Both the position numbers and the translations under genes were made by a program. Under the pieces are notes generated by a model. The model was given only the letters and a program-made list of their open reading frames with translations, had not been told where the DNA came from and ran no database searches. A stretch of 64,000 nt of DNA from Acutalibacteraceae bacterium (GTDB lineage: Bacteria; Bacillota; Clostridia; Oscillospirales; Acutalibacteraceae). The stretch covers positions 3,190 through 67,189 of the forward strand of contig JAZQMA010000055.1 of assembly GCA_045543035.1 (NCBI GenBank), read 5' to 3'. This document shows positions 1 through 64,000 of this stretch, piece after piece. Positions within the stretch are counted from its first letter, which is position 1. Every line of letters begins with the position of its first letter.

Positions 1-1030
1 CGGTAACGGAACCGCAAGTAAGGAAAGCGAAATTTTTATTGCAGATACAATAAAAAAATCACCCCGCCCCGTTTCCTATATGGTGGTTAACGAAGCAGGC
101 GCATCTGTTTATTCCGCATCAAAATTAGGTGCAGAGGAATTCCCTGATTTTGACGTTTCAGTCCGTTCTGCAGTTTCAATTGCAAGACGTTTGCAGGACC
201 CTCTTTCAGAGCTTGTTAAGATTGAACCTAAGAGTATCGGGGTTGGTCAGTATCAGCACGATGTTCCCCCTGCAAGACTTGAAGAATCCCTCTCAGGCGT
301 TGTTGAAGACTGCGTAAACGCCGTTGGTGTTGACCTTAACACCGCTTCCGTTTCACTTCTCAAATACATTTCAGGTGTTACAAGCGCAACTGCTAAAAAT
401 ATTGTTGCTTACAGAGAAGAAAACGGTGGTTTTAATGCCCGAACAGACCTTAAGAAAGTTAAGGGTCTCGGACCAAAAGCATTCCAGCAGTGCGCAGGCT
501 TCCTGCGTATTCCCGGTGGTAAAACTCCCCTTGATAACACAGGCGTTCACCCTGAAAGCTATGATGCAGCTAAAAAGCTTCTTGACCTTTTCGGCTATTC
601 ACAAAAGGACGTTGCAGACAAAGGCGCATCAGGTATCAGCGGTAAGGTTCAGGAATACGGTCTTCTGAAAGCCTCCGAAGAATGTGGCGTTGGTACTCCC
701 ACTCTTGTTGATATTATGGGCGAGCTTGAAAAACCCGGTCGCGATATTCGTGATGAACTCCCGAAACCAATGCTACGCACAGATATTATGGATATGAATG
801 ACCTTCGCGAAGGTATGGAATTAACCGGTACTGTAAGAAATGTTATTGACTTCGGCGTATTTGTTGATATTGGCGTTCATCAGGACGGCCTTGTTCACAT
901 TTCTCAGATTTGCGATAAATTCATCAAACACCCCTCCGAAGTTCTCAAGGTTGGCGAGGTAGTAAAAGTAAAAGTCCTCTCCGTTGAACCTCAGAAGAAA
1001 AGAATTTCTCTCACAATGAAAGGAATATAA
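1..1030 (+). CDS. tex: Tex-like transcription accessory protein, C-terminal part (5' end outside window)
   Basis: The frame is open from the window edge (frame 2 reads GNGTASKESE...). It has a helix-hairpin-helix region and a C-terminal S1 domain (GMELTGTVRNVIDFGVFVDIGVHQDGLVHISQ) typical of Tex. Confidence 0.85.
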   Translation, partial: GNGTASKESEIFIADTIKKSPRPVSYMVVNEAGASVYSASKLGAEEFPDFDVSVRSAVSIARRLQDPLSELVKIEPKSIGVGQYQHDVPPARLEESLSGVVEDCVNAVGVDLNTASVSLLKYISGVTSATAKNIVAYREENGGFNARTDLKKVKGLGPKAFQQCAGFLRIPGGKTPLDNTGVHPESYDAAKKLLDLFGYSQKDVADKGASGISGKVQEYGLLKASEECGVGTPTLVDIMGELEKPGRDIRDELPKPMLRTDIMDMNDLREGMELTGTVRNVIDFGVFVDIGVHQDGLVHISQICDKFIKHPSEVLKVGEVVKVKVLSVEPQKKRISLTMKGI

Positions 1031-1032
1031 AA

Positions 1033-1068
1033 AACAGGAACGAGTATTCTTGCTCGTTCCTGTTTTTT
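1033..1068. terminator. Rho-independent terminator, bidirectional shape
   Basis: Perfect 12-bp stem AACAGGAACGAG/CTCGTTCCTGTT, preceded by an A-run and followed by a T-run directly after the tex stop. Confidence 0.8.
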
Positions 1069-1074
1069 AGCTAT

Positions 1075-1212
1075 CAGTCGCCAGTCTCCAGCCCCCAGTT
1101 TCATATCAGATTATTTATTGTTCTATTTTTAATTTCAAATTAAGGTAAAAGTAAATTTACAATAACAAAGTTATTCCCACAATTCTGGCAGCTGGTAGCT
1201 GGCAACTGGCAT
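1075..1212. repeat. Heptamer-armed intergenic element (CAGNNNC x4 opposed by CTGGNAN x4)
   Basis: cagtcgc cagtctc cagcccc cagtttc at 1075-1102. Inverted ctggcag ctggtag ctggcaa ctggcat at 1185-1212. They bracket an AT-rich ~80-bp core. Confidence 0.6.
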
Positions 1213-1243
1213 CTAAAAAGGACTGCCTACGCAGTCCTTTTTC

Positions 1244-2122
1244 TTACATTCCAAGCATTGAAGCCAGCATGCCTTTTTTCTTTTCTTTTTTAGGTTTATA
1301 GAGAGGTGGATTTTCCAATCTCATTCTAGCACTTTTGCTCTTCTGAAGATATTTGATAATCTCACAAACAGGTTCACTCATTGTGTCGCTGAAATGCTCT
1401 TTAGCAACATCAACAAGCTCGGGATTTGCAGCAAGGGAGCAACCGAGAATTGTAACTGCAACTATGCTCTGAGTATCGTTTGTTCCGTCCTCATAAATAT
1501 CGTTAAGAAGCTTGAAAAGCTTTTTCATTTTTGCAGGGTCATTTTCGCGGATTGTTTCAACAACAACTGCATTACCGTGCTTTGTAAAGAAATCCTCAGC
1601 CAAAAACTCGCCATAATCTTCAAGATTCTTTTTATATTCTTCTCTGAGTTCGGGGTAAACAGTTGTAAATCTGCTTCCGAGTGTATTAGCATCGTAAGCA
1701 AGAGCACCGCTTTTTGCCTGGCTTCTTGAAACAGGAGTTGGAGCTTTTTTACCGCTATGAGCAGGTTTATGAGAGAAAAGCTTTTCAAATGTTTCGTTAT
1801 ATTCCTGGCAGATATATTTAATATCTTTTTCGTTGAATGTTTCAAGATCAAGAAGGCTCAATGATGCGCGGGGCATATCATCATCGGGAGTATCATCCTG
1901 TGTTTCCTTTGCGCAGTAAAGAGCTAATTTGCCGTTATCATATTCAATGCGAATTCTTCCTCTTTCACTGCGATACATAATAACGGATTTTCCGTTCACT
2001 TCTTCAACGGGAAGATTGGGAGGGAAAATACCATCGGGGTATTCAGGACGGAAACCATATTCAGTTGTTTTATCGCCTATACCTTTTATAATAAGTTCAA
2101 GGGCATTGTTAAGTTCAAGCAT
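1244..2122 (-). CDS. Conserved hypothetical protein
   Basis: A 292-aa ORF with a hairpin terminator at 1219-1243 just downstream on the minus strand. No motif recognised. Confidence 0.6.
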   Translation of the reverse strand: MLELNNALELIIKGIGDKTTEYGFRPEYPDGIFPPNLPVEEVNGKSVIMYRSERGRIRIEYDNGKLALYCAKETQDDTPDDDMPRASLSLLDLETFNEKDIKYICQEYNETFEKLFSHKPAHSGKKAPTPVSRSQAKSGALAYDANTLGSRFTTVYPELREEYKKNLEDYGEFLAEDFFTKHGNAVVVETIRENDPAKMKKLFKLLNDIYEDGTNDTQSIVAVTILGCSLAANPELVDVAKEHFSDTMSEPVCEIIKYLQKSKSARMRLENPPLYKPKKEKKKGMLASMLGM

Positions 2123-2196
2123 TTATAATACCTCACATTTATAATATACCTATATAATATAGCACATTGTTTCGGGTTTGTCACTACCTATTTTAA

Positions 2197-2447
2197 AAAT
2201 GCAGAATGCAGAATGCAAAATGCAAAATTAAGGGTGCTGCGCACAGCAATTATAAAAAAGTTAAAGAATTTAAGACATTCATTGTCCCGAATCATTTTTC
2301 TGTTATTGTGTTTAGTTGATTTAAAAGTAAGAAAGCTATTGTTTGAATAATTAATATAATGTTTGGAAGCGAAGCTTCCCCGATAATTCTGCATTCTGCA
2401 TTCTGCATTTTGCATTTTGCATTTTGCATTTTGCATTCCTCACTCCT
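2197..2447. repeat. Heptamer-armed intergenic element (AATGCAR arms in inverted orientation)
   Basis: AATGCAG/AATGCAA repeats at 2197-2228. Their reverse complement (ATTCTGC x3, ATTTTGC x4-5) lies at 2386-2447. The core ends with GGAAGCGAAGCTTCCCCGA, as in the 4745-4795 copy. Confidence 0.75.
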
Positions 2448-2455
2448 AACTAAAA

Positions 2456-2482
2456 AACCACCTCAATCGAGGTGGTTTTTTC
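2456..2482. terminator. Bidirectional rho-independent terminator
   Basis: AAAAAACCACCTC-AATC-GAGGTGGTTTTTT hairpin downstream of the minus-strand gene ending at 2501. Confidence 0.75.
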
Positions 2483-2500
2483 TATCTATTGTTCTTGCGA

Positions 2501-3571
2501 TTAAACTGTTTCTTTTTTCTTTCTTGTGAGAACGAACGCTGCAGAAGCTGCTACGCAGATTGTTGCTGCGAGAGCGATACCTACATCGCCTGTTTCTTCG
2601 GAACCCTGTGAAGAACCTTCAGCAGTTGTTTCGAGATTGGGAGCTGTTGTTGCAGGAGCTGTTGTTGCGGGAGCTTTTGTTTCATCATCGCCACCGAAGA
2701 GACCCATAAGGAAATCGATGATTTTATTAAGAAGCTCTTCAAAGAAGCTGAAGTCAATTCCAAGACTATCAAGAACATTCTTGAAGAGGTCTGAAATATC
2801 AACGTTACCGTCAACGAGCTGTTCGATAATATCTGTGATTTCTGCGTTACCGAGCATATTAGCGATAGCATCTGCAAAGTCTGCGAATGTTACGCCGTTG
2901 CCGTTAAGCAAATCTCTGATAAGGTCGAGAAGAACGTTAATATCAGAAGCGGAAGTATCGCCATCTGCAACGTCATCGCTTGAGGGCTCTGTTGTTTCGG
3001 GAATAACATCCTCGGGGAAGAGGAAGTTAACAACTTTATTTTCTACAAGAAGAGTTGATGTAACATCGTTTGCATCGTCGCCATCGTCGGTGCGGAACTC
3101 TTCAACATAAACATTGTAAGATGTTTCTGTTTTTGTTGTATCAATAACGCTGAATGTTATGTAGAAAATATCTCTTGCGCCATTCTTTGAAACACCGCTG
3201 TTTGAAATCCAACCGAAAGAATATTCGTTATCAGTACCGGTTTTGTAACCGTTAACAGCAATACCGTTAAAGAAAGCGTTGAAATTATCGTCTGCATCAT
3301 AAGAACCTGCAAGGTTTGCATCCTTAACAGCGAGAACTGCAGGGTCGAATGAAATGTAGAGGTTAACACCGGTGAGCTTTTTAACAGCAGGAACTGTAAC
3401 CGCAACGGTGAAAGTAGTTTTAGTAACAACATCTGTTCCTGAGTTGTTATTGTTGTATTTGCCCTCCATAACGCGAGTTGCGATACCGGGGTCAACAACT
3501 GCCGAACTCATCGGTGCGATACTGATACAGATGAGCAACGCAGAAAGAAAAATCGCAAGAACTTTTTTCAT
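2501..3571 (-). CDS. Cohesin-like domain surface protein with C-terminal membrane anchor
   Basis: Has a signal peptide and a beta-rich module (VNLYISFDPAVLAV...GWISNSG...FYITFSV) resembling cohesin domains. A Thr/Pro linker (APATTAPATTAP) and a C-terminal TM helix followed by RKKKE complete it. Confidence 0.5.
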   Translation of the reverse strand: MKKVLAIFLSALLICISIAPMSSAVVDPGIATRVMEGKYNNNNSGTDVVTKTTFTVAVTVPAVKKLTGVNLYISFDPAVLAVKDANLAGSYDADDNFNAFFNGIAVNGYKTGTDNEYSFGWISNSGVSKNGARDIFYITFSVIDTTKTETSYNVYVEEFRTDDGDDANDVTSTLLVENKVVNFLFPEDVIPETTEPSSDDVADGDTSASDINVLLDLIRDLLNGNGVTFADFADAIANMLGNAEITDIIEQLVDGNVDISDLFKNVLDSLGIDFSFFEELLNKIIDFLMGLFGGDDETKAPATTAPATTAPNLETTAEGSSQGSEETGDVGIALAATICVAASAAFVLTRKKKETV

Positions 3572-3820
3572 TAATATCTTCCTTTACTTGAAATTGAGGA
3601 AAAATCCTCTGCCACACAAGTGCGCATAGATATAGCATCACTTATAGCCTGCATTGATTATATTACAAATGGCACACAAAGTCAATAGATATTTTCCATT
3701 TATATAAGAAAAAATGCAAGTACTTTTTGCAACCCAAGCACCCGAAAACCCTTGTCCCATCAAGGATTTCCAACCATTCCGTCATTTTATACAAAATAAT
3801 GGGGTGTTTTTGTACAGTAT

Positions 3821-4346
3821 AAAATGCGGAGTGCGGAATGCGGAATGCGGAATTAGCTTCGCACACAACAATAAATCCTCCGCCCTTTTATATTTTTTTC
3901 AGATAATTCTTTTATCAATTGAGGGATATGGAGTGCGGAATTAGCTTCGCACACAACCACAAATCCTCCGCCCTTTTATATTTTTTTCAAATAATTCTTT
4001 TATCAATTGAGGGATATGGAATGCGGAATTAGCTTCGCACACAACCACAAATCCTCCGCCCTTTTATATTTTTTTCAGATAATTCTTTTATCAATTGAGG
4101 GATATGGAATGCGGAATTAGCTTCGCACACAACCACAAATCCTCCTCCCTTATTATATTTTTTCAGATAATTCTTTTATCAATTGAGGGATATGGAATGC
4201 GGAGTGCGGAATTAGCTTCGCACACAACCACAAATCCTCCGCCCTTTTATATTTTTTTCAGATAATTCTTTTATCAATTGAGGGATATGGAATGCGGAGT
4301 GCGGAATTAGCTTCGCACACATCTACAAATCCCCCCACCTTTACAT
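3821..4346. repeat. Tandem array, about 6 copies of an 88-bp unit (one unit is 95 bp)
   Basis: GAGGGATATGG recurs at 3921, 4009, 4097, 4185 and 4280. Every unit contains AATGCGGAATTAGCTTCGCACACAACCACAAATCCTCCGCCCTTTTATATTTTTTTCAGATAATTCTTTTATCAATTGAGGGATATGG. There are no unique spacers. Confidence 0.9.
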
Positions 4347-4347
4347 T

Positions 4348-4704
4348 TTATTTTTTAGATAAATCTTTCTTCGTGGTTTTGGTTATAGCAACTAAAAGAC
4401 TTATAACCTCATCCAAATCTTTATTAAGGCTTTCAAATTCTTGTTCTGTGAGATAATCATTAGCCTTCAAAAGTCTGAGCCAATAATTTGTTTCATTAGC
4501 CTCTTTTAGTGCAATTGTCATTTTCGCATAAAAATCAGATTTAGATTGACCTCTTTCTGCCTCTGAAACATTTGCACCTATGCTTGTCCCCGAACGTAAA
4601 ACCTGTCTTGAAACATCATATTCTTTCTTTTCATTAACCAAATAATCTTTTAATTTAAATATTCTAACCGCAAAATCAAAACTCTTAACTTCGATTACAT
4701 TCAT
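4348..4704 (-). CDS. Four-helix-bundle protein (23S rRNA intervening-sequence protein / Avd-fold family)
   Basis: 118 aa with QVLRSGTSIGANVSEAERGQSKSDFYAKMTIALKEANETNYWLRLL, the hallmark of the PF05635-type family. Confidence 0.85.
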   Translation of the reverse strand: MNVIEVKSFDFAVRIFKLKDYLVNEKKEYDVSRQVLRSGTSIGANVSEAERGQSKSDFYAKMTIALKEANETNYWLRLLKANDYLTEQEFESLNKDLDEVISLLVAITKTTKKDLSKK

Positions 4705-4744
4705 AAAGGAACTTATAACTTCCTTTCACTTTTAACTTTTATAT

Positions 4745-4795
4745 AATGTTCGGAAGCGGAGCTTCCCCGACATTCCGCATTCCGCATTCCGCATT
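4745..4795. repeat. Heptamer repeat arm (ATTCCGC x3-4) with GGAAGCGGAGCTTCCCCGA linker
   Basis: Inverted relative to the AATGCGG heptamers of the 3821-4346 array. It overlaps the stop codon of the 4794..7082 gene. Confidence 0.8.
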
Positions 4796-7082
4796 ATAAC
4801 TCTATATCTTCTATTTTTCCGTTAAACTTCTCAATCGCTCCGAATATTCTCTCTTTTAATTCCGAATTTCGAATTCCGAATTCCGAATTCTCTTTCGCAG
4901 GAAGTAAGAACACACCGATTGAACAGCTCTCTCCTATTTTCTCGGGTATCATTTTAACTGCTCCGCCATTGATTGTTCGCTTTGTGAACTTGCATTTTCT
5001 GTCGCAGTATTCACAAATCCATTCACTATCTTCAAAGGGTAACGGCGGATTTTTAAGAGTAGGCGCTTTAGTTGTCAACGCACCTGTGGGACAAACATTC
5101 ACACAAGCACCGCAGGAAATGCACTTACTATCACCCAAGGGCAAATCAAATGCACTCAAGGGCAATGTTCCGAAGCCTCTGCCGAAAAGACCGAGATTTT
5201 CAGTACCGCTTATTTCCTTACAAGCCCTTACACACTGACCGCAAAGAATACATTTATTGTTATCGCGGACAATAAAAGGATGGCTTTTATCTTTTGCGTA
5301 CTGCCTTGTTTTGCCGAAGATACCCGAAGCGAAAGCATCATAATCTCTTGCATAGGGCAAAAGCTCGCAGGAATAGACCGCAGAGCAACCGCATTCAAGG
5401 CATCTCTCTGCCTCTTTCATAGCCTCTTCTCTTGTAAAAGTGAAAGCCGCCTCGCTGAAATTCTTATTTCTGATATTTGCATCAACAAGCTTTACTTCAG
5501 CTCTGTCAATTTGTGGCATACCCTTTAAAACTTCAGGGTTAAAATTCTTATTCACGGAGTAATCGGGTAATTCGGGCGGAACGCTCACACCCTTGAACCA
5601 GCAGTCAATACTTCTTGCGGCATATTTACCGCCTGCAATTGCTCTGATTGCTATATCAGGACCTTTATTGATAACATCACCTGCGGCAAAAACGCCATCA
5701 ACAGATGTCATAAATGTTGTTTCATCAACGAAAATTGTTGATTTTTTTGTTAATTCAAGGCTATCAATATCACTGCCGACAACCTTCTGTCCGATAGCAG
5801 AAATAACAGAATCACATTCTATAATTTCTGTTGCACCTTCTATTGCAACAGGACTTCTTCTGCCACTTGCATCAGGTTCGCCAAGCTCCATTTTCTGAAC
5901 CTTAAGACCTGTAACCTTACCGTTTTCGCTTATAACCTCAACAGGTGCGCAAAGGAATTTGAACTGTACACCCTCTGCCCTTGCATCACGGATTTCATCA
6001 GGTTCAGCAGGCATTTCATTTTCAGTACGGCGGTAAATAAGATTAACCTCTTCTGCACCAAGTCTTACAGCAGTACGAACTGCATCAATAGCAGTGTTAC
6101 CGCCACCAACAACACAGACCTTTTTACCTAAATCAACCTTTTCACCTTTCGCAACCTTATAAAGCACATCAATGCCACCGAAAACGCCATCTGCATCTTC
6201 ACCGGGACATCTCATAGATGATGCACTCCATGCACCGATTGCAACGAAAACAGCATCAAAATCACCTTTAAGGGACTGAACTGTAAAATCTCTGCCAAGC
6301 CTTTTGTTATAATGGATCTGAACACCCATTTTTTCGATATTTTCAATCTCTTTATCGAGAATATCTTTAGGTAATCTATAAGCAGGAATACCGTAACGAA
6401 GCATTCCGCCACCCTTTTCCTCGCTTTCAAAAATCTCAACCGAATAGCCCTTCATTGCAAGGAAATATGCGCAGGAAAGTCCTGCAGGACCTGCACCGAT
6501 AATTGCAACTGTTTTGCCGTTTTTCTCTTCACAGGGTGGAATATAATCCATAAAGCTATCTGCCGCGAAACGTTTAAGAGCGCAGATAGAAACAGCACCT
6601 TCAAGATGAGCGCGACGGCATTTTTCCTCGCAAGGATGAGGACAAACTCTGCCTATTGAAGCAGGCAACGGGTTATCCTGTTTAATAATTTCAAGTGCTT
6701 TTTTCTCTTCACCGTTGGCAATAAGACCAACATAAGCCTGAATGTCCTGATGAGTAGGGCAAGCCATATAGCAGGGAGCTTTGCAGTCGCCTGCATGGTC
6801 GCTCATAATAACAGAAAGTGTCATTTTTCTGCTTTTTTCAAGCTCAGGAGTGCTTGTTGTAACGCGCATACCCTCGGTAACGGTTGTTGAACAAGCGCGA
6901 AGAGGCTTTCTTATACCCTCAACCTCAACAAGACAAAGTCCGCAACCGCCATAGCTTTCAAGCTCTTTGTTATGGCAAAGGTGGGGAAGATATATTCCGT
7001 TTTCCAAAATATTATCAAGAAGAGTTTTTTCTGTGTCTGCAAGGTATTCTTTGCCGTTGATTATGATTTTAACCGAACTCAT
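4794..7082 (-). CDS. Fusion of NuoG/HydA-N-terminal-like Fe-S domains with a GltD/NfnB-like FAD-NAD(P) oxidoreductase (StnC-like; no H-cluster)
   Basis: N-terminal 2Fe-2S ferredoxin-like fold (IINGKEY...GGCGLCLVEV), GAGPAGLSCAYFLA and VVGGGNTAID dinucleotide motifs, and C-terminal CxxCxxCxxxCP clusters. The hydrogenase L1-L3 motifs are absent. Confidence 0.8.
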   Translation of the reverse strand: MSSVKIIINGKEYLADTEKTLLDNILENGIYLPHLCHNKELESYGGCGLCLVEVEGIRKPLRACSTTVTEGMRVTTSTPELEKSRKMTLSVIMSDHAGDCKAPCYMACPTHQDIQAYVGLIANGEEKKALEIIKQDNPLPASIGRVCPHPCEEKCRRAHLEGAVSICALKRFAADSFMDYIPPCEEKNGKTVAIIGAGPAGLSCAYFLAMKGYSVEIFESEEKGGGMLRYGIPAYRLPKDILDKEIENIEKMGVQIHYNKRLGRDFTVQSLKGDFDAVFVAIGAWSASSMRCPGEDADGVFGGIDVLYKVAKGEKVDLGKKVCVVGGGNTAIDAVRTAVRLGAEEVNLIYRRTENEMPAEPDEIRDARAEGVQFKFLCAPVEVISENGKVTGLKVQKMELGEPDASGRRSPVAIEGATEIIECDSVISAIGQKVVGSDIDSLELTKKSTIFVDETTFMTSVDGVFAAGDVINKGPDIAIRAIAGGKYAARSIDCWFKGVSVPPELPDYSVNKNFNPEVLKGMPQIDRAEVKLVDANIRNKNFSEAAFTFTREEAMKEAERCLECGCSAVYSCELLPYARDYDAFASGIFGKTRQYAKDKSHPFIVRDNNKCILCGQCVRACKEISGTENLGLFGRGFGTLPLSAFDLPLGDSKCISCGACVNVCPTGALTTKAPTLKNPPLPFEDSEWICEYCDRKCKFTKRTINGGAVKMIPEKIGESCSIGVFLLPAKENSEFGIRNSELKERIFGAIEKFNGKIEDIEL

Positions 7083-8836
7083 TCTTCACCCTCCCCTGAA
7101 AGAATTTCTATTGCACCGAATTTGCAATTTTCAATACACTGACCGCAACGAACACAAGCTTCATTATCAATCTTATAAGGCGTTTTAATAACACCGCTTA
7201 TTGCGTTTACGGGGCATTTTTTACTGCAAAGGGAACAACCTTTACATTTTTCTGCAACTATGTTATAGCTTATCAATGCCGAGCATTTTTTTGCAGGGCA
7301 TTTTTTCTCTTTTATATGTGCTTCATATTCCTCGCGGAAATATTTTATGGTAGTTAAAACAGGGTTTGGCGCAGAGTTACCAAGACCGCAGAGCGCACCT
7401 GTTTTAATAGCCTCGCCAAGCTCTACGAGAGTTTCAATATCACTTTCCTGACCCTCGCCTTTTACAATTCTCTGGAGTATTTCGAGCATTCTTGTTGTAC
7501 CGATACGGCAGGGCACACATTTGCCACAGCTTTCTTTACTTGTGAAATCCATAAAGAATTTCGCCATATCAACCATACAGGTTTTCTCGTCCATAACAAT
7601 CATACCGCCCGAGCCCATAATAGCCCCTGTTTTTGCGATATTTTCATAGTCAATGGGAGTGTCAAGAAGTTTTTTCGGAATACAACCACCCGATGGACCG
7701 CCCATCTGAACAGCTTTAATTTCCGCATCGTCTTTAATTCCGCCACAGATACCGAAAACAATTTCATTAATTGTAAGTCCCATAGGAACTTCCACAAGTC
7801 CGCCTCGTTTTACGCGACCTGCAAGAGCAAAAACTTTAGTACCCTTACTGCCCTCTGTTCCCATTTCTGCAAATTTTTCGCCACCGTTTGCGATAATCCA
7901 GCTTACATTTGCAAAGGTTTCAACATTGTTGATATTAGTAGGCTTACCTCGGAAGCCTTTCTGAGCAGGGAATGGTGGTTTTGTTATAGGCATACCTCTG
8001 TTACCACCCAAGGATGCAAGAAGGGCGGTTTCTTCACCGCAAACGAATGCACCTGCACCCATCATAATACGGAAATCAAAGCAGAAGCCACTACCAAAAA
8101 TATTTTCGCCTAAAATACCTTTTTTGCGCATTTCTTCAATAGCAAGCTTAAGCCTTTTAACTGCAAGCGGGTATTCGGCACGAACATAAATAATACCCAT
8201 TTTCGCACCAACTGCAATACCCGAAATCATCATACCCTCAAGAACTCTGTGGGGGTCGCCCTCAAGAACAGCTCTGTCCATAAATGCACCCGGGTCGCCC
8301 TCGTCTGCATTACAGACAATATATTTTTCATCACCTGCAGAGTTTTTCGCAGACTGCCATTTGATATGAGTGGGGAAGCCTGCACCACCTCGACCGCGCA
8401 AGCCTGATTTTTTTATTTCTTCAATTATACCCTCAGAACCCAGCTCCAAAGCCTTTTTAAGAGCCTCATAACCGCCGTTTTCTATGTATGAATCAATGCT
8501 TTCAGGGTCGATTTTACCGCAACCTGAAAGGACAATTCTTTTCTGTCCCTTAAGGAAATTCAATTCTTCCTCTGTAAGTCGGTTTTCCTGCATAAGAGAG
8601 CCATTTTTAGCAGATGTAGCAAGAGCAATCGCGCTCTTTTCATCAAGGCGACCAAACAAAATGCTCTCCCCATCATCAGTTATAACCTCAACAATAGGCT
8701 CTGCAAAGCAAAGTCCGTTGCAACCAACCTTTTCAACTGTGAAATCTGTATTTTCAAAGACACTCTCAAGACCTTTGAGAACATTTTTAGCACCTGAAGC
8801 AATACCACAAGAGCCGTAACCTAAAAGAAATCTCAT
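7079..8836 (-). CDS. NuoF/HydB-like NADH-binding flavoprotein subunit
   Basis: GLRGRGGAGFPT FMN/NADH motif, a SLBB region and C-terminal 2x[4Fe-4S] (CKGCSLCSKKCP, CVRCGQCIENC). A 4-nt overlap with each neighbour suggests translational coupling. Confidence 0.85.
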   Translation of the reverse strand: MRFLLGYGSCGIASGAKNVLKGLESVFENTDFTVEKVGCNGLCFAEPIVEVITDDGESILFGRLDEKSAIALATSAKNGSLMQENRLTEEELNFLKGQKRIVLSGCGKIDPESIDSYIENGGYEALKKALELGSEGIIEEIKKSGLRGRGGAGFPTHIKWQSAKNSAGDEKYIVCNADEGDPGAFMDRAVLEGDPHRVLEGMMISGIAVGAKMGIIYVRAEYPLAVKRLKLAIEEMRKKGILGENIFGSGFCFDFRIMMGAGAFVCGEETALLASLGGNRGMPITKPPFPAQKGFRGKPTNINNVETFANVSWIIANGGEKFAEMGTEGSKGTKVFALAGRVKRGGLVEVPMGLTINEIVFGICGGIKDDAEIKAVQMGGPSGGCIPKKLLDTPIDYENIAKTGAIMGSGGMIVMDEKTCMVDMAKFFMDFTSKESCGKCVPCRIGTTRMLEILQRIVKGEGQESDIETLVELGEAIKTGALCGLGNSAPNPVLTTIKYFREEYEAHIKEKKCPAKKCSALISYNIVAEKCKGCSLCSKKCPVNAISGVIKTPYKIDNEACVRCGQCIENCKFGAIEILSGEGEE

Positions 8837-9348
8837 TTGCCTTCTGCCTCCCTTATAGAATTGATAATATCAGTTACCATATCGGGAGTAAGCTTTCCGT
8901 AAGCGGTATCGTTAATCATCATAGCAGGAGAAATACTGCAACAACCAAGGCAGGCAACCTCTTCCCATGAGAAGAGTCCGTCCTCGGTTACATCCCCTGC
9001 CTCAATGCCTAAAACACGTTTCACCGTGTCACCAACGCGCTCTGCACCGTTAACGTGACAAGCAGTACCCATACAGACCATTATTCTGTATTTACCAACG
9101 GGTTTAAGGCGAAAGCCTGCATAGAATGAGGCAACGCCCATAATTCTTGCAGAGGGTATTCCGCTTTTTTCTGTTATGTATTCAACGCTTTCTCTTGAAA
9201 TATAGCCATCAATCCCCTGAACATCCTGCAAAACTGCAATAAGACTTTCTTCAGGATTTTCATACTTTTCAAGTATCTCGTCAATTTGGCTCTTTTCAAT
9301 AGCCACAAAACCATCTCTTTTCACTGTGTTTGAAATAAAAATAATCAC
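8833..9348 (-). CDS. NuoE/HydC-like thioredoxin-fold [2Fe-2S] subunit
   Basis: CMGTACHVNG ... CLGCCS cysteine pattern. The start codon is uncertain (GTG at 9348 or GTG at 9306). Confidence 0.8.
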   Translation of the reverse strand: MIIFISNTVKRDGFVAIEKSQIDEILEKYENPEESLIAVLQDVQGIDGYISRESVEYITEKSGIPSARIMGVASFYAGFRLKPVGKYRIMVCMGTACHVNGAERVGDTVKRVLGIEAGDVTEDGLFSWEEVACLGCCSISPAMMINDTAYGKLTPDMVTDIINSIREAEGK

Positions 9349-9403
9349 TTTTCATTTTACTATATTAGTTTAAATCTTTCAATAGAAAATTTTATAAAAT
9401 GAA

Positions 9404-9540
9404 AAGTGCAAAACGCGAAACGCAAAGTGTCGGGTCTGCGACGCTATTATAAACGTAGGGAACGGATTTATCCGTTCCGCAAGAATATATGTAACCTGAT
9501 GCGGTACGCATAAATGCGTACCCTACTTTTGCATTTTCCA
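9404..9540. repeat. Composite repeat: heptamers, TCGGGTCTGCGACGC linker and double-hairpin element (9455-9526)
   Basis: gcaaaac gcgaaac gcaaagt, then TCGGGTCTGCGACGC, then GTAGGGAACGGATTTATCCGTTCCGC...GCGGTACGCATAAATGCGTACCCTAC, then ttttgcatttt. Confidence 0.8.
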
Positions 9541-9573
9541 TTATTATGTGTTAATATAGTTTTAGGTGATGAT

Positions 9574-10212
9574 ATGAAGAATTATAACTACTATTTATTC
9601 GATTTTGACGGTACGCTCTGCGACACAACCGAGGGTATTTTCAATTCAATTATTTATTCTCTTGACTGCTACGGAATTAAGGAGACCGATATAGAAAAAC
9701 TTCATTTTTTCGTAGGTCCTCCCCTTTTTGAAAGCTATAAAACAATCTATAACGTTTCCGATGAGGACGCTCAATGGTTAATTGATAAATACAGAGAGCG
9801 TTACAGAGTGAAAGCGGCGGAAGAATCAAAAATATATGAGGGTATCCCTCAGATGCTTGAAAGATTAAAAAAGGACGGCAAAAAAATCGCCGTCGCATCT
9901 TCAAAGCCTATTTATTTTGTTGAAGAAATTTCCAAATATCACGATATTTATAAATACTATGATTTTGTTTCCGCAGAGGATTTCAAAAACAATCATTCAA
10001 GCAAAAAGGATTTAATAAATGCCTGCCTTGATTTCTTTGGCAATCCCGATAAAAGCGAAATCATTATGGTTGGCGACCGTTGCTATGATATTGACGGTGC
10101 AAAGGCAGTGGGTCTTGACAGCGCAGGAGCAGTCTATGGCTTCGGCACTGCAGAGGAATTAACCCAATCGGGCGCGACATATCTCCTCAATTCGCCTGAA
10201 GAATTATATTGA
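9574..10212 (+). CDS. HAD-superfamily phosphatase (phosphoglycolate phosphatase-like)
   Basis: Motif I is LFDFDGTLCDT and the distal motif is VGDRCYDIDGA. I chose the ATG at 9574 rather than the track start at 9514. Confidence 0.75.
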   Translation: MKNYNYYLFDFDGTLCDTTEGIFNSIIYSLDCYGIKETDIEKLHFFVGPPLFESYKTIYNVSDEDAQWLIDKYRERYRVKAAEESKIYEGIPQMLERLKKDGKKIAVASSKPIYFVEEISKYHDIYKYYDFVSAEDFKNNHSSKKDLINACLDFFGNPDKSEIIMVGDRCYDIDGAKAVGLDSAGAVYGFGTAEELTQSGATYLLNSPEELY

Positions 10213-10250
10213 AAATTCGGAATTCGGAATTCGAAATTAGCTTCGCAAGG
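10213..10250. repeat. Heptamer repeat (AATTCGG x3) with TAGCTTCGCAAGG linker
   Basis: aattcgg aattcgg aattcga aattagcttcgcaagg immediately after the HAD stop. A perfect 20-bp palindrome ACCTCTCTTCGAAGAGAGGT lies at 10285-10304. Confidence 0.75.
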
Positions 10251-10352
10251 AGTAAAGACAGAAAAATAAAGTTGATGTATGGGTACCTCTCTTCGAAGAG
10301 AGGTTAGGACACGCCTTTACTTTTTTCGTTAAATATACTTGCGAGCTACTTT

Positions 10353-11453
10353 TCAGAAACAAGTTCCGCAGGTTGTGTAGCCTTGTGAATATAAATCATC
10401 AATTGAACCGCTGTAGTTCTGTTTGTTACTTTCGTTCATTCGGTTTATATGATGACAATGGGTTTTATGGATTTTCTTTGTATTTGTGTTTAAAACATAT
10501 TGTCCCGTAATAACATTTTGTTGCTTTGTGGTTTCAACCTGTTTTTTTGTTGTTTCAACAGGTGCAACAACTTTTTTTGTTGTTTCCTTGTTACTTTCAC
10601 TCGCCCGGCTTCTGCCCGTTGTATAATCAATTTTAACTCCGGGCTGAACATTATAGCAGAAAACATTAAAGCAGATGCCCTCACCATCATCCTCAACAGA
10701 ATAGGCTTCCATCTGAACACCCTTTGCAACAAGGTCGTTGCCATCATAAACAGGAGTAATTCTGTATGCAACGTGATTATCAGTTTCGCGGATATAGTCG
10801 GCAACCATATTCTCAAAGGGCAACATACCCTCGGTGTTCATATATCTTGTTCCGGTAATAAGGTTTCTCTTGTTCGCATTTTCTGCAGATAACTGCCATC
10901 CGATTAAATGGCAACGGTTGTAAAGATATTTGCCTGAAACACTGTCATATTGCGCCTGAACCCAACCGCTTGGCTTTACTGCACTGATACTGCCTCTTTC
11001 CTCTTCAGGTTTCGGCATAATCTCTCTTCCGCAGGATGCAACCGCACCACCGCAACGACCGAATTTATCAAGAGAAGCATAGGTTTCATAACCCTTTGTT
11101 GTCAGCTCATATTTATTGAAAGAGGGAATATTATCATTGATAACAACATAAGGTCTGCCCGAATATTCAGGAATTTCTGATAATACTGCCTTACTGTTAT
11201 CATCCCCAACGCTATCGGGTTTGCTTACCTTTTGAGTTTCTTTTTCGGTTTTTTCTTCTGCTTTTTCAGTTTCCGAGCTGTCGGTTATAGCTTCGGTTTC
11301 ATTTTCTGTTATCTGACTTTCAATTGTTGTTTCAATAATTTCCGTTGTAGTTTCGTCAGATTGTTCAGAACCGCAACCTGCAAAAGAAGAAAGCAAAACC
11401 GCAACCAAACAAAGAATTGATAAAAGTGATTTTAATTTTTGATTAAATTTCAT
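10353..11453 (-). CDS. Secreted lipoprotein, DNA/RNA non-specific endonuclease (EndA/NucA-like)
   Basis: Lipobox LSSFAGCGS and an acidic linker. The nuclease core is YNRCHLIGWQLSAENANKRNLITGTRYMN...YRITPVY. The C-terminus is Cys/His-rich. Confidence 0.75.
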   Translation of the reverse strand: MKFNQKLKSLLSILCLVAVLLSSFAGCGSEQSDETTTEIIETTIESQITENETEAITDSSETEKAEEKTEKETQKVSKPDSVGDDNSKAVLSEIPEYSGRPYVVINDNIPSFNKYELTTKGYETYASLDKFGRCGGAVASCGREIMPKPEEERGSISAVKPSGWVQAQYDSVSGKYLYNRCHLIGWQLSAENANKRNLITGTRYMNTEGMLPFENMVADYIRETDNHVAYRITPVYDGNDLVAKGVQMEAYSVEDDGEGICFNVFCYNVQPGVKIDYTTGRSRASESNKETTKKVVAPVETTKKQVETTKQQNVITGQYVLNTNTKKIHKTHCHHINRMNESNKQNYSGSIDDLYSQGYTTCGTCF

Positions 11454-11457
11454 TTTA

Positions 11458-11859
11458 TCACCTTGAATAAATTTCTAATGTAATTTTATCGTGGGAGTTC
11501 CCTTGGAATTCCTCTTTTTTTATTCTCTTAAAGCCCTCTGCCTTGAGGTCAACATTAAAGAACAAATCTCCCGGGTACTTTCTGTTCCAGTTAAAAACAT
11601 AAAAGCTCTCAACGTTTTCAGCGGTAATCTCTTTATCTTCAACAAAGCAGAAATCACCCTGCTCCGCATTGTTCAGAAAATCATCGTCAATAATAATATT
11701 TTCAGCATTTTCAAATTGTTTGGCAGAATATGAGTTCATCAAAAGCCTCCCTGCACTTGAAATTTCAAAAATTTTTTCTCTCAGAACTCTGTCCTGGCTC
11801 TGCCTCTTGCCACAAAAGCTCATACCATTATTTTTATCAACGCAAACAATTATGTTCAT
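11458..11859 (-). CDS. Conserved hypothetical protein (133 aa)
   Basis: Start chosen at MNIIVCVDKNNG, which has an AAAGGAGTGG Shine-Dalgarno. The upstream part of the track ORF reads through repeat DNA. Confidence 0.55.
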   Translation of the reverse strand: MNIIVCVDKNNGMSFCGKRQSQDRVLREKIFEISSAGRLLMNSYSAKQFENAENIIIDDDFLNNAEQGDFCFVEDKEITAENVESFYVFNWNRKYPGDLFFNVDLKAEGFKRIKKEEFQGNSHDKITLEIYSR

Positions 11860-11878
11860 TAAACCACTCCTTTTGAAG

Positions 11879-12057
11879 CTACCAGTCGCCAGCAAATAGC
11901 AAATAGCCAATAGTAAAATATCGCGAAGCCTATCCCTCTTTTTTGCTTGCAAAAAGGAGGGGGGACCGTGTCAGCGGTGGTGGGTAGGACCCCTGCCATC
12001 CCATTTGTAAAACTACCGCGAAGCTTAATTCCGCATTCCGCATTCCGCATTCCGCAT
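11879..12057. repeat. Heptamer-armed element (CCAG/CAAATAG heptamers on the left, ATTCCGC x4 on the right)
   Basis: accag tcgccag caaatag caaatag ccaatag on the left. The core has GCGAAGCC and GCGAAGCTTAATT linkers and a CCCTCTTTTTTGC/GCAAAAAGGAGGG hairpin. The right arm overlaps the hydF 3' end. Confidence 0.7.
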
Positions 12058-13230
12058 TACTTGAACGCTTCGTTCAAGTATCCCACTCATCTTCGCAATC
12101 GCAACACCATAGTTCACCATAGGAACACCCTGCTCATTTGCAAGGTTCATTCTATGCTTCATTTCTTTTTCATTAAGGGTGCAACCGCCACAATGAACAA
12201 TAAGAGAAAACTCTCTTAAATCCTGCGGAAACTCTCCACCAGATGTAAAGCTGAATTGGGGTTCAGCATTAGTGAATTTTCTAATCATATTAGGAATTTT
12301 GACTGTTCCTATATCGTTGCATTGTCTGTGATGGGTACAACCCTCGCTGATGAGAATTCTGTCACCATCTTTGATTTCAGCAAGCTTTTCTGCACCGTTT
12401 ATAAGGGTTGAAAGCTCGCCCTTATATCTTGCCATAAGAATTGAAAAAGAGGTAAGCAGAATATCATCGGGCACAATTTCAGAAACCTTGCCGAAAATCT
12501 GAGAATCGGTTATAACCAACTTTGGTTTCTTCGCAAGGGCATTTAAAGCATCGGTAAGTTCCGTGTCCTGACAAGCAACAACAGTACAGTTTCCGTCCAA
12601 TAAATCGCGGATTGTCATTTGTTGGGGCAGAATAAGTCTGCCCTTGGGTGCAGCCTCGTCAATGGGAATAACAAGAACAACAATGTCGCCTTTTTCCACT
12701 AAATCAGAAACCACATATTTTTTCTTTTCGGCAGTTTTTGAAAGACTGCCGATTTTCTCTTTCAGTTCAAAAATATTGATATTGTCAACTGCACTAACAT
12801 AAATTTCATTATCTTTTAATTCTGACTTTTCCCCGAGCAATTCGCATTTATTGAAAGCGATAATATATGGAATGTTTCTCTTTTTAAAAGCCTCAATTAA
12901 TTCTTCATCACCCTTTGAAGTACCTTTGAGGGCATCAACAACAAGTATTGCCACATCAGTTTTCGCGAGAATTTCGTTAGTCTTTTCAACTCGCTTTTCA
13001 CCAAGGTAGCCTTCATCATCAAAGCCGGGAGTGTCAATTATAACAACAGGGCCTAAAGGCAGTAATTCCATAGCCTTTTTTACAGGGTCGGTGGTTGTTC
13101 CCTTTACATTGGAAACAACCGAAAGGCTCTGCCCCGTAACCGCATTCACAAGGCTTGATTTACCTGCATTTCTCATACCGAAAAAGCCGATATGCACTCT
13201 TTCGGCAGAAACAGTTTCATTCAAACTCAT
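12025..13230 (-). CDS. hydF: [FeFe]-hydrogenase maturation GTPase HydF
   Basis: GMRNAGKSSLVNA P-loop, DTPG, and the C-terminal CTHHRQC...HCGGC cluster motif. The last ~10 codons (MRNAECGMRN) are encoded by the heptamer repeat. Confidence 0.9.
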   Translation of the reverse strand: MSLNETVSAERVHIGFFGMRNAGKSSLVNAVTGQSLSVVSNVKGTTTDPVKKAMELLPLGPVVIIDTPGFDDEGYLGEKRVEKTNEILAKTDVAILVVDALKGTSKGDEELIEAFKKRNIPYIIAFNKCELLGEKSELKDNEIYVSAVDNINIFELKEKIGSLSKTAEKKKYVVSDLVEKGDIVVLVIPIDEAAPKGRLILPQQMTIRDLLDGNCTVVACQDTELTDALNALAKKPKLVITDSQIFGKVSEIVPDDILLTSFSILMARYKGELSTLINGAEKLAEIKDGDRILISEGCTHHRQCNDIGTVKIPNMIRKFTNAEPQFSFTSGGEFPQDLREFSLIVHCGGCTLNEKEMKHRMNLANEQGVPMVNYGVAIAKMSGILERSVQVMRNAECGMRN

Positions 13231-13248
13231 AGATTTTCACCTGCTAAA

Positions 13249-14697
13249 TTAAAATCTGAAATCTCGTCTGTTGGAATTTTTAATGTCACAAATATTGCTC
13301 TGGGCAATTTCTCTTACCTTATCTTTAGGAATTTTTTTCAATTCCTCTTCAATAAGCTTGTAACCGATTTCCTTTGTTTCGGGTGAAGCATAGTCCTCAA
13401 GATATTCTGTAAGTGTCATAAGAGCATTTGGATGGCAGCAGTTAAGAATCTGACCTGATTTGCAAAGGCTCATAAAGCGGTCGCCTGTTCTGCCCTCTCT
13501 GTAGCAAGCAGTGCAGAATGAGGGAATATGACCGTTTTCCATAAGCCAACGAACAACCTCATCAAGAGTTCTCTGGTCGGAAACATCAAATTGCTCGGAA
13601 TCGTGGGGGCGTTCTTCTTCAGTATAACCGCCAACAGATGTACGGGAAGCACCGCTGATCTGTGAAATACCGAGATGGAGCGCCTCTCCTCTTACCTTCT
13701 CGCTTTCGCGGGTAGAAATAATCATACCTGTGTAAGGAACTGCAATTCTGATACAAGCAATAATTTTCTTGAACATTTCATCACTGATACCGTTATCAAA
13801 TGCATCGGGGTCGATGTCGTCCGCTCTCTTAAGACGGGGCACACTGATAGTGTGAGGTCCAACACCGTGCACCGCTTCAAGATGCTCCGCGTGCATAAGA
13901 AGACCGATAAATTCATACATATATCTCTCAAGACCGAAAAGAACGCCAAGACCAACATCATCAATGCCGCCCTCCATAGCTCTGTCCATAGCCTCTGTAT
14001 GATAGTCATAATCGTGCTTAGGTCCTGTGGGATGAAGCTCAAGGTAGCTTTCTTTATGATATGTTTCCTGGAAAAGAATGTATGTACCGATACCTGCATC
14101 CTTGAGCTTTCTGTAGTTCTCAACAGTAGTAGCGGCAATATTTACATTAACTCGTCTTATTGCACCGTTTTTGTGGTTAACGCTGTAAATGGTTTTGATA
14201 CATTCAAGAATATATTCAATAGGATTGTTTTTGGGGTCTTCACCTGCTTCTATAGCAAGGCGCTTGTGACCCATATCCTGCAAAGCAATAACCTCTGCTT
14301 TAACCTCTTCCTGAGTTAATTTCTTACGTGCGATATGCTTGTTTTTCAGGTGATAAGGACAATATACGCAACCGTTCACGCAGTAGTTTGAAAGGTACAA
14401 AGGCGCAAACATAACAATTCTGTTGCCGTAAAAATCCTGCTTGATCTGATTTGCAAGAGCAAACATTTCCTCAACCTTTTCGGGAATATCGCAAGCAAGA
14501 AGCACTGCCGCATCTCTGTGAGAAAGACCTGTGCAATGAAGTCCGTTCCCCTCTTTTTGGGGTCTTGCCTTTTCAAGAATACTGTCAATAAGCTCGATAT
14601 TATTCTTGTTTTCCTCTGCATATTTTATTGTTTCAAGAATTTCACCATCGTGAATAAATTCTTCTGCTTTAAGTGATTTTGGATTGTAAATTGACAT
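13249..14697 (-). CDS. hydG: [FeFe]-hydrogenase maturation radical SAM enzyme HydG
   Basis: CVNGCVYCPY radical SAM motif, ThiH-like length (482 aa) and C-terminal CTACYREGRTGDRF motif. Confidence 0.9.
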   Translation of the reverse strand: MSIYNPKSLKAEEFIHDGEILETIKYAEENKNNIELIDSILEKARPQKEGNGLHCTGLSHRDAAVLLACDIPEKVEEMFALANQIKQDFYGNRIVMFAPLYLSNYCVNGCVYCPYHLKNKHIARKKLTQEEVKAEVIALQDMGHKRLAIEAGEDPKNNPIEYILECIKTIYSVNHKNGAIRRVNVNIAATTVENYRKLKDAGIGTYILFQETYHKESYLELHPTGPKHDYDYHTEAMDRAMEGGIDDVGLGVLFGLERYMYEFIGLLMHAEHLEAVHGVGPHTISVPRLKRADDIDPDAFDNGISDEMFKKIIACIRIAVPYTGMIISTRESEKVRGEALHLGISQISGASRTSVGGYTEEERPHDSEQFDVSDQRTLDEVVRWLMENGHIPSFCTACYREGRTGDRFMSLCKSGQILNCCHPNALMTLTEYLEDYASPETKEIGYKLIEEELKKIPKDKVREIAQSNICDIKNSNRRDFRF

Positions 14698-14727
14698 AAT
14701 AAAAATTCCTTTCTGAAACCTTATACT

Positions 14728-14797
14728 GTAGGGAACGGATTTATCCGTTCCGCAAACTCATCAAAAACTTGGCGGTACGCATAAATGCGTACCCTAC
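14728..14797. repeat. Double-hairpin element, copy 2
   Basis: GTAGGGAACGGATTTATCCGTTCCGC-20 nt-GGCGGTACGCATAAATGCGTACCCTAC, between hydG and hydE. Confidence 0.85.
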
Positions 14798-14817
14798 GTT
14801 GCTCAAACCAACTAATT

Positions 14818-15867
14818 TTATATTCCTGCAACATCTCCACGTGCAACAACAATTTCATACCCAATACTTCCCATTTTCTTTTTTAGTTCTGCTATATGAA
14901 AAGCATTTTCCACACCAGTATTGAGTTTGTTGTTATATAATTCATATTTTTTCCTTGCGCTTTCAGGCGACAAATTCGGCATAACAACATTCGCACCCGA
15001 GAGAATTCCTTTTTCTCTTCCGTCATTTTTTACTGTGCCAAGTGCCGTTGTGGCAGGCAACAGAATATTGGGGTGGATTAATCTTATAATTGAAAGCAGG
15101 TAGCAGGTCAAATCTGCAGACCCTGCGCTTTCATTTCTGAAAACTGTATCTTTATGGGGAATAAAAGGTCCTATTCCGCACATATCAGGCTTGAATTCTT
15201 CAATAAATTTCAAATCCTTTGCAATATGCTTTATAGTTTGGTATGGTGCACCTACCATAAAACCGCAACCCACCTGATAGCCGATTTCTTTAAGATTTTT
15301 AAGGCATTCCATTCGATTTTCAAAGGACATTTCTTGGGGATGCAATTTTTCATAAAGCTCTTTATCAGCGGTTTCGTGGCGGAGAAGGTATCTGTCCGCA
15401 CCTGCATCAAATAGCCTTTGATAACTCTCTTTGCTTCGCTCACCTAATGAAAGAGTAACCGCGCAATCAGGGAATTTCTCTTTGATTTTTTCTATTAAAT
15501 CGCAAAGTATATCATCGGTATAAAATCCATCCTCGCCACCTTGCATAACAAAGGTACGAAAACCTAAATCATACCCATCTATGCAACACTCTATAATTTC
15601 CTCAGGAGTTAAACGGTATCTCTGACAATTCTCGTTACCGCCTCTGATGCCGCAATACAAACAGTTGTTTTTACAGATATTGCTGATTTCAATAAGTCCG
15701 CGGACAAAAACCTGATTACCGTAAACAGATTTACGGACTTTGACCGCATTTTCTCTCAAATATTGCGCAATTTCAGGTGAATATCCCTCAACCAGCTTCT
15801 CATACTCGGCAAGCGTAAGAGAATGAGCTTCAACAAGCTTCTGCGCAATATTATATATTCTATTCAT
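14818..15867 (-). CDS. hydE: [FeFe]-hydrogenase maturation radical SAM enzyme HydE
   Basis: CKNNCLYCGIR motif, BioB-like TIM barrel, 349 aa, in a hydE-hydG-hydF gene context. Confidence 0.9.
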   Translation of the reverse strand: MNRIYNIAQKLVEAHSLTLAEYEKLVEGYSPEIAQYLRENAVKVRKSVYGNQVFVRGLIEISNICKNNCLYCGIRGGNENCQRYRLTPEEIIECCIDGYDLGFRTFVMQGGEDGFYTDDILCDLIEKIKEKFPDCAVTLSLGERSKESYQRLFDAGADRYLLRHETADKELYEKLHPQEMSFENRMECLKNLKEIGYQVGCGFMVGAPYQTIKHIAKDLKFIEEFKPDMCGIGPFIPHKDTVFRNESAGSADLTCYLLSIIRLIHPNILLPATTALGTVKNDGREKGILSGANVVMPNLSPESARKKYELYNNKLNTGVENAFHIAELKKKMGSIGYEIVVARGDVAGI

Positions 15868-16135
15868 CGCTTTTCACATTTGATAGCACGGTTTTCGCGC
15901 TTATTCCTTTAAGATTACCGATTTTACCGCTTAAAGCGGAAATCACATCCTGAGGCGCATCAATTGCAACACTTATAAGATTTATTTCCCTTTGCCGATA
16001 GGGAATACCCATTCTTCCGATAATATATTCACCGTAGTTATGCAAAATTGTGTTAAGCTCTGAAACACTCTCGCCATTTTCAACAATAATGCTTATAACA
16101 CCAACTCTTGAAGCCACGCCATTCACCTTCTTCAT
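15860..16135 (-). CDS. TM1266-family iron-only hydrogenase system regulator (ACT-like)
   Basis: 91 aa, RVGVISIIVEN...IIGRMGIPY...ISVAIDAP. It overlaps the hydE start by 8 nt. Confidence 0.8.
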   Translation of the reverse strand: MKKVNGVASRVGVISIIVENGESVSELNTILHNYGEYIIGRMGIPYRQREINLISVAIDAPQDVISALSGKIGNLKGISAKTVLSNVKSDE

Positions 16136-16175
16136 AAAATAAAAATACCATACCCGGATATAATAAGGGTACGGT

Positions 16176-16365
16176 AAAATGCAAAATGCAAAATGCAGAA
16201 TGCAAAATTTCGGGTCTGCGACGCAATTAAAAATTTATTCTTTATTATTTTTTCTTTCTTCTTTATTCTTTTGCAATTTTTAAAGAACAGATAATAAATA
16301 ATAAAGAAGAACTAATAAATGCTTACGAAGCTTCATTCCGCATTCCGCATTCCGCATTCCGAATT
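16176..16365. repeat. Heptamer-armed element (AATGCAA/AATGCAG on the left, ATTCCGC on the right)
   Basis: The left arm at 16176-16209 is followed by TCGGGTCTGCGACGC. The right arm at 16334-16365 is preceded by GAAGCTTC. Confidence 0.75.
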
Positions 16366-16502
16366 AATTTCTTCCGTCCCTTATTTTCAGGAGAACAACG
16401 CCCCTTCACGTCAGGTACATATTGTGGATTTATTATACAATATATTTTAAAAATAATCAATGAATATAAAGTAAATTTCAGACAAAAATAAAAACAATAA
16501 AT

Positions 16503-16574
16503 GTAGGGTACGCATTTATGCGTACCGCATCAAGTTACAACATACCTGCGGAACGGATAAATCCGTTCCCTACA
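16503..16574. repeat. Double-hairpin element, copy 3 (inverted orientation)
   Basis: GTAGGGTACGCATTTATGCGTACCGC-20 nt-GCGGAACGGATAAATCCGTTCCCTAC. Confidence 0.85.
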
Positions 16575-16597
16575 TTGCAAATAACAAGGAGCATTTT

Positions 16598-17032
16598 ATG
16601 GATTCAAAAAATTACCAACAACTCGTCCACAATACCACCCCCAAATCCCCTCTTTTAAAGGACTGCATTTTATCCTTTATTTTTGGCGGTTCAATCTGTT
16701 GCTTTGGTCAACTTTTAAAAATGCTTTACACCAATGCAGGTTTAACCGAGGACGAGGTGAAATTAGCCGTGCCCGTAACACTTATAGTTATCACAGCAAT
16801 CCTCACAGCTACCGGTACTTTCGCAAAAATCGCAAAACATGCAGGTGCAGGCACCGCTGTTCCCATTACAGGCTTTGCAAACTCCGTTGTTTCCCCTGCA
16901 GTTGAATTCAGCGCAGAAGGTAAAATTCTCGGTACAGGTGCAAAAATGTTCAACCTTGCAGGTCCTGTTATTGTCTATGGTTGCTCTGCTGCCAGCCTTT
17001 ACGGGCTTATTTATTATCTGTTTTTAAAATAA
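16598..17032 (+). CDS. spoVAC: Stage V sporulation protein AC
   Basis: 144-aa polytopic protein with GAGTAVPITGFANSVVSPAVEF and KMFNLAGPVIVYG, typical of SpoVAC. Confidence 0.85.
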   Translation: MDSKNYQQLVHNTTPKSPLLKDCILSFIFGGSICCFGQLLKMLYTNAGLTEDEVKLAVPVTLIVITAILTATGTFAKIAKHAGAGTAVPITGFANSVVSPAVEFSAEGKILGTGAKMFNLAGPVIVYGCSAASLYGLIYYLFLK

Positions 17033-17100
17033 TATTATTGATTTAATTATCTGTATGTGATATTATCACTACAGATAATTAAATTTTTAACAAAGAGGTA

Positions 17101-18123
17101 ATGACTATGAGCAGAAATGCAATCTATGGCGCAGGTTCACTAGGTACTGTTCTTGGCGCATACATCACCAAAAACGGCGGTCAGGTTGACCTTATTAACA
17201 GAAATAAAGCTCACGTTGAAATTCTCAACACAAAGGGTGCAAAAATCATCGGCACTGTTGATATGACAGTTCCTGTTAAGGCTATCACCCCTGCTGAAAT
17301 GGAAGGCAAATATGATGTTATTGTTCTTCTCACAAAGCAGTTACATAACAAAGAAGTTGTTACAATGCTCAAGGATTTCCTCAGCGAAAGCGGTGTTATC
17401 GTAACCCTTCAGAATGGTATTCCCGAGCCGGGTATTGCAGAAATCGTTGGCGCAAATCATACAATGGGTTGCGCAGTCGAATGGGGCGCAGCACTTATTG
17501 AGCCCGGTGTTTGCGAGCTTACAAGTGCTCCCGACAGTCTTTCTTTCCATATGGGCAAATTAGACGGCATCACAGAGAACCAGGTTAAAATGGTTAAAGA
17601 TTTGCTTGAGCTTATGTGCCCCGTTCACGAGGAAGAAAATCTTATGGGCGCTCGTTGGTCAAAGCTTCTTATTAATGCAACCTTCTCAGGTCTTGGTACA
17701 GTTGTTGGTGGTGTTTTCGGTGATGTTTCCGAAGATAAGGAGGCTCAGAAGGTTGCCATCCGTTGCATGAAGGAATGTATTGATGTTGGCCACGCAACAG
17801 GAACAGAATTCGCTCCTGTTCAGGGCAAAAACATTGTTGGTCTTTTCTATTATAAAGGCGCTCTCAAGCGCGCTCTCGGCTGCATGCTTCTTCCCATCGC
17901 TATGAAAAAGCACCGCCTTATTGAACCCTCAATGCTTCAGGACCTTAAGAAAGGTAAGCCCTGCGAGGTTGATGCAATCAATGGTGTTGTTTGCGAGTTC
18001 GGAAGAAAACACAACATCCCAACTCCCATTAACGACAAAATCGTTGAAATCATAAAGAAAATTCAGAACGGCGAATTAAAAGCCGAAAAAGCAAACATCA
18101 GACTTTTTGATGATATTCTTTAA
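17101..18123 (+). CDS. 2-dehydropantoate 2-reductase family (PanE/ApbA) oxidoreductase
   Basis: GAGSLG Rossmann motif, LQNG, WSKLLINA and SMLQDLKKGKPCEVDAINGVV signatures. Confidence 0.75.
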   Translation: MTMSRNAIYGAGSLGTVLGAYITKNGGQVDLINRNKAHVEILNTKGAKIIGTVDMTVPVKAITPAEMEGKYDVIVLLTKQLHNKEVVTMLKDFLSESGVIVTLQNGIPEPGIAEIVGANHTMGCAVEWGAALIEPGVCELTSAPDSLSFHMGKLDGITENQVKMVKDLLELMCPVHEEENLMGARWSKLLINATFSGLGTVVGGVFGDVSEDKEAQKVAIRCMKECIDVGHATGTEFAPVQGKNIVGLFYYKGALKRALGCMLLPIAMKKHRLIEPSMLQDLKKGKPCEVDAINGVVCEFGRKHNIPTPINDKIVEIIKKIQNGELKAEKANIRLFDDIL

Positions 18124-18136
18124 TATTTAAAGCTCT

Positions 18137-18184
18137 GCACCTCATTAAAATGCTTCGGCATTTTAATGAGGTGCGTATTTTTTT
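18137..18184 (+). terminator. Rho-independent terminator
   Basis: GCACCTCATTAAAATGC-TTCG-GCATTTTAATGAGGTGC followed by a T-run. Confidence 0.85.
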
Positions 18185-18229
18185 ACCATTCTTGCAAACA
18201 ATATAATAAAACTTTTAAGGAACGATTTT

Positions 18230-18973
18230 ATGCCACAGAGAATGGGAAAATATACAATCGAATTAGAGAACACTCCGTCAATTATAGGCTATGCAGCAGT
18301 GGTTGGAGAAAAAGAGGCGCAGGGACCTCTCGGTCAATGCTTTGATAAAACCTGTAAGGATGCCTTTTTCGGAGAAAAAACCTTTGAAAAAGCAGAAACG
18401 AAAATGCAGAAAATGACAATCGAAACCGCAGTCAAGAAATCAGGTCTTTCCAAAAATGATATTCAGATTGCCTTTGCTGGTGACCTTTTAAACCAATGCA
18501 TCGGTTCATCTTTTGATATGAGGGATTTAGGCTTTTGCTTTGCAGGGCTTTACGGTGCTTGCTCAACTATGGCTCTGTCCCTAGCCCTTGCAGGAATTTT
18601 TGTTGATTGCGGTGCAGCAAAAACTGCCCTTGCCGCCGCATCATCCCATTTCTGCTCAGCAGAAAGGCAATACCGCTTTCCCCTTGAATATGGCGGTCAG
18701 CGTAGCCCCGCAAGTCAATGGACAGTTACAGGCGCAGGTGCAGCAGTAGTTGCCGAAAAGAAAGAAAACGCGCCCACTATTGAGAAGGTTATAATCGGCT
18801 CCGTCAGGGATTTGGGTATAACCGATGTTAATAATATGGGAGCTGCTATGGCTCCTGTTAGTGTTAAACTAAGACCATACAAAACAAAAAGGTATGGTCT
18901 TTCTACACAAACAATTTTAAGAAAGGATAACACACTAAACAACAATGAATGTAACGTTTGCACAATCGCATAA
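18230..18973 (+). pseudogene. spoVAD: spoVAD, 5' part only; homology ends near 18857
   Basis: Residues 1-209 match the SpoVAD thiolase-like fold (FAGDLLNQ, LYGACST, ERQYRFPLEYGGQ, DLGITDVNNMGAAMAP). The tail VSVKLRPYKTKRY... is unrelated and AT-rich, and about 130 expected C-terminal residues are missing. Confidence 0.8.
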
Positions 18974-19071
18974 ATGTTACATTCATTGTTGTTAATATTA
19001 GCTCACAATTATATCAACTAAAAATTTATCAATAATATTAATGAAATACATCGTTTAAGTATACTTGTTAT

Positions 19072-21537
19072 TTAAATACTGTTATTTTCAATATTATTTT
19101 TGGCTTTTTCAAGCACCTGAATTCGATTAAGATGTATAGTTTCCCAAAAATTCTCATCAAAAATTTTATTATTAACAGCTACATTTTCAAAACATTGTCG
19201 TATTTTTAGATATAAATTCTTTGCTTCTCCATAATTACTATTCTGCAATGAATTCAAGCAATCAATTAAATATTCTATTATTTCTCCCAATGTATCACAT
19301 GAATACCAGTATGGATTTACGCGTGGCTGTTGCCTTGCTTCATAAACCTGTTTCATTTCAATAAAAAAATCATAAAACTTATTGGTTTTTTCACTGATCA
19401 TACTTCCTTCATGGTCCGCAAAAGCACCGGAAACTTGTTCGAAAGCCGACATTACAATTAAGATTCGTTGGGCTAGAAAATTCGACTTAGGATCTTTTTT
19501 CATATCTAAAAGATCAAAATATTTAAATTCACTTTCAAATACAGATATATATTCCTTGATGGATAGACTTAGAGTAAACACCATCACCATATCTGCATAA
19601 CACTCAGAAAAGAAAAAAGCAATATCATTAATAATATTTGTTAAAGTTGTTTCACTATTATTCCCGGTAATAAGTTTTGTTTTCTGAAAATTAATAGTTT
19701 CAAAGAGTTGGTGTTTTTGTAAACTTGTTAGTTCTTTGTGTTCTTTTAGATAAGCAGCTATAATTTTACCTAGTATTGAAGGGTCTTCTAACACGGTTTC
19801 TAACGATGCTTTTACATCGACTTTAAGATATCTCAAATATCTAGAGTCGATATCATTAATCCCAAGACCAAAGTATATATGACTGGAAAACTTATCATAT
19901 ACAGTATACTCAGGAATATACAAGTTAATTGCTGTTTCAATAGCCACACAATTAATAAAATATTTTATTCTTTCTTCTCTGCACCTATGCTTATCAGTTA
20001 ACAAATGTGCTACCTCATGAAGAATTGATGTCATTATTAAAAATGGATCACTTATTGAGGTGTAAGGCAACTCAATATATAGAATACTATCACATGGTGG
20101 ATTATCATCAGGAATTATAGGCATTGTTTTTATTCGACGACACAACTTTGGAGTTGTTAAACAAGCAAATCCATCTGTTTCCTCAGGCCGATTCGGAGAA
20201 TATTCTATGTTTTGTAAATATGTAGAGACCAAATTTGAATATGCATTATAATACTCTATCATTCGAACACTAAAGTTATACGTTTTAGGAAGATAGCCTA
20301 TTTTTTCCGTAAAAAATGGTTCTGATTCAACTATTTGTTCATTTAGTTCCTTACATGCTCGCAAATATTGTAAAATTGATTTTTTGAATGCAAATAAATC
20401 TTGATTGTGTTGCTTGCTAATATGCAACCACTTACTTAACACAGAAATACTATCAATCAATAAATAACAAATATCGTCTTGTATATCACTATAGCTCATA
20501 TTTACCATTGCGTTTACCAATTCTAACAACGGCTTTTTCCATCCATAATCATAATCCTGTATATCGTTTGCAAGTCCATCAATAATTTCATTGCATACGT
20601 TAGACAGTTCCTTAGACTTTGGCATTGTTTTATTAGTAACAATATACTCTTCTGCGATTATTATCACAAAATTTTCAAATGTTAAATATATATCATCACT
20701 TGGATTATAATATTTTTTTAAAAACTGCAATAAATTTTTTGTAGTAACATTTTTAAGACTAATTAAGAAATGCCTATTGCTAGAATTGTAAAACATTTTT
20801 GCGGTTGGAAAAATGTTTTGCAAAGTTTTATAAACCTTTTTGTTATAAAGTTTTTTTGTTGGTATGCCCATTATATTTACTGTGGAAATTAACTCTCCAT
20901 TTGATGATACTTCGAGTAAACTTTCATTCTCAATATATTCTTTAGAATTATATATTGTCAATATATGGTTAACCCAACTCGCATTTTGCAAATAATTACT
21001 TAAAAATGTTAGTGTTTTTATTTCAGATGTTTTTACTAATAAAACAAAATCACATAGATCTACTGAATAATAAATTAGATATTTAATGCTAAGTAATTTT
21101 TGTTTTCTTAAGATTTCTCTAATTTTTTTGTTAATGGAACCCACGGTATGAAATTTTATCTCTGTATTTGTAAAAAGCAAAAAAACGCCCAAAAAAAGAG
21201 AATCATCGTTCCAAAAATTCTTTAATAAAATATCATCTTTGGTTGTTTTGTTCTCTCTAACAATATACATTGAATTATAAGAAAAATCACCATTTAATGT
21301 TTCTGATAATTTTTTGCTGTCTATTTCTATTATGGAAGGAACGGAAAATCCATCAGTACTCCTAACTTTATATGGCAAAGTGAAATCATAATGCTCAAAA
21401 GAAATATACGGCAGCAAGGGGTCGTCCGAAACATGTTTTATGTCATCTATAACACTTAATGGTTTTTTTACATTCTGGGTTGTTTTGCAAAACAAAATAT
21501 TTCTAATATCAAACATCGTTACTATCATCCTCTTCAC
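19072..21537 (-). CDS. Large hypothetical protein with HExxH metallopeptidase-like motif
   Basis: 821 aa. It has SILHEVAHLL, and further downstream FFSECYADMV (IrrE/SprT-like spacing). No P-loop was seen. Its start overlaps the upstream gene by 29 nt. Confidence 0.7.
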   Translation of the reverse strand: MKRMIVTMFDIRNILFCKTTQNVKKPLSVIDDIKHVSDDPLLPYISFEHYDFTLPYKVRSTDGFSVPSIIEIDSKKLSETLNGDFSYNSMYIVRENKTTKDDILLKNFWNDDSLFLGVFLLFTNTEIKFHTVGSINKKIREILRKQKLLSIKYLIYYSVDLCDFVLLVKTSEIKTLTFLSNYLQNASWVNHILTIYNSKEYIENESLLEVSSNGELISTVNIMGIPTKKLYNKKVYKTLQNIFPTAKMFYNSSNRHFLISLKNVTTKNLLQFLKKYYNPSDDIYLTFENFVIIIAEEYIVTNKTMPKSKELSNVCNEIIDGLANDIQDYDYGWKKPLLELVNAMVNMSYSDIQDDICYLLIDSISVLSKWLHISKQHNQDLFAFKKSILQYLRACKELNEQIVESEPFFTEKIGYLPKTYNFSVRMIEYYNAYSNLVSTYLQNIEYSPNRPEETDGFACLTTPKLCRRIKTMPIIPDDNPPCDSILYIELPYTSISDPFLIMTSILHEVAHLLTDKHRCREERIKYFINCVAIETAINLYIPEYTVYDKFSSHIYFGLGINDIDSRYLRYLKVDVKASLETVLEDPSILGKIIAAYLKEHKELTSLQKHQLFETINFQKTKLITGNNSETTLTNIINDIAFFFSECYADMVMVFTLSLSIKEYISVFESEFKYFDLLDMKKDPKSNFLAQRILIVMSAFEQVSGAFADHEGSMISEKTNKFYDFFIEMKQVYEARQQPRVNPYWYSCDTLGEIIEYLIDCLNSLQNSNYGEAKNLYLKIRQCFENVAVNNKIFDENFWETIHLNRIQVLEKAKNNIENNSI

Positions 21538-22918
21538 TTATACAATAGTATTTTAATGTATCATTAATAATTGTATTATCAAAAACTTTAAAGTTATAGT
21601 TTATTATATTATTGCAATAGGTTTCCAAAACTAAGTACACTTCTTCCTCCACCTCATACAGTTTAATCATAGTCTTCTTTATTTCATCTGTAAAGTCCTT
21701 GATTGTTGATTCGTTTTCAGATTTATATTCTGATACAAAAGATAGCAATAATATTGAAATATAGCTAATCTCGTATTCTTTTTCTTTTTCTTCTTCTTTA
21801 GTGAAAGGTCTACTACTCCGACAAACACATATATGCTTTATTTTTATTGCAAAAGCATAAAACAAAGACATGATCTCTTTGGTATAACTTGATGTAGATT
21901 CCGAATTTGAAGAAGAATACTGTATTTTTTCTATTACTGATTTTGCTGTCCAACAGTCCGTTCTTTGTGATAAAAAAACTACTAAGGCAACTAAAATATT
22001 CTTCTTCAAAGTGTCTTTGTCTTTTAAATTTTCGGTGCTCTCTTGTTTTTCTGTTTCAACAAACAACTCCTCAATTAAGTTTACCACACTTTGAACAAAA
22101 AAACCTCTATTTTTTTCTATATATTCTTTATTCGTATTAAACGAGTTGTTAAATACTTCTAACAAAAAATGAATAGGATTGAAATCCGAATTATTATTAA
22201 AAGCAATTACTGTTTTTATTACCGAATAACTTAATGGGGTCCAGTTGTCGCTTTCGCCTGACGACAAACTATTAAACAAATAATAACCTAAGTTATATAT
22301 AATGGTATAATGTAGTTCTTTTTGTAAAACGGTTTTTGGGTAACCACTCTTTCTATGACTTAATTTTATATCGATGTATTGTTTTACTTGTTTTTTTACA
22401 TTTGCAATGTTCGAAAAGAAACAAAACAGTATATAAGTATGTAACAAGATGCCAGATAATAATATCACTATTTGACAAATTGCTAAAAACAATTTATTAG
22501 CACTTTGTGCATAAACCAAAACAAAACAAGATATTAAACATAAAACAAATAACATTTTGTGTTTTCTTCCAAATTTTGCTTCTATTATGTATTCAGTTAA
22601 AATATTAAACGATCTTTTTCCAAAAAACAAAGAAAAACTTGATAAAATGATATTCATGTACGAAATCGCCGATAGTTTTTCTAGAAACTTGGTAGCTTCA
22701 AACCCATGAGCATCTAAATTTGTTAGTATTTCGCCATATAATGCACTTGCTTTTTCAATCACATTAACATTCAAATCAAATAAGTCATATACTAGATACA
22801 TCAAACTAATAATGAAGAAAGTAATAGCAGGGATAATTATAATGCGTCTAAGATGATATTTAACTAGTTCCATAACATTAAATAATACTTTTTTTATTTT
22901 TTTCAACATACATCCCAT
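21509..22918 (-). CDS. Hypothetical membrane protein (about 4 N-terminal TM helices plus a cytoplasmic domain)
   Basis: 469 aa with hydrophobic segments in the first ~170 residues. It overlaps, and is probably co-translated with, the 821-aa gene. Confidence 0.65.
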   Translation of the reverse strand: MGCMLKKIKKVLFNVMELVKYHLRRIIIIPAITFFIISLMYLVYDLFDLNVNVIEKASALYGEILTNLDAHGFEATKFLEKLSAISYMNIILSSFSLFFGKRSFNILTEYIIEAKFGRKHKMLFVLCLISCFVLVYAQSANKLFLAICQIVILLSGILLHTYILFCFFSNIANVKKQVKQYIDIKLSHRKSGYPKTVLQKELHYTIIYNLGYYLFNSLSSGESDNWTPLSYSVIKTVIAFNNNSDFNPIHFLLEVFNNSFNTNKEYIEKNRGFFVQSVVNLIEELFVETEKQESTENLKDKDTLKKNILVALVVFLSQRTDCWTAKSVIEKIQYSSSNSESTSSYTKEIMSLFYAFAIKIKHICVCRSSRPFTKEEEKEKEYEISYISILLLSFVSEYKSENESTIKDFTDEIKKTMIKLYEVEEEVYLVLETYCNNIINYNFKVFDNTIINDTLKYYCISEEDDSNDV

Positions 22919-23636
22919 CCTAAAACAAAACGGATTTCCAACAATCTTTATTTGCTGAAAATCCGAATATGATAAAATATACTAAACTCTATTTTGTCTT
23001 TTATACTCTTGATAAGACAAAGCTCTATGATTCCTAGGACCAATATTTTGCGGAACAATTGCTTTTTCATTATCCTTTATTGCATCAGAATCGTGAACAC
23101 AGGAGCTTGGAATAGAAAGATCTGAACAAAAATTTGCACTACAATTTTTCCTGTTTCTGCTTGCTAAATAACGATTGTTAGCATTAGACAATCTACTCAT
23201 CAACCCACCTCATGTCAAGACATAATAACACCTTGTATATTATATTCAGTTTCCGCAAAAATGTCAAGAGAAAAAACAAAATTAACAAAATATTCATATT
23301 CTTCGTTTTTTCATCTTTTTTAGAAATTGTGTCAAATCTAGTGTTTTCAGCAATAATACTATTTTCAACACAACATTTATTATTAAAAATTTTGTAATTA
23401 ACAATAGTTTTACTATTATTTAATTCTTTGAACACTTATAAAATTGTTAATTCACACCTATTTTTATTTCAACTTTAGCTTTATTAGTGGATTACATACA
23501 ACTTCTTATGCTTTAGATGTGATATAGGATTTCTAAATAATATTTATTGCTTCATATTTTAAATTATCCTTATTATATGCATATTAAGAAACTAACATAA
23601 ATAAAAACTCTATTTTATTAAAAAGTTTTAATGTAT

Positions 23637-23932
23637 CTCCATATATATATGACTAAAAATTCAAAATACTTCACAAAAATTTTCAAAAATATTTAAAATC
23701 GTGAAAATCGACAAAAAACGACACCGCTTTTCGTGCAACTACAACAACACGGTGTTATATATATATCCTTATGAAAGGAGTTGGGGATAAATATGAATCT
23801 CCCGTAAAACCAAACAATAATAAATAGAGGTTGATTTTAATGAATACAAGTAAAAAGCAATCGGCATGTCCCATCATGACGAAAGAGAACTAAACGCTAT
23901 TAAAGGAGTTACCAAATACATTAGTAAAAAGG
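23637..23932. repeat. Degenerate copy of the ICE left-end control region (direct repeat of 30909-31216)
   Basis: CTCCATATATATATGAC...CGTGAAAATC...GAAAGGAGTTGG.GATAAATATGAAT...TTGATTTTAATGAATACA... aligns along its length with the copy at 30909. A ~10-nt deletion frameshifts the first ORF (MNTSKKQSACPIMTKEN*). Confidence 0.85.
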
Positions 23933-24046
23933 TTTATCAAAAATGCAATAATTAATTGTGAAGTTAAATTTTTTAAACACATCTGCTAACTCGGGAGAGC
24001 GAATTAACATATAAACACCCCCAAGCTACAAAACACAATAATATAC

Positions 24047-24120
24047 GGGGCATTAGCTCAGATGGGATGAGCGCTTGACTGGCAGTCAAGAGGTCAGGAG
24101 TTCGATCCCCCTATGCTCCA
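24047..24120 (+). tRNA. tRNA-Ala (anticodon GGC)
   Basis: Hand-folded cloverleaf. The acceptor stem GGGGCAT/ATGCTCC carries the G3:U70 Ala identity pair, the anticodon loop is CTGGCAG and the T-loop is TTCGATC. There is one A-C mismatch in the T stem, and CCA is not fully encoded. Confidence 0.8.
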
Positions 24121-24128
24121 CCGAGGTC

Positions 24129-24175
24129 AAAATATCCGAATTTTGTCATCAGTGGTGACATATTCGGATATTTAA
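24129..24175 (+). terminator. Long hairpin after the tRNA
   Basis: AAATATCCGAAT...TGTCA-TCAGTGG-TGACA...ATTCGGATATTT inverted repeat. Confidence 0.6.
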
Positions 24176-24550
24176 ATTTTATCAGTTGCTTCACTAATTA
24201 GGCTAGTTGTCATCTATACTAATTACTGTAATATTAAAAACACAAAAAAATTGAAACATACAAAATGGTGGAAATTCAGGTTATTACCAAACCCAAGCAT
24301 CTTAGGAATGGTTCGGTTTTTAAAAATACAATAGGTTGTATATACTCCTATTAATTTATTTGAAAGTACTGTAGGCTATAAGATGTTTTTTATGTTGAAA
24401 CGGAGAATATTAAAATTCAGTTACAGGATGTGTCAATTTTAATTAAATGGTTATTATAAATTAATTAAGCATGTTTTTTTTACAAAGTTTGACATTAAAT
24501 ATTTTTTATGGTACATTGTATTAGGCATATATACGTGGGAGAGAAATTTT

Positions 24551-25555
24551 ATGAATAAAGAATCCAGGATAGACAAAATAATGAATACAACATTTTTTAA
24601 AATATTTTGCATTTTAGATAGTTTAATTGGCATTATTTCCGCTTTTTTTACTGAAAACAGTCTAGTGGGGAAAGTTGTGTTTTCCCTTGCAGTGTTCATA
24701 ATGTTTGTTGTTGGGTGTTTTTTAGCATTTCGCTATAAAAAATTTATAGATGTTGATAAAAAAAATATAGAGTTATCTACGGAAATAAGTAGTAAAAATG
24801 CAAAAATAGATTTGTTAGAACAAAATATACACAATGGTGTAAAATACACAAACAATGAGGTTGTTGTCACTTTAGATAAAAGCAAAAAGTTATATCGCTT
24901 TGAATTTATAAAAGAATTCGAGATAATTTCCGAAAATGCACCTAAATGGTATTCTGCACAGTTTTATGCAAATAAAATATTGAAAGATAAAAAAGAGTCG
25001 AAAAAATACTATAGGGATAATGTTATTAAATGGGATGACTTAAAAGTACGAGCTACTGTTTCATATTTATACCCCGGTTCTCCGAAGTTTACTGATCCGA
25101 CAAATTTGGTAATTGATAATATTACTGATGAAAATAATTACATTCCCTTTAATATTCAATACATAACTTTTCGTAACAAAAGAAATTTAGATATAAAGAA
25201 AGGTACTAAAGTAAAATTAAAGTACTGTTATAACGTTCCTGTGCATCTATGGGGTAGTTACTTGAATAGAACTATTAGTTATTTCGGGGAACCTACTATT
25301 GTAAAATTAAAGTACGACCTGGATACAGAGCTTGATATTAAAGTTTCCTCGTTAAGTGGTGTCGGTGGAGAGCCTCTTGTTACTGAAGATTACAGCACAA
25401 ATGTTGATGAAGAAAACCAATATGTAGTTTACACTATAACATTAAAATCACAGCCTTTTGCCAAATATAGAATATGGTGGGATTCTGAAAAATATTTTGA
25501 GAATGACAAAACAACGGAAGATACCGCTGATCATTCGCAACTAACAACTTATTAG
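24551..25555 (+). CDS. Hypothetical 2-TM protein with coiled-coil and beta-rich C-terminal domain
   Basis: 334 aa with two hydrophobic helices in residues ~15-60. The stop lies 14 nt before the start of the radical SAM gene. Confidence 0.65.
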   Translation: MNKESRIDKIMNTTFFKIFCILDSLIGIISAFFTENSLVGKVVFSLAVFIMFVVGCFLAFRYKKFIDVDKKNIELSTEISSKNAKIDLLEQNIHNGVKYTNNEVVVTLDKSKKLYRFEFIKEFEIISENAPKWYSAQFYANKILKDKKESKKYYRDNVIKWDDLKVRATVSYLYPGSPKFTDPTNLVIDNITDENNYIPFNIQYITFRNKRNLDIKKGTKVKLKYCYNVPVHLWGSYLNRTISYFGEPTIVKLKYDLDTELDIKVSSLSGVGGEPLVTEDYSTNVDEENQYVVYTITLKSQPFAKYRIWWDSEKYFENDKTTEDTADHSQLTTY

Positions 25556-25569
25556 GAGAATTTCACGAA

Positions 25570-26388
25570 ATGAAATATAGTGAAAACAGCAGGGCTTTCG
25601 CCTCTTTTTCAGGAAAATGTCCATATGAATGTTCGCACTGTTATACGTTTTCTAAAGAATTTGTTAGCAAAGGTAAAGCCGATGTTAATAGTATCATTAA
25701 CGAACTCAATTCTAAAAAGAATTTTAACATTGTTTACATTTCTGGTTACAAAGAGAATTTTGTCGATCCCGCAAAAGGAATGTCTTTATTGGAATCTGTT
25801 TATGACAATTTCTGTTGTGATATACTAATTACCACTAGAGCTGTATTTGATGTAAATAATACAAATAGGTTATTTGCGTTAAACGCTCGAATGCAAAGTA
25901 ATGGTAATCACTTGTATTTTTGTGTCTCAATACCAGCATATGAATCATATCGGCTGTTGGAACCCAACCCAATAATCCCTTCCCCTTCCCAACGATTACA
26001 ATTTTTAAAAAATATATATTTGGGTGGAATCAATGCAATACTTACTATTAGGCCTTTGTGCCCAAATACTTTTGTACCAATTTCAGAAAGTATTAGACTA
26101 ATAAATGAGATTGATGGATATTGTTCAGCCGTTATCTCAAGTGGTATTGTTGTTGATAATTTTATATTGACCAAATTAAATGAGTTTCCTGATGTCTTTG
26201 ATTATGAAGAAAAGAAACTGATGAATTGCTTAGAAAATGATATTAATGTAAAATATGTTAATGTCAAAAAAGAGTTAGAACAAGTTGAGAACACTTGTAA
26301 AAAATCTGGCATTCCGTTCTTTCAAAATAGTTTACCAGCAATTAATTACATATTTAGTCTAAAGCACATCGAAAATAAGGATACCTAG
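25570..26388 (+). CDS. Radical SAM protein, SplB/COG1533 (DNA-photolyase-like) type
   Basis: CPYECSHCY is a CX3CX2C motif near the N-terminus. ITTRA and SIPAYESYRLLEPNPIIPSPSQRLQFLKN...ILTIRPLCPN resemble the spore-photoproduct-lyase-like family pattern. Confidence 0.7.
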   Translation: MKYSENSRAFASFSGKCPYECSHCYTFSKEFVSKGKADVNSIINELNSKKNFNIVYISGYKENFVDPAKGMSLLESVYDNFCCDILITTRAVFDVNNTNRLFALNARMQSNGNHLYFCVSIPAYESYRLLEPNPIIPSPSQRLQFLKNIYLGGINAILTIRPLCPNTFVPISESIRLINEIDGYCSAVISSGIVVDNFILTKLNEFPDVFDYEEKKLMNCLENDINVKYVNVKKELEQVENTCKKSGIPFFQNSLPAINYIFSLKHIENKDT

Positions 26389-26892
26389 AAAGGCGATTTA
26401 GTTTTTCTAGGTATTCTTATTTTCAAGCAGCAGATAAGCACTCCAGTTTCACCTCACAGGAAAAGGAATAATTTGAAAATGATGCAGCAAAGAAAAAACA
26501 CTACAAAATAAGATTATACAAATACAAAAAAGCAGCTTTGTAATTGCATTACCAGAACACAAGAATGATATAAATTTCTCTATGCCATTGTCATAAAAGC
26601 CTTACTTCGACTTGTTTTGCATGGCGTTATTGTTACAATACAGCGGGATTGTGTCGATAAGAGATGAGTTGATATCGGCATAATGTTGGAAAAGGAACCA
26701 AAAAACATGAAAGATTGTGTAAAAATGAAGAAAAAAACGCCTAAATTGTTGAAAATTGGAAATTCGTGTGTTATTATACTCTTGAAAGAAAGTACAGAAA
26801 AACTACAGAAAATAAGACAAGTTATTATGGATGAAAGTGCTTTGGATAAAAAAGGTGTGGACAAGCCCACAGGGGCAAAAGGGGAAATAAAA

Positions 26893-27492
26893 ATGGCAAA
26901 TATAACAGAAAAATCCCAACAAAATAATTTGTATTTGTTTACTAATCTTGATGGAAAAACATCAGATGACTTAGTTACAAAATTCGAATTAGATAAAATG
27001 ATCCCAGTTAAATTGGATAAAGTATTTGACTATTGCAGCATTGAGGTTTTACCTACCGATTTTAAAACTTATGAAGAGATTCCTGAAATATCTGAAATCG
27101 TTGATAAAAAAGGACTTATTTTGGGTGCTGTTGCAATAAAAAATAAGCAAATTAACATTTTATATAAAAAAGATGACACTCCACATCGTCAAAAATTTAC
27201 TGTTGCTCACGAACTTGCTCATTGTTGTTTGAATGCTGAGAAAATTGCAGTCGATGGACACGTAGCGTTTAGATTAGATGTGGATATTAAAAATGCTGCA
27301 GAAGACGAATATGAAGCTAATGTTTTTGCTGGCGAACTTCTTATACCTAAAAAAACACTTGATTCGCTATATAAAGTTATAAAAAAGCCAAAACTTGAAA
27401 TACTTTCTAAAATATTTGATGTTTCTGAAAATGTAATGAGAGCAAGATTAAAATATTTAAAATTGCCTTTTGAAGACTCAGTAAATGTTTAA
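26893..27492 (+). CDS. ImmA/IrrE-family (COG2856) metallopeptidase
   Basis: FTVAHELAHCCL ... EYEANVFAGELLIP. Start taken at MANITEK, which has a Shine-Dalgarno. The in-frame upstream extension to 26683 contains an AbrB-like KIGNSCVIILLKE segment, so the true start is uncertain. Confidence 0.7.
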   Translation: MANITEKSQQNNLYLFTNLDGKTSDDLVTKFELDKMIPVKLDKVFDYCSIEVLPTDFKTYEEIPEISEIVDKKGLILGAVAIKNKQINILYKKDDTPHRQKFTVAHELAHCCLNAEKIAVDGHVAFRLDVDIKNAAEDEYEANVFAGELLIPKKTLDSLYKVIKKPKLEILSKIFDVSENVMRARLKYLKLPFEDSVNV

Positions 27493-27506
27493 TTTTTAAT
27501 GCGGAA

Positions 27507-28076
27507 GTGATTCAAGTGCCCAATATTAATGATTGGTTTTCTTCACTAGATATTGAAAATGGCGAAGAGCCCGAATCAGTAGATAATGCCCCAGAAGGAA
27601 GTAATTATACATATAAAGATACAGATATTGTTGATTTTTATAAAAAAGTAAATGATGAAAATAAAACGCCAGAAGAAAATATTCGAGACGGACATATAAG
27701 TAATTTGTTAGAATCCTATGTCAATGCATACAAATCCAAGATAACAACTCAAAAGTGTTTTAGATGTATTCTGTTTCTCATATCTATGTTAATCATAGTC
27801 GCATTTGCTTCTGTTTTTGTTAGTTTACTTGTAAACTTTGACTTTTCATCAGATTTAGATACAAGTGAAAGCCTTATTGGCTTAATATCTGTGTGTGTTA
27901 CATTTCTCACTTCAGTTATAGGAATATTAAAAATTATAGTAAAATACTGTTTCCCTGAAAATGATGAAAAATACATAACAGAAATAGTAAAGGCTGTGCA
28001 ACAAAATGACCTTGAAAACAAAAAGGAAAATTTAAAACATAAGTTAGCAATGAAAAATGATACCAAAAAACTGTAA
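27507..28076 (+). CDS. Hypothetical 2-TM protein
   Basis: 189 aa with a GTG start 14 nt after the ImmA stop. It has an acidic N-terminus, two hydrophobic helices, and a terminator hairpin at 28091-28124. Confidence 0.55.
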   Translation: MIQVPNINDWFSSLDIENGEEPESVDNAPEGSNYTYKDTDIVDFYKKVNDENKTPEENIRDGHISNLLESYVNAYKSKITTQKCFRCILFLISMLIIVAFASVFVSLLVNFDFSSDLDTSESLIGLISVCVTFLTSVIGILKIIVKYCFPENDEKYITEIVKAVQQNDLENKKENLKHKLAMKNDTKKL

Positions 28077-28090
28077 TTATAATTTCAAAA

Positions 28091-28124
28091 ACTCCCTTAC
28101 ACAACTATTGTGTAAGGGAGTTTT
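28091..28124 (+). terminator. Rho-independent terminator
   Basis: ACTCCCTTACACA-ACTATT-GTGTAAGGGAGT followed by TTTT. Confidence 0.75.
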
Positions 28125-28482
28125 GTTAAAATTATAATTACGAAAAAACGATAAAATAAAAAAACATTATTCATATTCGTTGAAGGATTTGGATACCATC
28201 AGCATCTGATATAAAGCTAGTAAGAAGGATAACCACCTGTTTTTTCTAGTGCCGAAATTTTATCTTTGTGTGATGATAATATGATCTAAATATTGCACTT
28301 TGTGCCCCAATATATGGAATATAGCTCATTATAAATTCGTCCACAAGATGCAATACTCTTTTGATTAAACTTTGGGTGTTGTATTTTCACATTACTGTAT
28401 ACAAAAACTATAATTTAATGTAATTTCAATGCACTATACGTATCAAATATAAATTATGTTTTGAATTTTTAGTTCAACCTTT

Positions 28483-29571
28483 TTAGTCTTCGATTTTTGA
28501 AAATTCTACATCTTCAACTAAATCATCCGCTGAAAAGTCTGTTCCATTTTTATTTTGTTTTTTGTAAAGATATTGAATATAATAATTACATAATTCTATT
28601 CCATATCGATATATATAATGCTTAAAAACATTATCATCGATGCTATCAAGCATCTTCTTTTCAGCGTTTTTTGATAGTTCTTCAAAATCAAGTTTATCTT
28701 TTTTTGCTTTATCTGCAAGTTTATCTATATCTATGATCTGTTTCTTTTTAGTTGAAATAACAAGTACAGCACGAATAAAGATCTCATTTTGTGTGTAGTA
28801 CTTTAACATAAAACATGCAATTGAACCTTTTAATTTATCATTTGCATCATATTCATCAAGTGTATCTTTTTCATAAAAATGTTCCTCAAAGGCTTTTTGT
28901 TTGCTATTATATAATATGCTCGATTTCTTTTTTTTCAAAAAGTTTTGTAAAGTATCTTCACAAAAATCCGATGTGGTTAATCCTGAAAAACTTTCGGCAT
29001 TCTCCCAATGATGCTCATCTTCTTTTGGAAAATTATATAAGAGTTGTACTTGAAAATCGTCTTTTTCATGAATATGCTTTTTTTCACTGGTCAAAAAAGC
29101 TAAATTTTCTACGAACTGATCAGATATATGTTTTAATTGTGTGCATGGTTGTGTGTAAACATGATCAGCAAGAAGATTACCAGCATAAATATTTGAAATT
29201 TGTTTTAATTGGTTTTCTATCTTATATCTACATATTGTGCTAGTGCTGTTTAAAACGGTGTGAAACAAATCTCGTTGTGCTGTGGTTAATTCTAAAATGC
29301 TTTTGGTATCATCCGTTATTTCGCCATATTTTTCGATTATCGCCAAACAACAATTAATTGTAAAAATGCCAACAGTAGCAATTATTCCCCATGTTGTTAA
29401 TGAAACATCTGATGTTTTAGTATCAACTTCTATTAAATAAAGTTTTTCTCCAAAATATGTTACTATTAAGGAAAACCAAATTCCAGATAGTTTACCAAAA
29501 AGCATGGATACAAGCCAGTGCTTCGAAGTGAAATTTTTAATTTCAGGTATAAATTTTTTAATCGACTTCAT
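28483..29571 (-). CDS. Hypothetical membrane protein (2-3 N-terminal TM helices plus a cytoplasmic domain)
   Basis: 362-aa AT-rich ORF with no recognised motif. Confidence 0.6.
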   Translation of the reverse strand: MKSIKKFIPEIKNFTSKHWLVSMLFGKLSGIWFSLIVTYFGEKLYLIEVDTKTSDVSLTTWGIIATVGIFTINCCLAIIEKYGEITDDTKSILELTTAQRDLFHTVLNSTSTICRYKIENQLKQISNIYAGNLLADHVYTQPCTQLKHISDQFVENLAFLTSEKKHIHEKDDFQVQLLYNFPKEDEHHWENAESFSGLTTSDFCEDTLQNFLKKKKSSILYNSKQKAFEEHFYEKDTLDEYDANDKLKGSIACFMLKYYTQNEIFIRAVLVISTKKKQIIDIDKLADKAKKDKLDFEELSKNAEKKMLDSIDDNVFKHYIYRYGIELCNYYIQYLYKKQNKNGTDFSADDLVEDVEFSKIED

Positions 29572-29755
29572 ATTGTATCTGTACCCTTCTTTTTTTATTG
29601 TTACTCATTCTTTTCCTTTTCTTCCCGTGGCTTTCAATTCCAACGGTCATCAAAATGGATTTCTCTCGTAACTTGATTTTGCCTATATTGTTCAGTTCTT
29701 CTGATATAGCAAATCTATAAATACCAGATGAAATAGTTTCTTGTTTTTGTTTCAT
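29558..29755 (-). CDS. Small basic hypothetical protein
   Basis: 65 aa, ending 14 nt inside the downstream 362-aa gene (coupled arrangement). Lys/Arg-rich tail. Confidence 0.35.
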   Translation of the reverse strand: MKQKQETISSGIYRFAISEELNNIGKIKLREKSILMTVGIESHGKKRKRMSNNKKRRVQIQYEVD

Positions 29756-29894
29756 CCAAACACTCCTATATTATGTTTTCAAAATTATCAGATTGATCAT
29801 GATCTTTAAAGTAAAAAACAATAAATTGTTTTCGTATTCTTTTAAGAAAAGAATTATTATAAAATTAAATGCATAAGAATTTATAATTTGTAAT

Positions 29895-30506
29895 TCATTT
29901 AAAAATGAATGAATTTTCTAAATTCATCGAAATAAAAGGTAAATTAAGTGCATCAAGCTGTTGCATAAAATTGCTGTTATTAAATATTATTGAAATTGTT
30001 TTGTAGTCATTATTGAAAAAAGATTGTTTTAAAGTTTCTTCTTTACACCCTGAACTTAATAGCATTTTCATAAACCAAAAGTTGGATTGAAAACCTACTT
30101 CGTCTGTGTGATTTGTTATTTTATAAGTGAGCCATTCGTTCAAAGTTGCATTTAAACCAAAATAATCATGTCCGTTTTCTTTAAATGCTATACCAATTAC
30201 CCAACAGAACTTAAACTTGTTAATATGTTTAAAATTCCTACTCAATCTATTTATAAATTCTCGTACAACAATATGTTCATTAAATAACGATTCTTTTATA
30301 AAAATATATCCGTTTTTGGTTAAACATTTACTTCGAGTAACATTCAAATCTTTATGTTTGCCTATACATTTTCCATCGGGAATAATGAATACTTTTTTTG
30401 TCATGTTTGGTACTTTACTAAAGTTTTTAACATAAGGCTCATATTGTTCTTTAATTTTTTCGTAATATTTATCATTGATTCTTTTTAATTCTTTTGAATA
30501 ATCCAT
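29895..30506 (-). CDS. Hypothetical protein
   Basis: 203-aa ORF in AT-rich DNA with no recognised motif. Confidence 0.5.
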   Translation of the reverse strand: MDYSKELKRINDKYYEKIKEQYEPYVKNFSKVPNMTKKVFIIPDGKCIGKHKDLNVTRSKCLTKNGYIFIKESLFNEHIVVREFINRLSRNFKHINKFKFCWVIGIAFKENGHDYFGLNATLNEWLTYKITNHTDEVGFQSNFWFMKMLLSSGCKEETLKQSFFNNDYKTISIIFNNSNFMQQLDALNLPFISMNLENSFIFK

Positions 30507-30673
30507 AAAATGCTCCTATAATAATTTGGGGTAATTATTTAAAAAATCGCAGTAACACCATACAAAATATATCAAATATTTTTTTAATACATTTTGAAAC
30601 ATGAATTTTTTTGACTGGGAATTATGCAATTTTTTATAATTTGGTGTTAGTGTATACAGTTTGCCTAAAGTAT

Positions 30674-30898
30674 TTAACTTGCCTTATCATCCTCTCTATA
30701 ACTGTCAATCCTCTTAATCCACTCCTCTTTTTCTTCAGGAGTTAATTCCCCTAGTGGTTTACGCAATATCTTTGCTACCTTAGATGCATAAAACAGCAAT
30801 TCTATATTCTCTTTATGTAAAGGGTTTTCGTTCATCCGCATTACAGTTGCTTTTTTCAAAACAAAAGCAGCAAATGAAAAGATAAATCTTTTTAACAT
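30674..30898 (-). CDS. Small hypothetical protein divergent from the ICE left-end genes
   Basis: The ORF ends ...LTPEEKEEWIKRIDSYREDDKAS. The start is ambiguous (30898 or 30841). Confidence 0.4.
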   Translation of the reverse strand: MLKRFIFSFAAFVLKKATVMRMNENPLHKENIELLFYASKVAKILRKPLGELTPEEKEEWIKRIDSYREDDKAS

Positions 30899-30908
30899 CT
30901 TAAATGCA

Positions 30909-31216
30909 CCTCCATATATATATGACAAAAATCGACAAATACTTCACAAAAATTTTTATAAATATTTAAAATCGTGAAAATCAACAAAAAACAACACCGT
31001 GTTTCGTGCAACTACGACAACACGGTGTTGTTTTATATATCCCCATATGAAAGGAGTTGGTGATAAATATGAATCACCCGTAAAACCAAACAAAAAATAG
31101 GAGTTGATTTTAATGAATACAGGTAAAAAGCATCCGAGATTAATCGGTATGTCCCATCATGACGAAAGAGAACTGAACTCTATTGAAGAAGTTGCAAAAT
31201 ATATATGTGAAAAAGG
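30909..31216. repeat. ICE left-end control region (intact copy of the 23637-23932 repeat)
   Basis: Contains the 10-bp inverted repeat CAACACCGTG...CACGGTGTTG, a 4-codon mini-ORF (ATGAATCACCCGTAA) behind GAAAGGAG, and the start of the first ICE gene. Confidence 0.85.
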
Positions 31217-31415
31217 TGTGTCAGGTGATGTAACAATTACATACGAAGACGGAACTCCGTTCTTAAACACCTTCGGAATATATATTGATAGAATTTCTGA
31301 TATGGAGTATCGTTCAGAATTGTTAAAAGTCCTTATTCCCATGCAGAAAGCATTGGACGGCACAGAAGATTTTGGTGATCCCGATGACTCTGAAGATATG
31401 GGAATCGAAATGTAA
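31113..31415 (+). CDS. Small acidic hypothetical protein
   Basis: 100 aa, with TAGGAG 9 nt upstream of the ATG. Acidic C-terminus DGTEDFGDPDDSEDMGIEM. Confidence 0.6.
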   Translation: MNTGKKHPRLIGMSHHDERELNSIEEVAKYICEKGVSGDVTITYEDGTPFLNTFGIYIDRISDMEYRSELLKVLIPMQKALDGTEDFGDPDDSEDMGIEM

Positions 31416-31430
31416 AAGAGGTGAAATTTT

Positions 31431-31721
31431 ATGAGCTCATTTGAGAATATGTCACGATATGCAGAACGAATGCAGAAGCAGTATCCCGAAGGTACTCGCC
31501 TTTTGTTGAACAGCATGAATGATCCTTACGCTCCTGTTCCACCCGGTACAAGAGGTACAGTTGACTTTGTAGATGATGCTGGTCAAATTCATATGAAATG
31601 GGATAACGGTAGAACACTTGCAATCGTTCCCAGTGAAGACGATTTCAGAAAGCTTACCGATGAAGAATTGGCTGAAGAATCTGAAACCGAAGAAACAGAA
31701 AATATTGAACAAACAATGTAA
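31431..31721 (+). CDS. DUF4314-like protein
   Basis: YPEGTRLLLNSMNDPYAPVPPGTRGTVDFVDDAGQIHMKWDNGRTLAIV is the pattern recalled for DUF4314 in Firmicutes mobile elements. Confidence 0.65.
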   Translation: MSSFENMSRYAERMQKQYPEGTRLLLNSMNDPYAPVPPGTRGTVDFVDDAGQIHMKWDNGRTLAIVPSEDDFRKLTDEELAEESETEETENIEQTM

Positions 31722-31767
31722 AAATGAGGTGTATAAAAACTAAATAAATAGGATGGTCGGATGCTAT

Positions 31768-32877
31768 ATGGCAATCCGATTTTTTGATATGTTTGCAGGT
31801 ATCGGTGGGTTTCGTTCAGGGTTAACTGCCATAGGTGGCTTTGAGTGTGTCGGTCATTGTGAAATTGATAAATATGCTAATGCTGCCTACTGTGCGATGT
31901 ACGAAACCGGAGGTGAGCAATATTATGAAGATGCACGGCAAATTAACCCCGAAGCCTTACCCGATTTCGACCTGCTCTGTGCAGGATTTCCTTGCCAAGC
32001 TTTCAGCGTTGCCGGAAAACGAATGGGATTCAGTGATACAAGAGGAACTCTCTTCTTTGATGTTGCCCGAATCCTTGAAGTTAAAAGACCTGCATTTGTA
32101 TTCTTGGAAAACGTTCAAGGCTTGTTATCGCATGACTCAGGCGAAACACTTAAAACCATCTACTCCGTGCTTGTTGAAATGGGGTATAATCTCGAATGGT
32201 GTGTGCTTAACAGCAAATATTTCGGAGTCCCCCAACAAAGAAGGCGGTTGTATATTATCGGATATCTTGATGGACGATGTACCGGACAAATATTTCCTGT
32301 CGAATGCTGCAATGGAGAAAATCTCAAGGAAGTCATTCCCGGCAGCCAAGGACAAAGAGTCTACGACATAACAGGTGTTTCGTGTACATTGTGTGCAGGT
32401 GGAGGTGGTATGGGTGGTAAAACAGGATTGTATTTCATTGATATGAATAGTGAACCTGTAATAACTCCCCAAGCACGATGCATAACTGCACGACAAGATT
32501 CAGGTGTAAGCAATCGCAGAGGAGAACATTCAGGTGTACTGATAGAAGATGCTCCGAGAGCAGTATTGACACCCGATAGAGAAAAGGTTCGTCAGCAAGG
32601 CAGACGGATGAAAGAACCCGATGAGGAAATGTTCACAATAACTGCTCAAGACAGACATGGCGTTTATCATAAGGGGAGAATCCGTAAGCTTATGCCCATT
32701 GAGTGTTGGCGTTTGCAAGGGTTTGAAGACAAACAATTTAATAAGGTTGTCGCATCCGGTATTAAGGATGGACAGTTATATAAGATGGCTGGTAACTCTG
32801 TGAGTGTACCGGTCATTTCTGCTATTGGCAGAAAAATAAGAGAAGTTAATGAAAAATATCAAATTGTAAAGGAGTGA
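31768..32877 (+). CDS. DNA (cytosine-5)-methyltransferase, no adjacent endonuclease
   Basis: Motif I is FDMFAGIGGF, motif IV GFPCQAFS, motif VI ENVQGL, motif VIII QQRRR and motif X GNSVSVPV. Confidence 0.9.
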   Translation: MAIRFFDMFAGIGGFRSGLTAIGGFECVGHCEIDKYANAAYCAMYETGGEQYYEDARQINPEALPDFDLLCAGFPCQAFSVAGKRMGFSDTRGTLFFDVARILEVKRPAFVFLENVQGLLSHDSGETLKTIYSVLVEMGYNLEWCVLNSKYFGVPQQRRRLYIIGYLDGRCTGQIFPVECCNGENLKEVIPGSQGQRVYDITGVSCTLCAGGGGMGGKTGLYFIDMNSEPVITPQARCITARQDSGVSNRRGEHSGVLIEDAPRAVLTPDREKVRQQGRRMKEPDEEMFTITAQDRHGVYHKGRIRKLMPIECWRLQGFEDKQFNKVVASGIKDGQLYKMAGNSVSVPVISAIGRKIREVNEKYQIVKE

Positions 32878-32881
32878 TAGT

Positions 32882-33952
32882 ATGCCGAACCATGTTACTA
32901 ATCGTATCAAGTTTTCGGGTGATCCCGAAAGAATCAGAGCGATTATGGAAGGTATAAAACACGATGAAATGGGTCTTGGTTCTGTTGATTTCAACAAGAT
33001 AATTCCTATGCCTGAATCATTGAATATTACAGCAGGTTCTGTTACAGATAAAGGTCTTAAAGCATATAAAGACTTTGTATCTGTTCTTTTATTTGATGGT
33101 GCAAACAAAGGGATTGACCTTCTGAATATTCCCGAAGAAAAAGAAGCTATCTTCTTAAAACAGAGAACAGATATTGATGATGACGAATGGGCAGCAGGTC
33201 GTCAGGCTTTCCGTAACATTCAGCAGTATGGGTTTCCTACATGGTATGAATGGAGTATCAATAATTGGGGTACAAAATGGAATGCCTACGACTGTATTGA
33301 AATTGAAGGTACAACAGAAGAACAGTATGAACTCTGTTTTAATACTGCCTGGTCTGCTCCACATCCTATTCTGTCAAAACTTGCGCAGATGTATCCCGAT
33401 GTTGAAATAGAACATGAATGGGCTGATGAAGACTTCGGTCACAATCTTGGCAGGATTAGGTATAAGGGCGATATAGTTCTTGAAGAATATATACCTGAAA
33501 CCATAAAAGAAGCATTCGAACATGCTTTGAAAGTTCACGGATATGAAGATATGGAAACTGTTGGTCTAACATTGAATTCAACTGAAACCGACTATATTCC
33601 TATTTGGCATGAAGAATTATCTGCTGTTCAGTTTCAAGATAAGGTATTTTTGTTCTCTGAAAGCAGAAAGACTGCAGCTGATGTTCCTAAAGGCTTCTAC
33701 TGTTATGAATGCAGAACAAGTGATGACCAAAGCTTCTTGGCAACTCTTGAACCGAATGTAAAAGTAAACTACGGTGGTACTCTCATTACGGATGAACCGA
33801 TTGAATTCGGAGAAAAAGGCTATATAGACCTTAAAGAAGAACCAATTTCATTCCCCGATATTGACGAGGTATCTTTTGAAAGGTTTATGAACGATAAGGC
33901 AGGAATTGAACAGGAAATGGTAGGTGCAGAAAGTTGTCAGTTAAGACAGTAA
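32882..33952 (+). CDS. DUF1281 (Api92-like ferredoxin-like domain) protein with C-terminal extension
   Basis: The MPNHVTNRIKF start and NTAWSAPHPILSKLAQMYPDVEIEHEWADEDFGHNLG are typical of DUF1281. Confidence 0.6.
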   Translation: MPNHVTNRIKFSGDPERIRAIMEGIKHDEMGLGSVDFNKIIPMPESLNITAGSVTDKGLKAYKDFVSVLLFDGANKGIDLLNIPEEKEAIFLKQRTDIDDDEWAAGRQAFRNIQQYGFPTWYEWSINNWGTKWNAYDCIEIEGTTEEQYELCFNTAWSAPHPILSKLAQMYPDVEIEHEWADEDFGHNLGRIRYKGDIVLEEYIPETIKEAFEHALKVHGYEDMETVGLTLNSTETDYIPIWHEELSAVQFQDKVFLFSESRKTAADVPKGFYCYECRTSDDQSFLATLEPNVKVNYGGTLITDEPIEFGEKGYIDLKEEPISFPDIDEVSFERFMNDKAGIEQEMVGAESCQLRQ

Positions 33953-34527
33953 ACACGGAAGAACTTCGTAGTATGTCCAGTACCGAAGGTCTTGTGTTAC
34001 AGGGCTGTGGTGGTGAACTGAAAGAATGGATTGACGGCATCAACGGATTGTTTAAGAGGAGTGGAATTCTCCTTGAAGATAGCGAATTCAAAGAAGATGA
34101 CTGTTATACATTTAAAAACGGTGATCTCACTTGTTTGTTGTTTCCCTTTAGTGATGATATAAGCATCGATTTAGGGAAAATGGCAATGTGGCGTTTGCAG
34201 ACACATCAAGACCTCGGTGGTACTTGGTTTTCTGACTATGTAGATAATCGTCTCGGTGGTTTCATTAAAGAAAATGATTCACCCGAAGAAAAAGCAAAAC
34301 CCGATTGTGCTTTGATTGGTGAGGATGGTAATATTTTTAATCTTATGGGTATTGCATCAAGAACCTTAAAAGAAAACGGTATGGCTAATGAAGCCAAAGA
34401 AATGTGTGAGCGTGTAAGGTCATCAGGCAGTTATTACGAAGCTCTCGGTGTTATCGGTGAATATGTCAATATCACCTCCTCCGAAGACATGACCGAAGAT
34501 GAAAGCGAGGGAATTGCATTACAATGA
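33934..34527 (+). CDS. Hypothetical acidic protein
   Basis: 197-aa ORF with TTG at 33934 or ATG at 33973 as start. No motif recognised. Confidence 0.5.
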   Translation: MSVKTVNTEELRSMSSTEGLVLQGCGGELKEWIDGINGLFKRSGILLEDSEFKEDDCYTFKNGDLTCLLFPFSDDISIDLGKMAMWRLQTHQDLGGTWFSDYVDNRLGGFIKENDSPEEKAKPDCALIGEDGNIFNLMGIASRTLKENGMANEAKEMCERVRSSGSYYEALGVIGEYVNITSSEDMTEDESEGIALQ

Positions 34528-34667
34528 GTGAAATCCTTGCATTTATCATAGGTGCTATGTTAAGCAGTATAGTAACTACCACAGCGATGTGTTGCGTTTT
34601 TATAAACAAAAAGAATTACTATGAAGAAAAAATCATAGAACTTCAAAAATCAAATAAGCAAGAGTAA
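34524..34667 (+). CDS. Small membrane protein (47 aa, below the ORF-track cutoff)
   Basis: ATG overlaps the previous stop (ATGA). MSEILAFIIGAMLSSIVTTTAMCCVFINKK... is followed by a terminator. Confidence 0.45.
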   Translation: MSEILAFIIGAMLSSIVTTTAMCCVFINKKNYYEEKIIELQKSNKQE

Positions 34668-34707
34668 GACGGTATTTATCACAAAATGATGAATACCGTC
34701 TTTTTTT
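34666..34707 (+). terminator. Rho-independent terminator
   Basis: AAGACGGTATT...AATACCGTCTT followed by TTTTTT. Confidence 0.8.
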
Positions 34708-34730
34708 ATGCCCAAAAGTGAGGTGATTCA

Positions 34731-35711
34731 ATGAAAACCCCTGTATCAAGGGTTGGTAACAAAAGTTCAATACTCAACATTCTCTATGCTGTATTTCCTT
34801 TACAGTACGGCAGATTTGTTGATGTGTTCGGTGGTTCCGGTAGCGTCCTTCTGGGAAAAGAGCAGGTTGACTCCTTCGAGGTTTACAATGACTATGACAG
34901 GAATTTGGTAAACCTTTTCCATTGCATGAAGGAACGAACTATGGCAACAATTCGTGAAATCGGCTTTTGCAATCTTAACTCACGTGAGGATTTTAACTCT
35001 GTTAAAAAGTTCTTTGAGTTTGAAGAATTTAAAGATGATTTTTACAGAGAAGAATTACTGTTGACAGAACTGATGTTTCCACCACCCGAAGCAAATGAAC
35101 TTAATGAAATAAGAACTCGTATTACTAAAGACTATGATGTCCGTAGAGCAGCAATGTTTCTCAAACTCTTACGATACAGTTATTCAAGCGGCTGTAAGTC
35201 TTTTGCATCACAGCCATTTGATATACGAAAGTTGTTTGAGCTTATAAAACAACTTGAAAACAGAATGGCAAATGTAGTGGTTGAAAACCAGGACTTTGAA
35301 ACGCTTATAAAACACTACGACAGACAGGATACTTTTTTCTATGCTGATCCCCCATATTTTTCTACTGAAGATATGTATGCTGTAGGCTTTAACTGGAATG
35401 ATCACGTGCGCTTAAAGGATACACTTTCCAAAATACAAGGTAAGTTCTTGCTTTCATATAACGATTGTCCTGAGATAAGGGAACTGTACAAAGGCTTTTC
35501 TATGCTTGATTTTTCTCGTACTCATTCTATGGCACAAAGGTACGAAGCCGGAAAAGAATTCAAAGAGTTGCTTATATCAAACTATGACTTATACGAAAGA
35601 GAACGAAGCAAACCACAACAGTTAACCTTATTCAGTTGTTATGGTGATGATAAATATGATTATGAAAAAGTGTTAAAGGAGTGTATCGTCCAATGCAGAA
35701 TTCAGAATTAA
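34731..35711 (+). CDS. D12-class N6-adenine DNA methyltransferase (Dam-like), no adjacent endonuclease
   Basis: FVDVFGGSGSV AdoMet motif and the catalytic FYADPPYF (DPPY) motif. Confidence 0.85.
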   Translation: MKTPVSRVGNKSSILNILYAVFPLQYGRFVDVFGGSGSVLLGKEQVDSFEVYNDYDRNLVNLFHCMKERTMATIREIGFCNLNSREDFNSVKKFFEFEEFKDDFYREELLLTELMFPPPEANELNEIRTRITKDYDVRRAAMFLKLLRYSYSSGCKSFASQPFDIRKLFELIKQLENRMANVVVENQDFETLIKHYDRQDTFFYADPPYFSTEDMYAVGFNWNDHVRLKDTLSKIQGKFLLSYNDCPEIRELYKGFSMLDFSRTHSMAQRYEAGKEFKELLISNYDLYERERSKPQQLTLFSCYGDDKYDYEKVLKECIVQCRIQN

Positions 35712-35853
35712 ATCAAGACAGTATATTTCTTTCTATACCTCTTGAAGATTTTGAGAGTTTAAACATTTCGGTAGAAAGAGTGTGTTCTACCCATTCAGGC
35801 GTGGGAACATTACATATTAAAATAACAAACAACGAAAGCGAGGTTGAAAATTG

Positions 35854-36159
35854 ATGGCAAAAATATATCGTGTGCTCGGTAAAAAAGGAAGGATTACAAT
35901 TCCTTTTGAATTGAGGCAATCTGTCGGATTTAAATATAACGATATTTTATCATTTACCGAATCCGATGATGGAAGTTCAATAATTGTTAAAAGAGAAAAA
36001 GTATGTGATAACTGTAAGTTAACTGATTCATCACAAATTGATGAAATGACTTTATATGATTTTTTGAATCAACTTCCCGTCGAGCAGCAAAAAGCTGCAC
36101 TTGTTCATCTTTCGGTTAAATGGGCAATGGAACAGGCAGGTGTTTCTCTTGAAAATTAA
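35854..36159 (+). CDS. AbrB/MazE/SpoVT-family DNA-binding protein
   Basis: KKGRITIPFELRQSVGFKYNDILSF swapped-hairpin motif. Confidence 0.7.
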   Translation: MAKIYRVLGKKGRITIPFELRQSVGFKYNDILSFTESDDGSSIIVKREKVCDNCKLTDSSQIDEMTLYDFLNQLPVEQQKAALVHLSVKWAMEQAGVSLEN

Positions 36160-36283
36160 GATATTCCAAATCAACAATGAACGAGATGCACTCGATGTTA
36201 AGTTTATGAACCTTGACAGAACTGCACGAATTCAGAAAACAGACAAAATAAAGCCTAAAATAATATTCGTCAAAACACATTGA
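36152..36283 (+). pseudogene. Truncated duplicate of the YodL-like gene 5' end
   Basis: KIKIFQINNERDALDVKFMNLDRTARIQKTDKI matches the N-terminus of the 37042 gene and then terminates. Confidence 0.7.
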
Positions 36284-36331
36284 CAAAAGCATTAAAGATG
36301 CTTGAACAAAAATACACAAAAGGTGGTAGCA

Positions 36332-37042
36332 ATGGATAAATATGTTCCTCTGTATCTCTTTTCTTTAAAAGAAGCCAAAGAATATGAAGAAGTCGACAAA
36401 TGGAGAAAGAGTCATAGTGCCAACTGTGATTGTGCAAGAACCATTGAACGCGCAATACGAGATAACTATAAAAACAACATTCTTGGAAAATGCATCAATG
36501 ACATTATTGCCACATATGGTCTTGATCGAGTTAATTGGGTTCTTGCGAATACAGTGCAAGAAAATAAGAATGATGGTCGCTTTTCTGAAGAAAACAAAAA
36601 ATGGGCGAAAAACATTTGGATTCCCAAAGAAGAACATCGTTGGCAGTTTGTAGTTGAATCACATCCCGGTCTGGTAGATTTGCTTATTAATCAAGCAAGA
36701 GAGTATTACAAAAATTTAGGTATCTTTGATTCAAGCCATTGTACTGATGAAGGCGATTACACGGACAAAGTATTGGTGATTAAGCCAAGTACACTTAAAG
36801 ATGAATACAAAACAGCAGATTTTCAGTTGTTTTTTGCGACAAGTGGTTTCGGATGTGATCCTAATGCAATAGGTTCACAGGTTAACGGTTATTTTCTGAA
36901 GGATGATGAATTTACTCATTTTAGAAGACAAAATTTCTTTGGTGTTTTGGATGAAAAATATCTTCCCGAATGGGCAAAGGAAAAACTTTCCGAATACAGG
37001 TTACAAGAAAACAATGATGTAGGAATGGGAGGTTTGCAGTAA
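36332..37042 (+). CDS. DUF3849-like protein
   Basis: MDKYVPLYLFSLKEAKEYEEVDKWRKSHSANCDCARTIERAI is the pattern recalled for DUF3849. AAAAGGTGG Shine-Dalgarno. Confidence 0.6.
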   Translation: MDKYVPLYLFSLKEAKEYEEVDKWRKSHSANCDCARTIERAIRDNYKNNILGKCINDIIATYGLDRVNWVLANTVQENKNDGRFSEENKKWAKNIWIPKEEHRWQFVVESHPGLVDLLINQAREYYKNLGIFDSSHCTDEGDYTDKVLVIKPSTLKDEYKTADFQLFFATSGFGCDPNAIGSQVNGYFLKDDEFTHFRRQNFFGVLDEKYLPEWAKEKLSEYRLQENNDVGMGGLQ

Positions 37043-37725
37043 TGAAAATAAAAATATTCCAAATCAATAATGAACGAGATGCAAATGATGTTAAGTTTAT
37101 GAACTTTGACAGAACTGCACGAATTCAAAAAACAGAAAAAATAGATCCACAAATATATGATGAGGTTTTCAATGGTGATATTGAAGCGAAAACACTTGAA
37201 GATGTTTTCACTCGTTTTAACACAGAATCTCATCCACTTCACAGAGGGCACTCTCTTTCCGTTTCGGACATCGTCCAGACAGATGAGGGTGCCTTTTTTT
37301 GTGACTCTGTAGGTTTCCAAAAGGTTGATTTTGATGCAACCCTTACACAGAAACCTGACAACTTAATGACTATCGTCTATGTTGAGCCAAACCGTCCTCC
37401 GTTTGTTTCTGAGGTGGCACACACCCTTGAAGCAGAGCAGAGGGCTGTAGGTGGATACATAGAACCGATATACATGGAAGATGACAATGTCTGTCTTATA
37501 GGCAACGAAGAATCAAAACTTATGGGTATGGCAGGTAACCGTAGACTTGGTGAAAGTACCATCATTGCCGGACCATTCTTTGTTGTTGGTTTGACAGAAG
37601 ATGACTTCCGTTCACTTACAGACGAGGAGGTGATGACATATATGGAAAGGTTCAAAGAACCCGAACAGATTTCTCAGGCAGAAGTCGAATCGGATATGGG
37701 ATTCACAATTATAAGTTTCAATTAA
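37042..37725 (+). CDS. YodL-like domain protein
   Basis: MKIKIFQINNERDANDVKFMNFD...HSLSVSDIV pattern, common in Firmicutes conjugative elements. Confidence 0.65.
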   Translation: MKIKIFQINNERDANDVKFMNFDRTARIQKTEKIDPQIYDEVFNGDIEAKTLEDVFTRFNTESHPLHRGHSLSVSDIVQTDEGAFFCDSVGFQKVDFDATLTQKPDNLMTIVYVEPNRPPFVSEVAHTLEAEQRAVGGYIEPIYMEDDNVCLIGNEESKLMGMAGNRRLGESTIIAGPFFVVGLTEDDFRSLTDEEVMTYMERFKEPEQISQAEVESDMGFTIISFN

Positions 37726-37747
37726 TCGAAAGGTAGGTAAAAAAATT

Positions 37748-38104
37748 ATGGCACAGAAAAAACAGCCACTTGTAAATGCGAAAATTGATCTCATGGTAAA
37801 TCAGGAAGATAGCAAAATCAAAGCATATGCCAGTGCAAATATTGCAGGTGCATTTGCTATTCACGGTCTTAAAGTAATTGACTCATCAAAAGGTCTCTTT
37901 GTTCAGATGCCTCAGAGCGTTTATACCAAAGACGGTGAAAAGAAATATAGCGATATCTTCCATGCTATTACGGCAGATGCAAGAAACGAAATTAATGCAG
38001 CCGTTCTTAAATCATACGAAGAAAGACTTCACATGGATGAAGCAGAAGCAATGAGTGAGCAGCCTGACGATGATGTCGAGGCTGCTTTTTCACAGTCAAT
38101 GTAA
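37748..38104 (+). CDS. SpoVG-family protein
   Basis: AYASANIAGAFAIHGLKVIDSSKGLFVQMPQ...DIFHAITADARNEINAAVL. Confidence 0.75.
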   Translation: MAQKKQPLVNAKIDLMVNQEDSKIKAYASANIAGAFAIHGLKVIDSSKGLFVQMPQSVYTKDGEKKYSDIFHAITADARNEINAAVLKSYEERLHMDEAEAMSEQPDDDVEAAFSQSM

Positions 38105-38130
38105 TTAAAAGAAAGTTGAGGTAAAAATTT

Positions 38131-38352
38131 ATGTTTAAAAAAATCAAAGATAAGGTTATGTCCTTAAAAGCAAAAGCTGTTGAAGTTATCGAAACAAAAA
38201 CAGCAGAAACCTATGTTGATACAGGTGTCAAGGTTCTCATCGCAGTCGTAATCGGTGCTCTCCTTCTCACTCTTCTCTATGCCCTTTTTGAAGACACCAT
38301 CATGCCTTCTGTTGTGACAAAGGTACAGGAACTCTTCAATTATGGTGGATAA
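38131..38352 (+). CDS. Flp-like small pilin candidate, paralog 1
   Basis: 73 aa with a charged leader, then AETYVDTGVKVLIAVVIGALLLTLL hydrophobic helix. It lies directly upstream of a prepilin peptidase and Tad genes. Confidence 0.6.
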   Translation: MFKKIKDKVMSLKAKAVEVIETKTAETYVDTGVKVLIAVVIGALLLTLLYALFEDTIMPSVVTKVQELFNYGG

Positions 38353-38364
38353 TGAGGTGAGTTT

Positions 38365-38607
38365 ATGTTAAAACAGATTTTTTATAAATTACGTGAATTT
38401 ATAAAAAAGATACTAAACAGAATTTTAAACAAAATAAGGAATAAGTTTATAAACAAAAGTGCCGAAACTTATGTGAATTCAGGAGTTAAAATCCTCATCG
38501 CTGTAGTTATCGGCGCTTTGCTTTTAGGTCTTCTTTCTCCGCTTTTGGAAAATGAAATTATGCTTCCTGTTAAAGAAGGTTTTGAAGAAGCCTTCGATCA
38601 TTATTAA
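38365..38607 (+). CDS. Flp-like small pilin candidate, paralog 2 (divergent)
   Basis: 80 aa with the shared core AETYVNSGVKILIAVVIGALLLGLL. Confidence 0.55.
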   Translation: MLKQIFYKLREFIKKILNRILNKIRNKFINKSAETYVNSGVKILIAVVIGALLLGLLSPLLENEIMLPVKEGFEEAFDHY

Positions 38608-38628
38608 GAAAGTTTGAGGTAATTAAAT

Positions 38629-38850
38629 ATGTTTAAAAAAATCAAAGATAAAGTTATGTCCATCAAAGCAAAGGCTGTTGAGGTTATCGAAACAAAAACA
38701 GCTGAAACCTATGTTGATACAGGTGTTAAGGTTCTCATCGCAGTCGTAGTCGGTGCGCTCCTTCTCACTCTCCTTTATGCCCTTTTTGAAGACACCATCA
38801 TGCCTTCTGTTGTAACAAAGGTACAGGGTCTCTTTAATTATGCCGGTTAA
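38629..38850 (+). CDS. Flp-like small pilin candidate, paralog 3
   Basis: 73 aa, differing from paralog 1 at 4 residues. Confidence 0.6.
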   Translation: MFKKIKDKVMSIKAKAVEVIETKTAETYVDTGVKVLIAVVVGALLLTLLYALFEDTIMPSVVTKVQGLFNYAG

Positions 38851-38909
38851 CTAATACTTGCTCGGTGGGAGTATTAAAACTCCCACCAATCTTTTGAAAG
38901 GAGAATTTT

Positions 38910-39539
38910 ATGAATTTAATTGTTGGTCCGATTATGCCGAAAGTTATTGATGTAACAGTTGAAACACTTTGCAAGTTATTTGGTATATCGGTTATTCTTG
39001 GCGCAGTTGTATTGGCAACTGTATTGATTGCGAAATATGCCCTTAAAAGATGGGGTGGCGAGAAGGTAAAAACTATAGCAGGTTTTGTAGGCATCGGTCT
39101 CGGAGTAACAGTAGCTTTGCTGTGTTTTTTCGGATGTACCACTATGACGGTGCGTGGCATTTTGTTCAGCTTAATTCTCCTTTTAGCATCTTTTAGTGAT
39201 ATTAAATCAAGAGAATGCGATGACTGGCTCCATGTAATGATTGTTATAGTGGCATTCGTAGGCTTTGAATTATCCAGTATACCAAGCATGTTGCTATCTG
39301 CTTTCGTTATTTCCTTGCTGATGATATTAAGCATCTTCATAGGAAAAGGAAGAATCGGTGGTGCAGATATAAAGTTCTGTATCGCAAGTTCATTGGTGCT
39401 TGGTTTAAAGAACAGCGTTATAGGACTTACCTTGGGATTGGTGCTCGCAATTCTTATGAACATTAAAAGAAACAAAAAAGAGGGTTTCCCTCTCGTTCCA
39501 TATCTTGCCACAGGATTTATGGTGGCATATTTCATTTAA
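38910..39539 (+). CDS. A24-family prepilin peptidase (TadV/CpaA-like)
   Basis: Polytopic protein. The first Asp region is SFSDIKSREC and the second is GRIGGADIKF (GxGDxK-like). Confidence 0.7.
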   Translation: MNLIVGPIMPKVIDVTVETLCKLFGISVILGAVVLATVLIAKYALKRWGGEKVKTIAGFVGIGLGVTVALLCFFGCTTMTVRGILFSLILLLASFSDIKSRECDDWLHVMIVIVAFVGFELSSIPSMLLSAFVISLLMILSIFIGKGRIGGADIKFCIASSLVLGLKNSVIGLTLGLVLAILMNIKRNKKEGFPLVPYLATGFMVAYFI

Positions 39540-39557
39540 CAGGAGGTTATGTAAAAA

Positions 39558-40304
39558 ATGAAAAACAGAACAATTATAGGTATCATCTGCATGGCGCTTG
39601 CTGTTGTAATGACCTTCGTAGTTGCTCCTATTGTTACGAATATTACAAGCGACACAACAAAGATAGTACGACTTACACAGGATGTGAAACAGGGCTCACC
39701 CATTACAGAAGATGTAGTAGAGGTGGTTAAGGTTGATAAAGATTCAATCCCTTCAGGTGCTATTGAAGATAAAGCTGATGTCGTAGGTAAATATGCTGCT
39801 TCCAATCTGTATAACGGTGACTTCTTCACAAAGGATAAGCTCACCAAAGATGGTAATACTGCTGAAGATGTATTCGCAACACTTGACGGTAAACATGTAG
39901 CAATCAGCGTAACAGTAGACAGTCTTGCGGCAGGTGTATCAGGTAAGCTCCAGAACGGAGATATCGTAACATTCCTTATTGTCAACAACGACACTAACAA
40001 AGCAGTAACTCCTCCCGAACTTAAATATATGAAGGTTATAACCACAACTACATCGGGTGGTATTGATAAAGATGCAGTAATTAAGAATGAAGACGGAAGT
40101 TATGAACTCCCAAGTACAATTACTGTTCTTGCAAATACACAACAGGCAAAGTTACTTGCAGAATATGAAGGTAATGCAGAAATTCATGCGGCACTTGTAT
40201 ACAGAGGTGATAAATCAACTGCCGATAAGTTCTTATCCACACAGAATAGCTACTTTAAGAATAAAACAGAAACAACAACCGAAGGTGGTGCTGTGAATGA
40301 GTAA
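39558..40304 (+). CDS. CpaB/RcpC-like Flp pilus assembly protein (SAF domain)
   Basis: N-terminal TM helix, then VRLTQDVKQGSPITEDVVEVVKV SAF-like segment, in a Tad gene context. Confidence 0.65.
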   Translation: MKNRTIIGIICMALAVVMTFVVAPIVTNITSDTTKIVRLTQDVKQGSPITEDVVEVVKVDKDSIPSGAIEDKADVVGKYAASNLYNGDFFTKDKLTKDGNTAEDVFATLDGKHVAISVTVDSLAAGVSGKLQNGDIVTFLIVNNDTNKAVTPPELKYMKVITTTTSGGIDKDAVIKNEDGSYELPSTITVLANTQQAKLLAEYEGNAEIHAALVYRGDKSTADKFLSTQNSYFKNKTETTTEGGAVNE

Positions 40305-41019
40305 GTTTATTGCAGTTTGTGGCTCACCTGATAGTGGTAAAAGTTCTATTGCCATTAAGGTTGCACAGACCTTATATAACAAAGGAAAGAAAAGAGTCCT
40401 TTACTTTTCACCCGATTTGATGGTGCCTTGTATGGGTTACATCTTCCCTCATTGTAAGGGAAGTGATTTGTATTCAATCGGTAAGGTTCTTGATAAAACG
40501 GATGTGTATCGTGAAGATGTCCTTCGTAGCATTGTAACAACAAAGAATATGCCGAATTTCGGTTATTTAGGCTACAAAGCAAACGAAAACAAATACACAT
40601 ATGCAAGACCGACAGAAGACAAAATCAGTCAGTTGTTTATGAATATGAGAGAACTTGCTGACTACATAGTTATTGACTGTGTAAGCGACAGAAGTGACCT
40701 TATCTCTTCTCTTGCTAAAGCAGAAGCTGATGTTATTGTTCAGGTTGTAACTCCGACACTTAAATGCATGTCATACTATGCAGCTAACGGTGACCAGTTT
40801 ATTGCATTTGCAGACAAAGTGGTAAAGGTAATCAACATAAAAGATAATGATATCTATCTCCCTGTCGGTGAGGTCAAGGAACACTTTAAGGATGTTGTAA
40901 TCAAAATTCCTTACAGTCACTCCCTTAAACAGCAGTCTATCACAGGAACTTTATCAGAACATATCACCGATAAAGTCTTCTGCGATAGCATTTCGAGGTT
41001 AGCAAAGGTGGTGAGCTGA
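40297..41019 (+). CDS. ParA/MinD-like ATPase (TadZ/CpaE-like)
   Basis: AVCGSPDSGKSSIAIKVA deviant Walker A. It sits immediately before the CpaF gene. Confidence 0.55.
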   Translation: MSKFIAVCGSPDSGKSSIAIKVAQTLYNKGKKRVLYFSPDLMVPCMGYIFPHCKGSDLYSIGKVLDKTDVYREDVLRSIVTTKNMPNFGYLGYKANENKYTYARPTEDKISQLFMNMRELADYIVIDCVSDRSDLISSLAKAEADVIVQVVTPTLKCMSYYAANGDQFIAFADKVVKVINIKDNDIYLPVGEVKEHFKDVVIKIPYSHSLKQQSITGTLSEHITDKVFCDSISRLAKVVS

Positions 41020-42332
41020 TGAGCCAAATAATTGGTTTTTTCCCACTTCTTAATAGTGTACAGAAATATATCTCTGAAAACTATGCAGCTTCACTATCAG
41101 ACAAAGATAAATATGGTCAGTTGAGAACCTACATTGATAAATACTTGTATGACCACGATTATATGGTCGAAGGAATGAGCTTCAAACAACTGTCAGACAA
41201 GCTCTATTGTGAAATGGCTGAATACTCCATCTTAACAAAGTATTTAGGACGTGAGGATATTGAAGAAATTAATATCAACGGTTGGGATGATATTGCCATA
41301 ACATATACCGATGGTCACATTGAAAAGACTACGGAACACTTTTATTCACCACAACACGCTATTGATATTATCAAAAGACTTCTTCACCATTCGGGTATGA
41401 TTATTGATAATGCAACTCCTATGGCTCAAGGTCATTTGCCCGGTAACACACGAATCACAGCTCTTAAAGAACCTATTGTTGATGATGACATAGGTATCTG
41501 TGCATCAATCCGACTTTTGCACCCTTCAAGAGTTACAAAGGATGAAATCGTTAAAGGTAATAATGCAACACAGAAGATGATTGACTTCTTGTGCATGTGT
41601 CTCCGCTATGGTGTTTCTTTCGTTGTAGCGGGTGCAACCAGTTCAGGTAAAACAACACTCCTTAATGCATTGCTTTCAACAATTCCCGATAACAAGCGAA
41701 TATTCAGTATTGAATCAGGTTCTCGTGAATTATCTCTTGTTCGCAAAAATGATGATGTTACAACCAACAATGTAGTACATACATTATCAAGACCTTCTGA
41801 TAACGAAGCTTACGATATAACACAGGAAGATTTGGTTGTAGCATCCTTGCGATTCAACCCCGATATTGTAGTTGTCGGAGAAATGCGAGATACTGAAGCT
41901 TATTCTGCTGTTGAAGCATCCCTTACAGGTCATACTGTTGTATCAACTATCCATGCCTCTGCTGCCGATGCAGCTCATATGCGTTTAGCACTCCTTTGTC
42001 AAAAGCGTTTCCCTATAAACTTTAAGACATCGCTGATGCAGGCTGGTCAGGCATTTCCTCTCGTTGTTTACGCTCATAAGTTGGAAGACAATTCCCGAAA
42101 GATTATGGATATATCTGAATGTGTAATCACTCCTTCAGGCGAAAGAGAGTATCGCACATTATTCAGATACAATATTACAAGCAACACTATGCAGGGTGAT
42201 AACTACATAATCGAAGGTCATTTTGAACAACCCGAAATAATGAGTGATAATCTTAAACACAAGTTGATGCAGTTCGGTGTACCTCAAAGCGAGTTGAAAA
42301 AGTTCTTGCAGAAGGGAGCTGATTATGTATGA
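41019..42332 (+). CDS. cpaF: CpaF/TadA-type secretion ATPase (VirB11/PilT superfamily)
   Basis: Walker A GATSSGKTTLLNAL, Asp box/Walker B VVVGEMRD and His box GHTVVSTIHA. Confidence 0.85.
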   Translation: MSQIIGFFPLLNSVQKYISENYAASLSDKDKYGQLRTYIDKYLYDHDYMVEGMSFKQLSDKLYCEMAEYSILTKYLGREDIEEININGWDDIAITYTDGHIEKTTEHFYSPQHAIDIIKRLLHHSGMIIDNATPMAQGHLPGNTRITALKEPIVDDDIGICASIRLLHPSRVTKDEIVKGNNATQKMIDFLCMCLRYGVSFVVAGATSSGKTTLLNALLSTIPDNKRIFSIESGSRELSLVRKNDDVTTNNVVHTLSRPSDNEAYDITQEDLVVASLRFNPDIVVVGEMRDTEAYSAVEASLTGHTVVSTIHASAADAAHMRLALLCQKRFPINFKTSLMQAGQAFPLVVYAHKLEDNSRKIMDISECVITPSGEREYRTLFRYNITSNTMQGDNYIIEGHFEQPEIMSDNLKHKLMQFGVPQSELKKFLQKGADYV

Positions 42333-43255
42333 TTGTTTTTTCAATCATATCATGCATATGCGTTATAGTGGCAATTGCCTGTTTCCTTGACCTTACACCC
42401 GAAAGAGTAACGAATGATTTAATTCACATCATTACTCCTCACGATACCCTTCGTGAGAAAGCAAGGGCTATAAGAGGAAACAAAAAAAGACATGGTGTAT
42501 ATACCAAGCTTATGGAAATGAAAACTGCATTGGCAGTAACAGGTAAATCCAAAAACTTCGTAATCGTTTGTTTTTCTTCCGTTATCTTGTTTGCTGTTGG
42601 TGCATTCGTTGCTGTCCTTATTGATAACCTTTTCTTGCTCCCGGCTCTCTCAATATCACTTGCTTTAGTACCTTTTGTGTACACTGCAAATACTCTTGCG
42701 ATATATGAAAAAACAACAAAGGAAGAATTGGAAACAACTCTTTCAATTATCACAACATCATATATCCGTAATGATGATATTGTTTCGTCAGTAAGAGAGA
42801 ATATCCAGTATATAAAGCCACCTATAAAAGATGTTTTTATAGCATTTGAAACAGAAGCAACTCTCGTTTCATCGAATATAAAACATGCTTTATATAACTT
42901 GAAGGATAAAATTGATGATGAGATTTTCCGTGAGTGGTGCGACACCTTGATTCAATGTCAAGATGACCGAACATTAAAAGACACCTTGCTCCCCATTGTT
43001 GCAAAGCTTACTGATGTTCGTATAGTAAACAGCGAACTTAAAACGATGCTTTCTGCTGCAAAGAATGAGTATTGGGTAATGGTGTTATTGGTTGTCGGCA
43101 ACATACCCTTGTTATATATGCTTAACAAAGACTGGTTTAACACTCTGATGTATGAAACATCAGGAAAAGCCGTGTTAGGTATATGTGGCGTGGTAATTTT
43201 AATAACAGCTTTGTTCATGATGAAATTTACAAAGCCAATAGAATACAAACGATGA
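42329..43255 (+). CDS. TadB-like (T2SS-F family) membrane protein
   Basis: 308-aa polytopic protein overlapping cpaF by 4 nt, in the position of tadB. Confidence 0.6.
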   Translation: MIVFSIISCICVIVAIACFLDLTPERVTNDLIHIITPHDTLREKARAIRGNKKRHGVYTKLMEMKTALAVTGKSKNFVIVCFSSVILFAVGAFVAVLIDNLFLLPALSISLALVPFVYTANTLAIYEKTTKEELETTLSIITTSYIRNDDIVSSVRENIQYIKPPIKDVFIAFETEATLVSSNIKHALYNLKDKIDDEIFREWCDTLIQCQDDRTLKDTLLPIVAKLTDVRIVNSELKTMLSAAKNEYWVMVLLVVGNIPLLYMLNKDWFNTLMYETSGKAVLGICGVVILITALFMMKFTKPIEYKR

Positions 43256-43268
43256 GGAGGTTGAATAT

Positions 43269-44138
43269 ATGATACAAGCAATTGTCGGAATCCTTTGTGG
43301 ATTAGGTCTCTTTTATATCCTTGTTGATTTGTATGCAATCCCTTATTACAAAACATCAAAGGCTGTTGAATCAATCTCGAAACAACAGAAAGAAAAAACA
43401 TCGGGTCTTGATGTGTGGCTGAAAGGTGTGGCAGGTTTCTTTGCAAAGCACATGCGACTTAATGAGTTCAAAAAAGCTCAACTCCAGAACGACTTGAACA
43501 CGGCACAGATGAATATCTCTCCCGAAATGTTCAAAGCAAATGCGATTGTAAAATCTCTCATCATAGCTACATTTGCAATACCCGTGTTATTTATACTCCC
43601 ATTATTAAGTCCCATAATCCTTGTGTTAGCCATAGCGTTATATAACAATGAGGTGCGTTCAGTTTCAAAAAGAATAAAGGCAAAAAGAAGAAAAATTGAA
43701 TACGAGCTTCCAAGACTTGTCTTTACAATTGAGAAAACCTTGAAGCATAACCGAGATGTGTTATATATGCTTGATAGCTACATGGAAAGTGCCGGACCCG
43801 AAATAAAGCACGAATTAGAAATAACCGTAGCTGATATGAGGTCAGGTAACTATGAAGCGGCGATTACAAGGCTTGAATCCCGTGTAGGCTCATCAATGAT
43901 GAGTGACGTGTGCCGAGGTCTTATAGGCATACTTCGTGGTGACGATACAGAAATGTATTGGGCATCCTTATCAATCAAGTTCAATGACATTCAAAGACAA
44001 CAGTTAAGACTTGAAGCACAGAAAGTACCGAGAAAGGTAAAGAGATTGTCAATGTGCCTTCTCTTATGCTTTATGCTGATCTATGTTGTGGTAATCTTCT
44101 CGCAGATTATGTCATCTGTGGGCGTTCTCTTCACATAA
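43269..44138 (+). CDS. TadC-like (T2SS-F family) membrane protein
   Basis: 289-aa polytopic protein in the position of tadC. Confidence 0.6.
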   Translation: MIQAIVGILCGLGLFYILVDLYAIPYYKTSKAVESISKQQKEKTSGLDVWLKGVAGFFAKHMRLNEFKKAQLQNDLNTAQMNISPEMFKANAIVKSLIIATFAIPVLFILPLLSPIILVLAIALYNNEVRSVSKRIKAKRRKIEYELPRLVFTIEKTLKHNRDVLYMLDSYMESAGPEIKHELEITVADMRSGNYEAAITRLESRVGSSMMSDVCRGLIGILRGDDTEMYWASLSIKFNDIQRQQLRLEAQKVPRKVKRLSMCLLLCFMLIYVVVIFSQIMSSVGVLFT

Positions 44139-44150
44139 GGGGGTGTCGGT

Positions 44151-44555
44151 GTGTTTAAGTTAAATAAACGTGGCGAAGGCTACATCGACATCTGTGTCGG
44201 TGTAGTTGTTTTTGTAATGGTATTGGTGCTTTCGCTCAATCTGTTCAGCTTCATCACCTTAAAGGTAGAAATGGATCAGATAGCCGAGGAGCTTATAAAA
44301 TCGGCAACCTACACAGGAGAATTCGGTGACGAGTTTTGGGAAAGAGATTCGGATTTACTTGGTGAATATTATGACTATGATATCGAATACGGTGCTGATG
44401 AATGGTTCAACACATCACTTGAACGAGTGCAGCTCGGTGACAAAATGTGGATAACCATTTCAAAGGATACCTATGTACAGGGCTTGGGAGTTTTCAAAAT
44501 CCCGGTTACCGTAACAGTTACAAGGTCAGGTCTTTCCGAAAAGTATTGGAAGTAG
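44151..44555 (+). CDS. TadE/pseudopilin-like protein (DUF4320-like)
   Basis: N-terminus NKRGEGYIDICVGVVVFVMVLVLSL resembles a minor-pilin N-terminus. GTG start. Confidence 0.5.
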   Translation: MFKLNKRGEGYIDICVGVVVFVMVLVLSLNLFSFITLKVEMDQIAEELIKSATYTGEFGDEFWERDSDLLGEYYDYDIEYGADEWFNTSLERVQLGDKMWITISKDTYVQGLGVFKIPVTVTVTRSGLSEKYWK

Positions 44556-44563
44556 GTGGAATA

Positions 44564-45034
44564 ATGAAGAACAAACGTGGCGATGGATACATCGGAACAT
44601 GTGTTATGATTTTAATCCTATGTATGATACTTTCAATTTTTATTGAATTCGTTGCAACAGTAAATGTGATACGCATATCAGAAAGAAATGCCCGAATTGT
44701 ATTGGACAGTTTCGTAATGGAAAACTCAATTGAAATATATGATTCAATAAAAACAGGAACAGATTTTACAGAGGTTGTTGATGTTGAACAATATATTTCT
44801 AAATATTCTGAATATAATTCGCTGGACTTTAATGAAAATATGTTGTATTGTTGTGGTGACGATGGCGAAGAACTGTATCGGCAGACAATACCGACAGTTC
44901 AACTCATAGAGGAAAACAGACTTAAAATAATTGCTGAATATACGATAACAGTTCCTCTGTACTTCGCAGGTCAACAAGTAACTGAAGTGACTGTACCAAT
45001 AACAGTAACTTCAAAATTCAATCCGAAATTTTAA
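44564..45034 (+). CDS. TadE/pseudopilin-like protein, second copy
   Basis: N-terminus MKNKRGDGYIGTCVMILILCMILSIF parallels the previous gene. ATG at 44564 with a GGTGGA Shine-Dalgarno. Confidence 0.5.
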   Translation: MKNKRGDGYIGTCVMILILCMILSIFIEFVATVNVIRISERNARIVLDSFVMENSIEIYDSIKTGTDFTEVVDVEQYISKYSEYNSLDFNENMLYCCGDDGEELYRQTIPTVQLIEENRLKIIAEYTITVPLYFAGQQVTEVTVPITVTSKFNPKF

Positions 45035-45050
45035 TCAGGAGGCTGATAAT

Positions 45051-45725
45051 ATGAAAAACAAAAAGGTACTTATCGGTACAATCGTAGGCATCGTAGTGGT
45101 AGCTGTAATAATTGTGGCTGTAATCGGTCTCGGCAAAGACGAGAACAATACAGAACCTACAACAGAAATTACAACCGAAGAAGCATTAATCGAAATCCCT
45201 ACTGACATAGAGGATGACACAACAGAGCCTGAAACCTTGGTGGAAGATGACGATATGCTGAAAATCGAAGATGTCGATACAGTAACCGAAAAGCCAAACA
45301 CAAATGAAAATACGGTTAAGGTGGAAAAACCCGTAGAAGAAAATGAAAACAGAAACGATAATGCACAAGGTATTGTAATCAATGGTGATGCTGATACAAG
45401 CATCTACTCATGTGGCAAGAGTGGTCACCATTGCGAAAGCAAAGAAACCCATGACTTTATCGTAAGTCTCGAAAACAAAGGCTGTCACCACTGTGGTTCA
45501 CACTCATGCAAGAGCTTCTATACCACAGATGAATGGGGAAATGCATGTTACGATGAAACAAAATGTCCACAGTACGATGTGAAAAAAGATGCCTTGAAAT
45601 ACTGCCAAGATTGTGGTAAACCTACAGGGCGAGGTTACAATGGAACATGTACAAAATTCGTAGAAGATACAGTATGTCCCGACTGCAACGAACCAGTAAA
45701 AGCAAGGACTTGCCACTCACATTAA
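45051..45725 (+). CDS. Membrane-anchored protein with acidic linker and Cys/His-rich C-terminal domain
   Basis: A TM helix, a long E/D/T-rich linker, then about 16 Cys including CHHCGSHSC, CQDCGKP and CPDCNEP. Confidence 0.6.
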   Translation: MKNKKVLIGTIVGIVVVAVIIVAVIGLGKDENNTEPTTEITTEEALIEIPTDIEDDTTEPETLVEDDDMLKIEDVDTVTEKPNTNENTVKVEKPVEENENRNDNAQGIVINGDADTSIYSCGKSGHHCESKETHDFIVSLENKGCHHCGSHSCKSFYTTDEWGNACYDETKCPQYDVKKDALKYCQDCGKPTGRGYNGTCTKFVEDTVCPDCNEPVKARTCHSH

Positions 45726-45741
45726 AAAATAAACAAACATA

Positions 45742-45768
45742 AAGACCTGCTTCGGCAGGTCTTTTTTT
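45742..45768 (+). terminator. Rho-independent terminator
   Basis: AAGACCTGC-TTCG-GCAGGTCTT followed by TTTTTT. Confidence 0.85.
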
Positions 45769-45780
45769 ATTGACAGAAAG

Positions 45781-48700
45781 GTGTTGATTAATATAAAACG
45801 AGTAATTTCAATAATACTTGCCATAATCACAGTTATAAGTGTACTACCCACATCGGCATTTGCTCTCTCATGGGATGGTAGTTCTGTCACGGGTAGTAGT
45901 GCTACAGGTAGTGCGAGTGACCCTGGTTATGCCATAAGAACAGATAGCGATAACTGTATTGGTTATCGTTTCAGTTGTGTTAAATCAGATGGCTCAATGA
46001 AAGTATCAAAGGTAATTGATGTTTACAGAGATACAGGATATGGCGATCTCGGTTATTCAGACGGATATAAATTTACTACCAAGTATAGTAAGAAACAGTT
46101 AATATCAAGAAAGAACAACAGTTTCTCAACATCAGATAATACAACTAACTGTTATAAAGAAGAGTATATCCCATTTACGACTGCTTTACCTGCTCCATCA
46201 GGAATGGGTACATGGCAGACCTATAACGGTAATATCAATCAGATACTTTCTCGTTTAGGCGTTGGTAGTGTAAGCAACTTGAACTATGGTGATAAGGTTA
46301 TCGTTGAACCTATATACGACCTTTGCTTAAGATCAACCTACCATTCAGTTACCGTAACAGAATATGCAATTTACGGTAGATATTTACTTGGTGGTACAAG
46401 TACGGGTGGTTCTTCTTCAACCTCAAATACATGGGGATATATTTCAAGATTTACCAACAAAGAATTTCCCAATGAATTGTATACACCAAACGGACAAGGT
46501 CTGTGGACTGCTGCATCAAAGCTTACATCAAAAGAAACATTTAACAACTTAATTGATAAGGGTTATGGTGCAGGTATTGCATATACCGAAACAACCAACA
46601 AAACTTACAAAATCAAGTTTAATGGTAATGGTTCGACAAGTGGTTCGATGAGCGACCTTTCAATGGTTTATGGTACTGCAAAAAAACTTACCGCAAATGC
46701 ATTTAAGAAAACAGGTCATGAATTTGTTAACTGGAACAGAAAGTCTGACGGTTCGGGAACATCATATTCCAACAGACAGTCAGTTAACAACTTGACTTCA
46801 ACTCATGGTGCAACAGTAAATCTCTATGCACAGTGGAATCCGTATGTTCTTAAAGTATATTACGATGCCAATGGTGGTAGAATTGCATCATCAGACACAT
46901 ACAAGCTGAATTCTGAAGGTCGTGTGTATAAGAAAGCTGATAATGAGCAGTATTATCAGACATGGACATATAACAGTAAAAAGACCGATGGATTGGTAAA
47001 TGTCGGTACATTCGGAATTGCAAGAACAGGATATATCTTTAATGGTTGGTGGTGTACAACTGCCGATGGTGTTGGTCAGATTATTAACCAAAACAATGGT
47101 GATATAAAACCGACAGATATCAATCCCGACATTGCAAACGGAGACTGTTCAAGAAGAATGTATGCTCAATGGAATCCTATAAGGTATACTATTGCATTTA
47201 ACGGTAACGGTCATACAGGTGGTTCTACTACTGCTATGATATGTACTTACGATGTTGCAAGTAATCTTACTGCAAATGGATTCACAAAAATGGGCTATCA
47301 CTTTTTAGGATGGAATACAAAAGCTGACGGATCAGGCACAACCTATACAAACAGACAGTCAGTATTGAATCTCTCATCTACTCACGGTTCGACTATTACT
47401 CTTTATGCACAGTGGGAAACCAATGCATATTCCATAGGCTTTGATGGTAACGGACATACAGGTGGTAGCACATCAGGTATGACAATGAAGTTCGATGAGA
47501 GCAAGGCTCTTACTGCAAACGGATATACAAGAACAGGTTACACATTTAAGAACTGGAATACAAAAGCAAACGGAACAGGTACATCATATTCAAACAGACA
47601 AACTGTAAGAAACCTCACATCTACCAATGGTGGAACAGTTACTCTTTATGCACAGTGGAATCCTATAACTTACAAAATTGTATTTAACGGAAACGGTCAC
47701 ACAGGTGGTTCAACTGCTGAAATGGCAATGACATATGATGTTGCAGCTAACCTAACAGAAAATGGCTTCAGAAAAACCGGTTATGTATTCACTGGTTGGA
47801 ACACAGAACCCGATGGTTCAGGAACAAGATATACCAATCGCCAGTCAGTTATTAATCTGTCTTCAACAGAAGGTGCTGTAATTAATCTCTATGCACAATG
47901 GCGTCCGATAACATATACAATCAGATTTAACGGTAACGGTGCTACAAGAGGTACAATGGCAGCTATGGAAATGTTATATAACCAGGCCAAGAATCTTACT
48001 CCAAATGGTTTCACTCGACCAAGTTACAACTTCCTCGGATGGAACACAAGAGCTGATGGCTCAGGTACATCATATACTGATAAGCAGTCAGTAAGAAACC
48101 TTACAACAGAAGACGGTGCAACAGTTTATCTCTATGCACAGTGGGAATATGACCCTGAGCTCAATGTAAGATTGGTTCGAGTGTATGAGGGCGATAAGAA
48201 CAATACAGATTTCTATTACGGTTATTCAGAGGGTGAAACCTTCAATGATTACACATATAGAAATGGTTATCCATCAATGAAGGATATTGTGTGGTTCAAT
48301 GTAAAGTTCCCTTATGAAGCAGAAGAAATACGGGTAAAACAGTATGTAAGAACAGGTAGTTCAGCTTGGCAGACACGAATAGTTACATTAAGCAAAAACG
48401 ATGAGGGTACTTGCCTTTTCCCTGTACAGTTTACAGGTGCATATAAAACAATTAATGCAAGTACAGATAGCTTTGTAATTGAAGCTAAAATGGACTGGGT
48501 AGATGCAAATGGTACAGTAAGAAAAGCAGGTGCAATCCGTAGATTCTATGTTCCTGTTGAACCTACTGTCCACAGACATCGTGTAACTGCTTATGGCTAT
48601 GATGGTTCTGTTGTGGCTACTGCAGGTGATACTACAAGTGGTAAAATCTATGCAGGTCAGCGTGTTAAATTCTCCTACCACTACAAAATGGATAACACAT

Positions 48701-50238
48701 GGACTGCTCTTGAAAACTTGAAAGGTATAATGAAATATTGGAATGGCTCTTCTTGGTTGAAAGCCTCTTCAAGTGGTTATGATTTATCACAGCGTGTTCA
48801 TATGAACAAGAATAATCCTGTAACTGCAAATAGTACTCTTGATAAATACACTATCCCTCTTACTACAAAATTACGGGCGCAGTTAGAATCTGCATGGGCA
48901 AAGGATACAGAGCATACAACAGAAACAACTAACATTGATATTCCTGTTATAAAAGCTGACGTTGCATTGGCAGAAATCATCCTTATAGATGCAGATACAA
49001 ATGCAGTCCTCGATCCAAACAACCTTGAAGTATCACAGAAAGTTACAGTACAGTATGTGTACAAAAACAACACGGATACCAAGATTTTTGTTGAAGGCTT
49101 TAAGGATGACAAGTCACAAATCCCCGGTGTATTCGCTATACCTGCTAAATCACAGGCAAGAGTAAATGCATATACTTTCAAAGTTGCAAATACCCGTAGT
49201 TTTAATATTTGGGGTGGCGTATATCTCGAAGGTATGGGCATAGGAAACACAAAATATGAATCTAGCGGTAATAACAATGAAAAAACTTTAGTATGTAAGG
49301 TTAATCATCCGTTATCATTAATTCCTATTGCTCCCAATGCACCATACAGGGAAGGTACAGATATAATCACAAGTTATTGGCTCAACAACAGATGTGATAT
49401 CAACTATACACCCAATAGCAATATCACTCTTGAATTTAATATATATAATGGTCAGACTCTTGTTGATTCTATCAGTATATATGAGGCAATAGTACCTGCT
49501 GAAAACAAAAACTTAATATACTTCAAGTGGACAGTTCCCGAAGGTCTTAATGGTGCGAATATCTCAATTCATGCCGAAGTGGTTGAAGATGGTTTGTCAT
49601 ATAACAAGAAGATAACATCATACGAAACCACACCTTACAACATATCTGCTACACCCGATACTGACTTTGAAAAGAAAGCTCCTCGTGGTTTTTCTATCCC
49701 TTCTAAGTTAGAAACAAAGACAGGTGCGGCATCATGGTGGGAATGGAAATATGAGAACGGCACATATACAAAAGTTGACTATGCTATCGGTATTTCAAAT
49801 AACAGAGCTAACTTGACTCCTACTGCTGATTCAACAGCAGAGAAAAACGGTAGTATATGGACAATGAAATCAGGTTATGGTCTTACAATGGCTCTCAACA
49901 ATAATATGAGTGCTGTTACAGGCTACACTAAACCCGATGATACTGCATATACAACTGCACAGTATTGCAAGGCTCTCTTACCCGAATACAAGTATTCAAC
50001 AACTGAAAATGAATATAGAACACTCGGTAAAGATGGCTTGAAATGGGTATTCAGAACCAATGGCTCATATGGTAATGTTCACTTTACACCTATATGGTAT
50101 CCCGATGGCAAATACACTATCGGTATAGTTCAGAGTGATTGCTGGACACCTGCAGGTATGATTACAAGAAATGCAAACACCAACTCAATTGAGATATCTG
50201 AATCTGCATATGATGATTGGTATGTAGGTCGCAGATAA
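45781..50238 (+). CDS. Large secreted repeat adhesin (Listeria-Bacteroides/InlB B-repeat type)
   Basis: Signal peptide, then about 7 repeats of Y.I.FNGNG.TGGS...Y......L..NGF...GY.F.GWNT..DGSGT.Y.NRQSV.NL....G..V.LYAQW, then a ~700-aa C-terminal region. No LPXTG seen. Confidence 0.8.
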   Translation: MLINIKRVISIILAIITVISVLPTSAFALSWDGSSVTGSSATGSASDPGYAIRTDSDNCIGYRFSCVKSDGSMKVSKVIDVYRDTGYGDLGYSDGYKFTTKYSKKQLISRKNNSFSTSDNTTNCYKEEYIPFTTALPAPSGMGTWQTYNGNINQILSRLGVGSVSNLNYGDKVIVEPIYDLCLRSTYHSVTVTEYAIYGRYLLGGTSTGGSSSTSNTWGYISRFTNKEFPNELYTPNGQGLWTAASKLTSKETFNNLIDKGYGAGIAYTETTNKTYKIKFNGNGSTSGSMSDLSMVYGTAKKLTANAFKKTGHEFVNWNRKSDGSGTSYSNRQSVNNLTSTHGATVNLYAQWNPYVLKVYYDANGGRIASSDTYKLNSEGRVYKKADNEQYYQTWTYNSKKTDGLVNVGTFGIARTGYIFNGWWCTTADGVGQIINQNNGDIKPTDINPDIANGDCSRRMYAQWNPIRYTIAFNGNGHTGGSTTAMICTYDVASNLTANGFTKMGYHFLGWNTKADGSGTTYTNRQSVLNLSSTHGSTITLYAQWETNAYSIGFDGNGHTGGSTSGMTMKFDESKALTANGYTRTGYTFKNWNTKANGTGTSYSNRQTVRNLTSTNGGTVTLYAQWNPITYKIVFNGNGHTGGSTAEMAMTYDVAANLTENGFRKTGYVFTGWNTEPDGSGTRYTNRQSVINLSSTEGAVINLYAQWRPITYTIRFNGNGATRGTMAAMEMLYNQAKNLTPNGFTRPSYNFLGWNTRADGSGTSYTDKQSVRNLTTEDGATVYLYAQWEYDPELNVRLVRVYEGDKNNTDFYYGYSEGETFNDYTYRNGYPSMKDIVWFNVKFPYEAEEIRVKQYVRTGSSAWQTRIVTLSKNDEGTCLFPVQFTGAYKTINASTDSFVIEAKMDWVDANGTVRKAGAIRRFYVPVEPTVHRHRVTAYGYDGSVVATAGDTTSGKIYAGQRVKFSYHYKMDNTWTALENLKGIMKYWNGSSWLKASSSGYDLSQRVHMNKNNPVTANSTLDKYTIPLTTKLRAQLESAWAKDTEHTTETTNIDIPVIKADVALAEIILIDADTNAVLDPNNLEVSQKVTVQYVYKNNTDTKIFVEGFKDDKSQIPGVFAIPAKSQARVNAYTFKVANTRSFNIWGGVYLEGMGIGNTKYESSGNNNEKTLVCKVNHPLSLIPIAPNAPYREGTDIITSYWLNNRCDINYTPNSNITLEFNIYNGQTLVDSISIYEAIVPAENKNLIYFKWTVPEGLNGANISIHAEVVEDGLSYNKKITSYETTPYNISATPDTDFEKKAPRGFSIPSKLETKTGAASWWEWKYENGTYTKVDYAIGISNNRANLTPTADSTAEKNGSIWTMKSGYGLTMALNNNMSAVTGYTKPDDTAYTTAQYCKALLPEYKYSTTENEYRTLGKDGLKWVFRTNGSYGNVHFTPIWYPDGKYTIGIVQSDCWTPAGMITRNANTNSIEISESAYDDWYVGRR

Positions 50239-50249
50239 GAGGTGGAACA

Positions 50250-50597
50250 ATGCTTAAAAAGGTTTATATCTGTTCTCCTCTTGGTGGTAACATTGCTGTA
50301 AACCTTGAAAAAGCAAAACTGTACGCTAAATATGCACTTAAGTGTGGTACTGCTCCGGTAGTGCCACACTTTTATGCACTCTGTCTTAATGATGACGATC
50401 CAAGAGAACGAGAACTTGGTGTTACGGCAGGGTTAAGCCTTTTATGGTTTTGCGATGAATTATGGGTTTTCGGTGATGAAATCACAAGAGGTATGCAATC
50501 AGAAATTCGCTTCTGCGAAAATCTGAAAATACCCATAAAGTATATCAAAGAAAACAAAATATTTAATAAGTTAGGAGATGTTAATGATGAAAAATAA
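50250..50597 (+). CDS. DUF4406 / nucleoside 2-deoxyribosyltransferase-like small protein
   Basis: VYICSPLGG ... CDELWVFGDEITRGMQSEIRFCENLKIPI follows the pattern of NDT-like Rossmannoid proteins. AGAGGTGG Shine-Dalgarno. Confidence 0.5.
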   Translation: MLKKVYICSPLGGNIAVNLEKAKLYAKYALKCGTAPVVPHFYALCLNDDDPRERELGVTAGLSLLWFCDELWVFGDEITRGMQSEIRFCENLKIPIKYIKENKIFNKLGDVNDEK

Positions 50598-50922
50598 CAT
50601 TAAAAAAATTCTTCTTTGCATTGCAGTAGTAACTGTCATTCTCTCTGTTTTTTCAGTCACAGCCTTTGCGGCTGGTGATGTTGCAGGTGCAATTGAAGGA
50701 ACATGGGATGCAGCTCAGGGTCAGATTAAAGATGTTGTAAACAATGTTGTGTTTCCCGCTGTCGATTTAATCCTTGCTGTCCTTTTCTTTGTTAAGCTTG
50801 GTACAGCTTACTTCGATTACAGAAAACACGGTCAGTTTGAGTTTACTGCTCCAGCAATTCTTTTCGCATGTTTGCTCTTTACACTTACAGCTCCTCTTTA
50901 CATCTGGACAATTCTTTCATAA
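50584..50922 (+). CDS. TrbC/VirB2-like membrane protein (T4SS pilin-like)
   Basis: Signal peptide ending TAFAAG, then two hydrophobic helices, about 110 aa, sitting before the other T4SS genes. Confidence 0.55.
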   Translation: MMKNNIKKILLCIAVVTVILSVFSVTAFAAGDVAGAIEGTWDAAQGQIKDVVNNVVFPAVDLILAVLFFVKLGTAYFDYRKHGQFEFTAPAILFACLLFTLTAPLYIWTILS

Positions 50923-50932
50923 GGAGTAAACT

Positions 50933-51340
50933 ATGGATTTTTTTGAAAAAGAAATGCGAACCTTATTTGGCGATAACACAGTTATGTCAGACCTCAAGTT
51001 TACAGGCAAAACTATGCTCGGAAGACTTGACGAAAACAAGCTGTGTAAACTCCAGTTTGCAACAACAGGAACAGCAGGCAAATATACTGCAATTCAGTCA
51101 ACCATAATCAATTCTGATGATGGTGTAATTGATAAACAGCTTTTCAAATTTTCTGATATAATCGGTTATTTCTGTAGTTCACTTTCAGATAAAATTGAAC
51201 CCTATATGTGGGATTATAATAAACCGGAGTGGTACACAAAAGTATCTCAGTCAGATAAAGCTAAAATTGCAGATACTGTCCTTGAATATGTTGAGATGTT
51301 TCAGGACCAAAGCTATGCAATGGGCATGCAATTTAAATAA
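50933..51340 (+). CDS. Hypothetical protein
   Basis: 135-aa ORF co-oriented in the transfer operon. Confidence 0.5.
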   Translation: MDFFEKEMRTLFGDNTVMSDLKFTGKTMLGRLDENKLCKLQFATTGTAGKYTAIQSTIINSDDGVIDKQLFKFSDIIGYFCSSLSDKIEPYMWDYNKPEWYTKVSQSDKAKIADTVLEYVEMFQDQSYAMGMQFK

Positions 51341-51427
51341 GACTACAAGTTTTGAATTTCCATTTTATTGTACTGACTGTGGTTTTTTAGTACTATTTTT
51401 CCATAACTAAAATTTGTGGAGTTTGTT

Positions 51428-51931
51428 ATGGGAAATACATGTTGTTTTACAGGTCACAGACCACAGAATTTACCATTTGGTTTTAATGAGGAAGAAGATG
51501 CATGCAAAAAATTAAAAGCATTACTGCTTAATTCAATTGTTTTGCTTATCACTAAATACAATGTTGACAATTTTATTTCAGGAATGGCATTAGGTGTAGA
51601 CATGTATGCTGCTGAAATTGTATTGGAATTGAAGAAAACTTATCCACACATTAAATTAGAAGCAGCTATTCCTTTTGAAGAACAATCCGTAAAGTGGTCA
51701 GAACCTTTTAGAGATAGATATTATGATATTTTAGCAAAATGTGATAAAGAATCTATGTTACAGTACCACTACACTTCAGATTGTATGCAAAAAAGGAATA
51801 AATATATGGTTGACAATTCCGATTATATAATTGCAGTTTGGGATGGAAAACCAAGTGGAACAGGAAACACAGTAAAATATGCAAAACAGAAAAACAAAAA
51901 AATCTTAATAATAAATCCATCGGATTTATGA
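51428..51931 (+). CDS. SLOG-family DUF1273 (YpsA-like) protein
   Basis: CCFTGHRP start, ISGMALGVDMYAAE, and NKYMVDNSDYIIAVWDGKPSGTGNTV. Confidence 0.7.
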   Translation: MGNTCCFTGHRPQNLPFGFNEEEDACKKLKALLLNSIVLLITKYNVDNFISGMALGVDMYAAEIVLELKKTYPHIKLEAAIPFEEQSVKWSEPFRDRYYDILAKCDKESMLQYHYTSDCMQKRNKYMVDNSDYIIAVWDGKPSGTGNTVKYAKQKNKKILIINPSDL

Positions 51932-51968
51932 GAGCAAGACGAGGTTTTCTCGTCTTGCTCTTTTTTTG
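51931..51968 (+). terminator. Rho-independent terminator
   Basis: AGAGCAAGACGAG-GTTTT-CTCGTCTTGCTCT followed by TTTTTT. Confidence 0.85.
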
Positions 51969-51975
51969 ACAGGAG

Positions 51976-52920
51976 GTGCAGCCTTTGTTTGATTGGGTGA
52001 CGGACATAGTCGAAGCTATAGGTGGTACTGTTTCCGAAACAGTTGCATCAATGGGTGAAGCTATTGCAGAATCAATATTCGGAGCATTTCTCCAATGGAT
52101 ATATGAAATAGTATTCGGTGCAATAGCAGACTTTTTCACATACATCACTTCAATGGGTGCTGAATTATTTGATTTGGATTGGGTGAAAGCCGTAATCCTT
52201 CTTTTTACAACCTTCGGATGGGCATTGTTTGTTGCCGGAGTTGTAGTAGCCGTGTTCGATACGGCAATTGAATATCAAAATGGTAGGGCCAACATCAAAA
52301 GCACAGCAATAAACATCTTAAAGGGTTTCTTTGCTTGTTCTTTAATTGGTGTTGTCCCAGTTGAGTTATATAAATTATGTATCACTTTACAAAACACTTT
52401 TGCACACGATTTAGCTTCGCTCGCAGGTGCAAATGCGGCTCGTGATATTGGGCAGTTATGTTCAGATGTAATGAAAATATACTTTGATATGAAGACAGGT
52501 TCATTACATGTAAGTTTGTTTAGCTTACTTGCTCTTATTGCCTTTGCATACTGCGTTGTTAAAGTGTTCTTCCAAAACATTAAACGAGGTGGAATATTGC
52601 TCATTCAGATGACTGTCGGTGCTTTATATATGTTCTCTGTGCCAAGAGGATATACCGATGGCTTTAATCAATGGATGAAACAGATTGCTGCATTATGTTT
52701 AACTGCATTTATGCAGACAACTTTGCTGTATCTTGGTTTAATGACATTCAAAACAAGTATGTTATTAGGTCTCGGTATTATGTTAGCAGCTAATGAAGTT
52801 CCACGAATTGCACAACAGTTCGGTCTCGATAGTTCAGTAAGAGTTAATATGATGAGTGTGTTCCATGCATCAACTACTGCTGTAAATTTGGGTCGAACAA
52901 TTGTAAAAGCGTTTAAATAA
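51976..52920 (+). CDS. VirB6/TrbL-like polytopic conjugal transfer protein
   Basis: 314 aa with 6 or more TM helices, positioned before PrgI and VirB4. The start is GTG 51976 or TTG 51985. Confidence 0.65.
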   Translation: MQPLFDWVTDIVEAIGGTVSETVASMGEAIAESIFGAFLQWIYEIVFGAIADFFTYITSMGAELFDLDWVKAVILLFTTFGWALFVAGVVVAVFDTAIEYQNGRANIKSTAINILKGFFACSLIGVVPVELYKLCITLQNTFAHDLASLAGANAARDIGQLCSDVMKIYFDMKTGSLHVSLFSLLALIAFAYCVVKVFFQNIKRGGILLIQMTVGALYMFSVPRGYTDGFNQWMKQIAALCLTAFMQTTLLYLGLMTFKTSMLLGLGIMLAANEVPRIAQQFGLDSSVRVNMMSVFHASTTAVNLGRTIVKAFK

Positions 52921-52934
52921 TTTGGAGGTGTAAA

Positions 52935-53195
52935 ATGAAAACATATATTTATCCACAGAACTTGAAAGCTACGGCGAATATATGGCTTTGGGGATTGAAA
53001 GAATTCTGCATTTTAGGAATTGCTGGTCTCATATCTATAGTTTTCTTGGTACGATTTACATTCGTAATTCCATTTGCCTTAACATTATGCTATGGCTTTC
53101 TTACAATAAGAATTGACGATATAACAATTCTTGATTTTATAAAATACGCAGGTAGATACCTTTTATCTACCCAGCAATACTTTGAATGGAGGTAA
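52935..53195 (+). CDS. PrgI-family (VirB3-like) protein
   Basis: 86 aa, NIWLWGLKEFCILGIAGLISIVFLV, with two TM helices, immediately before VirB4. Confidence 0.65.
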   Translation: MKTYIYPQNLKATANIWLWGLKEFCILGIAGLISIVFLVRFTFVIPFALTLCYGFLTIRIDDITILDFIKYAGRYLLSTQQYFEWR

Positions 53196-53201
53196 CAGCC
53201 G

Positions 53202-53819
53202 ATGAAATTAAAAAGAAAAGATGTATCGGTTCAGGAACTTTTGGGAATAAAGAGTTTTACAAAGTATGGGCTTTCCACTAAAAATGGAGAGCTTTTATTT
53301 TTTAACATTACTCCCACAAATATATCAGTTCTTTCAAAAGCAAGTATTGAAACAAAGATATATCACTTAATGATGGTTTTATCGTCAGTTCCCGATATTG
53401 AAATTGTGTGTGCCGATGCAAGTGAATGCTTTGATGAGAACAAAAGATATCTGCAAGAAAGAAAACTTGCAGAGGAATCAAACAAGGTCAGAAGAATTAT
53501 TGAAAAGGACATCGTGTTCCTTGATAAAATCCAAACTGAAATGGCAACTGCCCGTCAGTTCATGTTAATCGGCAGATGTAAAAGTGCAAAACCCGAACAG
53601 GTGTTTACTGTGCTTAATAATATAGAAAAAGTAATTTCTGAACAGGGATTCGAGGTTCAGAGAATGGGCAAGGATGATATAAAAAGATTTATTGCCCTTT
53701 ACTTTGATTCATCATTTAACGGTGAAAGACTTCCCGATGTTGATGGTCAGCAACATTTCGATTTAAGTGATGGTTTTTCAGGTTTTGACAGAGAGGAGTT
53801 TTTTAATGAAAAGAAATAA
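53202..53819 (+). CDS. VirB4 N-terminal domain encoded as a separate ORF
   Basis: ELLGIKSFTKYGLSTKNGELLFFNITPTNISVLS resembles the N-terminal region of Firmicutes VirB4 ATPases. It ends 14 nt inside the next ORF. Confidence 0.6.
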   Translation: MKLKRKDVSVQELLGIKSFTKYGLSTKNGELLFFNITPTNISVLSKASIETKIYHLMMVLSSVPDIEIVCADASECFDENKRYLQERKLAEESNKVRRIIEKDIVFLDKIQTEMATARQFMLIGRCKSAKPEQVFTVLNNIEKVISEQGFEVQRMGKDDIKRFIALYFDSSFNGERLPDVDGQQHFDLSDGFSGFDREEFFNEKK

Positions 53820-55641
53820 GAAAGAAGAAATATTAACAGAGGAACAGAAAGAAGAAATTCGCACCAAGGATTTCTTTGACTGTGTCTGCCCAAGTACAAT
53901 AAAGTTTCTTTCCGACCACTATATTGTTGGTGACAGTTTCCGTTGTGTATGGGCGATAAGAGAATATCCTCCAACAACAGAAGAACAGGCTATTCTCGCT
54001 CAGCTTGCAGACAGAAATGGTGTAACCCTTCGCATATATCATCGTTTGGTTGATCATACAGAACAGCGTAAAATCATTCAGAATGCAACAAGAAGAAACA
54101 CTCTCAAAAGCACAGGTAATGATGTTAATGATACTGTTGAAGCTGAAGGTAACTTACAGGATGTGGTTGACCTTCTCGCAAATATGAGAAAAAACAAGGA
54201 AGTCCTCCTTCATTGTGCCGTGTATATTGAACTTAAAGCAAAAAGCTATGAAGCACTCAAAGAACTTCAGAGTGACATATCAATGGAACTTACCCGTTCA
54301 AAAATTATCGTTGACCGTCTTACATTAAGGCAGAAAGAAGGTTTCTTGTCGGTAATGCCTATGGGTTCAAATATATTCGGTACACAGTTTGAAAGAGTAT
54401 TACCGGTATCAAGTGTAGCCAATCTCTATCCTTTCAACTTCTCAGGTAAAACCGATCCTCACGGAATATATATCGGACGAGATAAATATGGTACAAATAT
54501 CCTTGTTGATTTCGACCACAGAGCGGAAGACAAAACCAATGCCAATTCTCTTATTCTCGGTAACTCAGGTCAGGGTAAAAGTTTCCTTATGAAACTTATG
54601 CTTACCAATATTCGTGAATCAGGAAAAAGAATTGTATGTCTTGACCCCGAATCTGAATATGAGGAATTGACCGAAAAACTTGGTGGTTGCTATATTGACC
54701 TTATGTCCGGTGAATACATCATAAACATACTTGAACCGAAGGAATGGTCTGATAACGAAAACGATTATAGCAAGGAAGATCCCGAAGCGTTCAGACGAGT
54801 AACCAGACTCAGTCAACACATTGCTTTCTTGAAAGACTTTTTCAGAAGCTATAAGGATTTCACAGATGCACAGATTGATACTCTTGAAATTCTCCTCGGA
54901 AAACTTTACGGTAACTTTGGCATTACCGATACAACTGATTTCTCAAGACTCAAGGCAACCGACTACCCCATTATGACTGACTTGTATAATCTCTGTGATG
55001 CTGAATTCAAGGCATATAACAAAGGAGAAAAAAATCTTTATACAGAAGAAATACTTCAGGAAATCTGTCTTGGTATCAACTCAATGTGCGTAGGCGCAGA
55101 ATCAAAATATTTTAACGGTTACACCAACATTACTGATGATGCTTTCCTGTGCTTCGGTGTTAAAGGGTTGCTTGATACCAATAAGCGATTGAAGGATGCT
55201 ATGTTGTTTAACATCCTCTCATACATGAGCAATCAGCTTTTAGGTGTAGGTAATACAGTTGCATCAATTGATGAGCTTTACCTTTTCTTGACCAATATGA
55301 CTGCTATTGAATATATCCGAAATGCAATGAAACGAGTTCGTAAAAAGGACTCTGCAATTATCATTGCGAGTCAGAATATTGAGGATTTCTTAATTCCTAC
55401 AATCCGTGAATTCACAAAACCGATGTTCAGTATTCCTACACATCAGTTCTTATTTAATCCCGGTAGTATCAATCCCAAAGAATATATGGAAGCTCTACAG
55501 ATAGAGCCAAGCGAATTTGAATTAATTAAGTATCCTGAACGTGGTACTTGCTTGTACAGATGCGGCAACGAGAGATATCTTCTCCAAGTTATCGCCCCCG
55601 AATACAAGACAAAACTATTTGGTAAATCAGGTGGTAGATAA
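53806..55641 (+). CDS. virB4: VirB4-type conjugal transfer ATPase (C-terminal 611 aa)
   Basis: Walker A LGNSGQGKSFLMK, Walker B VCLDPESEY region, and a DELYLF-type motif. Confidence 0.85.
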   Translation: MKRNKKEEILTEEQKEEIRTKDFFDCVCPSTIKFLSDHYIVGDSFRCVWAIREYPPTTEEQAILAQLADRNGVTLRIYHRLVDHTEQRKIIQNATRRNTLKSTGNDVNDTVEAEGNLQDVVDLLANMRKNKEVLLHCAVYIELKAKSYEALKELQSDISMELTRSKIIVDRLTLRQKEGFLSVMPMGSNIFGTQFERVLPVSSVANLYPFNFSGKTDPHGIYIGRDKYGTNILVDFDHRAEDKTNANSLILGNSGQGKSFLMKLMLTNIRESGKRIVCLDPESEYEELTEKLGGCYIDLMSGEYIINILEPKEWSDNENDYSKEDPEAFRRVTRLSQHIAFLKDFFRSYKDFTDAQIDTLEILLGKLYGNFGITDTTDFSRLKATDYPIMTDLYNLCDAEFKAYNKGEKNLYTEEILQEICLGINSMCVGAESKYFNGYTNITDDAFLCFGVKGLLDTNKRLKDAMLFNILSYMSNQLLGVGNTVASIDELYLFLTNMTAIEYIRNAMKRVRKKDSAIIIASQNIEDFLIPTIREFTKPMFSIPTHQFLFNPGSINPKEYMEALQIEPSEFELIKYPERGTCLYRCGNERYLLQVIAPEYKTKLFGKSGGR

Positions 55642-56687
55642 TGAGTGCTACCGTTGCCGCCGCATTAAAAAAGATAGCAGTCTCTATACTTACGAATCCG
55701 AAAATTCTAAAAAAAGTATTGTGCATTGTTCTCGTCCTTGTCGTAGCACTTGCCACTCCCCTACTTGCTGTTTATGCTGCTCTTACTGGCAAAGTAGAAG
55801 TTGATATTGATGGAATTGCAGAGAACTATGTGGAGAACTTAAATGATGCACAGGTCCATGAATTACAAAAAATGAATGATACAATGTTAGCTGTTGAATC
55901 TGCGTTAAACGAAGCAGAACTCGGTGGACATTATCGAGAAGCTCAAGTGCTATATGCACTTGGGCTTTTTGATTTTTCAGACAATGAAAACTTTGCAAGT
56001 GACCTGGCAAGTTGCTTTAAAGATGACTTATCTGATGCAGAATTGGTTGAGCTTGTTAATACAAAATTCGGTAGTCAAATAGATGCCGAAGAATACTCCA
56101 CCGTAGTTAAAGATATTCACAGTACCTATATTGACTCATCAGGATTTACTAATAACGGATACAAAAATAACATTGACCTTTGCATATGGGCTGAAGAAGC
56201 AGTTGCAAATGGTTGGGGTTATGTATACGGAACATACGGAACTGTTCTCACACAAAAAATTCTCGACATAAAGGCCAAACAATATCCCGTTGAGGTTGGT
56301 GGGAAATATGACTTCATCAAAACTAATTGGCTTGGTGGTAGAACAGCCGACTGTGTAGGTCTCATAAAAGGATACAGTTGGCTTGATGAAGCAACAGGTC
56401 AAATCAATTACGGAACAAATGGTATGCCCGACATTGGTGCTGACGGAATGTACTCTGCAGCTACAGAGAAAGGCACAATAGATACCATTCCCGAAATACC
56501 CGGAGTAGCAGTTTGGCACAACGGTCACATTGGGATATATATCGGTGATGGTTATGTAATCCAAGCAGCTAACACAAAAAAAGGTGTTATAAAAACACCT
56601 TTGTCGTATAACAGTTGGACTCATTGGTTGAAGATTCCATATATCACATATATCGAAGAAGAAACAACCAGTGAGCCGACAACATAA
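55641..56687 (+). CDS. Membrane-anchored NlpC/P60 (C40) cell-wall hydrolase of the T4SS
   Basis: N-terminal TM helix. The catalytic region is GGRTADCVGLIKGY ... WHNGHIGIYIGDGYVIQA. Confidence 0.8.
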   Translation: MSATVAAALKKIAVSILTNPKILKKVLCIVLVLVVALATPLLAVYAALTGKVEVDIDGIAENYVENLNDAQVHELQKMNDTMLAVESALNEAELGGHYREAQVLYALGLFDFSDNENFASDLASCFKDDLSDAELVELVNTKFGSQIDAEEYSTVVKDIHSTYIDSSGFTNNGYKNNIDLCIWAEEAVANGWGYVYGTYGTVLTQKILDIKAKQYPVEVGGKYDFIKTNWLGGRTADCVGLIKGYSWLDEATGQINYGTNGMPDIGADGMYSAATEKGTIDTIPEIPGVAVWHNGHIGIYIGDGYVIQAANTKKGVIKTPLSYNSWTHWLKIPYITYIEEETTSEPTT

Positions 56688-56711
56688 ATTTTATAGAAAG
56701 AAGTTGATAAT

Positions 56712-57269
56712 ATGAGTACACGAAGTTTAATTGCAATGCAAATCGGTGCTGATAAATACCGAACGATTTATTGCCATAGTGATGGCTATCTCTCACATAA
56801 CGGTGCCTTGCTTATAGACCACTACGATACACCAGAAAAAGTAAAAGAACTTATTGATATAGGTGGTATTTCATGCCTTGCTCCGAATCTTAATCCCGAT
56901 CCTTCGAAACCTCATGGCTTTGAGTATACAACAAGGCAAGACGGTGTGGTTGTTGCATACGGCAGAGATCGTGGCGAAAAAGGTATGGAAGCTAAAGAGT
57001 ATACGTTCAATGAGCTTGACGATCCCAACTCATGGGCAGATTACATCTATGTTTATACCGAAGAAAATCGTTGGAAATTCTTCAGGCACGGTTATTCACA
57101 GGAAGGTTTAAAAGAAATTGAACCTGTTCTTAAATTCCAATATGAGCAGTTTGGTGTTGAAAGACCCGAAGGTTATTATGGCTTCATTACCCAAGAAATA
57201 ATAGATGAGCTTGATAAGGACGGGCGAATTACTTATCTTGACTCGTCACCTAACATGGAGGTGAAATAA
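56712..57269 (+). CDS. Hypothetical protein
   Basis: 185-aa ORF, MSTRSLIAMQIGADKYRTIYCHSDGY.... Family not recognised. Confidence 0.5.
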   Translation: MSTRSLIAMQIGADKYRTIYCHSDGYLSHNGALLIDHYDTPEKVKELIDIGGISCLAPNLNPDPSKPHGFEYTTRQDGVVVAYGRDRGEKGMEAKEYTFNELDDPNSWADYIYVYTEENRWKFFRHGYSQEGLKEIEPVLKFQYEQFGVERPEGYYGFITQEIIDELDKDGRITYLDSSPNMEVK

Positions 57270-57270
57270 T

Positions 57271-58338
57271 ATGTTTTTTCAAACTTCATTTGATAGAAAT
57301 GAGCAACAGGCCACAACTCAGTATTGTTCTATCGTGAAAGTTGTTGAGTTATCTGAAAATGATTTTAATCTTTTGAAAAACAATACTATGAAGAATTTTG
57401 ACTTCATTGCTGAATATGCAAATCTTATGCACAAGGACGAAACAGGGACGAACAGATGTGTCCTCTATCTTCGTGAGAATTATGATGAAGGTATTATTGT
57501 AAATTCAGAAGGAACTGAGTTTGCTAAAAGCTTTGCTTATCTTCCGCAAGCAAGAACTTTATACCTTGCTGATGAGTCTTTTACTTTGCAACAGTTCATG
57601 AAGTCGATGTTACATATCAGAAATGATATCGTTGATAAAGCGGTAAAAGATCAGGATGATGGTGTATTTAAAATTGATTTGAATGAGATACATAAGTTCT
57701 ATAAACCCGAAATCTTTTCTCCTACACTTCTTTATGAAATGCTTCGTGACAGGATTGAGTTTGATACAGTAGAATTTGATGACGAAGAATTCGGTATGCG
57801 ACTTTCTTCTGAATATGCTATGTTTGAAGATGAATCTGTATACAGGGAATTGGAAAAAGAGGAAATCGACATAATGGTTGCAAAGCATATACTATGGCTT
57901 TATGACGAACCCGGTGGAATACAGGCAAACTTTTCAGGTTGTCTTGTTTCTAACTACGACTTTTCTGATAGGTCGTTAAACAGTTCTATTTTGAACAACG
58001 CAAAGTTCGTCAATTGCAATTTCACTAATGCTGAGTTGTGCTTCTCAATTGCTGACCACACTAAATTCGTCGATTGTAGTATGATTCGAATTACCGGTGA
58101 GGAAATGTCTTGCAGAAGTACAAAGTTTAAAGGTTGCAATCTCTTTATGGCAATGCTTACACATTCGAATTTTTCTGATGCTTTGTTTTCAAGAACTTCA
58201 GTTAGCAATGCTAATTTCACTAATTGTTGCATTGATAATACCGAGTGGATACATACCGATGAAAATGAGGCTAACCTGCGTAACATTAGTATGGATGAAC
58301 AGGCTTGGTCAGATGAAGATATGAATATGACAATGTGA
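57271..58338 (+). CDS. Protein with C-terminal pentapeptide repeats
   Basis: Residues ~210-330 contain many consecutive A(D/N)(L/F)xx-type units: NFSGCLVSNYDFSDRSLNSSILNNAKFVNCNFTNAELCFSIADHTKFVDCS.... Confidence 0.7.
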   Translation: MFFQTSFDRNEQQATTQYCSIVKVVELSENDFNLLKNNTMKNFDFIAEYANLMHKDETGTNRCVLYLRENYDEGIIVNSEGTEFAKSFAYLPQARTLYLADESFTLQQFMKSMLHIRNDIVDKAVKDQDDGVFKIDLNEIHKFYKPEIFSPTLLYEMLRDRIEFDTVEFDDEEFGMRLSSEYAMFEDESVYRELEKEEIDIMVAKHILWLYDEPGGIQANFSGCLVSNYDFSDRSLNSSILNNAKFVNCNFTNAELCFSIADHTKFVDCSMIRITGEEMSCRSTKFKGCNLFMAMLTHSNFSDALFSRTSVSNANFTNCCIDNTEWIHTDENEANLRNISMDEQAWSDEDMNMTM

Positions 58339-58348
58339 GGTGTTGCAC

Positions 58349-58555
58349 ATGAAAAAGGTTTCAATAAGCATTGAATATGATGAAACTAAAATGAAGGCTT
58401 TAAAGTACTTCCTCGAACAAAAAGGTAATAAAAGGGTTTCAGAAAAATTGGTTGAAACATTAGATTCATTATATAAAAAGAATGTACCGTTAAATGTCAG
58501 AGATTACATTGAATCAAGTTCAGATAATTCTAATTCAAACACGGGTAATAAATGA
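58349..58555 (+). CDS. DUF6103-like small protein
   Basis: MKKVSISIEYDETKMKALKYFLEQKG...LDSLYKKNVPLNVRDYIE pattern. Confidence 0.55.
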   Translation: MKKVSISIEYDETKMKALKYFLEQKGNKRVSEKLVETLDSLYKKNVPLNVRDYIESSSDNSNSNTGNK

Positions 58556-58559
58556 CACT

Positions 58560-58900
58560 TAACTGCTGTTTATTGCCGTTTGTTTGCCCTAAATTGACGA
58601 GTTGTACGAAAAATGGTTAAAGTACCCGAACACACAATAAAAAGCCGATAAAAACGGACGTTCAGGCTCTTGTGTATAACGAATTATTTCGTCCGATTTT
58701 TATTGCAGGAATAAGCACAGGGGTTGCAAAAGCATCCCTGTGCGATTACAGCAGACGGCGATGCCGACTGCATAAAGGGTTTCAAGGCTTTCAAAAAGTG
58801 GACTCCTATATTTTGCGATTTTCCTCCAATTATGAGAATTAGCCGATAAATCCCATTGTTTCAAGGATTTCATAAAGACTCCTATAAATTCTAAGAAGGA
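58560..58900 (+). promoter_or_regulatory. Candidate oriT / relaxosome assembly region
   Basis: A non-coding 340 bp directly upstream of the RHH accessory and relaxase genes. It has inverted repeats at 58648-58660/58690-58703 and at 58715-58743 (GCACAGGG...CCCTGTGC). A ~30-bp direct repeat GTTTCAAGG.TTTCA.AAAG..GACTCCTATA occurs at 58779-58810 and 58859-58887. Confidence 0.45.
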
Positions 58901-58904
58901 AGTG

Positions 58905-59321
58905 ATGCTTGTGGCAGTTGATCCAAACAAAAAGAAATTTCATTTGTGGGCATATCCCGATGTGTTAAACAAGGTAAAAGAAATGTATCAAGATGATGGT
59001 TGCAAAAGCCAATCAGAGTTTATTGAGAAAGCAATAAGATTTTATTGCGGATATCTTTCGACACAAAATACTGATGAATATCTACCTGAATTAATTGATA
59101 ATTCACTCAAAAGCAGAGTGCAAAATTTGGAAGATAAAATGTGTAATCAATTCTTTAAAAATACTGTAGAGTTATCAATGCTACTCCATGTCTTTTCTGC
59201 TTTGAACAACATATCAGAAGCTCAATTAGATGACCTTCGTGCTACTTGTGTCAAAGAGGTTCGCTCTCTAAATGGTTCAATTTCTTTTAAAAATGCATTA
59301 AGATATCAAAGACATCGGTAA
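58905..59321 (+). CDS. Ribbon-helix-helix relaxosome accessory protein candidate
   Basis: KKKFHLWAYPDVLNKVKEMYQDDGCKSQSEFIEKAIRFY is RHH-like. It lies immediately upstream of the relaxase. Confidence 0.5.
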   Translation: MLVAVDPNKKKFHLWAYPDVLNKVKEMYQDDGCKSQSEFIEKAIRFYCGYLSTQNTDEYLPELIDNSLKSRVQNLEDKMCNQFFKNTVELSMLLHVFSALNNISEAQLDDLRATCVKEVRSLNGSISFKNALRYQRHR

Positions 59322-59326
59322 ATTAT

Positions 59327-60703
59327 ATGGCAAGATTTGTCTTGAAATGGAGATATTTTAAATCATCTCCTAAAAGAAATTCTCAATATCTAAAGTACAT
59401 TGCAACTCGAGATGGAGTAGAAAAGTGTGATGAAAGTTGGAGATATCAGCCTGCAACAATTGAACAGAAAAGAATCATTGATAGTTTAATAAAGGACTTT
59501 CCAGATTCAATACACACACCAATGTATGAGGATTATTTATCAAACAAAACGAAAGAATTAGCTAGTGGATTCATTGATGATACGCTGGAAGAATACTTTG
59601 ATTTAATAGATAAAAAAGAAAACTATATTGGGTATATTGCAAAGCGACCACGAGTTGAAAAGCAAGGAACACATGGTTTATTTTCACTTCATGATGAAGA
59701 AATAAACCTTGAAAGTGTTGCAAAAAATATTGCTAATCACGATGGTTTAGTCTTTACTACAATAATGTCTTTGAAACGAAATGATGCTGAAGCCTTAGAC
59801 TACGCTCGTTCAATAAGATGGAAAGAATTATTAAAAAGAAACACAATTGCTATAGCAAAATCTATGAACATTCCTCCCTCAGATTTAAGATGGTATGCAG
59901 CATTTCATAATGAAACATATCATCCACACATACATTTGGTTGCTTATTCTGTAGGTAGAGAACCATACATAACTGAGAAACGTTTAGATGATCTTAAAAG
60001 AACTTTTGCAAAAGATATTTTTTCTTCTGAGATGCACAATATATATGTTGAACAAACAGACAGACGAAATGAATTGCGAAAAGAAGCTAAAAACAAGATT
60101 GAAGAAGTGGTTTCTTTAATAAATGAAGGTCACTATTCTAATCCCATTGTCGCAGACTTATTAAAACAATTAGCAAGCGAATTAGATAATTATTCAGGAA
60201 GAATGATGTATGGTTATCTTCCTAAAAAAGCGAAAAATCTAATTGATGGCATAGTTGATGAGATGGCATCAGATGAGAAAATAAAAGAACTATATGAGCT
60301 TTGGTATGAAAAAAGGGAAATAATAGTTAAAATCTATCGTGAAGAAATGCCACCTCGTGTACCATTATCTTCGAACAAAGAATTTAAAAGTATTCGAAAT
60401 GCAGTTCTGCAAGAAGCACTTAGACTCAAAGACATATCTGAATATCCTTTTACAGATGAAAATGTAGAGAAGATATATTTACCCGAAAAAGCTAAAGTCC
60501 CAGCTATTCCTGCTTCATTTCAACCATCTAAAAAGTATCATTGGAAAACTGATATAGCACTTTCTTCTGCAAGATTATTTGCAAGGTTAACTCAAGCAAT
60601 ACAAGATAATTTCGAAGAAGATAATCAGACTGATCAGCAAGTTGACAAAAAGGTGCTTAAAAGGATTCAAGAAAAGAAACATGCACAGGGATTAAAAATG
60701 TAA
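59327..60703 (+). CDS. Relaxase (MobL / MOBP-like)
   Basis: YLKYIATRDGVEK N-terminal tyrosine region and HNETYHPHIHLVAYS histidine triad. Confidence 0.75.
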   Translation: MARFVLKWRYFKSSPKRNSQYLKYIATRDGVEKCDESWRYQPATIEQKRIIDSLIKDFPDSIHTPMYEDYLSNKTKELASGFIDDTLEEYFDLIDKKENYIGYIAKRPRVEKQGTHGLFSLHDEEINLESVAKNIANHDGLVFTTIMSLKRNDAEALDYARSIRWKELLKRNTIAIAKSMNIPPSDLRWYAAFHNETYHPHIHLVAYSVGREPYITEKRLDDLKRTFAKDIFSSEMHNIYVEQTDRRNELRKEAKNKIEEVVSLINEGHYSNPIVADLLKQLASELDNYSGRMMYGYLPKKAKNLIDGIVDEMASDEKIKELYELWYEKREIIVKIYREEMPPRVPLSSNKEFKSIRNAVLQEALRLKDISEYPFTDENVEKIYLPEKAKVPAIPASFQPSKKYHWKTDIALSSARLFARLTQAIQDNFEEDNQTDQQVDKKVLKRIQEKKHAQGLKM

Positions 60704-60795
60704 GTTTTATTTTAGTTTGTATATTTGAAATTAGTGTGTGCATAGTATATAATAGTGATAACTAAAAAACATTAAGGTTTATCACTCATACATTA

Positions 60796-60824
60796 TTGAC
60801 ACTATACTACTTTTGTGGTACAAT
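60796..60824 (+). promoter_or_regulatory. Sigma-A-type promoter with extended -10
   Basis: TTGACA (60796-60801), a 17-nt spacer ending TGG, then TACAAT (60819-60824). Confidence 0.6.
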
Positions 60825-60892
60825 AATGATGCAAAAGGGATACGCAGTATCCGAAATGCATTGGCTTGGGTGTAAACTCTGGGGCCATCGCA

Positions 60893-60921
60893 GGCGGGGA
60901 GTATATTCCTCGCCATTTTTT
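60893..60921 (+). terminator. Intrinsic terminator inside the leader of the DUF3800 gene
   Basis: GGCGGGGA-GTATAT-TCCTCGCC (one G-U pair) followed by ATTTTTTATTTAT. It ends 13 nt before the ATG at 60934. Confidence 0.6.
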
Positions 60922-60933
60922 ATTTATAAAAGG

Positions 60934-61626
60934 ATGTTTATCTTGAAGGAACTAAGTATATTTATTGATGAGTCAGGCGATTTTGGAGATGCGGTAAATC
61001 AATCTCCTTTTTATATTGTGACACTTGTCTTTCACAATCAAGCTGACGACATCACTAACAATATAACGCGACTAAAGTCTTGGCTTGCTGAATGTGACAT
61101 ACAGGATGAATACGTACATACGCATCCTATTATCCGGAAAGAATCCCCGTATAACAATTTGAATATTGATGAACGCAGAAGAATTTTAAATAAAATGTTG
61201 CGTTTTACTATCAGTTGTCCGATAAGATACTTCAATATCATTGTTAATAAACGAGAATGCAAAGATCGACATGCTTTATCGGCAAGTATATCTAAGCAAC
61301 TATCGAGATTCATAGAAGATAACCAAGAATACTTCTTTTCGTTTGATAGGATCGTTGTATATTATGACAATGGTCAAAACGAATTGAGTTATATTCTTAA
61401 TGTGATTATGCACGCTAAATTAACAGCTATTGAGTTTAAAAATGCCTCTCCGAAGCAGTATCAGTTGTTGCAATCTGCTGATTTTATTTGTTCAATAGAA
61501 TTGCTCAAACAAAAAAGAGAAAGCAATTTACTCACAAAATCTGAAACTAACTTTTTCTACAAACCGCAAGAATTATATAAAAATTATATTAAGTCTGTAG
61601 AAAAAAAGAAATTCATAAAAAAATAA
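60934..61626 (+). CDS. DUF3800-domain protein
   Basis: LSIFIDESGDFG near the N-terminus. Start chosen at 60934 (AAAAGG Shine-Dalgarno), not the track start at 60796, which coincides with the promoter. Confidence 0.7.
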   Translation: MFILKELSIFIDESGDFGDAVNQSPFYIVTLVFHNQADDITNNITRLKSWLAECDIQDEYVHTHPIIRKESPYNNLNIDERRRILNKMLRFTISCPIRYFNIIVNKRECKDRHALSASISKQLSRFIEDNQEYFFSFDRIVVYYDNGQNELSYILNVIMHAKLTAIEFKNASPKQYQLLQSADFICSIELLKQKRESNLLTKSETNFFYKPQELYKNYIKSVEKKKFIKK

Positions 61627-61639
61627 GTAGTTTTTATTA

Positions 61640-61680
61640 AACAGGTTGATTGAATCTACAATCAACCTGTTATTTTTTTT
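61640..61680 (+). terminator. Rho-independent terminator
   Basis: AACAGGTTGATT-GAATCTAC-AATCAACCTGTT followed by TTTTTTTT. Confidence 0.85.
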
Positions 61681-61696
61681 GAAAGAAGGTTCTACA

Positions 61697-62611
61697 ATGT
61701 CAAATTATATACACTTTTCTCCAGAACAAAAAGACAAAGCATATCATATGGATATTGCAGAACTCTTACGTAAACAAGGTGAGAAGTTAAATCGGTGTGG
61801 GAATGAATATATATGGGAAAGTCCTACTGGAAAGGTATCTATTAGAAACAATGTTTGGTATCACCATTACGAGCAAGAAGGCGGTAATGTGGTTAGTTTT
61901 CTTCAAAAGTTTTTTAATAAAACATACAGTGAAGCAATGAAGTATTTACTTAATGAAAATGGTACTGTTATATCATACTCCTCCCCTACTCAAAAACATA
62001 CAAAAGAATTAATATTGCCTCAAACAAATTCTAATATGAGAAGATTATATGAATATCTTATGAAAGATAGAGGGATTAGTAGAGATATAATCACCGCATT
62101 TGTTCATGCTAAAATGCTTCGAGAATCAGCCGATTATCATAATGTATTGTTTATCGGATATGATTCCGATGGTGTTCCAAGACATATTCACAAACGAGGA
62201 ACAGCTAAAGAAAGTGCCTATAAAAGAAATGTTGCAGGTAGTGATAATAAATTTAGTTTTCATTGGCATGGAACAGAAAAAGAAATTTATTTATTTGAAG
62301 CACCAATAGATATGCTTTCATTTATATCAATGCATCCCATTGAATGGAGAAATAACAGCTATGCGGCGGCATGTTCTATTGCAGATAATGTTTTGTTTCA
62401 ATGTCTTAAAGATAACAAACATATTGAACAAGTTTACATTTGTTTTGATAATGATAATGCAGGTCAAACAGCCGCACAAAGACTTTCCGATAAACTATTT
62501 ATAAAAGGCATTAAATCAGAAATCCTCGTTCCAACATTAAAAGATTGGAATGAGGATTTATTATTTTCTAAACAGGAGGTTGATAAAAAGTGGATGGTCC
62601 AATTATCTTAA
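61697..62611 (+). CDS. DUF3991/Toprim-domain protein (primase-like)
   Basis: N-terminal region NVWYHHYEQEGGNVVSFLQKF and the Toprim segment YLFEAPIDMLSF...VYICFDNDNAGQ. GAAAGAAGG Shine-Dalgarno. Confidence 0.7.
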   Translation: MSNYIHFSPEQKDKAYHMDIAELLRKQGEKLNRCGNEYIWESPTGKVSIRNNVWYHHYEQEGGNVVSFLQKFFNKTYSEAMKYLLNENGTVISYSSPTQKHTKELILPQTNSNMRRLYEYLMKDRGISRDIITAFVHAKMLRESADYHNVLFIGYDSDGVPRHIHKRGTAKESAYKRNVAGSDNKFSFHWHGTEKEIYLFEAPIDMLSFISMHPIEWRNNSYAAACSIADNVLFQCLKDNKHIEQVYICFDNDNAGQTAAQRLSDKLFIKGIKSEILVPTLKDWNEDLLFSKQEVDKKWMVQLS

Positions 62612-64000
62612 TTTTTGTGGGTATCGTAATGTTTGCTTTAATAGGTGGAATTACAATTGTTTCTCATATCTATAATCTTAACAGTATCAAAAGTAAAACT
62701 GTTGGAGATGGTCAGCATGGCACAGCAAGATTTTTATCCAAACTTGAACAAAAGAAAGTGTATAAGCATGTTCCCTTTACTCCGGATTTATGGAGAAAAA
62801 ACAAAAATAAAAATGAATTACCACAAGGGGTTATTGTTGGATGCAGGACAATAGGTGGTCATGATTATGCAATGGTTGATACTTCAGATGTACATACTAT
62901 GATGATAGGCGCAGCCGGATGTGGTAAAACAGCATATTGGTTATATCCAAACCTTGAGTATGCTTGTGCATCAGGAATGTCATTTTTAACTACAGATACA
63001 AAAGGTGATTTGTATAGAAATTATGGTAACATTGCAAAAGAATATTATGGTTACGATGTTGCCATAATAGACCTTCGAAACCCAACAAAGTCGGATGGTA
63101 ACAATTTGCTTCATCTTGTTAATAAATATATGGATTTATATAAGGATGATCCCAATAACTTAACATACAAAGCCAAAGCCGAAAAATATGCTAAGATCAT
63201 CGGTAAGACAATTATATTTAGTGAAGGAGATGCCGCTTCATTTGGTCAAAATGCTTTCTTTTACGATGCAGCAGAAGGCTTGCTTACCTCGTCAATCCTA
63301 TTGGTTGCTGAATTTGCTCCACCCGAACAACGTCATATAGTTTCTGTATATAAGCTTATTCAAGAGTTACTTGCTCCTGCACCTAATATGGGTAAAGGTA
63401 AAACTCAATTTCATAAAATCATGGAGAAGCTTCCACCCGAACATAAAACCAAATGGTTTGCAGGTGCTGCACTTAATACAAGTGACCAGGCCATGCAATC
63501 GGTTATGTCAACAGCAATGTCTCGTCTTAATGCATTTCTCGATTCAGAACTTGAACAAATACTCTGCTTTGATACAGCAATTGATGCAGAAAAGTTTTGT
63601 TCTAAAAAGAGTGCCATCTTTATTGTATTACCCGAAGAAAATCCAACAACATACTTTATGGTATCCCTTCTTTTGCAACAGTTATATCGTGAAATACTTA
63701 TGGTCGCAGATGAACAAGGTGGGGCATTAAAAGACAGAGTTATGTTTTATATGGATGAGTTCGGTACTCTTCCTGCAATCTGTTCTGCAGAAATGATGTA
63801 TTCTGCATCTCGCTCAAGACGTCTGTCATTAGTAAGTATTATTCAGTCATTTCAACAGCTTGAAAAGAACTATGGCAGAGAAGGTGCTGCTATTATTCAA
63901 GACAACTGTCAGATAACTATTGCTGGTGGTTTTGCTCCTACTTCCGAAACAGCAGATATAATATCCAAATCGCTTGGTTCAAGAACTGTAATGTCCGGTT
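62590..64000 (+). CDS. virD4: VirD4/TraG-type type IV coupling protein (3' end outside window)
   Basis: Not in the supplied ORF track because it has no stop in the window. GTG at 62590 follows AGGAGG. It has an N-terminal TM helix (PIILIFVGIVMFALIGGITIV), Walker A MMIGAAGCGKT and Walker B region VMFYMDEFGTL. Confidence 0.85.
   Translation, partial: MDGPIILIFVGIVMFALIGGITIVSHIYNLNSIKSKTVGDGQHGTARFLSKLEQKKVYKHVPFTPDLWRKNKNKNELPQGVIVGCRTIGGHDYAMVDTSDVHTMMIGAAGCGKTAYWLYPNLEYACASGMSFLTTDTKGDLYRNYGNIAKEYYGYDVAIIDLRNPTKSDGNNLLHLVNKYMDLYKDDPNNLTYKAKAEKYAKIIGKTIIFSEGDAASFGQNAFFYDAAEGLLTSSILLVAEFAPPEQRHIVSVYKLIQELLAPAPNMGKGKTQFHKIMEKLPPEHKTKWFAGAALNTSDQAMQSVMSTAMSRLNAFLDSELEQILCFDTAIDAEKFCSKKSAIFIVLPEENPTTYFMVSLLLQQLYREILMVADEQGGALKDRVMFYMDEFGTLPAICSAEMMYSASRSRRLSLVSIIQSFQQLEKNYGREGAAIIQDNCQITIAGGFAPTSETADIISKSLGSRTVMSG

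Follow-up and report, generated by a model that had tools for sequence, protein, structure and literature searches.

The closest described systems to the elements reported here are the 23S rRNA intervening sequences (IVSs) that encode the S23p protein, of the Leptospira, Coxiella and Xanthomonas type (Ralph & McClelland 1993 as cited in PMC3936711; Warrier et al. 2016, PMC4990558). The Coxiella IVS carries tandem heptamers upstream of its S23p ORF, with a copy number that varies between strains and an RNase III cut at the first repeat, and it is for rRNA IVSs only that RNase III excision from the transcript has been demonstrated experimentally (PMC4990558). In the literature that we examined, heptamer arrays are not described as a general hallmark of the IVS/S23p family. 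The GGGAATC / GGGGAYT heptamers of Xanthomonas and Nostoc are intergenic, mostly ~4 units long and often arranged as convergent inverted pairs (Rehm et al. 2015, PMC4692102), with 186 heptamer repeats per Xanthomonas genome and the consensus GGGANTN. That 2015 study, according to which detailed literature on heptanucleotide repeats is absent, treats them as simple repeats or G-quadruplex formers, reports no link to mobile elements and does not mention a four-helix-bundle gene (PMC4692102).

Our window, the whole stretch of 64,000 nucleotides analyzed here, comes from a spore-forming member of the Clostridia (it encodes SpoVAC/SpoVAD and HydEFG, and its relatives are named Ruminococcaceae / Clostridia). 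A lax periodicity scan found 10 period-7 arrays in 18.86 kb of host DNA (0.53/kb) and none in the other 45.1 kb, which is foreign DNA, a conjugative-type element inserted in spoVAD. A stricter scan retained eight arrays of at least three units, every one inside 1–18860, and no array of period 4–6 or 8–12 in the window. The arrays listed in the initial annotation of this DNA were all recovered in place by sequence inspection and TRF, and its observation that none lies past 18.86 kb was borne out. Its statement that almost every intergenic gap carries arrays went somewhat too far (7 of ~10 gaps longer than 60 nt do, and the hydE–hydG gap has none), and it overlooked both an array at 4858–4890 and a PF05635 ORF within the largest element. 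Units such as AATGCGG, AATGCAA, AATTCGG and CCAGNNN build seven elements in 19 kb, and their linkers recur between loci, as had been noted: AATTAGCTTCGC occurs seven times (six in 88-bp units and once at 10235), GGAAGCGRAGCTTCCCCGA twice (2365 and 4752) and TCGGGTCTGCGACGC twice (9430 and 16210). This supports the earlier view that the repeats form a genuine family, in which the arms are inverted heptamer arrays, the linkers are conserved and the heptamer sequence varies.

The largest element, E3 (3823–4890), encloses between its arms a minus-strand gene (4348–4704) whose 118-aa product, a four-helix-bundle protein known as S23p (23S rRNA intervening-sequence protein), matches PF05635 (E 3e-27), TIGR02436 (E 6e-30) and the structures PDB 2RLD (E 3.5e-37) and 2GSC, both entries with five chains. 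Its 5′ side (4705–4795, minus strand) consists of the ribosome-binding region, the linker GGGGAAGCTCCGCTTCC, which is a small palindrome, and an arm of 3.6 AATGCGG units that overlaps the host gene upstream at its stop codon. The 3′ side (3823–4347, minus strand) holds six tandem copies of an 88-bp 3′ end module, each made of a 3′ UTR tail, a GCGAAGCTAATT linker and a CCGCATT-type arm (TRF period 88, 5.1–5.8 copies, 91–93% match). The AATGCGG arm (4771–4795) and the CCGCATT arm in every 88-bp unit are exact complements. Because the orthologous loci L201 and L203 have one 3′ module each, we interpret the 88-bp array as a recent amplification; a CRISPR array was rejected, since whole near-identical units repeat without unique spacers. 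A second, outer arm (AATTCGG, 4.7 units; 4858–4890, minus strand; TRF and periodicity scan) lies within the 3′ coding end of a GltD-like hydrogenase subunit and is read in frame as ENSEFGIRNSE, where the L201 orthologue has AATGCGG units (ENAECGVRNAE) followed by a conserved 20-aa tail. Rfam detects no rRNA in positions 1–19000, and all copies in the window are intergenic, at operon junctions or in gene ends rather than in 23S helix 25 or 45.

The PF05635 ORF is missing from the other six of the seven copies. Three of these (E1, E2 and E7) measure 138–252 bp and have paired arms and no ORF with a family hit. E1 (1075–1212, strand unassigned) is a CCAG-type foldback element between convergent genes, with left arm CAGTCGC/CAGTCTC/CAGCCCC/CAGTTTC, right arm CTGGCAG/CTGGTAG/CTGGCAA and a stable RNA fold (1068–1218, z −4.35); an E1-type element with conserved inner ends GCCAGAATTGTG...AAACTGGGGGCTGG occupies a different site in the relatives L203/L204. 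E2 (2196–2447, minus strand) opposes 4.7 AATGCAR units to 7.6 units of the complement and folds well on both strands (2190–2452; z −6.5 plus, −5.8 minus). Its inner ends correspond to the linkers found in the gene-bearing element (25/25 nt identical to the 5′ linker of L201), and it can be aligned over its whole length with an element that occupies another spacer in the relative L206, while a CCAG-type element occupies the E2 site in L203/L204. E7 (16176–16365, minus strand; TRF and sequence), upstream of the hyd maturation operon, joins AATGCAA-type and ATTCCGC arms to linkers TCGGGTCTGCGACGC and ACGAAGCTTC; relatives have elements with other arms and exactly identical boundaries at this site.

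The remaining three are reduced or broken. E4 (9404–9546, minus strand) is a mini-element consisting of an arm, the linker GCGTCGCAGACCCGA and an arm remnant (9531–9546). The array annotated at 9404–9428 is present but weak, a remnant of a complete mini-element split by a GTAG-headed palindromic repeat pair (9455–9530), and L203, L204 and L206 have the intact 115-nt version at this position. The GTAG-headed repeats (GTAGGG...CCCTAC) form a separate family, found in the window at 9455–9530, 14728–14797 and 16503–16580. E5 (10213–10246, plus strand; TRF and sequence) is a single arm of 3.6 AATTCGG units with linker AATTAGCTTCGC and no partner arm, beginning immediately past the stop codon of a HAD gene, in a spacer that in L206 holds a complete E2-type element. 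E6 (11886–12058, minus strand), with two GCGAAGC linkers, is inserted between hydF and the next gene. One arm (AATGCGG, 4.4 units) is the source of the last 10 codons of HydF; the far arm is of CAAATAG type and non-complementary, and the arms annotated as opposed at 11886 and 12027 do not pair (z +0.47).

Homologous genes elsewhere show the same layout. Among 80 metagenome loci with such genes, 67 genes could be evaluated for flanking arrays: 48 have a heptamer array within 200 bp and 22 have arrays on both sides, with the identical unit inverted in 17 of the 22. Across the 80 loci, the density of period-7 arrays is 2.82/kb at distances of up to 200 bp from the gene and 0.12/kb beyond 400 bp (23-fold), and periods 5, 6, 8, 9 and 10 are at approximately zero around the genes. 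Heptamer arrays also lie alongside all 10 plasmid four-helix-bundle genes that we sampled, which come from four phyla (Cyanobacteriota, Spirochaetota, Bacteroidota and Chloroflexota), and three metagenome loci (L127, L141 and L165) are genuine bacterial LSU rRNA genes with a heptamer-armed copy. In Xanthomonas, the accB–accC spacer houses the orthologue of XCC0516, a protein crystallised as a pentamer. At least 120 contigs from about ten phyla contain an exact (ATTCCGC)3 array. The repeat had been taken as host-specific and had not been placed in any named family. Neither holds: its arms flank PF05635 genes in every sampled group, and we place it with the 23S rRNA IVS / S23p four-helix-bundle elements, here outside rRNA and with the gene in one copy.

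The arms share a motif and a polarity. Read inward, the heptamer logo is NNN-A(0.98)-R-T(0.95)-K and holds 6.05 bits versus 3.94 for shuffled units, with exceptions to A-R-T-K among heptamer arrays of high-GC phyla. Arrays form inverted pairs of fixed polarity with conserved linkers, and usually contain 4–5 motifs. In 63 gene-bearing loci, whose heptamers differ by locus, the stems hold 1,887 Watson–Crick pairs versus 213 mismatches. The initial annotation had E7 pairing continuously only on the minus strand, through G-U wobble, and the folding energies agree (16170–16370; −44.0 kcal/mol plus versus −58.7 minus). As a general signal this fails, since sense-strand stems of the 63 elements contain 50 G-U versus 64 A-C mismatches; without a G-U excess over A-C, pairing in DNA could be as important as pairing in RNA.

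We read this anatomy, family membership, distribution, orientation bias and turnover between close relatives, all directly observed, as follows. With a probability of about 75%, the heptamer arrays form the inverted ends of a pan-bacterial family of small selfish foldback elements known mainly as 23S rRNA IVSs; at the same odds, the window holds one complete element (3823–4890) plus ORF-less or broken derivatives that keep arms and linkers alone. That the elements are selfish is something we infer. ORF-less cores share nothing but linkers with the gene-bearing element, and descent of these copies by internal deletion is plausible.

The arrays could instead be host-serving RNA elements, a form of operon punctuation (processing sites, 3′-end stabilisers or terminators) that sets the relative expression of neighbors and carries the gene as an occasional passenger. 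Arrays do adjoin stop codons between co-directional genes, paired copies all fold far better than shuffled controls, and the accB–accC copy is fixed across Xanthomonas species. However, orthologous spacers of close relatives are empty or hold other elements or other arms, and such variability argues against a conserved regulatory signal. Elements at identical boundaries are swapped between relatives, and one relative, whose HydG is 96% identical, has a 96%-identical four-helix-bundle gene in the hydE–hydG spacer where the window has none. E2 is already preceded by a canonical terminator hairpin, elements also sit in rRNA helices, coding ends and divergent promoter regions, and the tight link to one protein family would be left unexplained. 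We therefore regard a host-serving role as distinctly improbable.

The same turnover bears on classical MITEs, short copies moved cut-and-paste by a transposase that is encoded elsewhere, recognizes subrepeated terminal inverted repeats and leaves target-site duplications. Terminal inverted repeats, small size, intergenic position and presence/absence polymorphism all fit, and the short copies do behave as the non-autonomous, MITE-like relatives that their layout had suggested. Comparison with relatives revealed an empty site, swaps and elements at other sites, part of which could be explained by differential loss or recombinational replacement. The one clean empty/filled pair is the hydF spacer: L203/L206 lack E6 and have overlapping stop and start codons (TAATG) at this position, and the window and L204/L205 have the insertion, flanked by TAATG on either side. 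These junctions would fit a target-site duplication; they represent one event, the motif doubles as the operon stop/start overlap, and no consistent duplication was found. Moreover, the sole gene found within arms encodes a 110–130-aa four-helix bundle with no known catalytic motif; that protein of the gene-bearing relative lacks a transposase domain, no classical MITE partner encoding a transposase was found, and the elements are not associated with a transposase, a reverse transcriptase or any other recognized mobility enzyme. Arm sequence also varies between copies of one genome, where a sequence-specific transposase would need conservation. We consider a MITE origin very improbable. Slipped-strand microsatellites, or G-quadruplex or contingency repeats arising independently at each locus, are scarcely credible: copy numbers do differ between strains and arrays do expand (the 88-bp array, Coxiella strains), and the Xanthomonas GGGAATC repeats have been read as G-quadruplex formers (PMC4692102), but enrichment is at period 7 only, arrays are inverted pairs of fixed polarity with conserved linkers, their length is unimodal at 31–34 nt rather than geometric, AATGCGG, AATGCAA and AATTCGG have no G-tracts, and arrays are concentrated 23-fold beside one gene family, which contradicts the slippage origin that the initial annotation had kept in reserve.

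For the foldback elements that we favor, the picture is as follows. A complete element comprises an arm of ~4–5 heptamers (NNN-A-R-T-K inward), a short linker, the four-helix-bundle gene, a second linker and a complementary arm; the elements are placed in or directly after a host transcription unit and oriented like the upstream gene. In the 63 loci, the gene shares the orientation of the upstream ORF in 57 (p 1.6e-11), with a median gap of 47 nt between upstream stop and gene start; with this co-orientation and no room for a promoter, it is most likely expressed by read-through, and the elements are probably carried along on the transcripts of host genes. There the arms would pair into a long perfect stem, which RNase III can cleave, as in rRNA IVSs, and the elements are probably removed in this way. 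The flanking host RNA would remain functional after cutting, and this would account for the tolerance of insertions in rRNA helices, operon junctions and gene ends. Slippage and exchange between copies would change the arrays, producing locus-specific heptamers, mismatched chimeric arms and tandem amplifications such as the 88-bp array.

A more tentative idea, which we think rather unlikely, is that the arrays are binding sites of the element's own S23p protein. S23p forms a homopentameric ring, and in a typical arm the A-R-T(K) motif recurs about five times, every 7 nt, with the 3 nt in between free to vary. A single-stranded arm, RNA or DNA, could wrap one ring with one motif per subunit, on the model of TRAP, which binds spaced GAG triplets. 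Such binding would account for the invariant period, the four conserved and three variable positions and the preferred arm length. S23p, long an orphan, would then have a function: it might autoregulate its own translation (the 5′ arm ends at the start codon) or build the nucleoprotein responsible for moving the element, perhaps together with a reverse transcriptase, like Avd in diversity-generating retroelements. The excess of bacterial heptanucleotide repeats would in that case be the footprint of one protein–repeat system.

Three puzzles thus appear to be one phenomenon: the rRNA IVS/S23p system, whose origin and spread and conserved ORF function have been a puzzle since the early 1990s; the heptanucleotide repeat excess, of which IVS-type elements may be the source in many bacterial genomes; and the four-helix-bundle protein genes dispersed within operons, some of them in cas and restriction-modification loci. 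If the link is true, one very widespread class of selfish element with a defined architecture would take in thousands of annotated four-helix-bundle genes together with heptamer arrays in uncounted number, and the reported CRISPR–Cas 'association' of these genes would be parasitic insertion. The repeats would be expected to break short-read assemblies, lengthen ORF calls into arrays and fuse to the C termini of host proteins. The link would also provide a concrete biochemical hypothesis, a pentamer binding five spaced motifs.

Of the known systems, 23S rRNA IVSs share with the window element the PF05635 protein and an ORF whose inverted flanks pair into a long stem and leave it in the loop; unlike them, the window copies lie outside rRNA, mostly lack the ORF and are numerous. 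The Xanthomonas consensus has the A-x-T core of the window-type heptamers, and the flanks of the XCC0516 orthologue are exactly the GGGAATC-type repeats. Xanthomonas/Nostoc repeats have been interpreted as quadruplex formers, a structure closed to the AT-rich window units: they contain GG at most, where at least four tracts of three or more Gs are required. Cyanobacterial STRR heptanucleotide repeats, reportedly described in Calothrix and Nostoc by Mazel and colleagues in 1990, are likewise dispersed intergenic tandem arrays. Their canonical units (CCCCAGT, TTGGTCA and CAACAGT) and heterocystous cyanobacterial host are not shared with the window, although CTGGTCA and similar STRR-like units do appear in the cyanobacterial plasmid copies from our survey. 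In the foldback (FB) transposons of Drosophila and other eukaryotes, tandem short subrepeats make up the long terminal inverted repeats; many copies consist of two arms alone, some have coding DNA in the loop, and the elements are prone to rearrangement and arm exchange. They are much larger, with subrepeats of 10–31 bp and transposase-like ORFs, and the analogy is one of architecture only, without homology. REP / REPIN sequences are short intergenic palindromic repeats in inverted pairs, present in very high copy number and mobilized by RAYT transposases (PMC3116915, PMC3733652). They have a conserved GTAG or CGTC head, a fixed palindrome and an HUH-type partner enzyme, whereas the window heptamer elements have no such head; the two kinds share spacers, as where the GTAG-headed copy is inserted into E4. 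Finally, PF05635 resembles Avd, the accessory protein of diversity-generating retroelements (PMC10053308). Sequence profile comparison with the window's protein did not detect Avd, and no reverse transcriptase, template repeat or variable repeat lies beside its gene. Both belong to the small four-helix-bundle proteins, and each PDB entry of the solved relatives (2RLD and 2GSC) contains five chains.

The tandem heptamer arrays of the window are, in our reading, the arms of foldback elements of the type known from intervening sequences (IVSs) of 23S rRNA, an assignment of identity and lifestyle that we hold at a probability of about 0.75; any specific mechanism of mobility is far less secure. 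The arrays, reported earlier for the first ~18.8 kb, are real: Tandem Repeats Finder places period-7 arrays with starts at 1185, 2196, 2386, 3823, 4771, 4858, 10214, 11891, 12028, 16176 and 16334, along with an 88-bp tandem array at 3842-4368, and our own periodicity scan agrees. With strict settings (at least three units), that scan found eight period-7 arrays, all within 1-18860, and no arrays of periods 4-6 or 8-12 in the window. A laxer threshold gave ten period-7 arrays in the first 18.86 kb versus none in the other 45.1 kb, which bears out the statement that no copy lies beyond this point, and all three linkers recur exactly as first given. An Rfam scan of 1-19000 (E ≤ 1) gave no match overlapping the heptamer elements, and the window's proteins had no exact-sequence match on record.

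In the largest element (3823-4890), a 118-aa open reading frame at 4348-4704 on the minus strand, between the arms, had been missed. It matches PF05635 '23S rRNA intervening sequence protein' (E 3e-27) and also TIGR02436 'four helix bundle protein' (4HB). Its solved relatives are 2RLD (E 3.5e-37) and XCC0516 (2GSC), with five chains deposited in each, and XCC0516 is a homopentameric toroid, as quoted in PMC4990558. A sequence-profile search did not detect Avd among PDB entries; PF05635 is described as resembling Avd of diversity-generating retroelements (PMC10053308). Read on the gene strand, the element consists of an (AATGCGG)n arm, the linker GGGGAAGCTCCGCTTCC, a ribosome-binding site, the ORF, a 3' tail, the linker GCGAAGCTAATT and the complementary arm. 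Its final, 3' end module is present six times in the window, where it makes up the 88-bp array, and once in each of two contigs from close relatives (L201 and L203); because L201 carries the single module at the same site, we regard the array as a recent amplification. The six-fold array (3842-4368) might be taken for a CRISPR-like array. The best-supported reading of the window is one complete element and six reduced or broken ones.

The link between 4HB gene and heptamer arms was tested in four independent samples: metagenome loci, LSU rRNA genes, plasmids and Xanthomonas. Scanning metagenomes with a homologue alignment yielded 80 loci, in which period-7 arrays occur at 2.82 per kb within 200 bp of the 4HB gene versus 0.12 per kb beyond 400 bp, with essentially no arrays of periods 5, 6, 8, 9 or 10 near these genes. 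Among evaluable genes, 48 of 67 have at least one array and 22 have arrays on both sides, the identical unit being inverted in 17 of those 22; by eye the true array-flanked fraction is higher than 48/67, since degenerate arrays escape the strict detector. The best ungapped stems of 63 loci comprise 1,887 Watson-Crick pairs versus 213 mismatches, and the heptamers themselves vary widely among these loci (AATGCAA, GAGTGCT, ACAATTG, AATTCAA, AGGTAAA and others). Rfam identifies three of the metagenome loci as genuine bacterial LSU rRNA genes that carry the element, from which we conclude that classical IVSs share the heptamer arms. A plasmid tblastn search returned 33 records, and all ten that were sampled have flanking heptamer arrays (Nostoc, Anabaena, Planktothrix, Pseudanabaena, Gloeocapsa, Euhalothece, Treponema, Bernardetia and Chlorohelix). 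In Xanthomonas, the gene orthologous to the crystallized XCC0516 lies between accB and accC with GGGAATC-type heptamers on its flanks. For most close homologues of the window's 4HB protein, the only sources are contigs of 0.5-1 kb, consistent with short-read assemblies being interrupted by the arrays beside the gene, and some called 4HB proteins begin inside arrays (for example, MRNAKCEARN...).

The initial annotation suggested a host-specific repeat, a reading that the wider distribution overturns. The trimer (ATTCCGC)3 occurs in at least 120 contigs when one genome per species is searched, and heptamer arms stand beside 4HB genes across samples. The matches listed include Acidobacteriota, Planctomycetota, Verrucomicrobiota, Chloroflexota, Bacteroidia, Clostridia and Nitrospirota, as well as Gemmatimonadota, Proteobacteria, a cyanobacterium and one archaeon. 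Among these listed matches, most loci are short inverted pairs without an ORF, so many arrays lack the 4HB gene; phmmer and an iterated HMM found it in only four of the 120 listed loci, and in four it lies exactly between the arms. Rather than a host-specific novelty, the window offers a local view of a pan-bacterial class.

In the subfamily of the window's gene, the heptamer unit reads NNN-A(0.98)-R(A 0.74, G 0.23)-T(0.95)-K(T 0.60, G 0.39) and carries 6.05 bits of information versus 3.94 (maximum 4.20) for shuffled units. Polarity is constant, with NNN-A-R-T-K read 5' to 3' inward from both ends; of the complementary arms within 40 nt, 23 are on the inner side and two on the outer. The distribution of array lengths is unimodal and peaks at 31-34 nt; it has sub-peaks at 24-25 and at 18-19 nt and drops steeply above 40 nt, so that each arm holds about four to five motifs. 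A weaker A-R-T core of the same polarity appears in 16 of 23 arms beside 4HB genes from diverse clades, versus 0.21 expected by chance. A-R-T-K is not a universal motif, being found in 6 of 36 bystander arrays of high-GC phyla versus 10% expected. Nor are the linkers universal: those of the window contain GCGAAGC, a very stable DNA mini-hairpin motif, but in other lineages just 8 of 278 arrays adjoin GCGAAGC/GCTTCGC, which makes the linkers a subfamily trait.

Syntenic spacers in contigs of close relatives, whose HydF is 89-94% identical, contain empty, filled and replaced sites and so show presence/absence and replacement polymorphism. L201 has a 4HB element at the window's site, with a gene 92% identical, and L202 has a 4HB gene 96% identical in the hydE-hydG spacer, beside a HydG that is 96% identical. 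That spacer (window 14698-14817, with orthologous spacers in L202-L206) is hypervariable and exists in five states in five genomes: a 60-nt remnant, a 299-nt element, an unrelated ATGAAGTA-type repeat, a GTAG-type palindromic repeat (all that the window holds there) and a complete 4HB element. In L203 and L206 the hydF-orf133 junction has no insert, and the stop codon overlaps the start codon as TAATG; the site is filled by 231 nt in the window and 359 nt in L204 and L205, with TAATG at both junctions. The core of the window's insertion there (11920-12027) is flanked by direct copies of CGCGAAGC and contains a G/C-rich segment (GGGTCCTACCCACCACC...) partly common to the larger insertion in L204/L205. 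The spacer following the 356-aa gene holds an AATGCAR-type element in the window and, in L203 and L204, a CCAG-type element of the same family as the window copy at 1075-1212; the AATGCAR-type element aligns end to end with a copy in the endonuclease-HAD spacer of L206. An intact 115-nt mini-element (arm, 5'-type linker, 3'-type linker, arm) occupies the HAD-nuoE spacer of L203, L204 and L206 and is split in the window by a GTAG-type repeat. At the 16176-16365 site, relatives have identical outer boundaries with other arms and cores. Together, these comparisons document rapid turnover: elements are gained, lost and replaced and arms are exchanged, the behavior to be expected from selfish repeats.

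A second, REPIN-like family consists of paired GTAG-headed palindromes (GTAGGGTACGCATTTATGCGTACC ... GGAACGGATTTATCCGTTCCCTAC), with three copies in 19 kb (9455-9530, 14728-14797 and 16503-16580). Beyond ~18.86 kb the DNA is foreign: the SpoVAD ORF ceases to match its family at residue 213 of 329, GC content falls, and the genes after the break encode a MobL relaxase, TraG/VirB4-like and VirB11-like ATPases, a cytosine (C5) methylase and a large surface protein; SpoVAD is intact (337 aa) in L203 and L204. Within 18230-64000, spoVAD is thus interrupted, with the junction near 18860-18870, by a low-GC insert of at least 45 kb that looks like an integrative conjugative or mobilizable element. In L206, spoVAD is truncated at the window's breakpoint with different cargo (a TIR/GAF protein); the insert may be a sporulation-gene intervening element, or the site may be an insertion hot spot. 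A 243-bp tandem repeat (47161-47709, 2.3 copies, 71% match) lies in a 1,485-aa ORF (45781-50238) with Listeria-Bacteroides repeat domains; this repeat belongs to the foreign DNA and has no relation to the heptamers.

With respect to host genes, the 4HB gene points the same way as the upstream long ORF in 57 of 63 loci (p 1.6e-11); it shares the direction of the downstream long ORF in 41 of 55, and the three rRNA copies also lie in sense orientation. A median of 47 nt, little longer than an arm, separates the upstream stop codon from the 4HB start codon; because this leaves no room for a promoter, read-through expression is the economical inference. On plasmids and chromosomes, 4HB genes sit within operons as cas2-x-cas1, helicase-x-methylase, DUF1156-x-HEPN and accB-x-accC; the helicase-x partner is an N6 methylase, and the accB-x-accC arrangement is conserved across Xanthomonas species. 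Arrays can also be translated. The array at 4858-4890 is read in frame within a GltD-like hydrogenase subunit as an 11-codon insert (ENSEFGIRNSE), and an orthologue has ENAECGVRNAE, then a conserved 20-aa tail. The array at 12028-12058 provides the last ten codons of HydF (…VQVMRNAECGMRN, then stop; residues MRNAECGMRN), and lengths of 392 to 401 aa among HydF orthologues are in keeping with an array-derived C-terminal end. The idea that arrays supply stop codons in all three frames fails: no frame of AATGCGG or AATTCGG contains a stop, and the HydF reading frame continues through one array.

Pairing of the inverted arms, as originally described, holds for 1068-1218 (RNA fold z -4.35), 2190-2452 (z -6.5 on the plus strand, -5.8 on the minus strand) and 16170-16370, and fails at 11878-12062 (z +0.47), where the arms do not pair. 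The proposed minus-strand G-U pairing stands for the 16176-16365 copy itself (-58.7 kcal/mol versus -44.0 on the plus strand), although this pattern amounts to two homogenized transitions and could be chance. A perfect inverted repeat folds identically on both strands, so only transition mismatches tell them apart. Duplex energies favored the sense strand over the antisense strand (49:25), a bias that we attribute to base composition, as the cleaner ungapped mismatch count shows none: 50 G-U versus 64 A-C on the sense strand, or 18 versus 21 by locus. We therefore drop the claim of RNA-only pairing as a general signal.

Taken as IVS-type elements, the heptamer elements would parasitize host transcription units, and we propose that they are tolerated because the stem formed by their arms is either removed from the RNA or without effect there. 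Published links of the 4HB family with CRISPR-Cas and defense loci may then be parasitic insertions. It is also conceivable, though unlikely, that arms with about five spaced motifs are binding sites of the pentameric ring protein encoded between them, which would account for the strict 7-nt period, the conserved A-R-T-K positions and the preference for four to five motifs; the agreement between a pentameric ring and about five motifs per arm is a striking coincidence, which we offer doubtfully, as a hypothesis and not a finding.

IVS elements and heptamer repeats were each known separately, cyanobacterial STRR repeats being among the known heptanucleotide repeats. The literature searched yielded no paper uniting IVS/S23p, heptamer repeats and cas-locus 4HB genes, and what appears new is the seemingly undescribed unity of a pan-bacterial element class, glimpsed locally in the window. 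In the Coxiella IVS, tandem heptamers (GACAGAT) whose copy number differs among strains lie upstream of the S23p ORF and RNase III excision begins at the first repeat; mobility of IVSs is an old proposal (PMC4990558). A cas-gene survey lists 23S_rRNA_IVP genes within cas loci (PMC3936711), and a Geobacter genome paper lists families of heptanucleotide repeats among its putative regulatory sites (PMC2700814). Rehm et al. 2015 counted 186 GGGAATC-type heptamer repeats per Xanthomonas genome, mostly of four units and 70 in inverted pairs, and read them as G-quadruplex formers; they noted that heptamer over-representation lacked detailed literature, found no tie to mobile elements and did not mention the 4HB gene (PMC4692102). 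Their published consensus, GGGANTN (PMC4692102), fits the A-R-T core of the gene-flanking arms.

What the first reader, a model, noticed from the sequence alone, without database searches (positions are those of the whole stretch)
16598..18973. spoVA operon is broken twice: a PanE-type gene sits between spoVAC and spoVAD, and spoVAD is cut at ~18857 by more than 45 kb of mobile DNA
SpoVAD homology is clean through ...DLGITDVNNMGAAMAP (codon ~209, nt ~18856). It then switches to unrelated AT-rich sequence, and the expected ~130 C-terminal residues are absent from the rest of the window.

Two tight hairpins sit right after the break: AAGACCATAC...GTATGGTCTT at 18871-18901 and AACAACAATGAATGTAAC...GTTACATTCATTGTTGTT at 18939-18995. 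Everything from here to 64000 is mobile-element-like.

Interruption of sporulation genes by excisable elements is known (skin in sigK, SPbeta in spsM). Those genes are mother-cell genes, where excision does not cost the germ line. spoVA is classically forespore-expressed, so a developmentally excised element here would be lost from the spore. That makes this either a genuine knockout of DPA-channel function or a different regulatory solution.

A 340-aa PanE/ApbA reductase with its own terminator is also wedged between spoVAC and spoVAD.
Basis: partly seen in the sequence, partly recalled or inferred. Interest (0 to 1): 0.8.

Follow-up and report, generated by a model that had tools for sequence, protein, structure and literature searches.

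The report
Conjugative element inserted in spoVAD
A spore-maturation gene (spoVAD, part of the dipicolinic-acid channel) is cut in two by a large conjugative element, at a site that a whole family of serine-recombinase elements uses in many gut Clostridia; no paper I could search describes this, and it matters because the gene is thought to work in the germ-line compartment of the spore.

Summary
spoVAC (16598-17032), a PanE-type reductase (17101-18123) with a strong terminator (18136-18175), and the first 209 codons of spoVAD (18230-18856) are all there. Homology stops at 18857 and no 3' half lies in the window.

The DNA beyond is an integrative conjugative element (ICE), not a phage. It carries a MobL relaxase, a VirB4-like ATPase, TrbL, Tad-like pilus genes and methyltransferases.

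"Broken twice" is wrong. Close relatives with an intact 337-aa spoVAD have the same spoVAC-panE-spoVAD order.

The break is a recurrent attachment site:
- 20 of the 120 nearest SpoVAD protein clusters are cut after the same codon.
- 52 of 80 species-level loci holding relatives of one large serine recombinase (always paired with a DUF6870 gene) sit beside a spoVAD half.
- All 52 3' halves that do not run off a contig end are uninterrupted reading frames.
- One identical recombinase lies next to spoVAD in at least five host backgrounds.

Rebuilt attP has inverted half-sites (TTATGGT/ACCATAA), a CC crossover, and forms TTGACA-N17-TAnAAT only in the excised circle.

Most likely this is a reversible, site-specific disruption. 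Whether excision is timed to sporulation is open. It is a new variant of the skin/SPbeta kind. The recombinase and the right end of this particular ICE were not seen.

The parts
16598..17032 (+). spoVAC (144 aa), intact
   Evidence: PF03862, E 3e-37. Same position as in the intact relatives L001-L003.
17101..18123 (+). panE/apbA-type 2-dehydropantoate reductase homologue (340 aa). It lies between spoVAC and spoVAD as an ancestral gene order of this species group.
   Evidence: PF02558 plus PF08546. TIGR00745 at 176 bits, above its cut-off. Present at the same place next to an intact spoVAD in L001-L003.
18136..18175 (+). Intrinsic terminator after panE. spoVAD therefore needs its own promoter in 18176-18229.
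   Evidence: 18-bp stem, 4-nt loop, T run. The stretch ACCATTCTTGCAAACAATATA just downstream of the hairpin is identical in the window and L001.
18230..18855 (+). 5' part of spoVAD (codons 1-209, ...NNMGAAMAP), host-derived up to the crossover
   Evidence: Pfam SpoVAD profile positions 1-207 of 329. tblastn with P0006 matches residues 1-213 at 92% identity. blastn to L001 ends at 18857.
18830..18880 (+). attL. Host B arm AATAATATGGGAGCTGCTATGGCT, crossover dinucleotide CC (18854-18855), element P' arm TGTTAGTGTTAAACTAAGACCATAC.
   Evidence: Junction comparison across 19 attL and 45 attR sites. The third base of the Pro codon follows the host in attR, which places the exchange on CC. The P' arm is identical in L006/L007 and matches 21 of 24 bases in the complete element of L042.
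18871..18901 (+). Hairpin 1. The distal half-site of the P' arm (AGACCATA) pairs with an inverted copy 11 nt downstream. It is conserved in all left ends of the 'VKLRPY' class.
   Evidence: The same GGTATGGTCTTTCTACACAAA occurs in L006/L007 and is encoded in the tails of P0026, P0027, P0031, P0041, P0092, P0110 and others.
18938..18993 (+). Hairpin 2, an 18-bp perfect stem with a 20-nt loop. It lies between the end of the fused spoVAD' ORF and the convergent 821-aa gene and is probably a bidirectional terminator.
   Evidence: The matching tails of P0061/P0110 (..QNECNIYTSA) show it is conserved in related elements.
18856..64000 (.). Left 45 kb of an integrative conjugative element. The right end, with the expected DUF6870 gene, serine recombinase and attR, lies beyond the window.
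   Evidence: L011 matches 50549-64000 at 95-97.5% and runs on for 6.7 kb (coupling protein, HTH, tyrosine recombinase) without reaching an end.
19072..31000 (.). AT-rich (27% GC) cargo block. ORFs of 821 aa and 469 aa on the minus strand have no family match; an M78/CapP-like peptidase lies at 26683-27492.
31753..37725 (+). Leading-region-type genes: two DNA methyltransferases, LPD28, DUF3849, YodL/DUF3846
39558..42332 (+). Tad-like pilus genes (RcpC/CpaB, T2SSE ATPase)
45781..50238 (+). 1485-aa surface protein with Listeria-Bacteroides repeats
51976..56687 (+). Mating-pore genes: TrbL, VirB4-like ATPase (53767-55641), NlpC/P60-like hydrolase
   Evidence: The PHROG 'terminase' hit falls on this ATPase.
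59327..62611 (+). MobL relaxase, DUF3800, DUF3991-Toprim

Best explanation
Shown:
- Position 18854-18857 is the left junction (attL) of an integrative conjugative element longer than 45 kb, probably longer than 52 kb.
- It sits inside codons 208-210 of spoVAD, at a site used again and again in Oscillospirales.
- Elements at this site range from 9-14 kb cassettes and mobilizable elements to ICEs.
- They share a two-gene module: a DUF6870 gene followed by a large serine recombinase of the TndX/TnpX type (Resolvase, Recombinase, Zn ribbon and DUF4368 domains).
- They share an attP with inverted half-sites TTATGGT ... ACCATAA and a CC crossover.

Inferred:
- The ICE of this window entered by recombinase-catalysed attP x attB exchange. 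Its recombinase lies at the unseen right end, directly upstream of an intact 128-codon 3' spoVAD half.
- While the element is integrated, spoVAD is off. The 5' ORF ends 38 codons after the junction, and the 3' half is separated from the promoter by the whole element.
- Precise excision, which the ICE needs anyway for transfer, rejoins the frame exactly.
- The element therefore acts as a reversible switch on the dipicolinic-acid channel.

My commitment for this ICE is that disruption is passive. I expect no dedicated sporulation programme. Carriers would make SpoVAD-less, DPA-poor spores unless the element happens to excise, a cost that Clostridia appear able to bear.

I put about 0.5 on this, about 0.3 on sporulation-coupled excision in either compartment, and the rest on other outcomes.
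For: Junction and truncation.

ICE gene set.

Recurrent site: 20 of 120 nearest SpoVAD clusters are cut after NNMGAAMAP. More than 100 stand-alone 131-136-aa 3' halves exist.

Recombinase link:
- DUF6870 plus recombinase lie directly upstream of the 3' half in L010 and L015.
- 52 of 80 species-level recombinase loci hold a spoVAD half on the same strand. Only 7 with full flanks hold none.
- DUF6870 is adjacent to the recombinase in about 70 loci.
- Complete elements of 9.1, 11.8 and 13.6 kb are seen in L042, L031 and L039.

att sites and CC core.

For passive disruption:
- An identical recombinase (P0315) sits next to spoVAD in at least five different host flanks, plus one secondary site. That points to recent horizontal spread of a simple site-specific element.
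- The recombinase has a near-consensus promoter of its own in L042 and L048.
- In the window a conserved hairpin follows attL and the next genes are on the opposite strand. Read-through from spoVAD has nothing to drive.
- C. difficile spoVAC mutants make stable, germinating, heat-sensitive spores (PMC4959285).
Against: - The recombinase, DUF6870 gene, attR and 3' half of this particular ICE were not seen. The host genome is not on record, and the related contig L011 ends before the right end. Assignment to the family rests on the P' arm only.
- All 52 3' halves that do not run off a contig end, and all complete 5' halves, are uninterrupted ORFs. The split allele is also common, at 17% of clusters. 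Both are as expected if carriers still use the gene.
- Every serine-recombinase element in a sporulation gene tested so far is excised during sporulation (PMC4191935, PMC5595907, PMC5025042).
- In some relatives (L082, L072) tnpV and the recombinase gene follow the 5' half with no promoter- or terminator-like site between. That would couple them to spoVAD transcription.
Confidence: 0.55

Rival explanations
1. Sporulation-coupled, reversible excision in the forespore. Transcription from the spoVAD promoter, or a sporulation-controlled directionality factor such as DUF6870 or TnpV, triggers excision in the forespore. spoVAD is rebuilt and expressed. The non-replicating circle stays in the spore. 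At outgrowth the promoter formed at the attP joint, or the recombinase's own promoter, drives reintegration. The element would then be kept in the germ line without costing DPA uptake.
For: - attP joins TTGACA (P arm) and TAnAAT (P' arm) at 17-nt spacing in every class, and gives a perfect TTGACA-N17-TATAAT in L071/72/76/77/82 and in the one genuine joint found in a metagenome contig, L110.
- TnpV is the first gene after attL in 10 loci.
- In L082 tnpV and the recombinase follow the 5' half with no promoter- or terminator-like site between.
- Tn4451 is a precedent. Its circular form creates the promoter for TnpX (Lyras and Rood 2000, title seen), and TnpX both excises and integrates without a directionality factor (PMC5704250).
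- Both gene halves are intact in all loci and the split is common.
- Reversible excision without loss of the element is known for the Listeria comK prophage (PMC5025042).
Against: - There is no direct evidence of timing.
- In the window's class the joint promoter would read into a hairpin and then into genes on the other strand.
- The recombinase has a strong promoter of its own in L042 and L048.
- No convincing sporulation-sigma motif was found upstream of DUF6870.
- TTGACA is also the mirror image of the TGTyAA half-site motif, so the promoter likeness may partly be a by-product of recombinase binding sites.
- 13 of 14 hits of the general attP pattern were ordinary promoters.
Confidence: 0.25
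2. Mother-cell excision as in skin or SPbeta. In this clade spoVAD would be transcribed in the mother cell, the element would be excised only there, and the spore genome would keep it.
For: - In the window and L001, spoVAD sits behind a terminator with its own upstream sequence GTATTTT-N13-CAAACAAT.
- L048, L078 and L076 have (T/A/G)(C/A)ATA..-N12/13-CAAA(C/A)AAT.
- This spacing and -10 fit the mother-cell type (ATA -35, CATAxxxT -10; PMC3789822) at least as well as the sigma-G type.
- It would fit the rule that intervening elements sit in terminal-cell genes.
Against: - SpoVA proteins act in the forespore inner membrane, and the operon is sigma-G-dependent in B. subtilis and C. difficile.
- L077 has a perfect sigma-G-type GAATG-N17-CATACTA.
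- The spoVAC upstream regions look forespore-like.
- My sigma-E pattern was loosened after seeing the window, so only the L048 match is independent (about p = 0.02 by my rough estimate).
Confidence: 0.07
3. Dead gene. The insertion is old, this copy is a decaying remnant, and either a second spoVAD does the work or the lineage no longer makes DPA-loaded spores.
For: - The 3' half was not seen for this genome.
- No spoVAE follows spoVAD in the closest intact relatives.
- The host genome is not on record, so a second copy cannot be excluded.
Against: - The 5' half is 92% identical to intact relatives over 213 residues without a stop or frameshift.
- spoVAC next to it is intact.
- No SpoVAD-like sequence lies elsewhere in the window.
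- In 52 related loci the 3' half is an uninterrupted ORF.
Confidence: 0.05
4. Split protein. The two halves are made separately and assemble into a working SpoVAD, so no excision is needed.
For: - In every class the TTG of the P-arm TTGACA (or an ATG in the 'MAPAA' class) is in frame five codons before the junction. Gene callers therefore predict 131-136-aa 3' proteins.
- The break lies at a strongly conserved loop motif, G(A/S)AMAP|AAA, residues 207/208 of PDB 3LMA.
Against: - No Shine-Dalgarno sequence precedes the TTG.
- The frame match follows from the fixed 15-nt geometry of the att site.
- A terminator-like hairpin lies between the recombinase gene and attR in L010, so the 3' half lacks an obvious promoter.
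- The 5' product carries 7-48 foreign residues that differ between classes.
Confidence: 0.03

Closest known systems
skin element in sigK (B. subtilis SpoIVCA; C. difficile CD1231 plus directionality factor CD1234)
   Same: - Mobile-element-derived DNA splits the coding sequence of a sporulation gene.
- A large serine recombinase is encoded at one end.
- Precise excision restores the frame.
- A small accessory gene sits next to a constitutively expressed recombinase in the C. difficile case.
   Different: - sigK is a mother-cell gene, and excision is confined to the terminal cell.
- Here the target is spoVAD, sigma-G-dependent in the organisms studied.
- The element is a complete-looking ICE, and timing of excision is unknown.
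SPbeta prophage in spsM (SprA/SprB) and vfbin, vrin, gin elements in spoVFB, spoVR, gerE
   Same: - A functional mobile element, or for gin a non-phage element, sits in a sporulation gene.
- A serine recombinase works with a separate directionality factor.
- att sites of about 50 bp have inverted repeats around a short core.
   Different: - All of those targets are mother-cell genes.
- Those elements are phages or non-conjugative islands in Bacilli.
- Here ICEs and mobilizable elements in Oscillospirales share one site across many species.
- The candidate accessory genes are DUF6870 and TnpV, which have no described function.
Tn4451/Tn4453 (TnpX, TnpV) and Tn5397 (TndX) of Clostridia
   Same: - The recombinase has the same domain set including DUF4368, and is 35.6% identical to TndX over 89% of its length.
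- TnpV genes (PF14198) are present in many relatives.
- A Mob relaxase is present in the 12-kb class.
- A consensus promoter is formed only at the joint of the circular form.
   Different: - Tn4451 inserts at many sites with a GA core (PMC5704250). These elements use one conserved site in spoVAD with a CC core, with one secondary site seen.
- In Tn4451 the joint promoter drives tnpX. Here it would drive tnpV or, in the window's class, a hairpin.
Listeria comK prophage phi10403S/A118 (active lysogeny)
   Same: A serine-integrase element sits in a gene needed only in a special state. Excision restores the gene in a cell that is not terminal, and the element is kept.
   Different: That case is a phage in a competence gene and its regulation has been shown experimentally. 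Here everything about timing is inference.
spoVA2mob operon on Tn1546-like elements, and the spoVA-carrying islands of gut Firmicutes in ImmeDB
   Same: These also link mobile elements to the SpoVA channel (PMC6907783).
   Different: Those elements carry extra spoVA genes as cargo. This one carries none and interrupts the resident gene.

Membership tests
Sporulation-gene intervening elements (skin / SPbeta / vfbin / vrin / gin) | Foreign DNA interrupts the coding sequence of a sporulation gene | tested here: met
   spoVAD is cut after codon 209, and relatives are 337 aa.
Sporulation-gene intervening elements (skin / SPbeta / vfbin / vrin / gin) | The element encodes a large serine recombinase that acts on its ends | tested here: inconclusive
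   Not in the window. It is present next to the 3' half or the 5' half in 52 related loci. The link to this ICE rests on the P' arm sequence only.
Sporulation-gene intervening elements (skin / SPbeta / vfbin / vrin / gin) | Precise excision rebuilds an intact reading frame | tested here: met
   In silico only. attL and attR share CC within CCTG, and joining the B and B' arms gives ...AAMAP|AAAQTI... exactly as in intact genes.
Sporulation-gene intervening elements (skin / SPbeta / vfbin / vrin / gin) | The target gene is expressed in the terminal mother cell | tested here: inconclusive
   Literature places spoVA under sigma-G in the forespore. Promoter-like sequences in this clade are ambiguous.
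Sporulation-gene intervening elements (skin / SPbeta / vfbin / vrin / gin) | Excision is developmentally timed | not testable with these tools
   This needs DNA from vegetative cells, sporangia and spores.
Integrative conjugative element | Relaxase, VirB4-type ATPase and mating-pore genes | tested here: met
   MobL, P-loop_TraG/AAA_10 ATPase, TrbL, NlpC/P60 and T2SSE.
Integrative conjugative element | Type IV coupling protein | tested here: inconclusive
   Not within the window. It is present just past the window's end in the 95-97.5% identical L011.
Integrative conjugative element | Integrase and two defined ends | tested here: inconclusive
   Only attL is in the window. The right end was not reached.
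Tn4451/Tn5397-type serine-recombinase transposons | TnpX/TndX-like recombinase with a DUF4368 tail | tested here: met
   Met for the related elements. Not seen for this ICE.
Tn4451/Tn5397-type serine-recombinase transposons | Low target specificity with a GA core | tested here: not met
   One conserved site in spoVAD with a CC core accounts for 52 of 59 loci with usable flanks.
Tn4451/Tn5397-type serine-recombinase transposons | Promoter formed at the joint of the circular form | tested here: met
   By sequence only: TTGACA-N17-TAnAAT in reconstructed attP and in the joint of L110. Activity was not tested.
Prophage | Capsid, portal, terminase and tail genes | tested here: not met
   The only PHROG 'terminase' hit falls on the VirB4-like ATPase. 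There was no megablast match to 50,697 phage records.

The most novel reading that the evidence does not exclude
A large family of serine-recombinase ICEs and mobilizable elements of gut Oscillospirales lives inside the forespore gene spoVAD and leaves it on cue. spoVAD transcription, or a sporulation-controlled DUF6870 or TnpV factor, would trigger excision in the forespore. The gene would be rebuilt and the circle would ride in the dormant spore. A promoter that exists only at the attP joint would then drive reintegration at outgrowth.

This would be the first programmed DNA rearrangement in the germ-line compartment of an endospore former. It would overturn the rule that such elements are confined to mother-cell genes.
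Probability: 0.2. Interest if true: 0.9.

Novelty: new variant of a known kind. Interest (0 to 1): 0.68.

Why it matters
Every described element that splits a sporulation gene sits in a mother-cell gene. That arrangement explains how the element survives in the spore genome.

Here the same type of recombinase element occupies spoVAD, which in the organisms studied is made in the forespore. This is common, not a one-off:
- About one in six of the nearest SpoVAD clusters is split at this site.
- 52 species-level genomes carry a related recombinase next to a spoVAD half.
- One identical recombinase was indexed in more than 1,200 blocks of the sequence collection.

There are two possible consequences, and both are testable:
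- These conjugative elements switch off DPA loading, and so change spore heat resistance, in many gut anaerobes. That would make spore quality depend on element carriage.
- They have a germ-line-compatible excision and reintegration cycle.

The site also offers a ready pair of att sequences and a recombinase family specific for a conserved gene of uncultured Clostridia.

Tried and rejected
- **Prophage reading.** The PHROG search gave methyltransferases, primase and one weak 'terminase' hit. Pfam shows that hit is a VirB4-like ATPase next to TrbL and MobL. Megablast of 39001-64000 against phages found nothing. Rejected.
- **panE as a second break.** Rejected by synteny with intact relatives.
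- **Reaching the right end.**
  - Look-ups of window proteins found no source contig.
  - The MobL look-up gave L011, which runs 6.7 kb past the window without an end.
  - L011 shares nothing with the recombinase-bearing loci.
  - The recombinase search listed no protein from L011's contig.
- **Excised circles.**
  - A pattern specific for the window's attP class gave 0 hits in JGI metagenome contigs.
  - A general pattern gave 14 hits, of which 13 are ordinary sigma-70 promoters and one (L110) is a genuine joint of another class.
- **Sporulation-sigma motifs.**
  - Upstream of DUF6870 I found only a conserved T(T/G)(A/G)CCAA(C/T)AATAA of unknown meaning.
  - Upstream of spoVAD and spoVAC the matches are ambiguous.
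- **Defence systems in the AT-rich cargo.** PADLOC hit only an M78/CapP-like peptidase.
- **Rfam on 16000-19200.** Nothing near the gathering scores.
- **Literature.** Searches for spoVAD with prophage, integrase or conjugative; spoVA with attB and serine recombinase; intervening element with sporulation and serine recombinase; and DUF6870 alone found no description of spoVAD as an integration site. The library lacks most subscription journals.
Full report
**1. Observation**

The host part of the window ends with hydF-hydG-hydE and a TM1266-like gene on the minus strand. On the plus strand come spoVAC (16598-17032; PF03862, E 3e-37) and a PanE/ApbA reductase gene (17101-18123; two Pfam domains, TIGR00745 above its cut-off). 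A strong terminator follows at 18136-18175, and then an ORF at 18230-18973.

That ORF matches the SpoVAD profile only over positions 1-207 of 329. An intact 337-aa relative (P0006) aligns with residues 1-213 at 18230-18868 and with nothing else in the 64 kb.

Nucleotide alignment with three intact loci stops after ...GCTCCTG at 18857. There the relatives continue CGGCGGCACAG and the window continues TTAGTGTTAAACTAAGACC. GC drops from about 0.40 to 0.27-0.29.

The stretch 18850-19010 folds at -49.6 kcal/mol, z = -8.2.

**2. What lies beyond the break**

The DNA from 18856 to 64000 is an integrative conjugative element, not a prophage. It holds:
- an AT-rich cargo block without family matches (19072-31000);
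- two DNA methyltransferases, LPD28, DUF3849 and YodL/DUF3846;
- Tad-like pilus genes and a 1485-aa repeat surface protein;
- TrbL, a VirB4-like ATPase, an NlpC/P60-like hydrolase, a MobL relaxase and DUF3991-Toprim.

The one PHROG 'terminase' hit falls on the VirB4-like ATPase. No phage record matches.

A contig from another assembly (L011) is 95-97.5% identical to 50549-64000. It continues for 6.7 kb with the coupling protein, an HTH gene and a tyrosine recombinase, without reaching an end. If this ICE matches L011 there, it is longer than about 52 kb. No recombinase, DUF6870 or TnpV gene lies in the window.

**3. panE is not a break**

The closest relatives with an intact spoVAD (L001-L003) have the same order: hydF-hydG-hydE, TM1266-like gene, then spoVAC-panE-spoVAD.

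A slightly more distant species has spoVAC and spoVAD adjacent (L004). Another has a GT8 gene on the other strand between them (L006). The panE gene and its terminator are therefore an inherited arrangement. It only means that spoVAD needs a promoter of its own in 18176-18229.

**4. The break is a recurrent attachment site**

A search with the 209-residue 5' part returned 120 nearest clusters (67-94% identity). Of these, 97 carry both halves of the protein and 20 end in foreign sequence directly after NNMGAAMAP. The foreign tails fall into a few classes (V[SN]VKLRPY.. as in the window, ADGTITPQ.., VDVKIEP).

A search with the missing 128 residues returned more than 100 stand-alone proteins of 131-136 aa that start MTFTPAAAQTI, MTLAPAAAETI or MAPAAARTI.

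In L010 and L015 such a 3' half is preceded by an 84-aa DUF6870 gene and a 568-573-aa large serine recombinase on the same strand. Downstream lies the same host flank as in the intact relatives.

**5. The recombinase family**

I scanned one genome per species with the L010 recombinase. This gave 80 loci at 41-100% identity, in MAGs named Acutalibacteraceae, Oscillospiraceae, Ruminococcus, 'Eubacterium sp.' and Clostridia.
- 52 loci hold a spoVAD half on the same strand as the recombinase: 38 the 3' half, 11 the 5' half, 3 both.
- 21 loci have a flank cut by a contig end.
- Only 7 loci with about 10 kb on both sides hold none.

All 52 3' halves that do not run off a contig end are uninterrupted ORFs of 120-140 codons. 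All 5' halves not cut by a contig end are single full-length matches. DUF6870 lies directly upstream of the recombinase in about 70 loci.

Three complete elements were seen:
- L042 (9.1 kb): DUF6870, recombinase, and SLH/DUF4430/ECF-transporter cargo, all co-oriented with spoVAD and followed by spoVAEb.
- L031 (11.8 kb): a mobilizable element with TnpV, an S51 peptidase, MobC/NikA, a MobA relaxase, DUF6870, the recombinase, and AAA_14, RecQ-like and DprA-like genes.
- L039 (13.6 kb).

The recombinase has Resolvase, Recombinase, Zn-ribbon and DUF4368 domains. It is 35.6% identical to TndX of Tn5397.

One 560-aa member (P0315) is indexed as an identical protein in more than 1,200 blocks of the collection. 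It lies 157 nt upstream of a spoVAD 3' half in 7 of 8 distinct places, in at least five different host flanks. The eighth place is a secondary site in a permease gene.

**6. att sites**

The element arm of attR is nearly invariant: TTTATGG(T/A)nnnnnC**TTGACA**nnnnCnCC.

The element arm of attL reads (T/G)G(T/C)nnnnG(T/C)**TA(A/T)A(A/C)T**(A/T)AGACCATAA.

Joined, they give an attP of about 52 bp with inverted half-sites TTATGGT and ACCATAA and inner TGTCAA/TGTyAA motifs. The centre of symmetry falls on the CC of the proline codon.

In the P0315 junctions, the base after CC follows the host's codon usage in attR. This places the exchange on CC, window 18854-18855.

The window's P' arm is identical to that of L006/L007. 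It matches 21 of 24 bases of the P' arm in the complete element of L042, whose P arm is nearly the same as that of the L010 class. This is the only link between the window's ICE and the recombinase family. It is an inference.

**7. A promoter that exists only in the circle**

In every class, TTGACA from the P arm and TAnAAT from the P' arm come to lie 17 nt apart in attP.
- The window's class gives TTGACA-N17-TAAACT with TG one base upstream.
- Five other loci give a perfect TTGACA-N17-TATAAT.

A scan of JGI metagenome contigs with a general attP pattern returned 14 hits. Thirteen are ordinary promoters, which shows how promoter-like the site is. One is a genuine joint (L110), followed 39 nt later by a TnpV-like ORF.

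This mirrors Tn4451, whose circular form creates the promoter for TnpX (Lyras and Rood 2000, title seen). TnpX both excises and integrates without a directionality factor (PMC5704250).

There is a caveat. TTGACA is also the mirror image of the half-site motif, so part of the likeness may come from recombinase binding.

**8. How it most likely works**

Shown:
- a precise, in-frame, site-specific insertion of a conjugative element in spoVAD;
- a conserved recombinase module at this site in many species;
- att sites whose recombination would rebuild the gene exactly.

Inferred:
- The 5' ORF ends 38 codons after the junction.
- The 3' half and any downstream spoVAE are cut off from the promoter.
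- The gene is therefore off while the element is integrated and restored on excision.

Whether excision is timed to sporulation is the open point.

Evidence for a passive switch:
- The elements are spreading horizontally.
- The recombinase has a near-consensus promoter of its own in L042 and L048.
- In the window, a conserved hairpin follows attL and the next genes are on the other strand.
- C. difficile spoVAC mutants still form stable, germinating spores that are only more heat-sensitive (PMC4959285).

Evidence for programmed excision:
- All tested precedents are programmed.
- The split allele is common and both halves stay intact.
- In L082- and L072-type elements, tnpV and the recombinase follow the 5' half with no promoter- or terminator-like site. 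spoVAD transcription would read into them.

I put about 0.5 on passive reversible disruption for this ICE, 0.25 on forespore excision with carry-over and reintegration, 0.07 on mother-cell excision, and small values on a dead gene or a working split protein.

**9. The forespore premise**

spoVA is sigma-G-dependent in C. difficile and B. subtilis (PMC3789822). I could not confirm this for the clade in the window.
- Upstream of the window's spoVAD, the sequence GTATTTT-N13-CAAACAAT fits the mother-cell type spacing at least as well as the sigma-G type. L048, L078 and L076 have similar sequences.
- L077 has a perfect sigma-G-type GAATG-N17-CATACTA.
- Upstream of spoVAC, the window and L005 share G(A/C)ATA-N14-GAnAAAAATA, which looks forespore-like.

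These are weak pattern matches. My sigma-E pattern was loosened after I had seen the window.

**10. Comparison with the known, and novelty**

The arrangement works like skin, SPbeta, vfbin, vrin and gin: a serine-recombinase element inside a sporulation gene with an exact rejoining site. Its recombinase, TnpV genes and joint promoter place it near Tn4451 and Tn5397.

It differs in four ways:
- The target is a gene of the forespore regulon in the organisms studied.
- The elements are ICEs and mobilizable elements rather than phage remnants.
- The site is highly specific, with a CC core, unlike the GA-core promiscuity of Tn4451.
- The site is shared across many species.

Searches of the held literature found no description of spoVAD as an integration site, and nothing on DUF6870. 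The review-type statements I read say that intervening elements sit in mother-cell genes. I rate it a new variant of a known kind.

**11. Limits**

- The right end of this ICE, its recombinase and the 3' half of this genome's spoVAD were not seen.
- The host genome is not in the collections I could query.
- A second spoVAD copy elsewhere in the genome cannot be excluded.
- All statements on promoters, terminators and timing are sequence inferences.

Noticed in passing
window 16176-16365: Heptamer arrays in inverted orientation lie between the TM1266-like gene and spoVAC. They are AAAATGC x4.7 (16176-16208) and CATTCCG x4.6 (16334-16365), and they flank an AT-rich stretch with further 7-nt periodicity.
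   Followed up: no
window 16505-16578: Nested inverted repeats (ATGTAGGGTACGCATTTATGCGTACC ... GGAACGGATAAATCCGTTCCCTACAT) lie directly upstream of the spoVAC ribosome-binding site. No Rfam family reaches threshold.
   Followed up: partly
window 19072-31000: A 27% GC block sits at the left end of the ICE. Its ORFs of 821 aa (contains HEVAH) and 469 aa have no Pfam, PHROG or PADLOC match, and only an M78/CapP-like peptidase (26683-27492) is recognisable. Other elements at the same site carry defence genes in this position (L006: OLD-TOPRIM plus UvrD, and SIR2).
   Followed up: partly
L001 7015-8722; L031 17019-17387; L042 18904-19257; L096 12251-12619: No spoVAE gene follows spoVAD in the closest intact relatives of the window, where a GH125 gene lies on the other strand. 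More distant hosts have spoVAEb directly after spoVAD.
   Followed up: no
many loci, 25-35 nt upstream of the DUF6870 start (e.g. L077 9680-9700, L048 9620-9640): A conserved motif T(T/G)(A/G)CCAA(C/T)AATAA precedes the DUF6870 gene across recombinase classes. Its function is unknown.
   Followed up: no
L101 11840-11900: The P0315-type ICE is inserted in a BPD_transp_1 permease gene instead of spoVAD (junction TTCCCC|GGCTACTTTGG). This is a secondary site for the same recombinase.
   Followed up: partly
window 18176-18229 and L048 8040-8100: The same 11-mer TGCAAACAATA lies 25-45 nt upstream of the spoVAD start in two distant species. In L048 it is preceded by TCATATT at mother-cell-type spacing.
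   Followed up: partly
L009 4448-9747 (IMG/VR contig): Three tandem large serine recombinase genes, preceded by a DUF6870 gene, lie directly upstream of the start of a spoVAD gene at a contig end. This is a different arrangement from the in-gene insertion.
   Followed up: no

Follow-up and report, generated by a model that had tools for sequence, protein, structure and literature searches.

A small-protein, membrane-protein and putative zinc-protease operon carried by mobile elements of gut Clostridia

The operon analyzed here consists of a gene for a small protein, a terminator, and the genes for a four-helix membrane protein and a putative zinc protease of 814 residues, and it is carried as cargo by mobile elements of gut Clostridia, including at the edges of ICEs. 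The large protein belongs to a previously undescribed, unannotated family of putative zinc peptidases. In our tentative reading, to which we assign a probability of roughly 0.45, the operon would be a self-contained mobile-element accessory that encodes a membrane-anchored zinc metallopeptidase complex and serves as a proteolytic switch and conflict cargo. The initial annotation had described a two-gene module and missed the upstream small ORF (60-72 aa) and the terminator, which are also conserved. The following features were located in the window, which denotes the whole stretch of 64,000 nucleotides analyzed:

23239..23267, minus strand, promoter-like site upstream of the small ORF, perfect sigma-70 consensus TTGACA-17-TATAAT (12/12 matches)
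22982..23200, minus strand, candidate small ORF by position, 72 aa (MSRLSNANNRYLASRNRKNCSANFCSDL...), with GAGGTGGG just before it
22921..22965, minus strand, intrinsic-terminator-like hairpin from the terminator scan, 14-pair stem and U-tract, in the interval between small ORF and partner gene
21509..22909, minus strand, membrane partner, 466 aa (the maximal ORF to 22918 encodes 469 aa)
19072..21516, minus strand, large gene, founding member of the putative gluzincin family described here, 814 aa plus stop codon
18230..18973, plus strand, truncated spoVAD (context), 247 aa, Pfam SpoVAD profile positions 1-207 of 329

Both larger ORFs were recovered on the minus strand as previously reported, namely 21509..22918 (469 aa) and 19072..21537 (821 aa from a GTG). 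The most likely start of the large gene is the ATG at 21516, which results in 814 aa; this codon was favored because the identical NCBI protein (P0001) has 814 aa and because the alignment of homologue P0002 begins at that methionine, and a GAGGA is present upstream of it. With the ATG start, the overlap between the large gene and the partner stop shrinks from the reported 29 nt to 8 nt (ATGTTTGA). The identical partner protein in NCBI (P0005) comprises 466 aa, as expected for translation from M4 (22909). The gene pair is very AT-rich, as had been noted, with a GC content of 27.9%, whereas the left flank has 40.3% and the remaining element 37%.

Homologues of the large protein were collected from a metagenome-derived protein library (E <= 1e-3) and clustered at 50% identity, which yielded 995 clusters, most of them full length at ~800 aa and, where the source samples were identifiable, animal- or human-associated. 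Conservation was analyzed in 83 diverse members with 15-43% identity to the window protein, and the large gene was found to encode the following predicted domains and motifs:

20647..21516, minus strand, N-terminal domain (residues 1-290), repeated ferredoxin-like alpha+beta units in the predicted secondary structure
20203..20610, minus strand, middle helical bundle (residues 303-438) in the predicted structure
19075..20169, minus strand, C-terminal zincin-like domain (residues 450-814), domain model pLDDT 88.1
20005..20019, minus strand, HEVAH (H500, E501, H504), predicted zinc ligands and catalytic base, invariant in 83/83
19969..19986, minus strand, R511-x-R513-x-x-R516, arginine cluster just past the HExxH helix, R511 and R516 invariant, R513 96%
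19591..19605, minus strand, ECYAD (E638...D642, ExxAD), predicted third zinc ligand and helper Asp, E638 and D642 invariant

The two motifs recognized previously were both found, HExxH as HEVAH at residues 500-504 and ECYAD at residues 638-642 (814-aa numbering). All 83 sequences shared H500, E501, H504, R511, R516, E638, D642, P484 and Y749, and within ECYAD A641 and Y640 were conserved in 98% and 89%, respectively. Judged by this sequence conservation, the motifs are not due to chance. The invariance of HExxH and ExxAD makes a zinc hydrolase a reasonable assumption, with H500, H504 and E638 as the predicted shared zinc site. Hydropathy revealed no TM segment in the large protein, and no Pfam, NCBIfam, PHROGs or PADLOC model matched it. 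A Walker A motif was found in neither protein, in line with the reported lack of a P-loop, and neither was placed in any family, housekeeping or other, by the profile libraries.

The AlphaFold model of the large protein reached a pLDDT of 90.5 and a pTM of 0.92. In the modeled C-terminal domain a three-stranded sheet is followed by the HExxH helix and a long all-helical part, with HEVAH held by a predicted helix at 491-505 and ECYAD by another at 625-649. A Foldseek comparison of the 375-aa HExxH-domain model with the PDB gave no structural neighbor (best E 0.33, TM-scores <0.25), no peptidase appeared among the PDB matches of either this or the full model, and the NisB matches of the full model were noise (probability 0.2, TM-score <0.1). 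Among the solved or curated peptidase families, none matched the large protein by profile or by structure, and according to the confident model the HExxH domain is probably a new catalytic domain around a classical zinc motif. For the N-domain, Foldseek ranked PDB entries of chlorite dismutase and coproheme decarboxylase best, at E-values between 2.6e-3 and 0.1, target-normalized TM-scores of 0.5-0.6 and 6-14% identity. This modeled likeness to chlorite dismutase / HemQ / DyP is weak and at the level of the fold only. Members of that superfamily have a barrel of two ferredoxin-like halves and a haem-binding His, and no conserved His was found in the N-domain in the family alignment. The window clade is without the family's TGxED motif and has also lost the family-wide N-domain residues G41, G183 and R397.

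The motif spacing had been considered reminiscent of IrrE/ImmA/SprT-type zincins, a likeness that did not hold up, as there was no PF06114 or SprT match and H504 and E638 are 134 residues apart. ImmA/IrrE (Peptidase_M78) was rejected after neither the large protein nor six of its relatives matched PF06114 or capP; the search was sensitive, because it detected a true Peptidase_M78 protein (E 8.8e-16) at 26683-27492 in the same cargo region, 4 kb away. M78 proteins comprise roughly 150-250 aa, with a spacing of roughly 25-30 residues from HExxH to the Glu. An SprT/Wss1-type zincin was also discarded, with no Pfam match and a conserved G/R/R/R but no conserved His after HExxH; the third ligand of SprT is a His, not a Glu. 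The Pfam zincin models gave only sub-threshold matches, to MPTase-PolyVal in 3/24 members and to M48 (PF01435) in 2/24 (best E 0.034), and an M48/M56 membrane zincin was rejected on this result and on the lack of a TM segment in the large protein.

Hydropathy analysis of the partner indicated three to four N-terminal TM segments (~21-54, a weak one at 81-100, and 116-175 with two helices), in agreement with the approximately four described before, followed by a helical domain of ~300 aa that is presumably cytoplasmic. No Pfam, PADLOC, NCBIfam or PHROGs match was obtained for the partner. Identity of the window partner is 31% to its L001 counterpart and, over 188 aa, 36% to that of L025. Divergence is much faster in the partner than in the enzyme, and such fast divergence of one component is common in conflict systems. 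The expectation that the pair forms a conserved unit was borne out: wherever upstream DNA was present, the partner gene was located directly 5' of the large gene on the same strand, with a spacing that ranged from a 14-nt overlap to a 44-nt gap across loci. In most loci the partner is a single TM-bearing gene; in L028/L020, L031 and L042/43 its TM part and its soluble part are encoded separately (for L033 the DNA farther upstream was not covered). Three proteins (P0056, P0063 and P0095) are partner-zincin fusions with a partner-like 4-TM N-terminus, which in P0056 matched the L002 partner with E = 1e-9.

Further upstream, the perfect sigma-70 site is unique to 23239..23267 within 18700-24600 by consensus match, and the window small ORF is the positional counterpart of a conserved first operon gene encoding 60-72 aa. 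A small ORF with an RBS was present at the same position in L002, L010, L023, L024, L025, L027, L028, L030, L039 and L044. The small ORFs of the main clade are homologous (shuffle z 3.3-15.2) and under purifying selection, as reflected in a surplus of differences at third codon positions; L002 and L039 use different codons at 21/26 identical residues. Their products are long, hydrophilic and basic and share the internal motif S[YF]F[SC]...KG.SP. The window small ORF remains a candidate because it exhibited no significant similarity to any of the compared small ORFs. A hairpin with a U-tract separates small ORF and partner in 11/11 loci examined (dG -17.0, z -3.5 for the window hairpin), and the space from the terminator to the partner start codon is too short for a second promoter.

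The position of the module as first cargo inside the spoVAD junction, at the edge of an ICE inserted in spoVAD, was confirmed. The left end of the inserted element is placed near 18870, at the break with the SpoVAD profile, and the ICE genes within the window include those for a T2SSE ATPase, RcpC, a TraG-like protein, MobL and Toprim. An identical spoVAD break, together with ~170 nt of shared element-end sequence, was found in L028, and a second spoVAD-inserted element carries as its first cargo a 27%-identical version in the opposite orientation; spoVAD is an insertion hot spot. Other loci comprised ICE edges beside integrases, small integrase islets, and one with a relaxase and IS66, while some were three-gene low-GC islets between housekeeping genes. 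Module GC was below flank GC in every locus checked. The earlier description as mobile cargo is therefore upheld, with the module residing on mobile elements or forming a small low-GC islet.

According to the reading that we prefer, a strong promoter would direct synthesis of a small hydrophilic protein of ~65-72 aa, and the terminator behind its gene would allow a fraction of transcripts to reach the translationally coupled partner and peptidase genes. With such a leaky terminator, the small protein would therefore be made in excess. The 4-TM partner would tether the enzyme of 814 aa to the membrane on its cytoplasmic side, the two being a single polypeptide in some relatives. Zinc would be bound by H500, H504 and E638 with E501 as the general base, D642 and the invariant Tyr would assist, and the invariant arginine cluster would lie beside the site. 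The proteolytic switch would most likely operate by cutting either the small protein or a protein of host or invader origin, upon which the membrane partner would change its state; the operon would most likely serve as conflict cargo of advantage to the element, for instance in defense, abortive infection or exclusion. Zinc-dependent peptidase activity is what we infer from the motifs of the large protein, and the cytoplasmic topology and the relative expression levels of the operon products are predictions as well; the small protein as its likely substrate is a speculative proposal. Counted against this reading were the invariant arginine cluster, which could suit an anionic non-peptide substrate, the HExxH domain, which no solved zincin resembles, and the dissimilar small ORF of the window together with the missing family N-domain residues in its clade.

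Regarding defense, the pair had not been matched to a named system before, and PADLOC-DB 2.0.0 was likewise empty for the window pair and gave no match among six diverse zincins, three partners and one fusion. Defense-like neighbors occurred in few of the ~20 loci inspected (a KAP NTPase and a giant N6-MTase-helicase in L002, and RVT_1, an RT gene, in L024), and searches of phage, plasmid and IMG/VR collections recovered no family member. A defense role is plausible but speculative. A far-reaching form of it is possible, with the odds against it: the operon would found a new class of three-component conflict systems in gut Clostridia, with no component related to a known defense, toxin-antitoxin or signaling family. 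In it, the membrane-tethered enzyme would have a metallohydrolase fold not seen before, detect an invader via its alpha+beta N-domain or the fast-evolving partner and cleave the excess small protein, unleashing the 4-TM partner, which might for example damage the membrane.

A rather unlikely alternative is a module for regulation or communication of the element, in which the anchored peptidase, by processing or destroying a small protein that acts as regulator or precursor of a signal, would control excision or transfer, with a logic like that of ImmA/ImmR, BlaR1/BlaI or peptide-pheromone processing. The small gene with its leaky terminator and presumed excess product, the conserved motif of the small proteins, and the frequent location of the operon at element ends, with genes for integrases, replication or partition as neighbors, are consistent with this proposal. 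However, the small proteins contain no HTH or other Pfam domain in the locus gene tables and no signal peptide was seen by reading, the stand-alone islets have no element to regulate, and the position and orientation of the operon vary within related elements. Distinctly unlikely is an addiction (toxin-antitoxin-like) or entry-exclusion module, with a partner that is toxic or blocks incoming DNA and is tuned by the small protein and the peptidase. The compact low-GC layout at element edges and in islets, the small upstream gene, presumably expressed in excess, and the membrane component would suit such a module, but no similarity to known toxin or antitoxin families was found, and to our knowledge all known TA or exclusion components are far smaller than this three-domain enzyme of 814 aa.

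We consider it more doubtful again that the HExxH protein is a non-peptidase metal hydrolase or binder acting at the membrane on an anionic substrate such as a nucleotide, lipid head group or envelope precursor. The invariant RxRxxR adjoining the metal motif, the lack of structural or profile similarity to solved peptidases, and an N-domain fold common to cofactor-binding enzymes point in this direction, while HExxH with a distant ExxAD and the invariant Asp and Tyr constitutes the classical gluzincin signature known from M4 and M13, and the conserved small protein encoded next door is a natural candidate substrate. Finally, a RiPP-like locus, with the small ORF as precursor, the large protein as both maturation enzyme and peptidase and the TM protein as exporter or immunity factor, is highly improbable. 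The order of precursor-sized gene, terminator and enzyme genes recalls lantibiotic operons, but neither a known RiPP enzyme or transporter nor a leader motif was found, the NisB matches were noise, and the long, hydrophilic and basic small proteins also speak against it.

The family adds ~1000 clusters of an 800-residue protein that had no name, profile model or structural relative, in an operon of unusual design (small gene, terminator, membrane anchor and enzyme). Whichever role applies, be it defense, element regulation or addiction, an uncharacterized function would be added to the ICEs that move genes among gut Clostridia.

Compared to known systems, the operon resembles lantibiotic-type operons in the order of small first gene, hairpin terminator and larger genes (11/11 loci), but RiPP enzymes, an ABC exporter and leader motifs were not found, and its small proteins are not bacteriocin-like. 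Lit (peptidase U49) and abortive-infection systems triggered by a protease, such as the gasdermin-protease pairs of bacteria, share the idea of a mobile-element defense module with a protease as effector or trigger, but show no sequence similarity (Pfam, PADLOC), and the partner is not gasdermin-like. ImmA/IrrE, acting on ImmR in ICEBs1 and as CapP-CapH in CBASS, is likewise an element-borne zincin for which a switch acting on a small neighbor is the proposed common principle; in contrast, the large protein has 814 aa, a far more distant third ligand and a membrane anchor, and no HTH repressor lies beside its gene, the adjacent genes being without an HTH domain. With the gluzincins (clan MA(E)) thermolysin (M4) and neprilysin (M13), from which the roles of the motif residues are assigned, the enzyme shares HExxH on one helix, a later helix that carries a Glu and, four positions after it, an Asp, and one or more invariant Tyr residues, whereas the RxRxxR cluster, the N-terminal alpha+beta domain and the dedicated membrane partner set it apart, and the gap between HExxH and the third ligand is ~20-76 residues in familiar gluzincin families versus 134 here. 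BlaR1/MecR1 (M56) and HtpX/Ste24 (M48) are zinc peptidases at the cytoplasmic face of the membrane with ~4 TM segments, as predicted here, and with a third-ligand motif of the ExxAD type. In the present operon the TM segments belong to a separate protein or an N-terminal fusion instead of being interleaved with the catalytic domain, and the extracellular sensor domain of BlaR1/MecR1 has no counterpart; the small cytoplasmic protein cleaved in the BlaR1 system is the parallel that we propose for the small protein of this operon.

The first cargo within the element inserted in spoVAD is an operon made up of the following features:

23239-23267, minus strand: perfect TTGACA-17-TATAAT promoter (consensus match), just upstream of the small ORF
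22982..23200, minus strand: candidate small ORF of 72 aa with a ribosome-binding site
22921-22965, minus strand: terminator-like hairpin (terminator scan)
21509..22918, minus strand: partner gene for a protein with N-terminal transmembrane (TM) segments, maximal ORF of 469 aa
19072..21537, minus strand: large gene for the HExxH protein, maximal ORF of 821 aa from a GTG

Both long ORFs are present on the minus strand as described in the initial annotation, but the overlap of 29 nt claimed there is realistically 8 nt, because an ATG at 21516, preceded by GAGGA, overlaps the TGA of the partner gene by this length (junction sequence GAGGATGATAGTAACGATGTTTGA). This start agrees with the 814 aa of the identical NCBI record (P0001) and with a 41% identical homologue (P0002) that aligns from the corresponding Met, and the shorter overlap would fit translational coupling. 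The record identical to the partner (P0005) has 466 aa, the length expected from a start at M4 (22909). By hydropathy, the partner has three to four membrane segments near its N-terminus and the large protein has none. A Walker A motif is absent from both proteins, as had been claimed for the P-loop, and the HEVAH and ECYAD motifs of the large protein occupy residues 500-504 and 638-642 (814-aa numbering). The pair is indeed very AT-rich, with a GC content of 27.9% compared to 40.3% in the left flank and 37% in the rest of the element.

The earlier description as a two-gene module was incomplete, since a conserved small ORF and a terminator upstream of the partner form a further part. ORFs of 60-72 aa with a good ribosome-binding site on the same strand as the partner were also found in other loci carrying the family (L002, L010, L023, L024, L025, L027, L028, L030, L039 and L044), and several of these were predicted by independent gene callers as well. 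The small ORFs of the main clade are homologous, with shuffle z-scores of 10.5 (L010-L002), 15.2 (L027-L030), 5.3 (L002-L030) and 4.4 (L030-L024), and have the motifs S[YF]F[SC] and KG.SP in common. Between L002 and L039, different codons are used at 21 of the 26 identical residues, with 15, 11 and 33 differences at the first, second and third codon positions, respectively; main-clade small ORFs are under purifying selection. The window ORF only loosely echoes the motif (SANFCSD) and stays a candidate because it is not significantly similar to the conserved ones.

In all 11 loci (11/11), the small ORF is separated from the partner gene by a strong hairpin with a U-tract after it, and in the window this hairpin lies too close to the partner start for another promoter. 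This arrangement of promoter, small ORF, terminator and partner leads us to infer an excess of the small protein, with read-through presumably supplying the partner and the enzyme. Leader-peptide attenuation by the small ORF was rejected, as its stop codon lies at a variable distance of about 10 to 50 nt from the hairpin and its protein sequence is under purifying selection; a cis-regulatory RNA in the leader was likewise rejected, the Rfam match being a spurious miRNA on the hairpin only. A second small ORF (23193-23435, minus strand; 80 aa from a GTG, with a hydrophobic C-terminal half) lies directly upstream of the first one and overlaps the perfect promoter. It may not be a gene, since by a rough estimate chance alone yields about 0.5 such ORFs per 1.6 kb in DNA of 27% GC.

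Gene order was inspected in about 20 distinct loci, and wherever upstream DNA was present a same-strand partner gene directly preceded the large gene, so that the pair is conserved as a unit, with a spacing from a 14-nt overlap up to a gap of 44 nt. The partner is a single complete gene in L002 (467 aa), L010 (448 aa), L022 (499 aa), L023 (497 aa), L025 (509 aa), L027 (559 aa), L030 (571 aa), L037 (431 aa), L039 (471 aa) and L044 (438 aa). Its membrane and soluble parts are encoded by separate ORFs in L028/L020, L031 and L042/43, and within the upstream DNA covered in L033 the large gene is preceded by a TM-less ORF of 259 aa. In three proteins of 1174-1236 aa (P0056, P0063 and P0095) a partner-like N-terminus with four TM segments is fused to the zincin, and that of P0056 matches the L002 partner with E = 1e-9. 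These fusions constitute the strongest evidence that partner and zincin would act together at the membrane. Judging from the positive residues on either side of the TM block and from the partner-to-zincin order of the fusions, the C-terminal domain of the partner and the enzyme are probably cytoplasmic.

The partners are fast-evolving. Those of the main clade were joined by BLASTP, mostly via the TM region, whereas homology between them and the window clade (window, L001 and L025) was not established by BLASTP, hmmsearch or hhalign, the best result being a colinear TM2-TM4 alignment with an E value of 0.0032 and a probability of 10%. Since the two clades cannot be joined statistically, we regard the partners of the window clade as equivalent in architecture to those of the main clade and not as proven homologues.

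Neither the large protein nor the partner of the window matched Pfam, PADLOC, NCBIfam or PHROGs; diverse relatives likewise had no match in Pfam, NCBIfam or PADLOC, the NCBIfam and PADLOC searches covering six divergent members of the family along with three partners and one fusion. None of ten family clusters (0/10) carried a name from any source. With the large protein as query, word-indexed searching returned no more than four relatives; the partner query returned only itself, and an 83-sequence profile only 3 proteins. An exhaustive HMM search with the four sequences from the large-protein query yielded 995 clusters (counted at the 50% identity level) with E <= 1e-3, of which 312 reached E <= 1e-30, and most are full length at about 770-870 aa. 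Among 83 diverse members, which are 15-43% identical to the window protein, P484, H500, E501, H504, R511, R516, E638, D642 and Y749 are invariant, and R513, A641, Y656, R684 and C753 are kept in at least 95%. The metal-hydrolase residues of the large protein are thus invariant. The window protein and P0002, its closest relative, retain the complete catalytic set and lack several residues with 82-98% conservation in the rest of the family (G41, G183, G246, D249, R397, G400, P406 and P416), G246 and D249 being the G and D of the TGxED motif (residues 246-249) of the N-terminal domain. Because of these losses, the role that the N-terminal and middle domains usually have in the family could differ in the window protein.

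An AlphaFold model built with the 83-sequence alignment (pLDDT 90.5, pTM 0.92) predicts three domains:

residues 1-290: repeated ferredoxin-like alpha+beta units
residues 303-438: helical bundle
residues 450-814: opening with three strands, followed by the HExxH helix (491-505)

In the model, ECYAD sits on helix 625-649, five helices beyond the HExxH helix. Matches of the full model to the PDB in Foldseek were confined to the N-terminal repeats, with chlorite dismutase and coproheme decarboxylase on top (E 2.6e-3 to 0.1, target-normalised TM-score 0.5-0.6, 6-14% identity). This likeness is weak and, with no conserved His in residues 1-290 across the 83 sequences, is judged from the model to be a fold resemblance only. 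Modelled separately, residues 440-814 (pLDDT 88.1) had no structural neighbour in the PDB with Foldseek (best E 0.33, TM-score below 0.25), and the full model had no counted match in BFVD, an M48-annotated phage protein at E 0.09 having been set aside. With relaxed thresholds, Pfam matched C-terminal segments to MPTase-PolyVal (3 of 24) and M48 (2 of 24); all matches were sub-threshold, and membership in either family was rejected. PDB-sequence profile searches with three alignments gave noise only. The metal motif is thus classical, but the predicted domain that carries it, with no PDB or BFVD neighbours and only sub-threshold Pfam zincin matches, does not recognisably belong to any known peptidase.

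The proposed position at the edge of a mobile element was borne out, the pair lying inside an element inserted in spoVAD. Judging from its T2SSE-type and TraG-like ATPases, MobL relaxase and further genes, this is an integrative conjugative element (ICE). Its genes (31753-32877, 34731-35711, 39558-44138, 45781-50238 and 53767-62611) include Tad/Flp-pilus-like genes (RcpC-like protein and T2SSE ATPase), a DUF3991-Toprim protein, two DNA methyltransferases (one C5 and one Dam-type) and a 1485-aa surface protein with Listeria-Bacteroides repeats; gene order in the last block (53767-62611) is identical in L001. An Rfam DUF3800-XI RNA motif (60862-60908, plus strand; 39.4 bits, gathering score 37.8) falls inside the maximal ORF of a DUF3800 protein gene (60796-61626).

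The spoVAD match to its Pfam profile breaks off at position 207 of 329, which places the insertion in this gene, at about codon 213 (window 18230-19070). In a second Acutalibacteraceae MAG (GCA_045577815.1; L028 5214-6100), spoVAD is interrupted at this same position, and about 170 nt of element-end sequence are shared with the window, including the inverted repeats AAGACCATAC...GTATGGTCTT and AATGAATGTAAC...GTTACATTCATT. The first cargo of that element is a version of the same operon, only 27% identical and in opposite orientation, and the first position inside the spoVAD junction therefore appears to be a slot for cargo. Other sporulation genes are known to harbour gene-intervening elements (PMC5595907, PMC4191935). 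Our literature search found no description of an element interrupting spoVAD. As spoVAD is a forespore gene, developmental excision would not proceed here in its usual manner.

The operon is cargo in other loci as well. It adjoins integrases at ICE edges (L039-41), lies beside replication, partition or coupling-protein genes (L001 and L002), adjoins a relaxase and IS66 (L042), accompanies a lone XerC-like integrase between S-layer genes (L023, Bengtsoniella), or forms a bare three-gene low-GC islet amid housekeeping genes (L044-46 and L031). Its GC content was below that of the flanks in every locus checked, and all named genomes with the family belong to the Oscillospirales. No match was returned when PLSDB plasmids and INPHARED phages were searched by tblastn with the window protein and with a family consensus, when plasmids were searched by blastn with the locus, or in an IMG/VR pattern scan for the family. 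Defence-like neighbours were only occasional among the inspected loci: L002 has a KAP NTPase together with a giant methylase-helicase, and L024 has RVT_1 and PRTase-CE. In the latter (8757-11207) the fused gene P0056 is about 3 kb from the reverse-transcriptase and PRTase-CE genes, and the region could be a defence locus of the retron-like type.

A tRNA-Ala gene (anticodon GGC; 24047-24122, plus strand) stands alone in the 28% GC cargo region of the window, separating the operon from the cargo genes that follow. Further cargo ORFs of the AT-rich block (334, 272, 362 and 203 aa; 24551-26388 on the plus strand, 28483-29571 and 29895-30506 on the minus strand) had no significant Pfam match and no PADLOC match. 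A 269-aa protein (26683-27492, plus strand) with a C-terminal Peptidase_M78/CapP-like domain (Pfam Peptidase_M78, E 8.8e-16; PADLOC capP, 2.7e-16; weaker RmrA matches) is followed after 14 nt by a 189-aa protein without matches (27507-28076, plus strand), and the two may be a separate ImmA-like switch or defence-associated pair.

Taken together, the genes for the small protein, the membrane anchor and the large enzyme, with a terminator after the first of them, form a conserved operon carried on mobile elements. The large protein is a putative zinc peptidase that would be held at the membrane, and its most natural substrate would be the small protein, which is presumably made in excess and has a conserved internal motif. 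The invariant Arg cluster suggests, as a live alternative, a substrate other than a peptide. As to the role of the operon, we favour conflict cargo, that is defence, abortive infection or exclusion, because the module is mobile, is found as islets and has a fast-evolving partner, although we place this well under one half; regulation of the element and addiction are both live alternatives. The probability that the operon is a new class of conflict system is, in our estimate, about one in four.

The large-protein family, its domain architecture and the operon design were not described in the literature and profile libraries searched and are what is new here, a protease-based switch on a mobile element being of a kind already known. 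The comparison with IrrE, ImmA and SprT made in the initial annotation was not supported; the large protein, unlike the nearby true M78 protein at 26683-27492, which is readily detected, gave no match to Peptidase_M78 (ImmA/IrrE). In its HExxH, later ExxAD and conserved Tyr it is similar to gluzincins such as thermolysin and neprilysin, a combination that we take to be the gluzincin signature.
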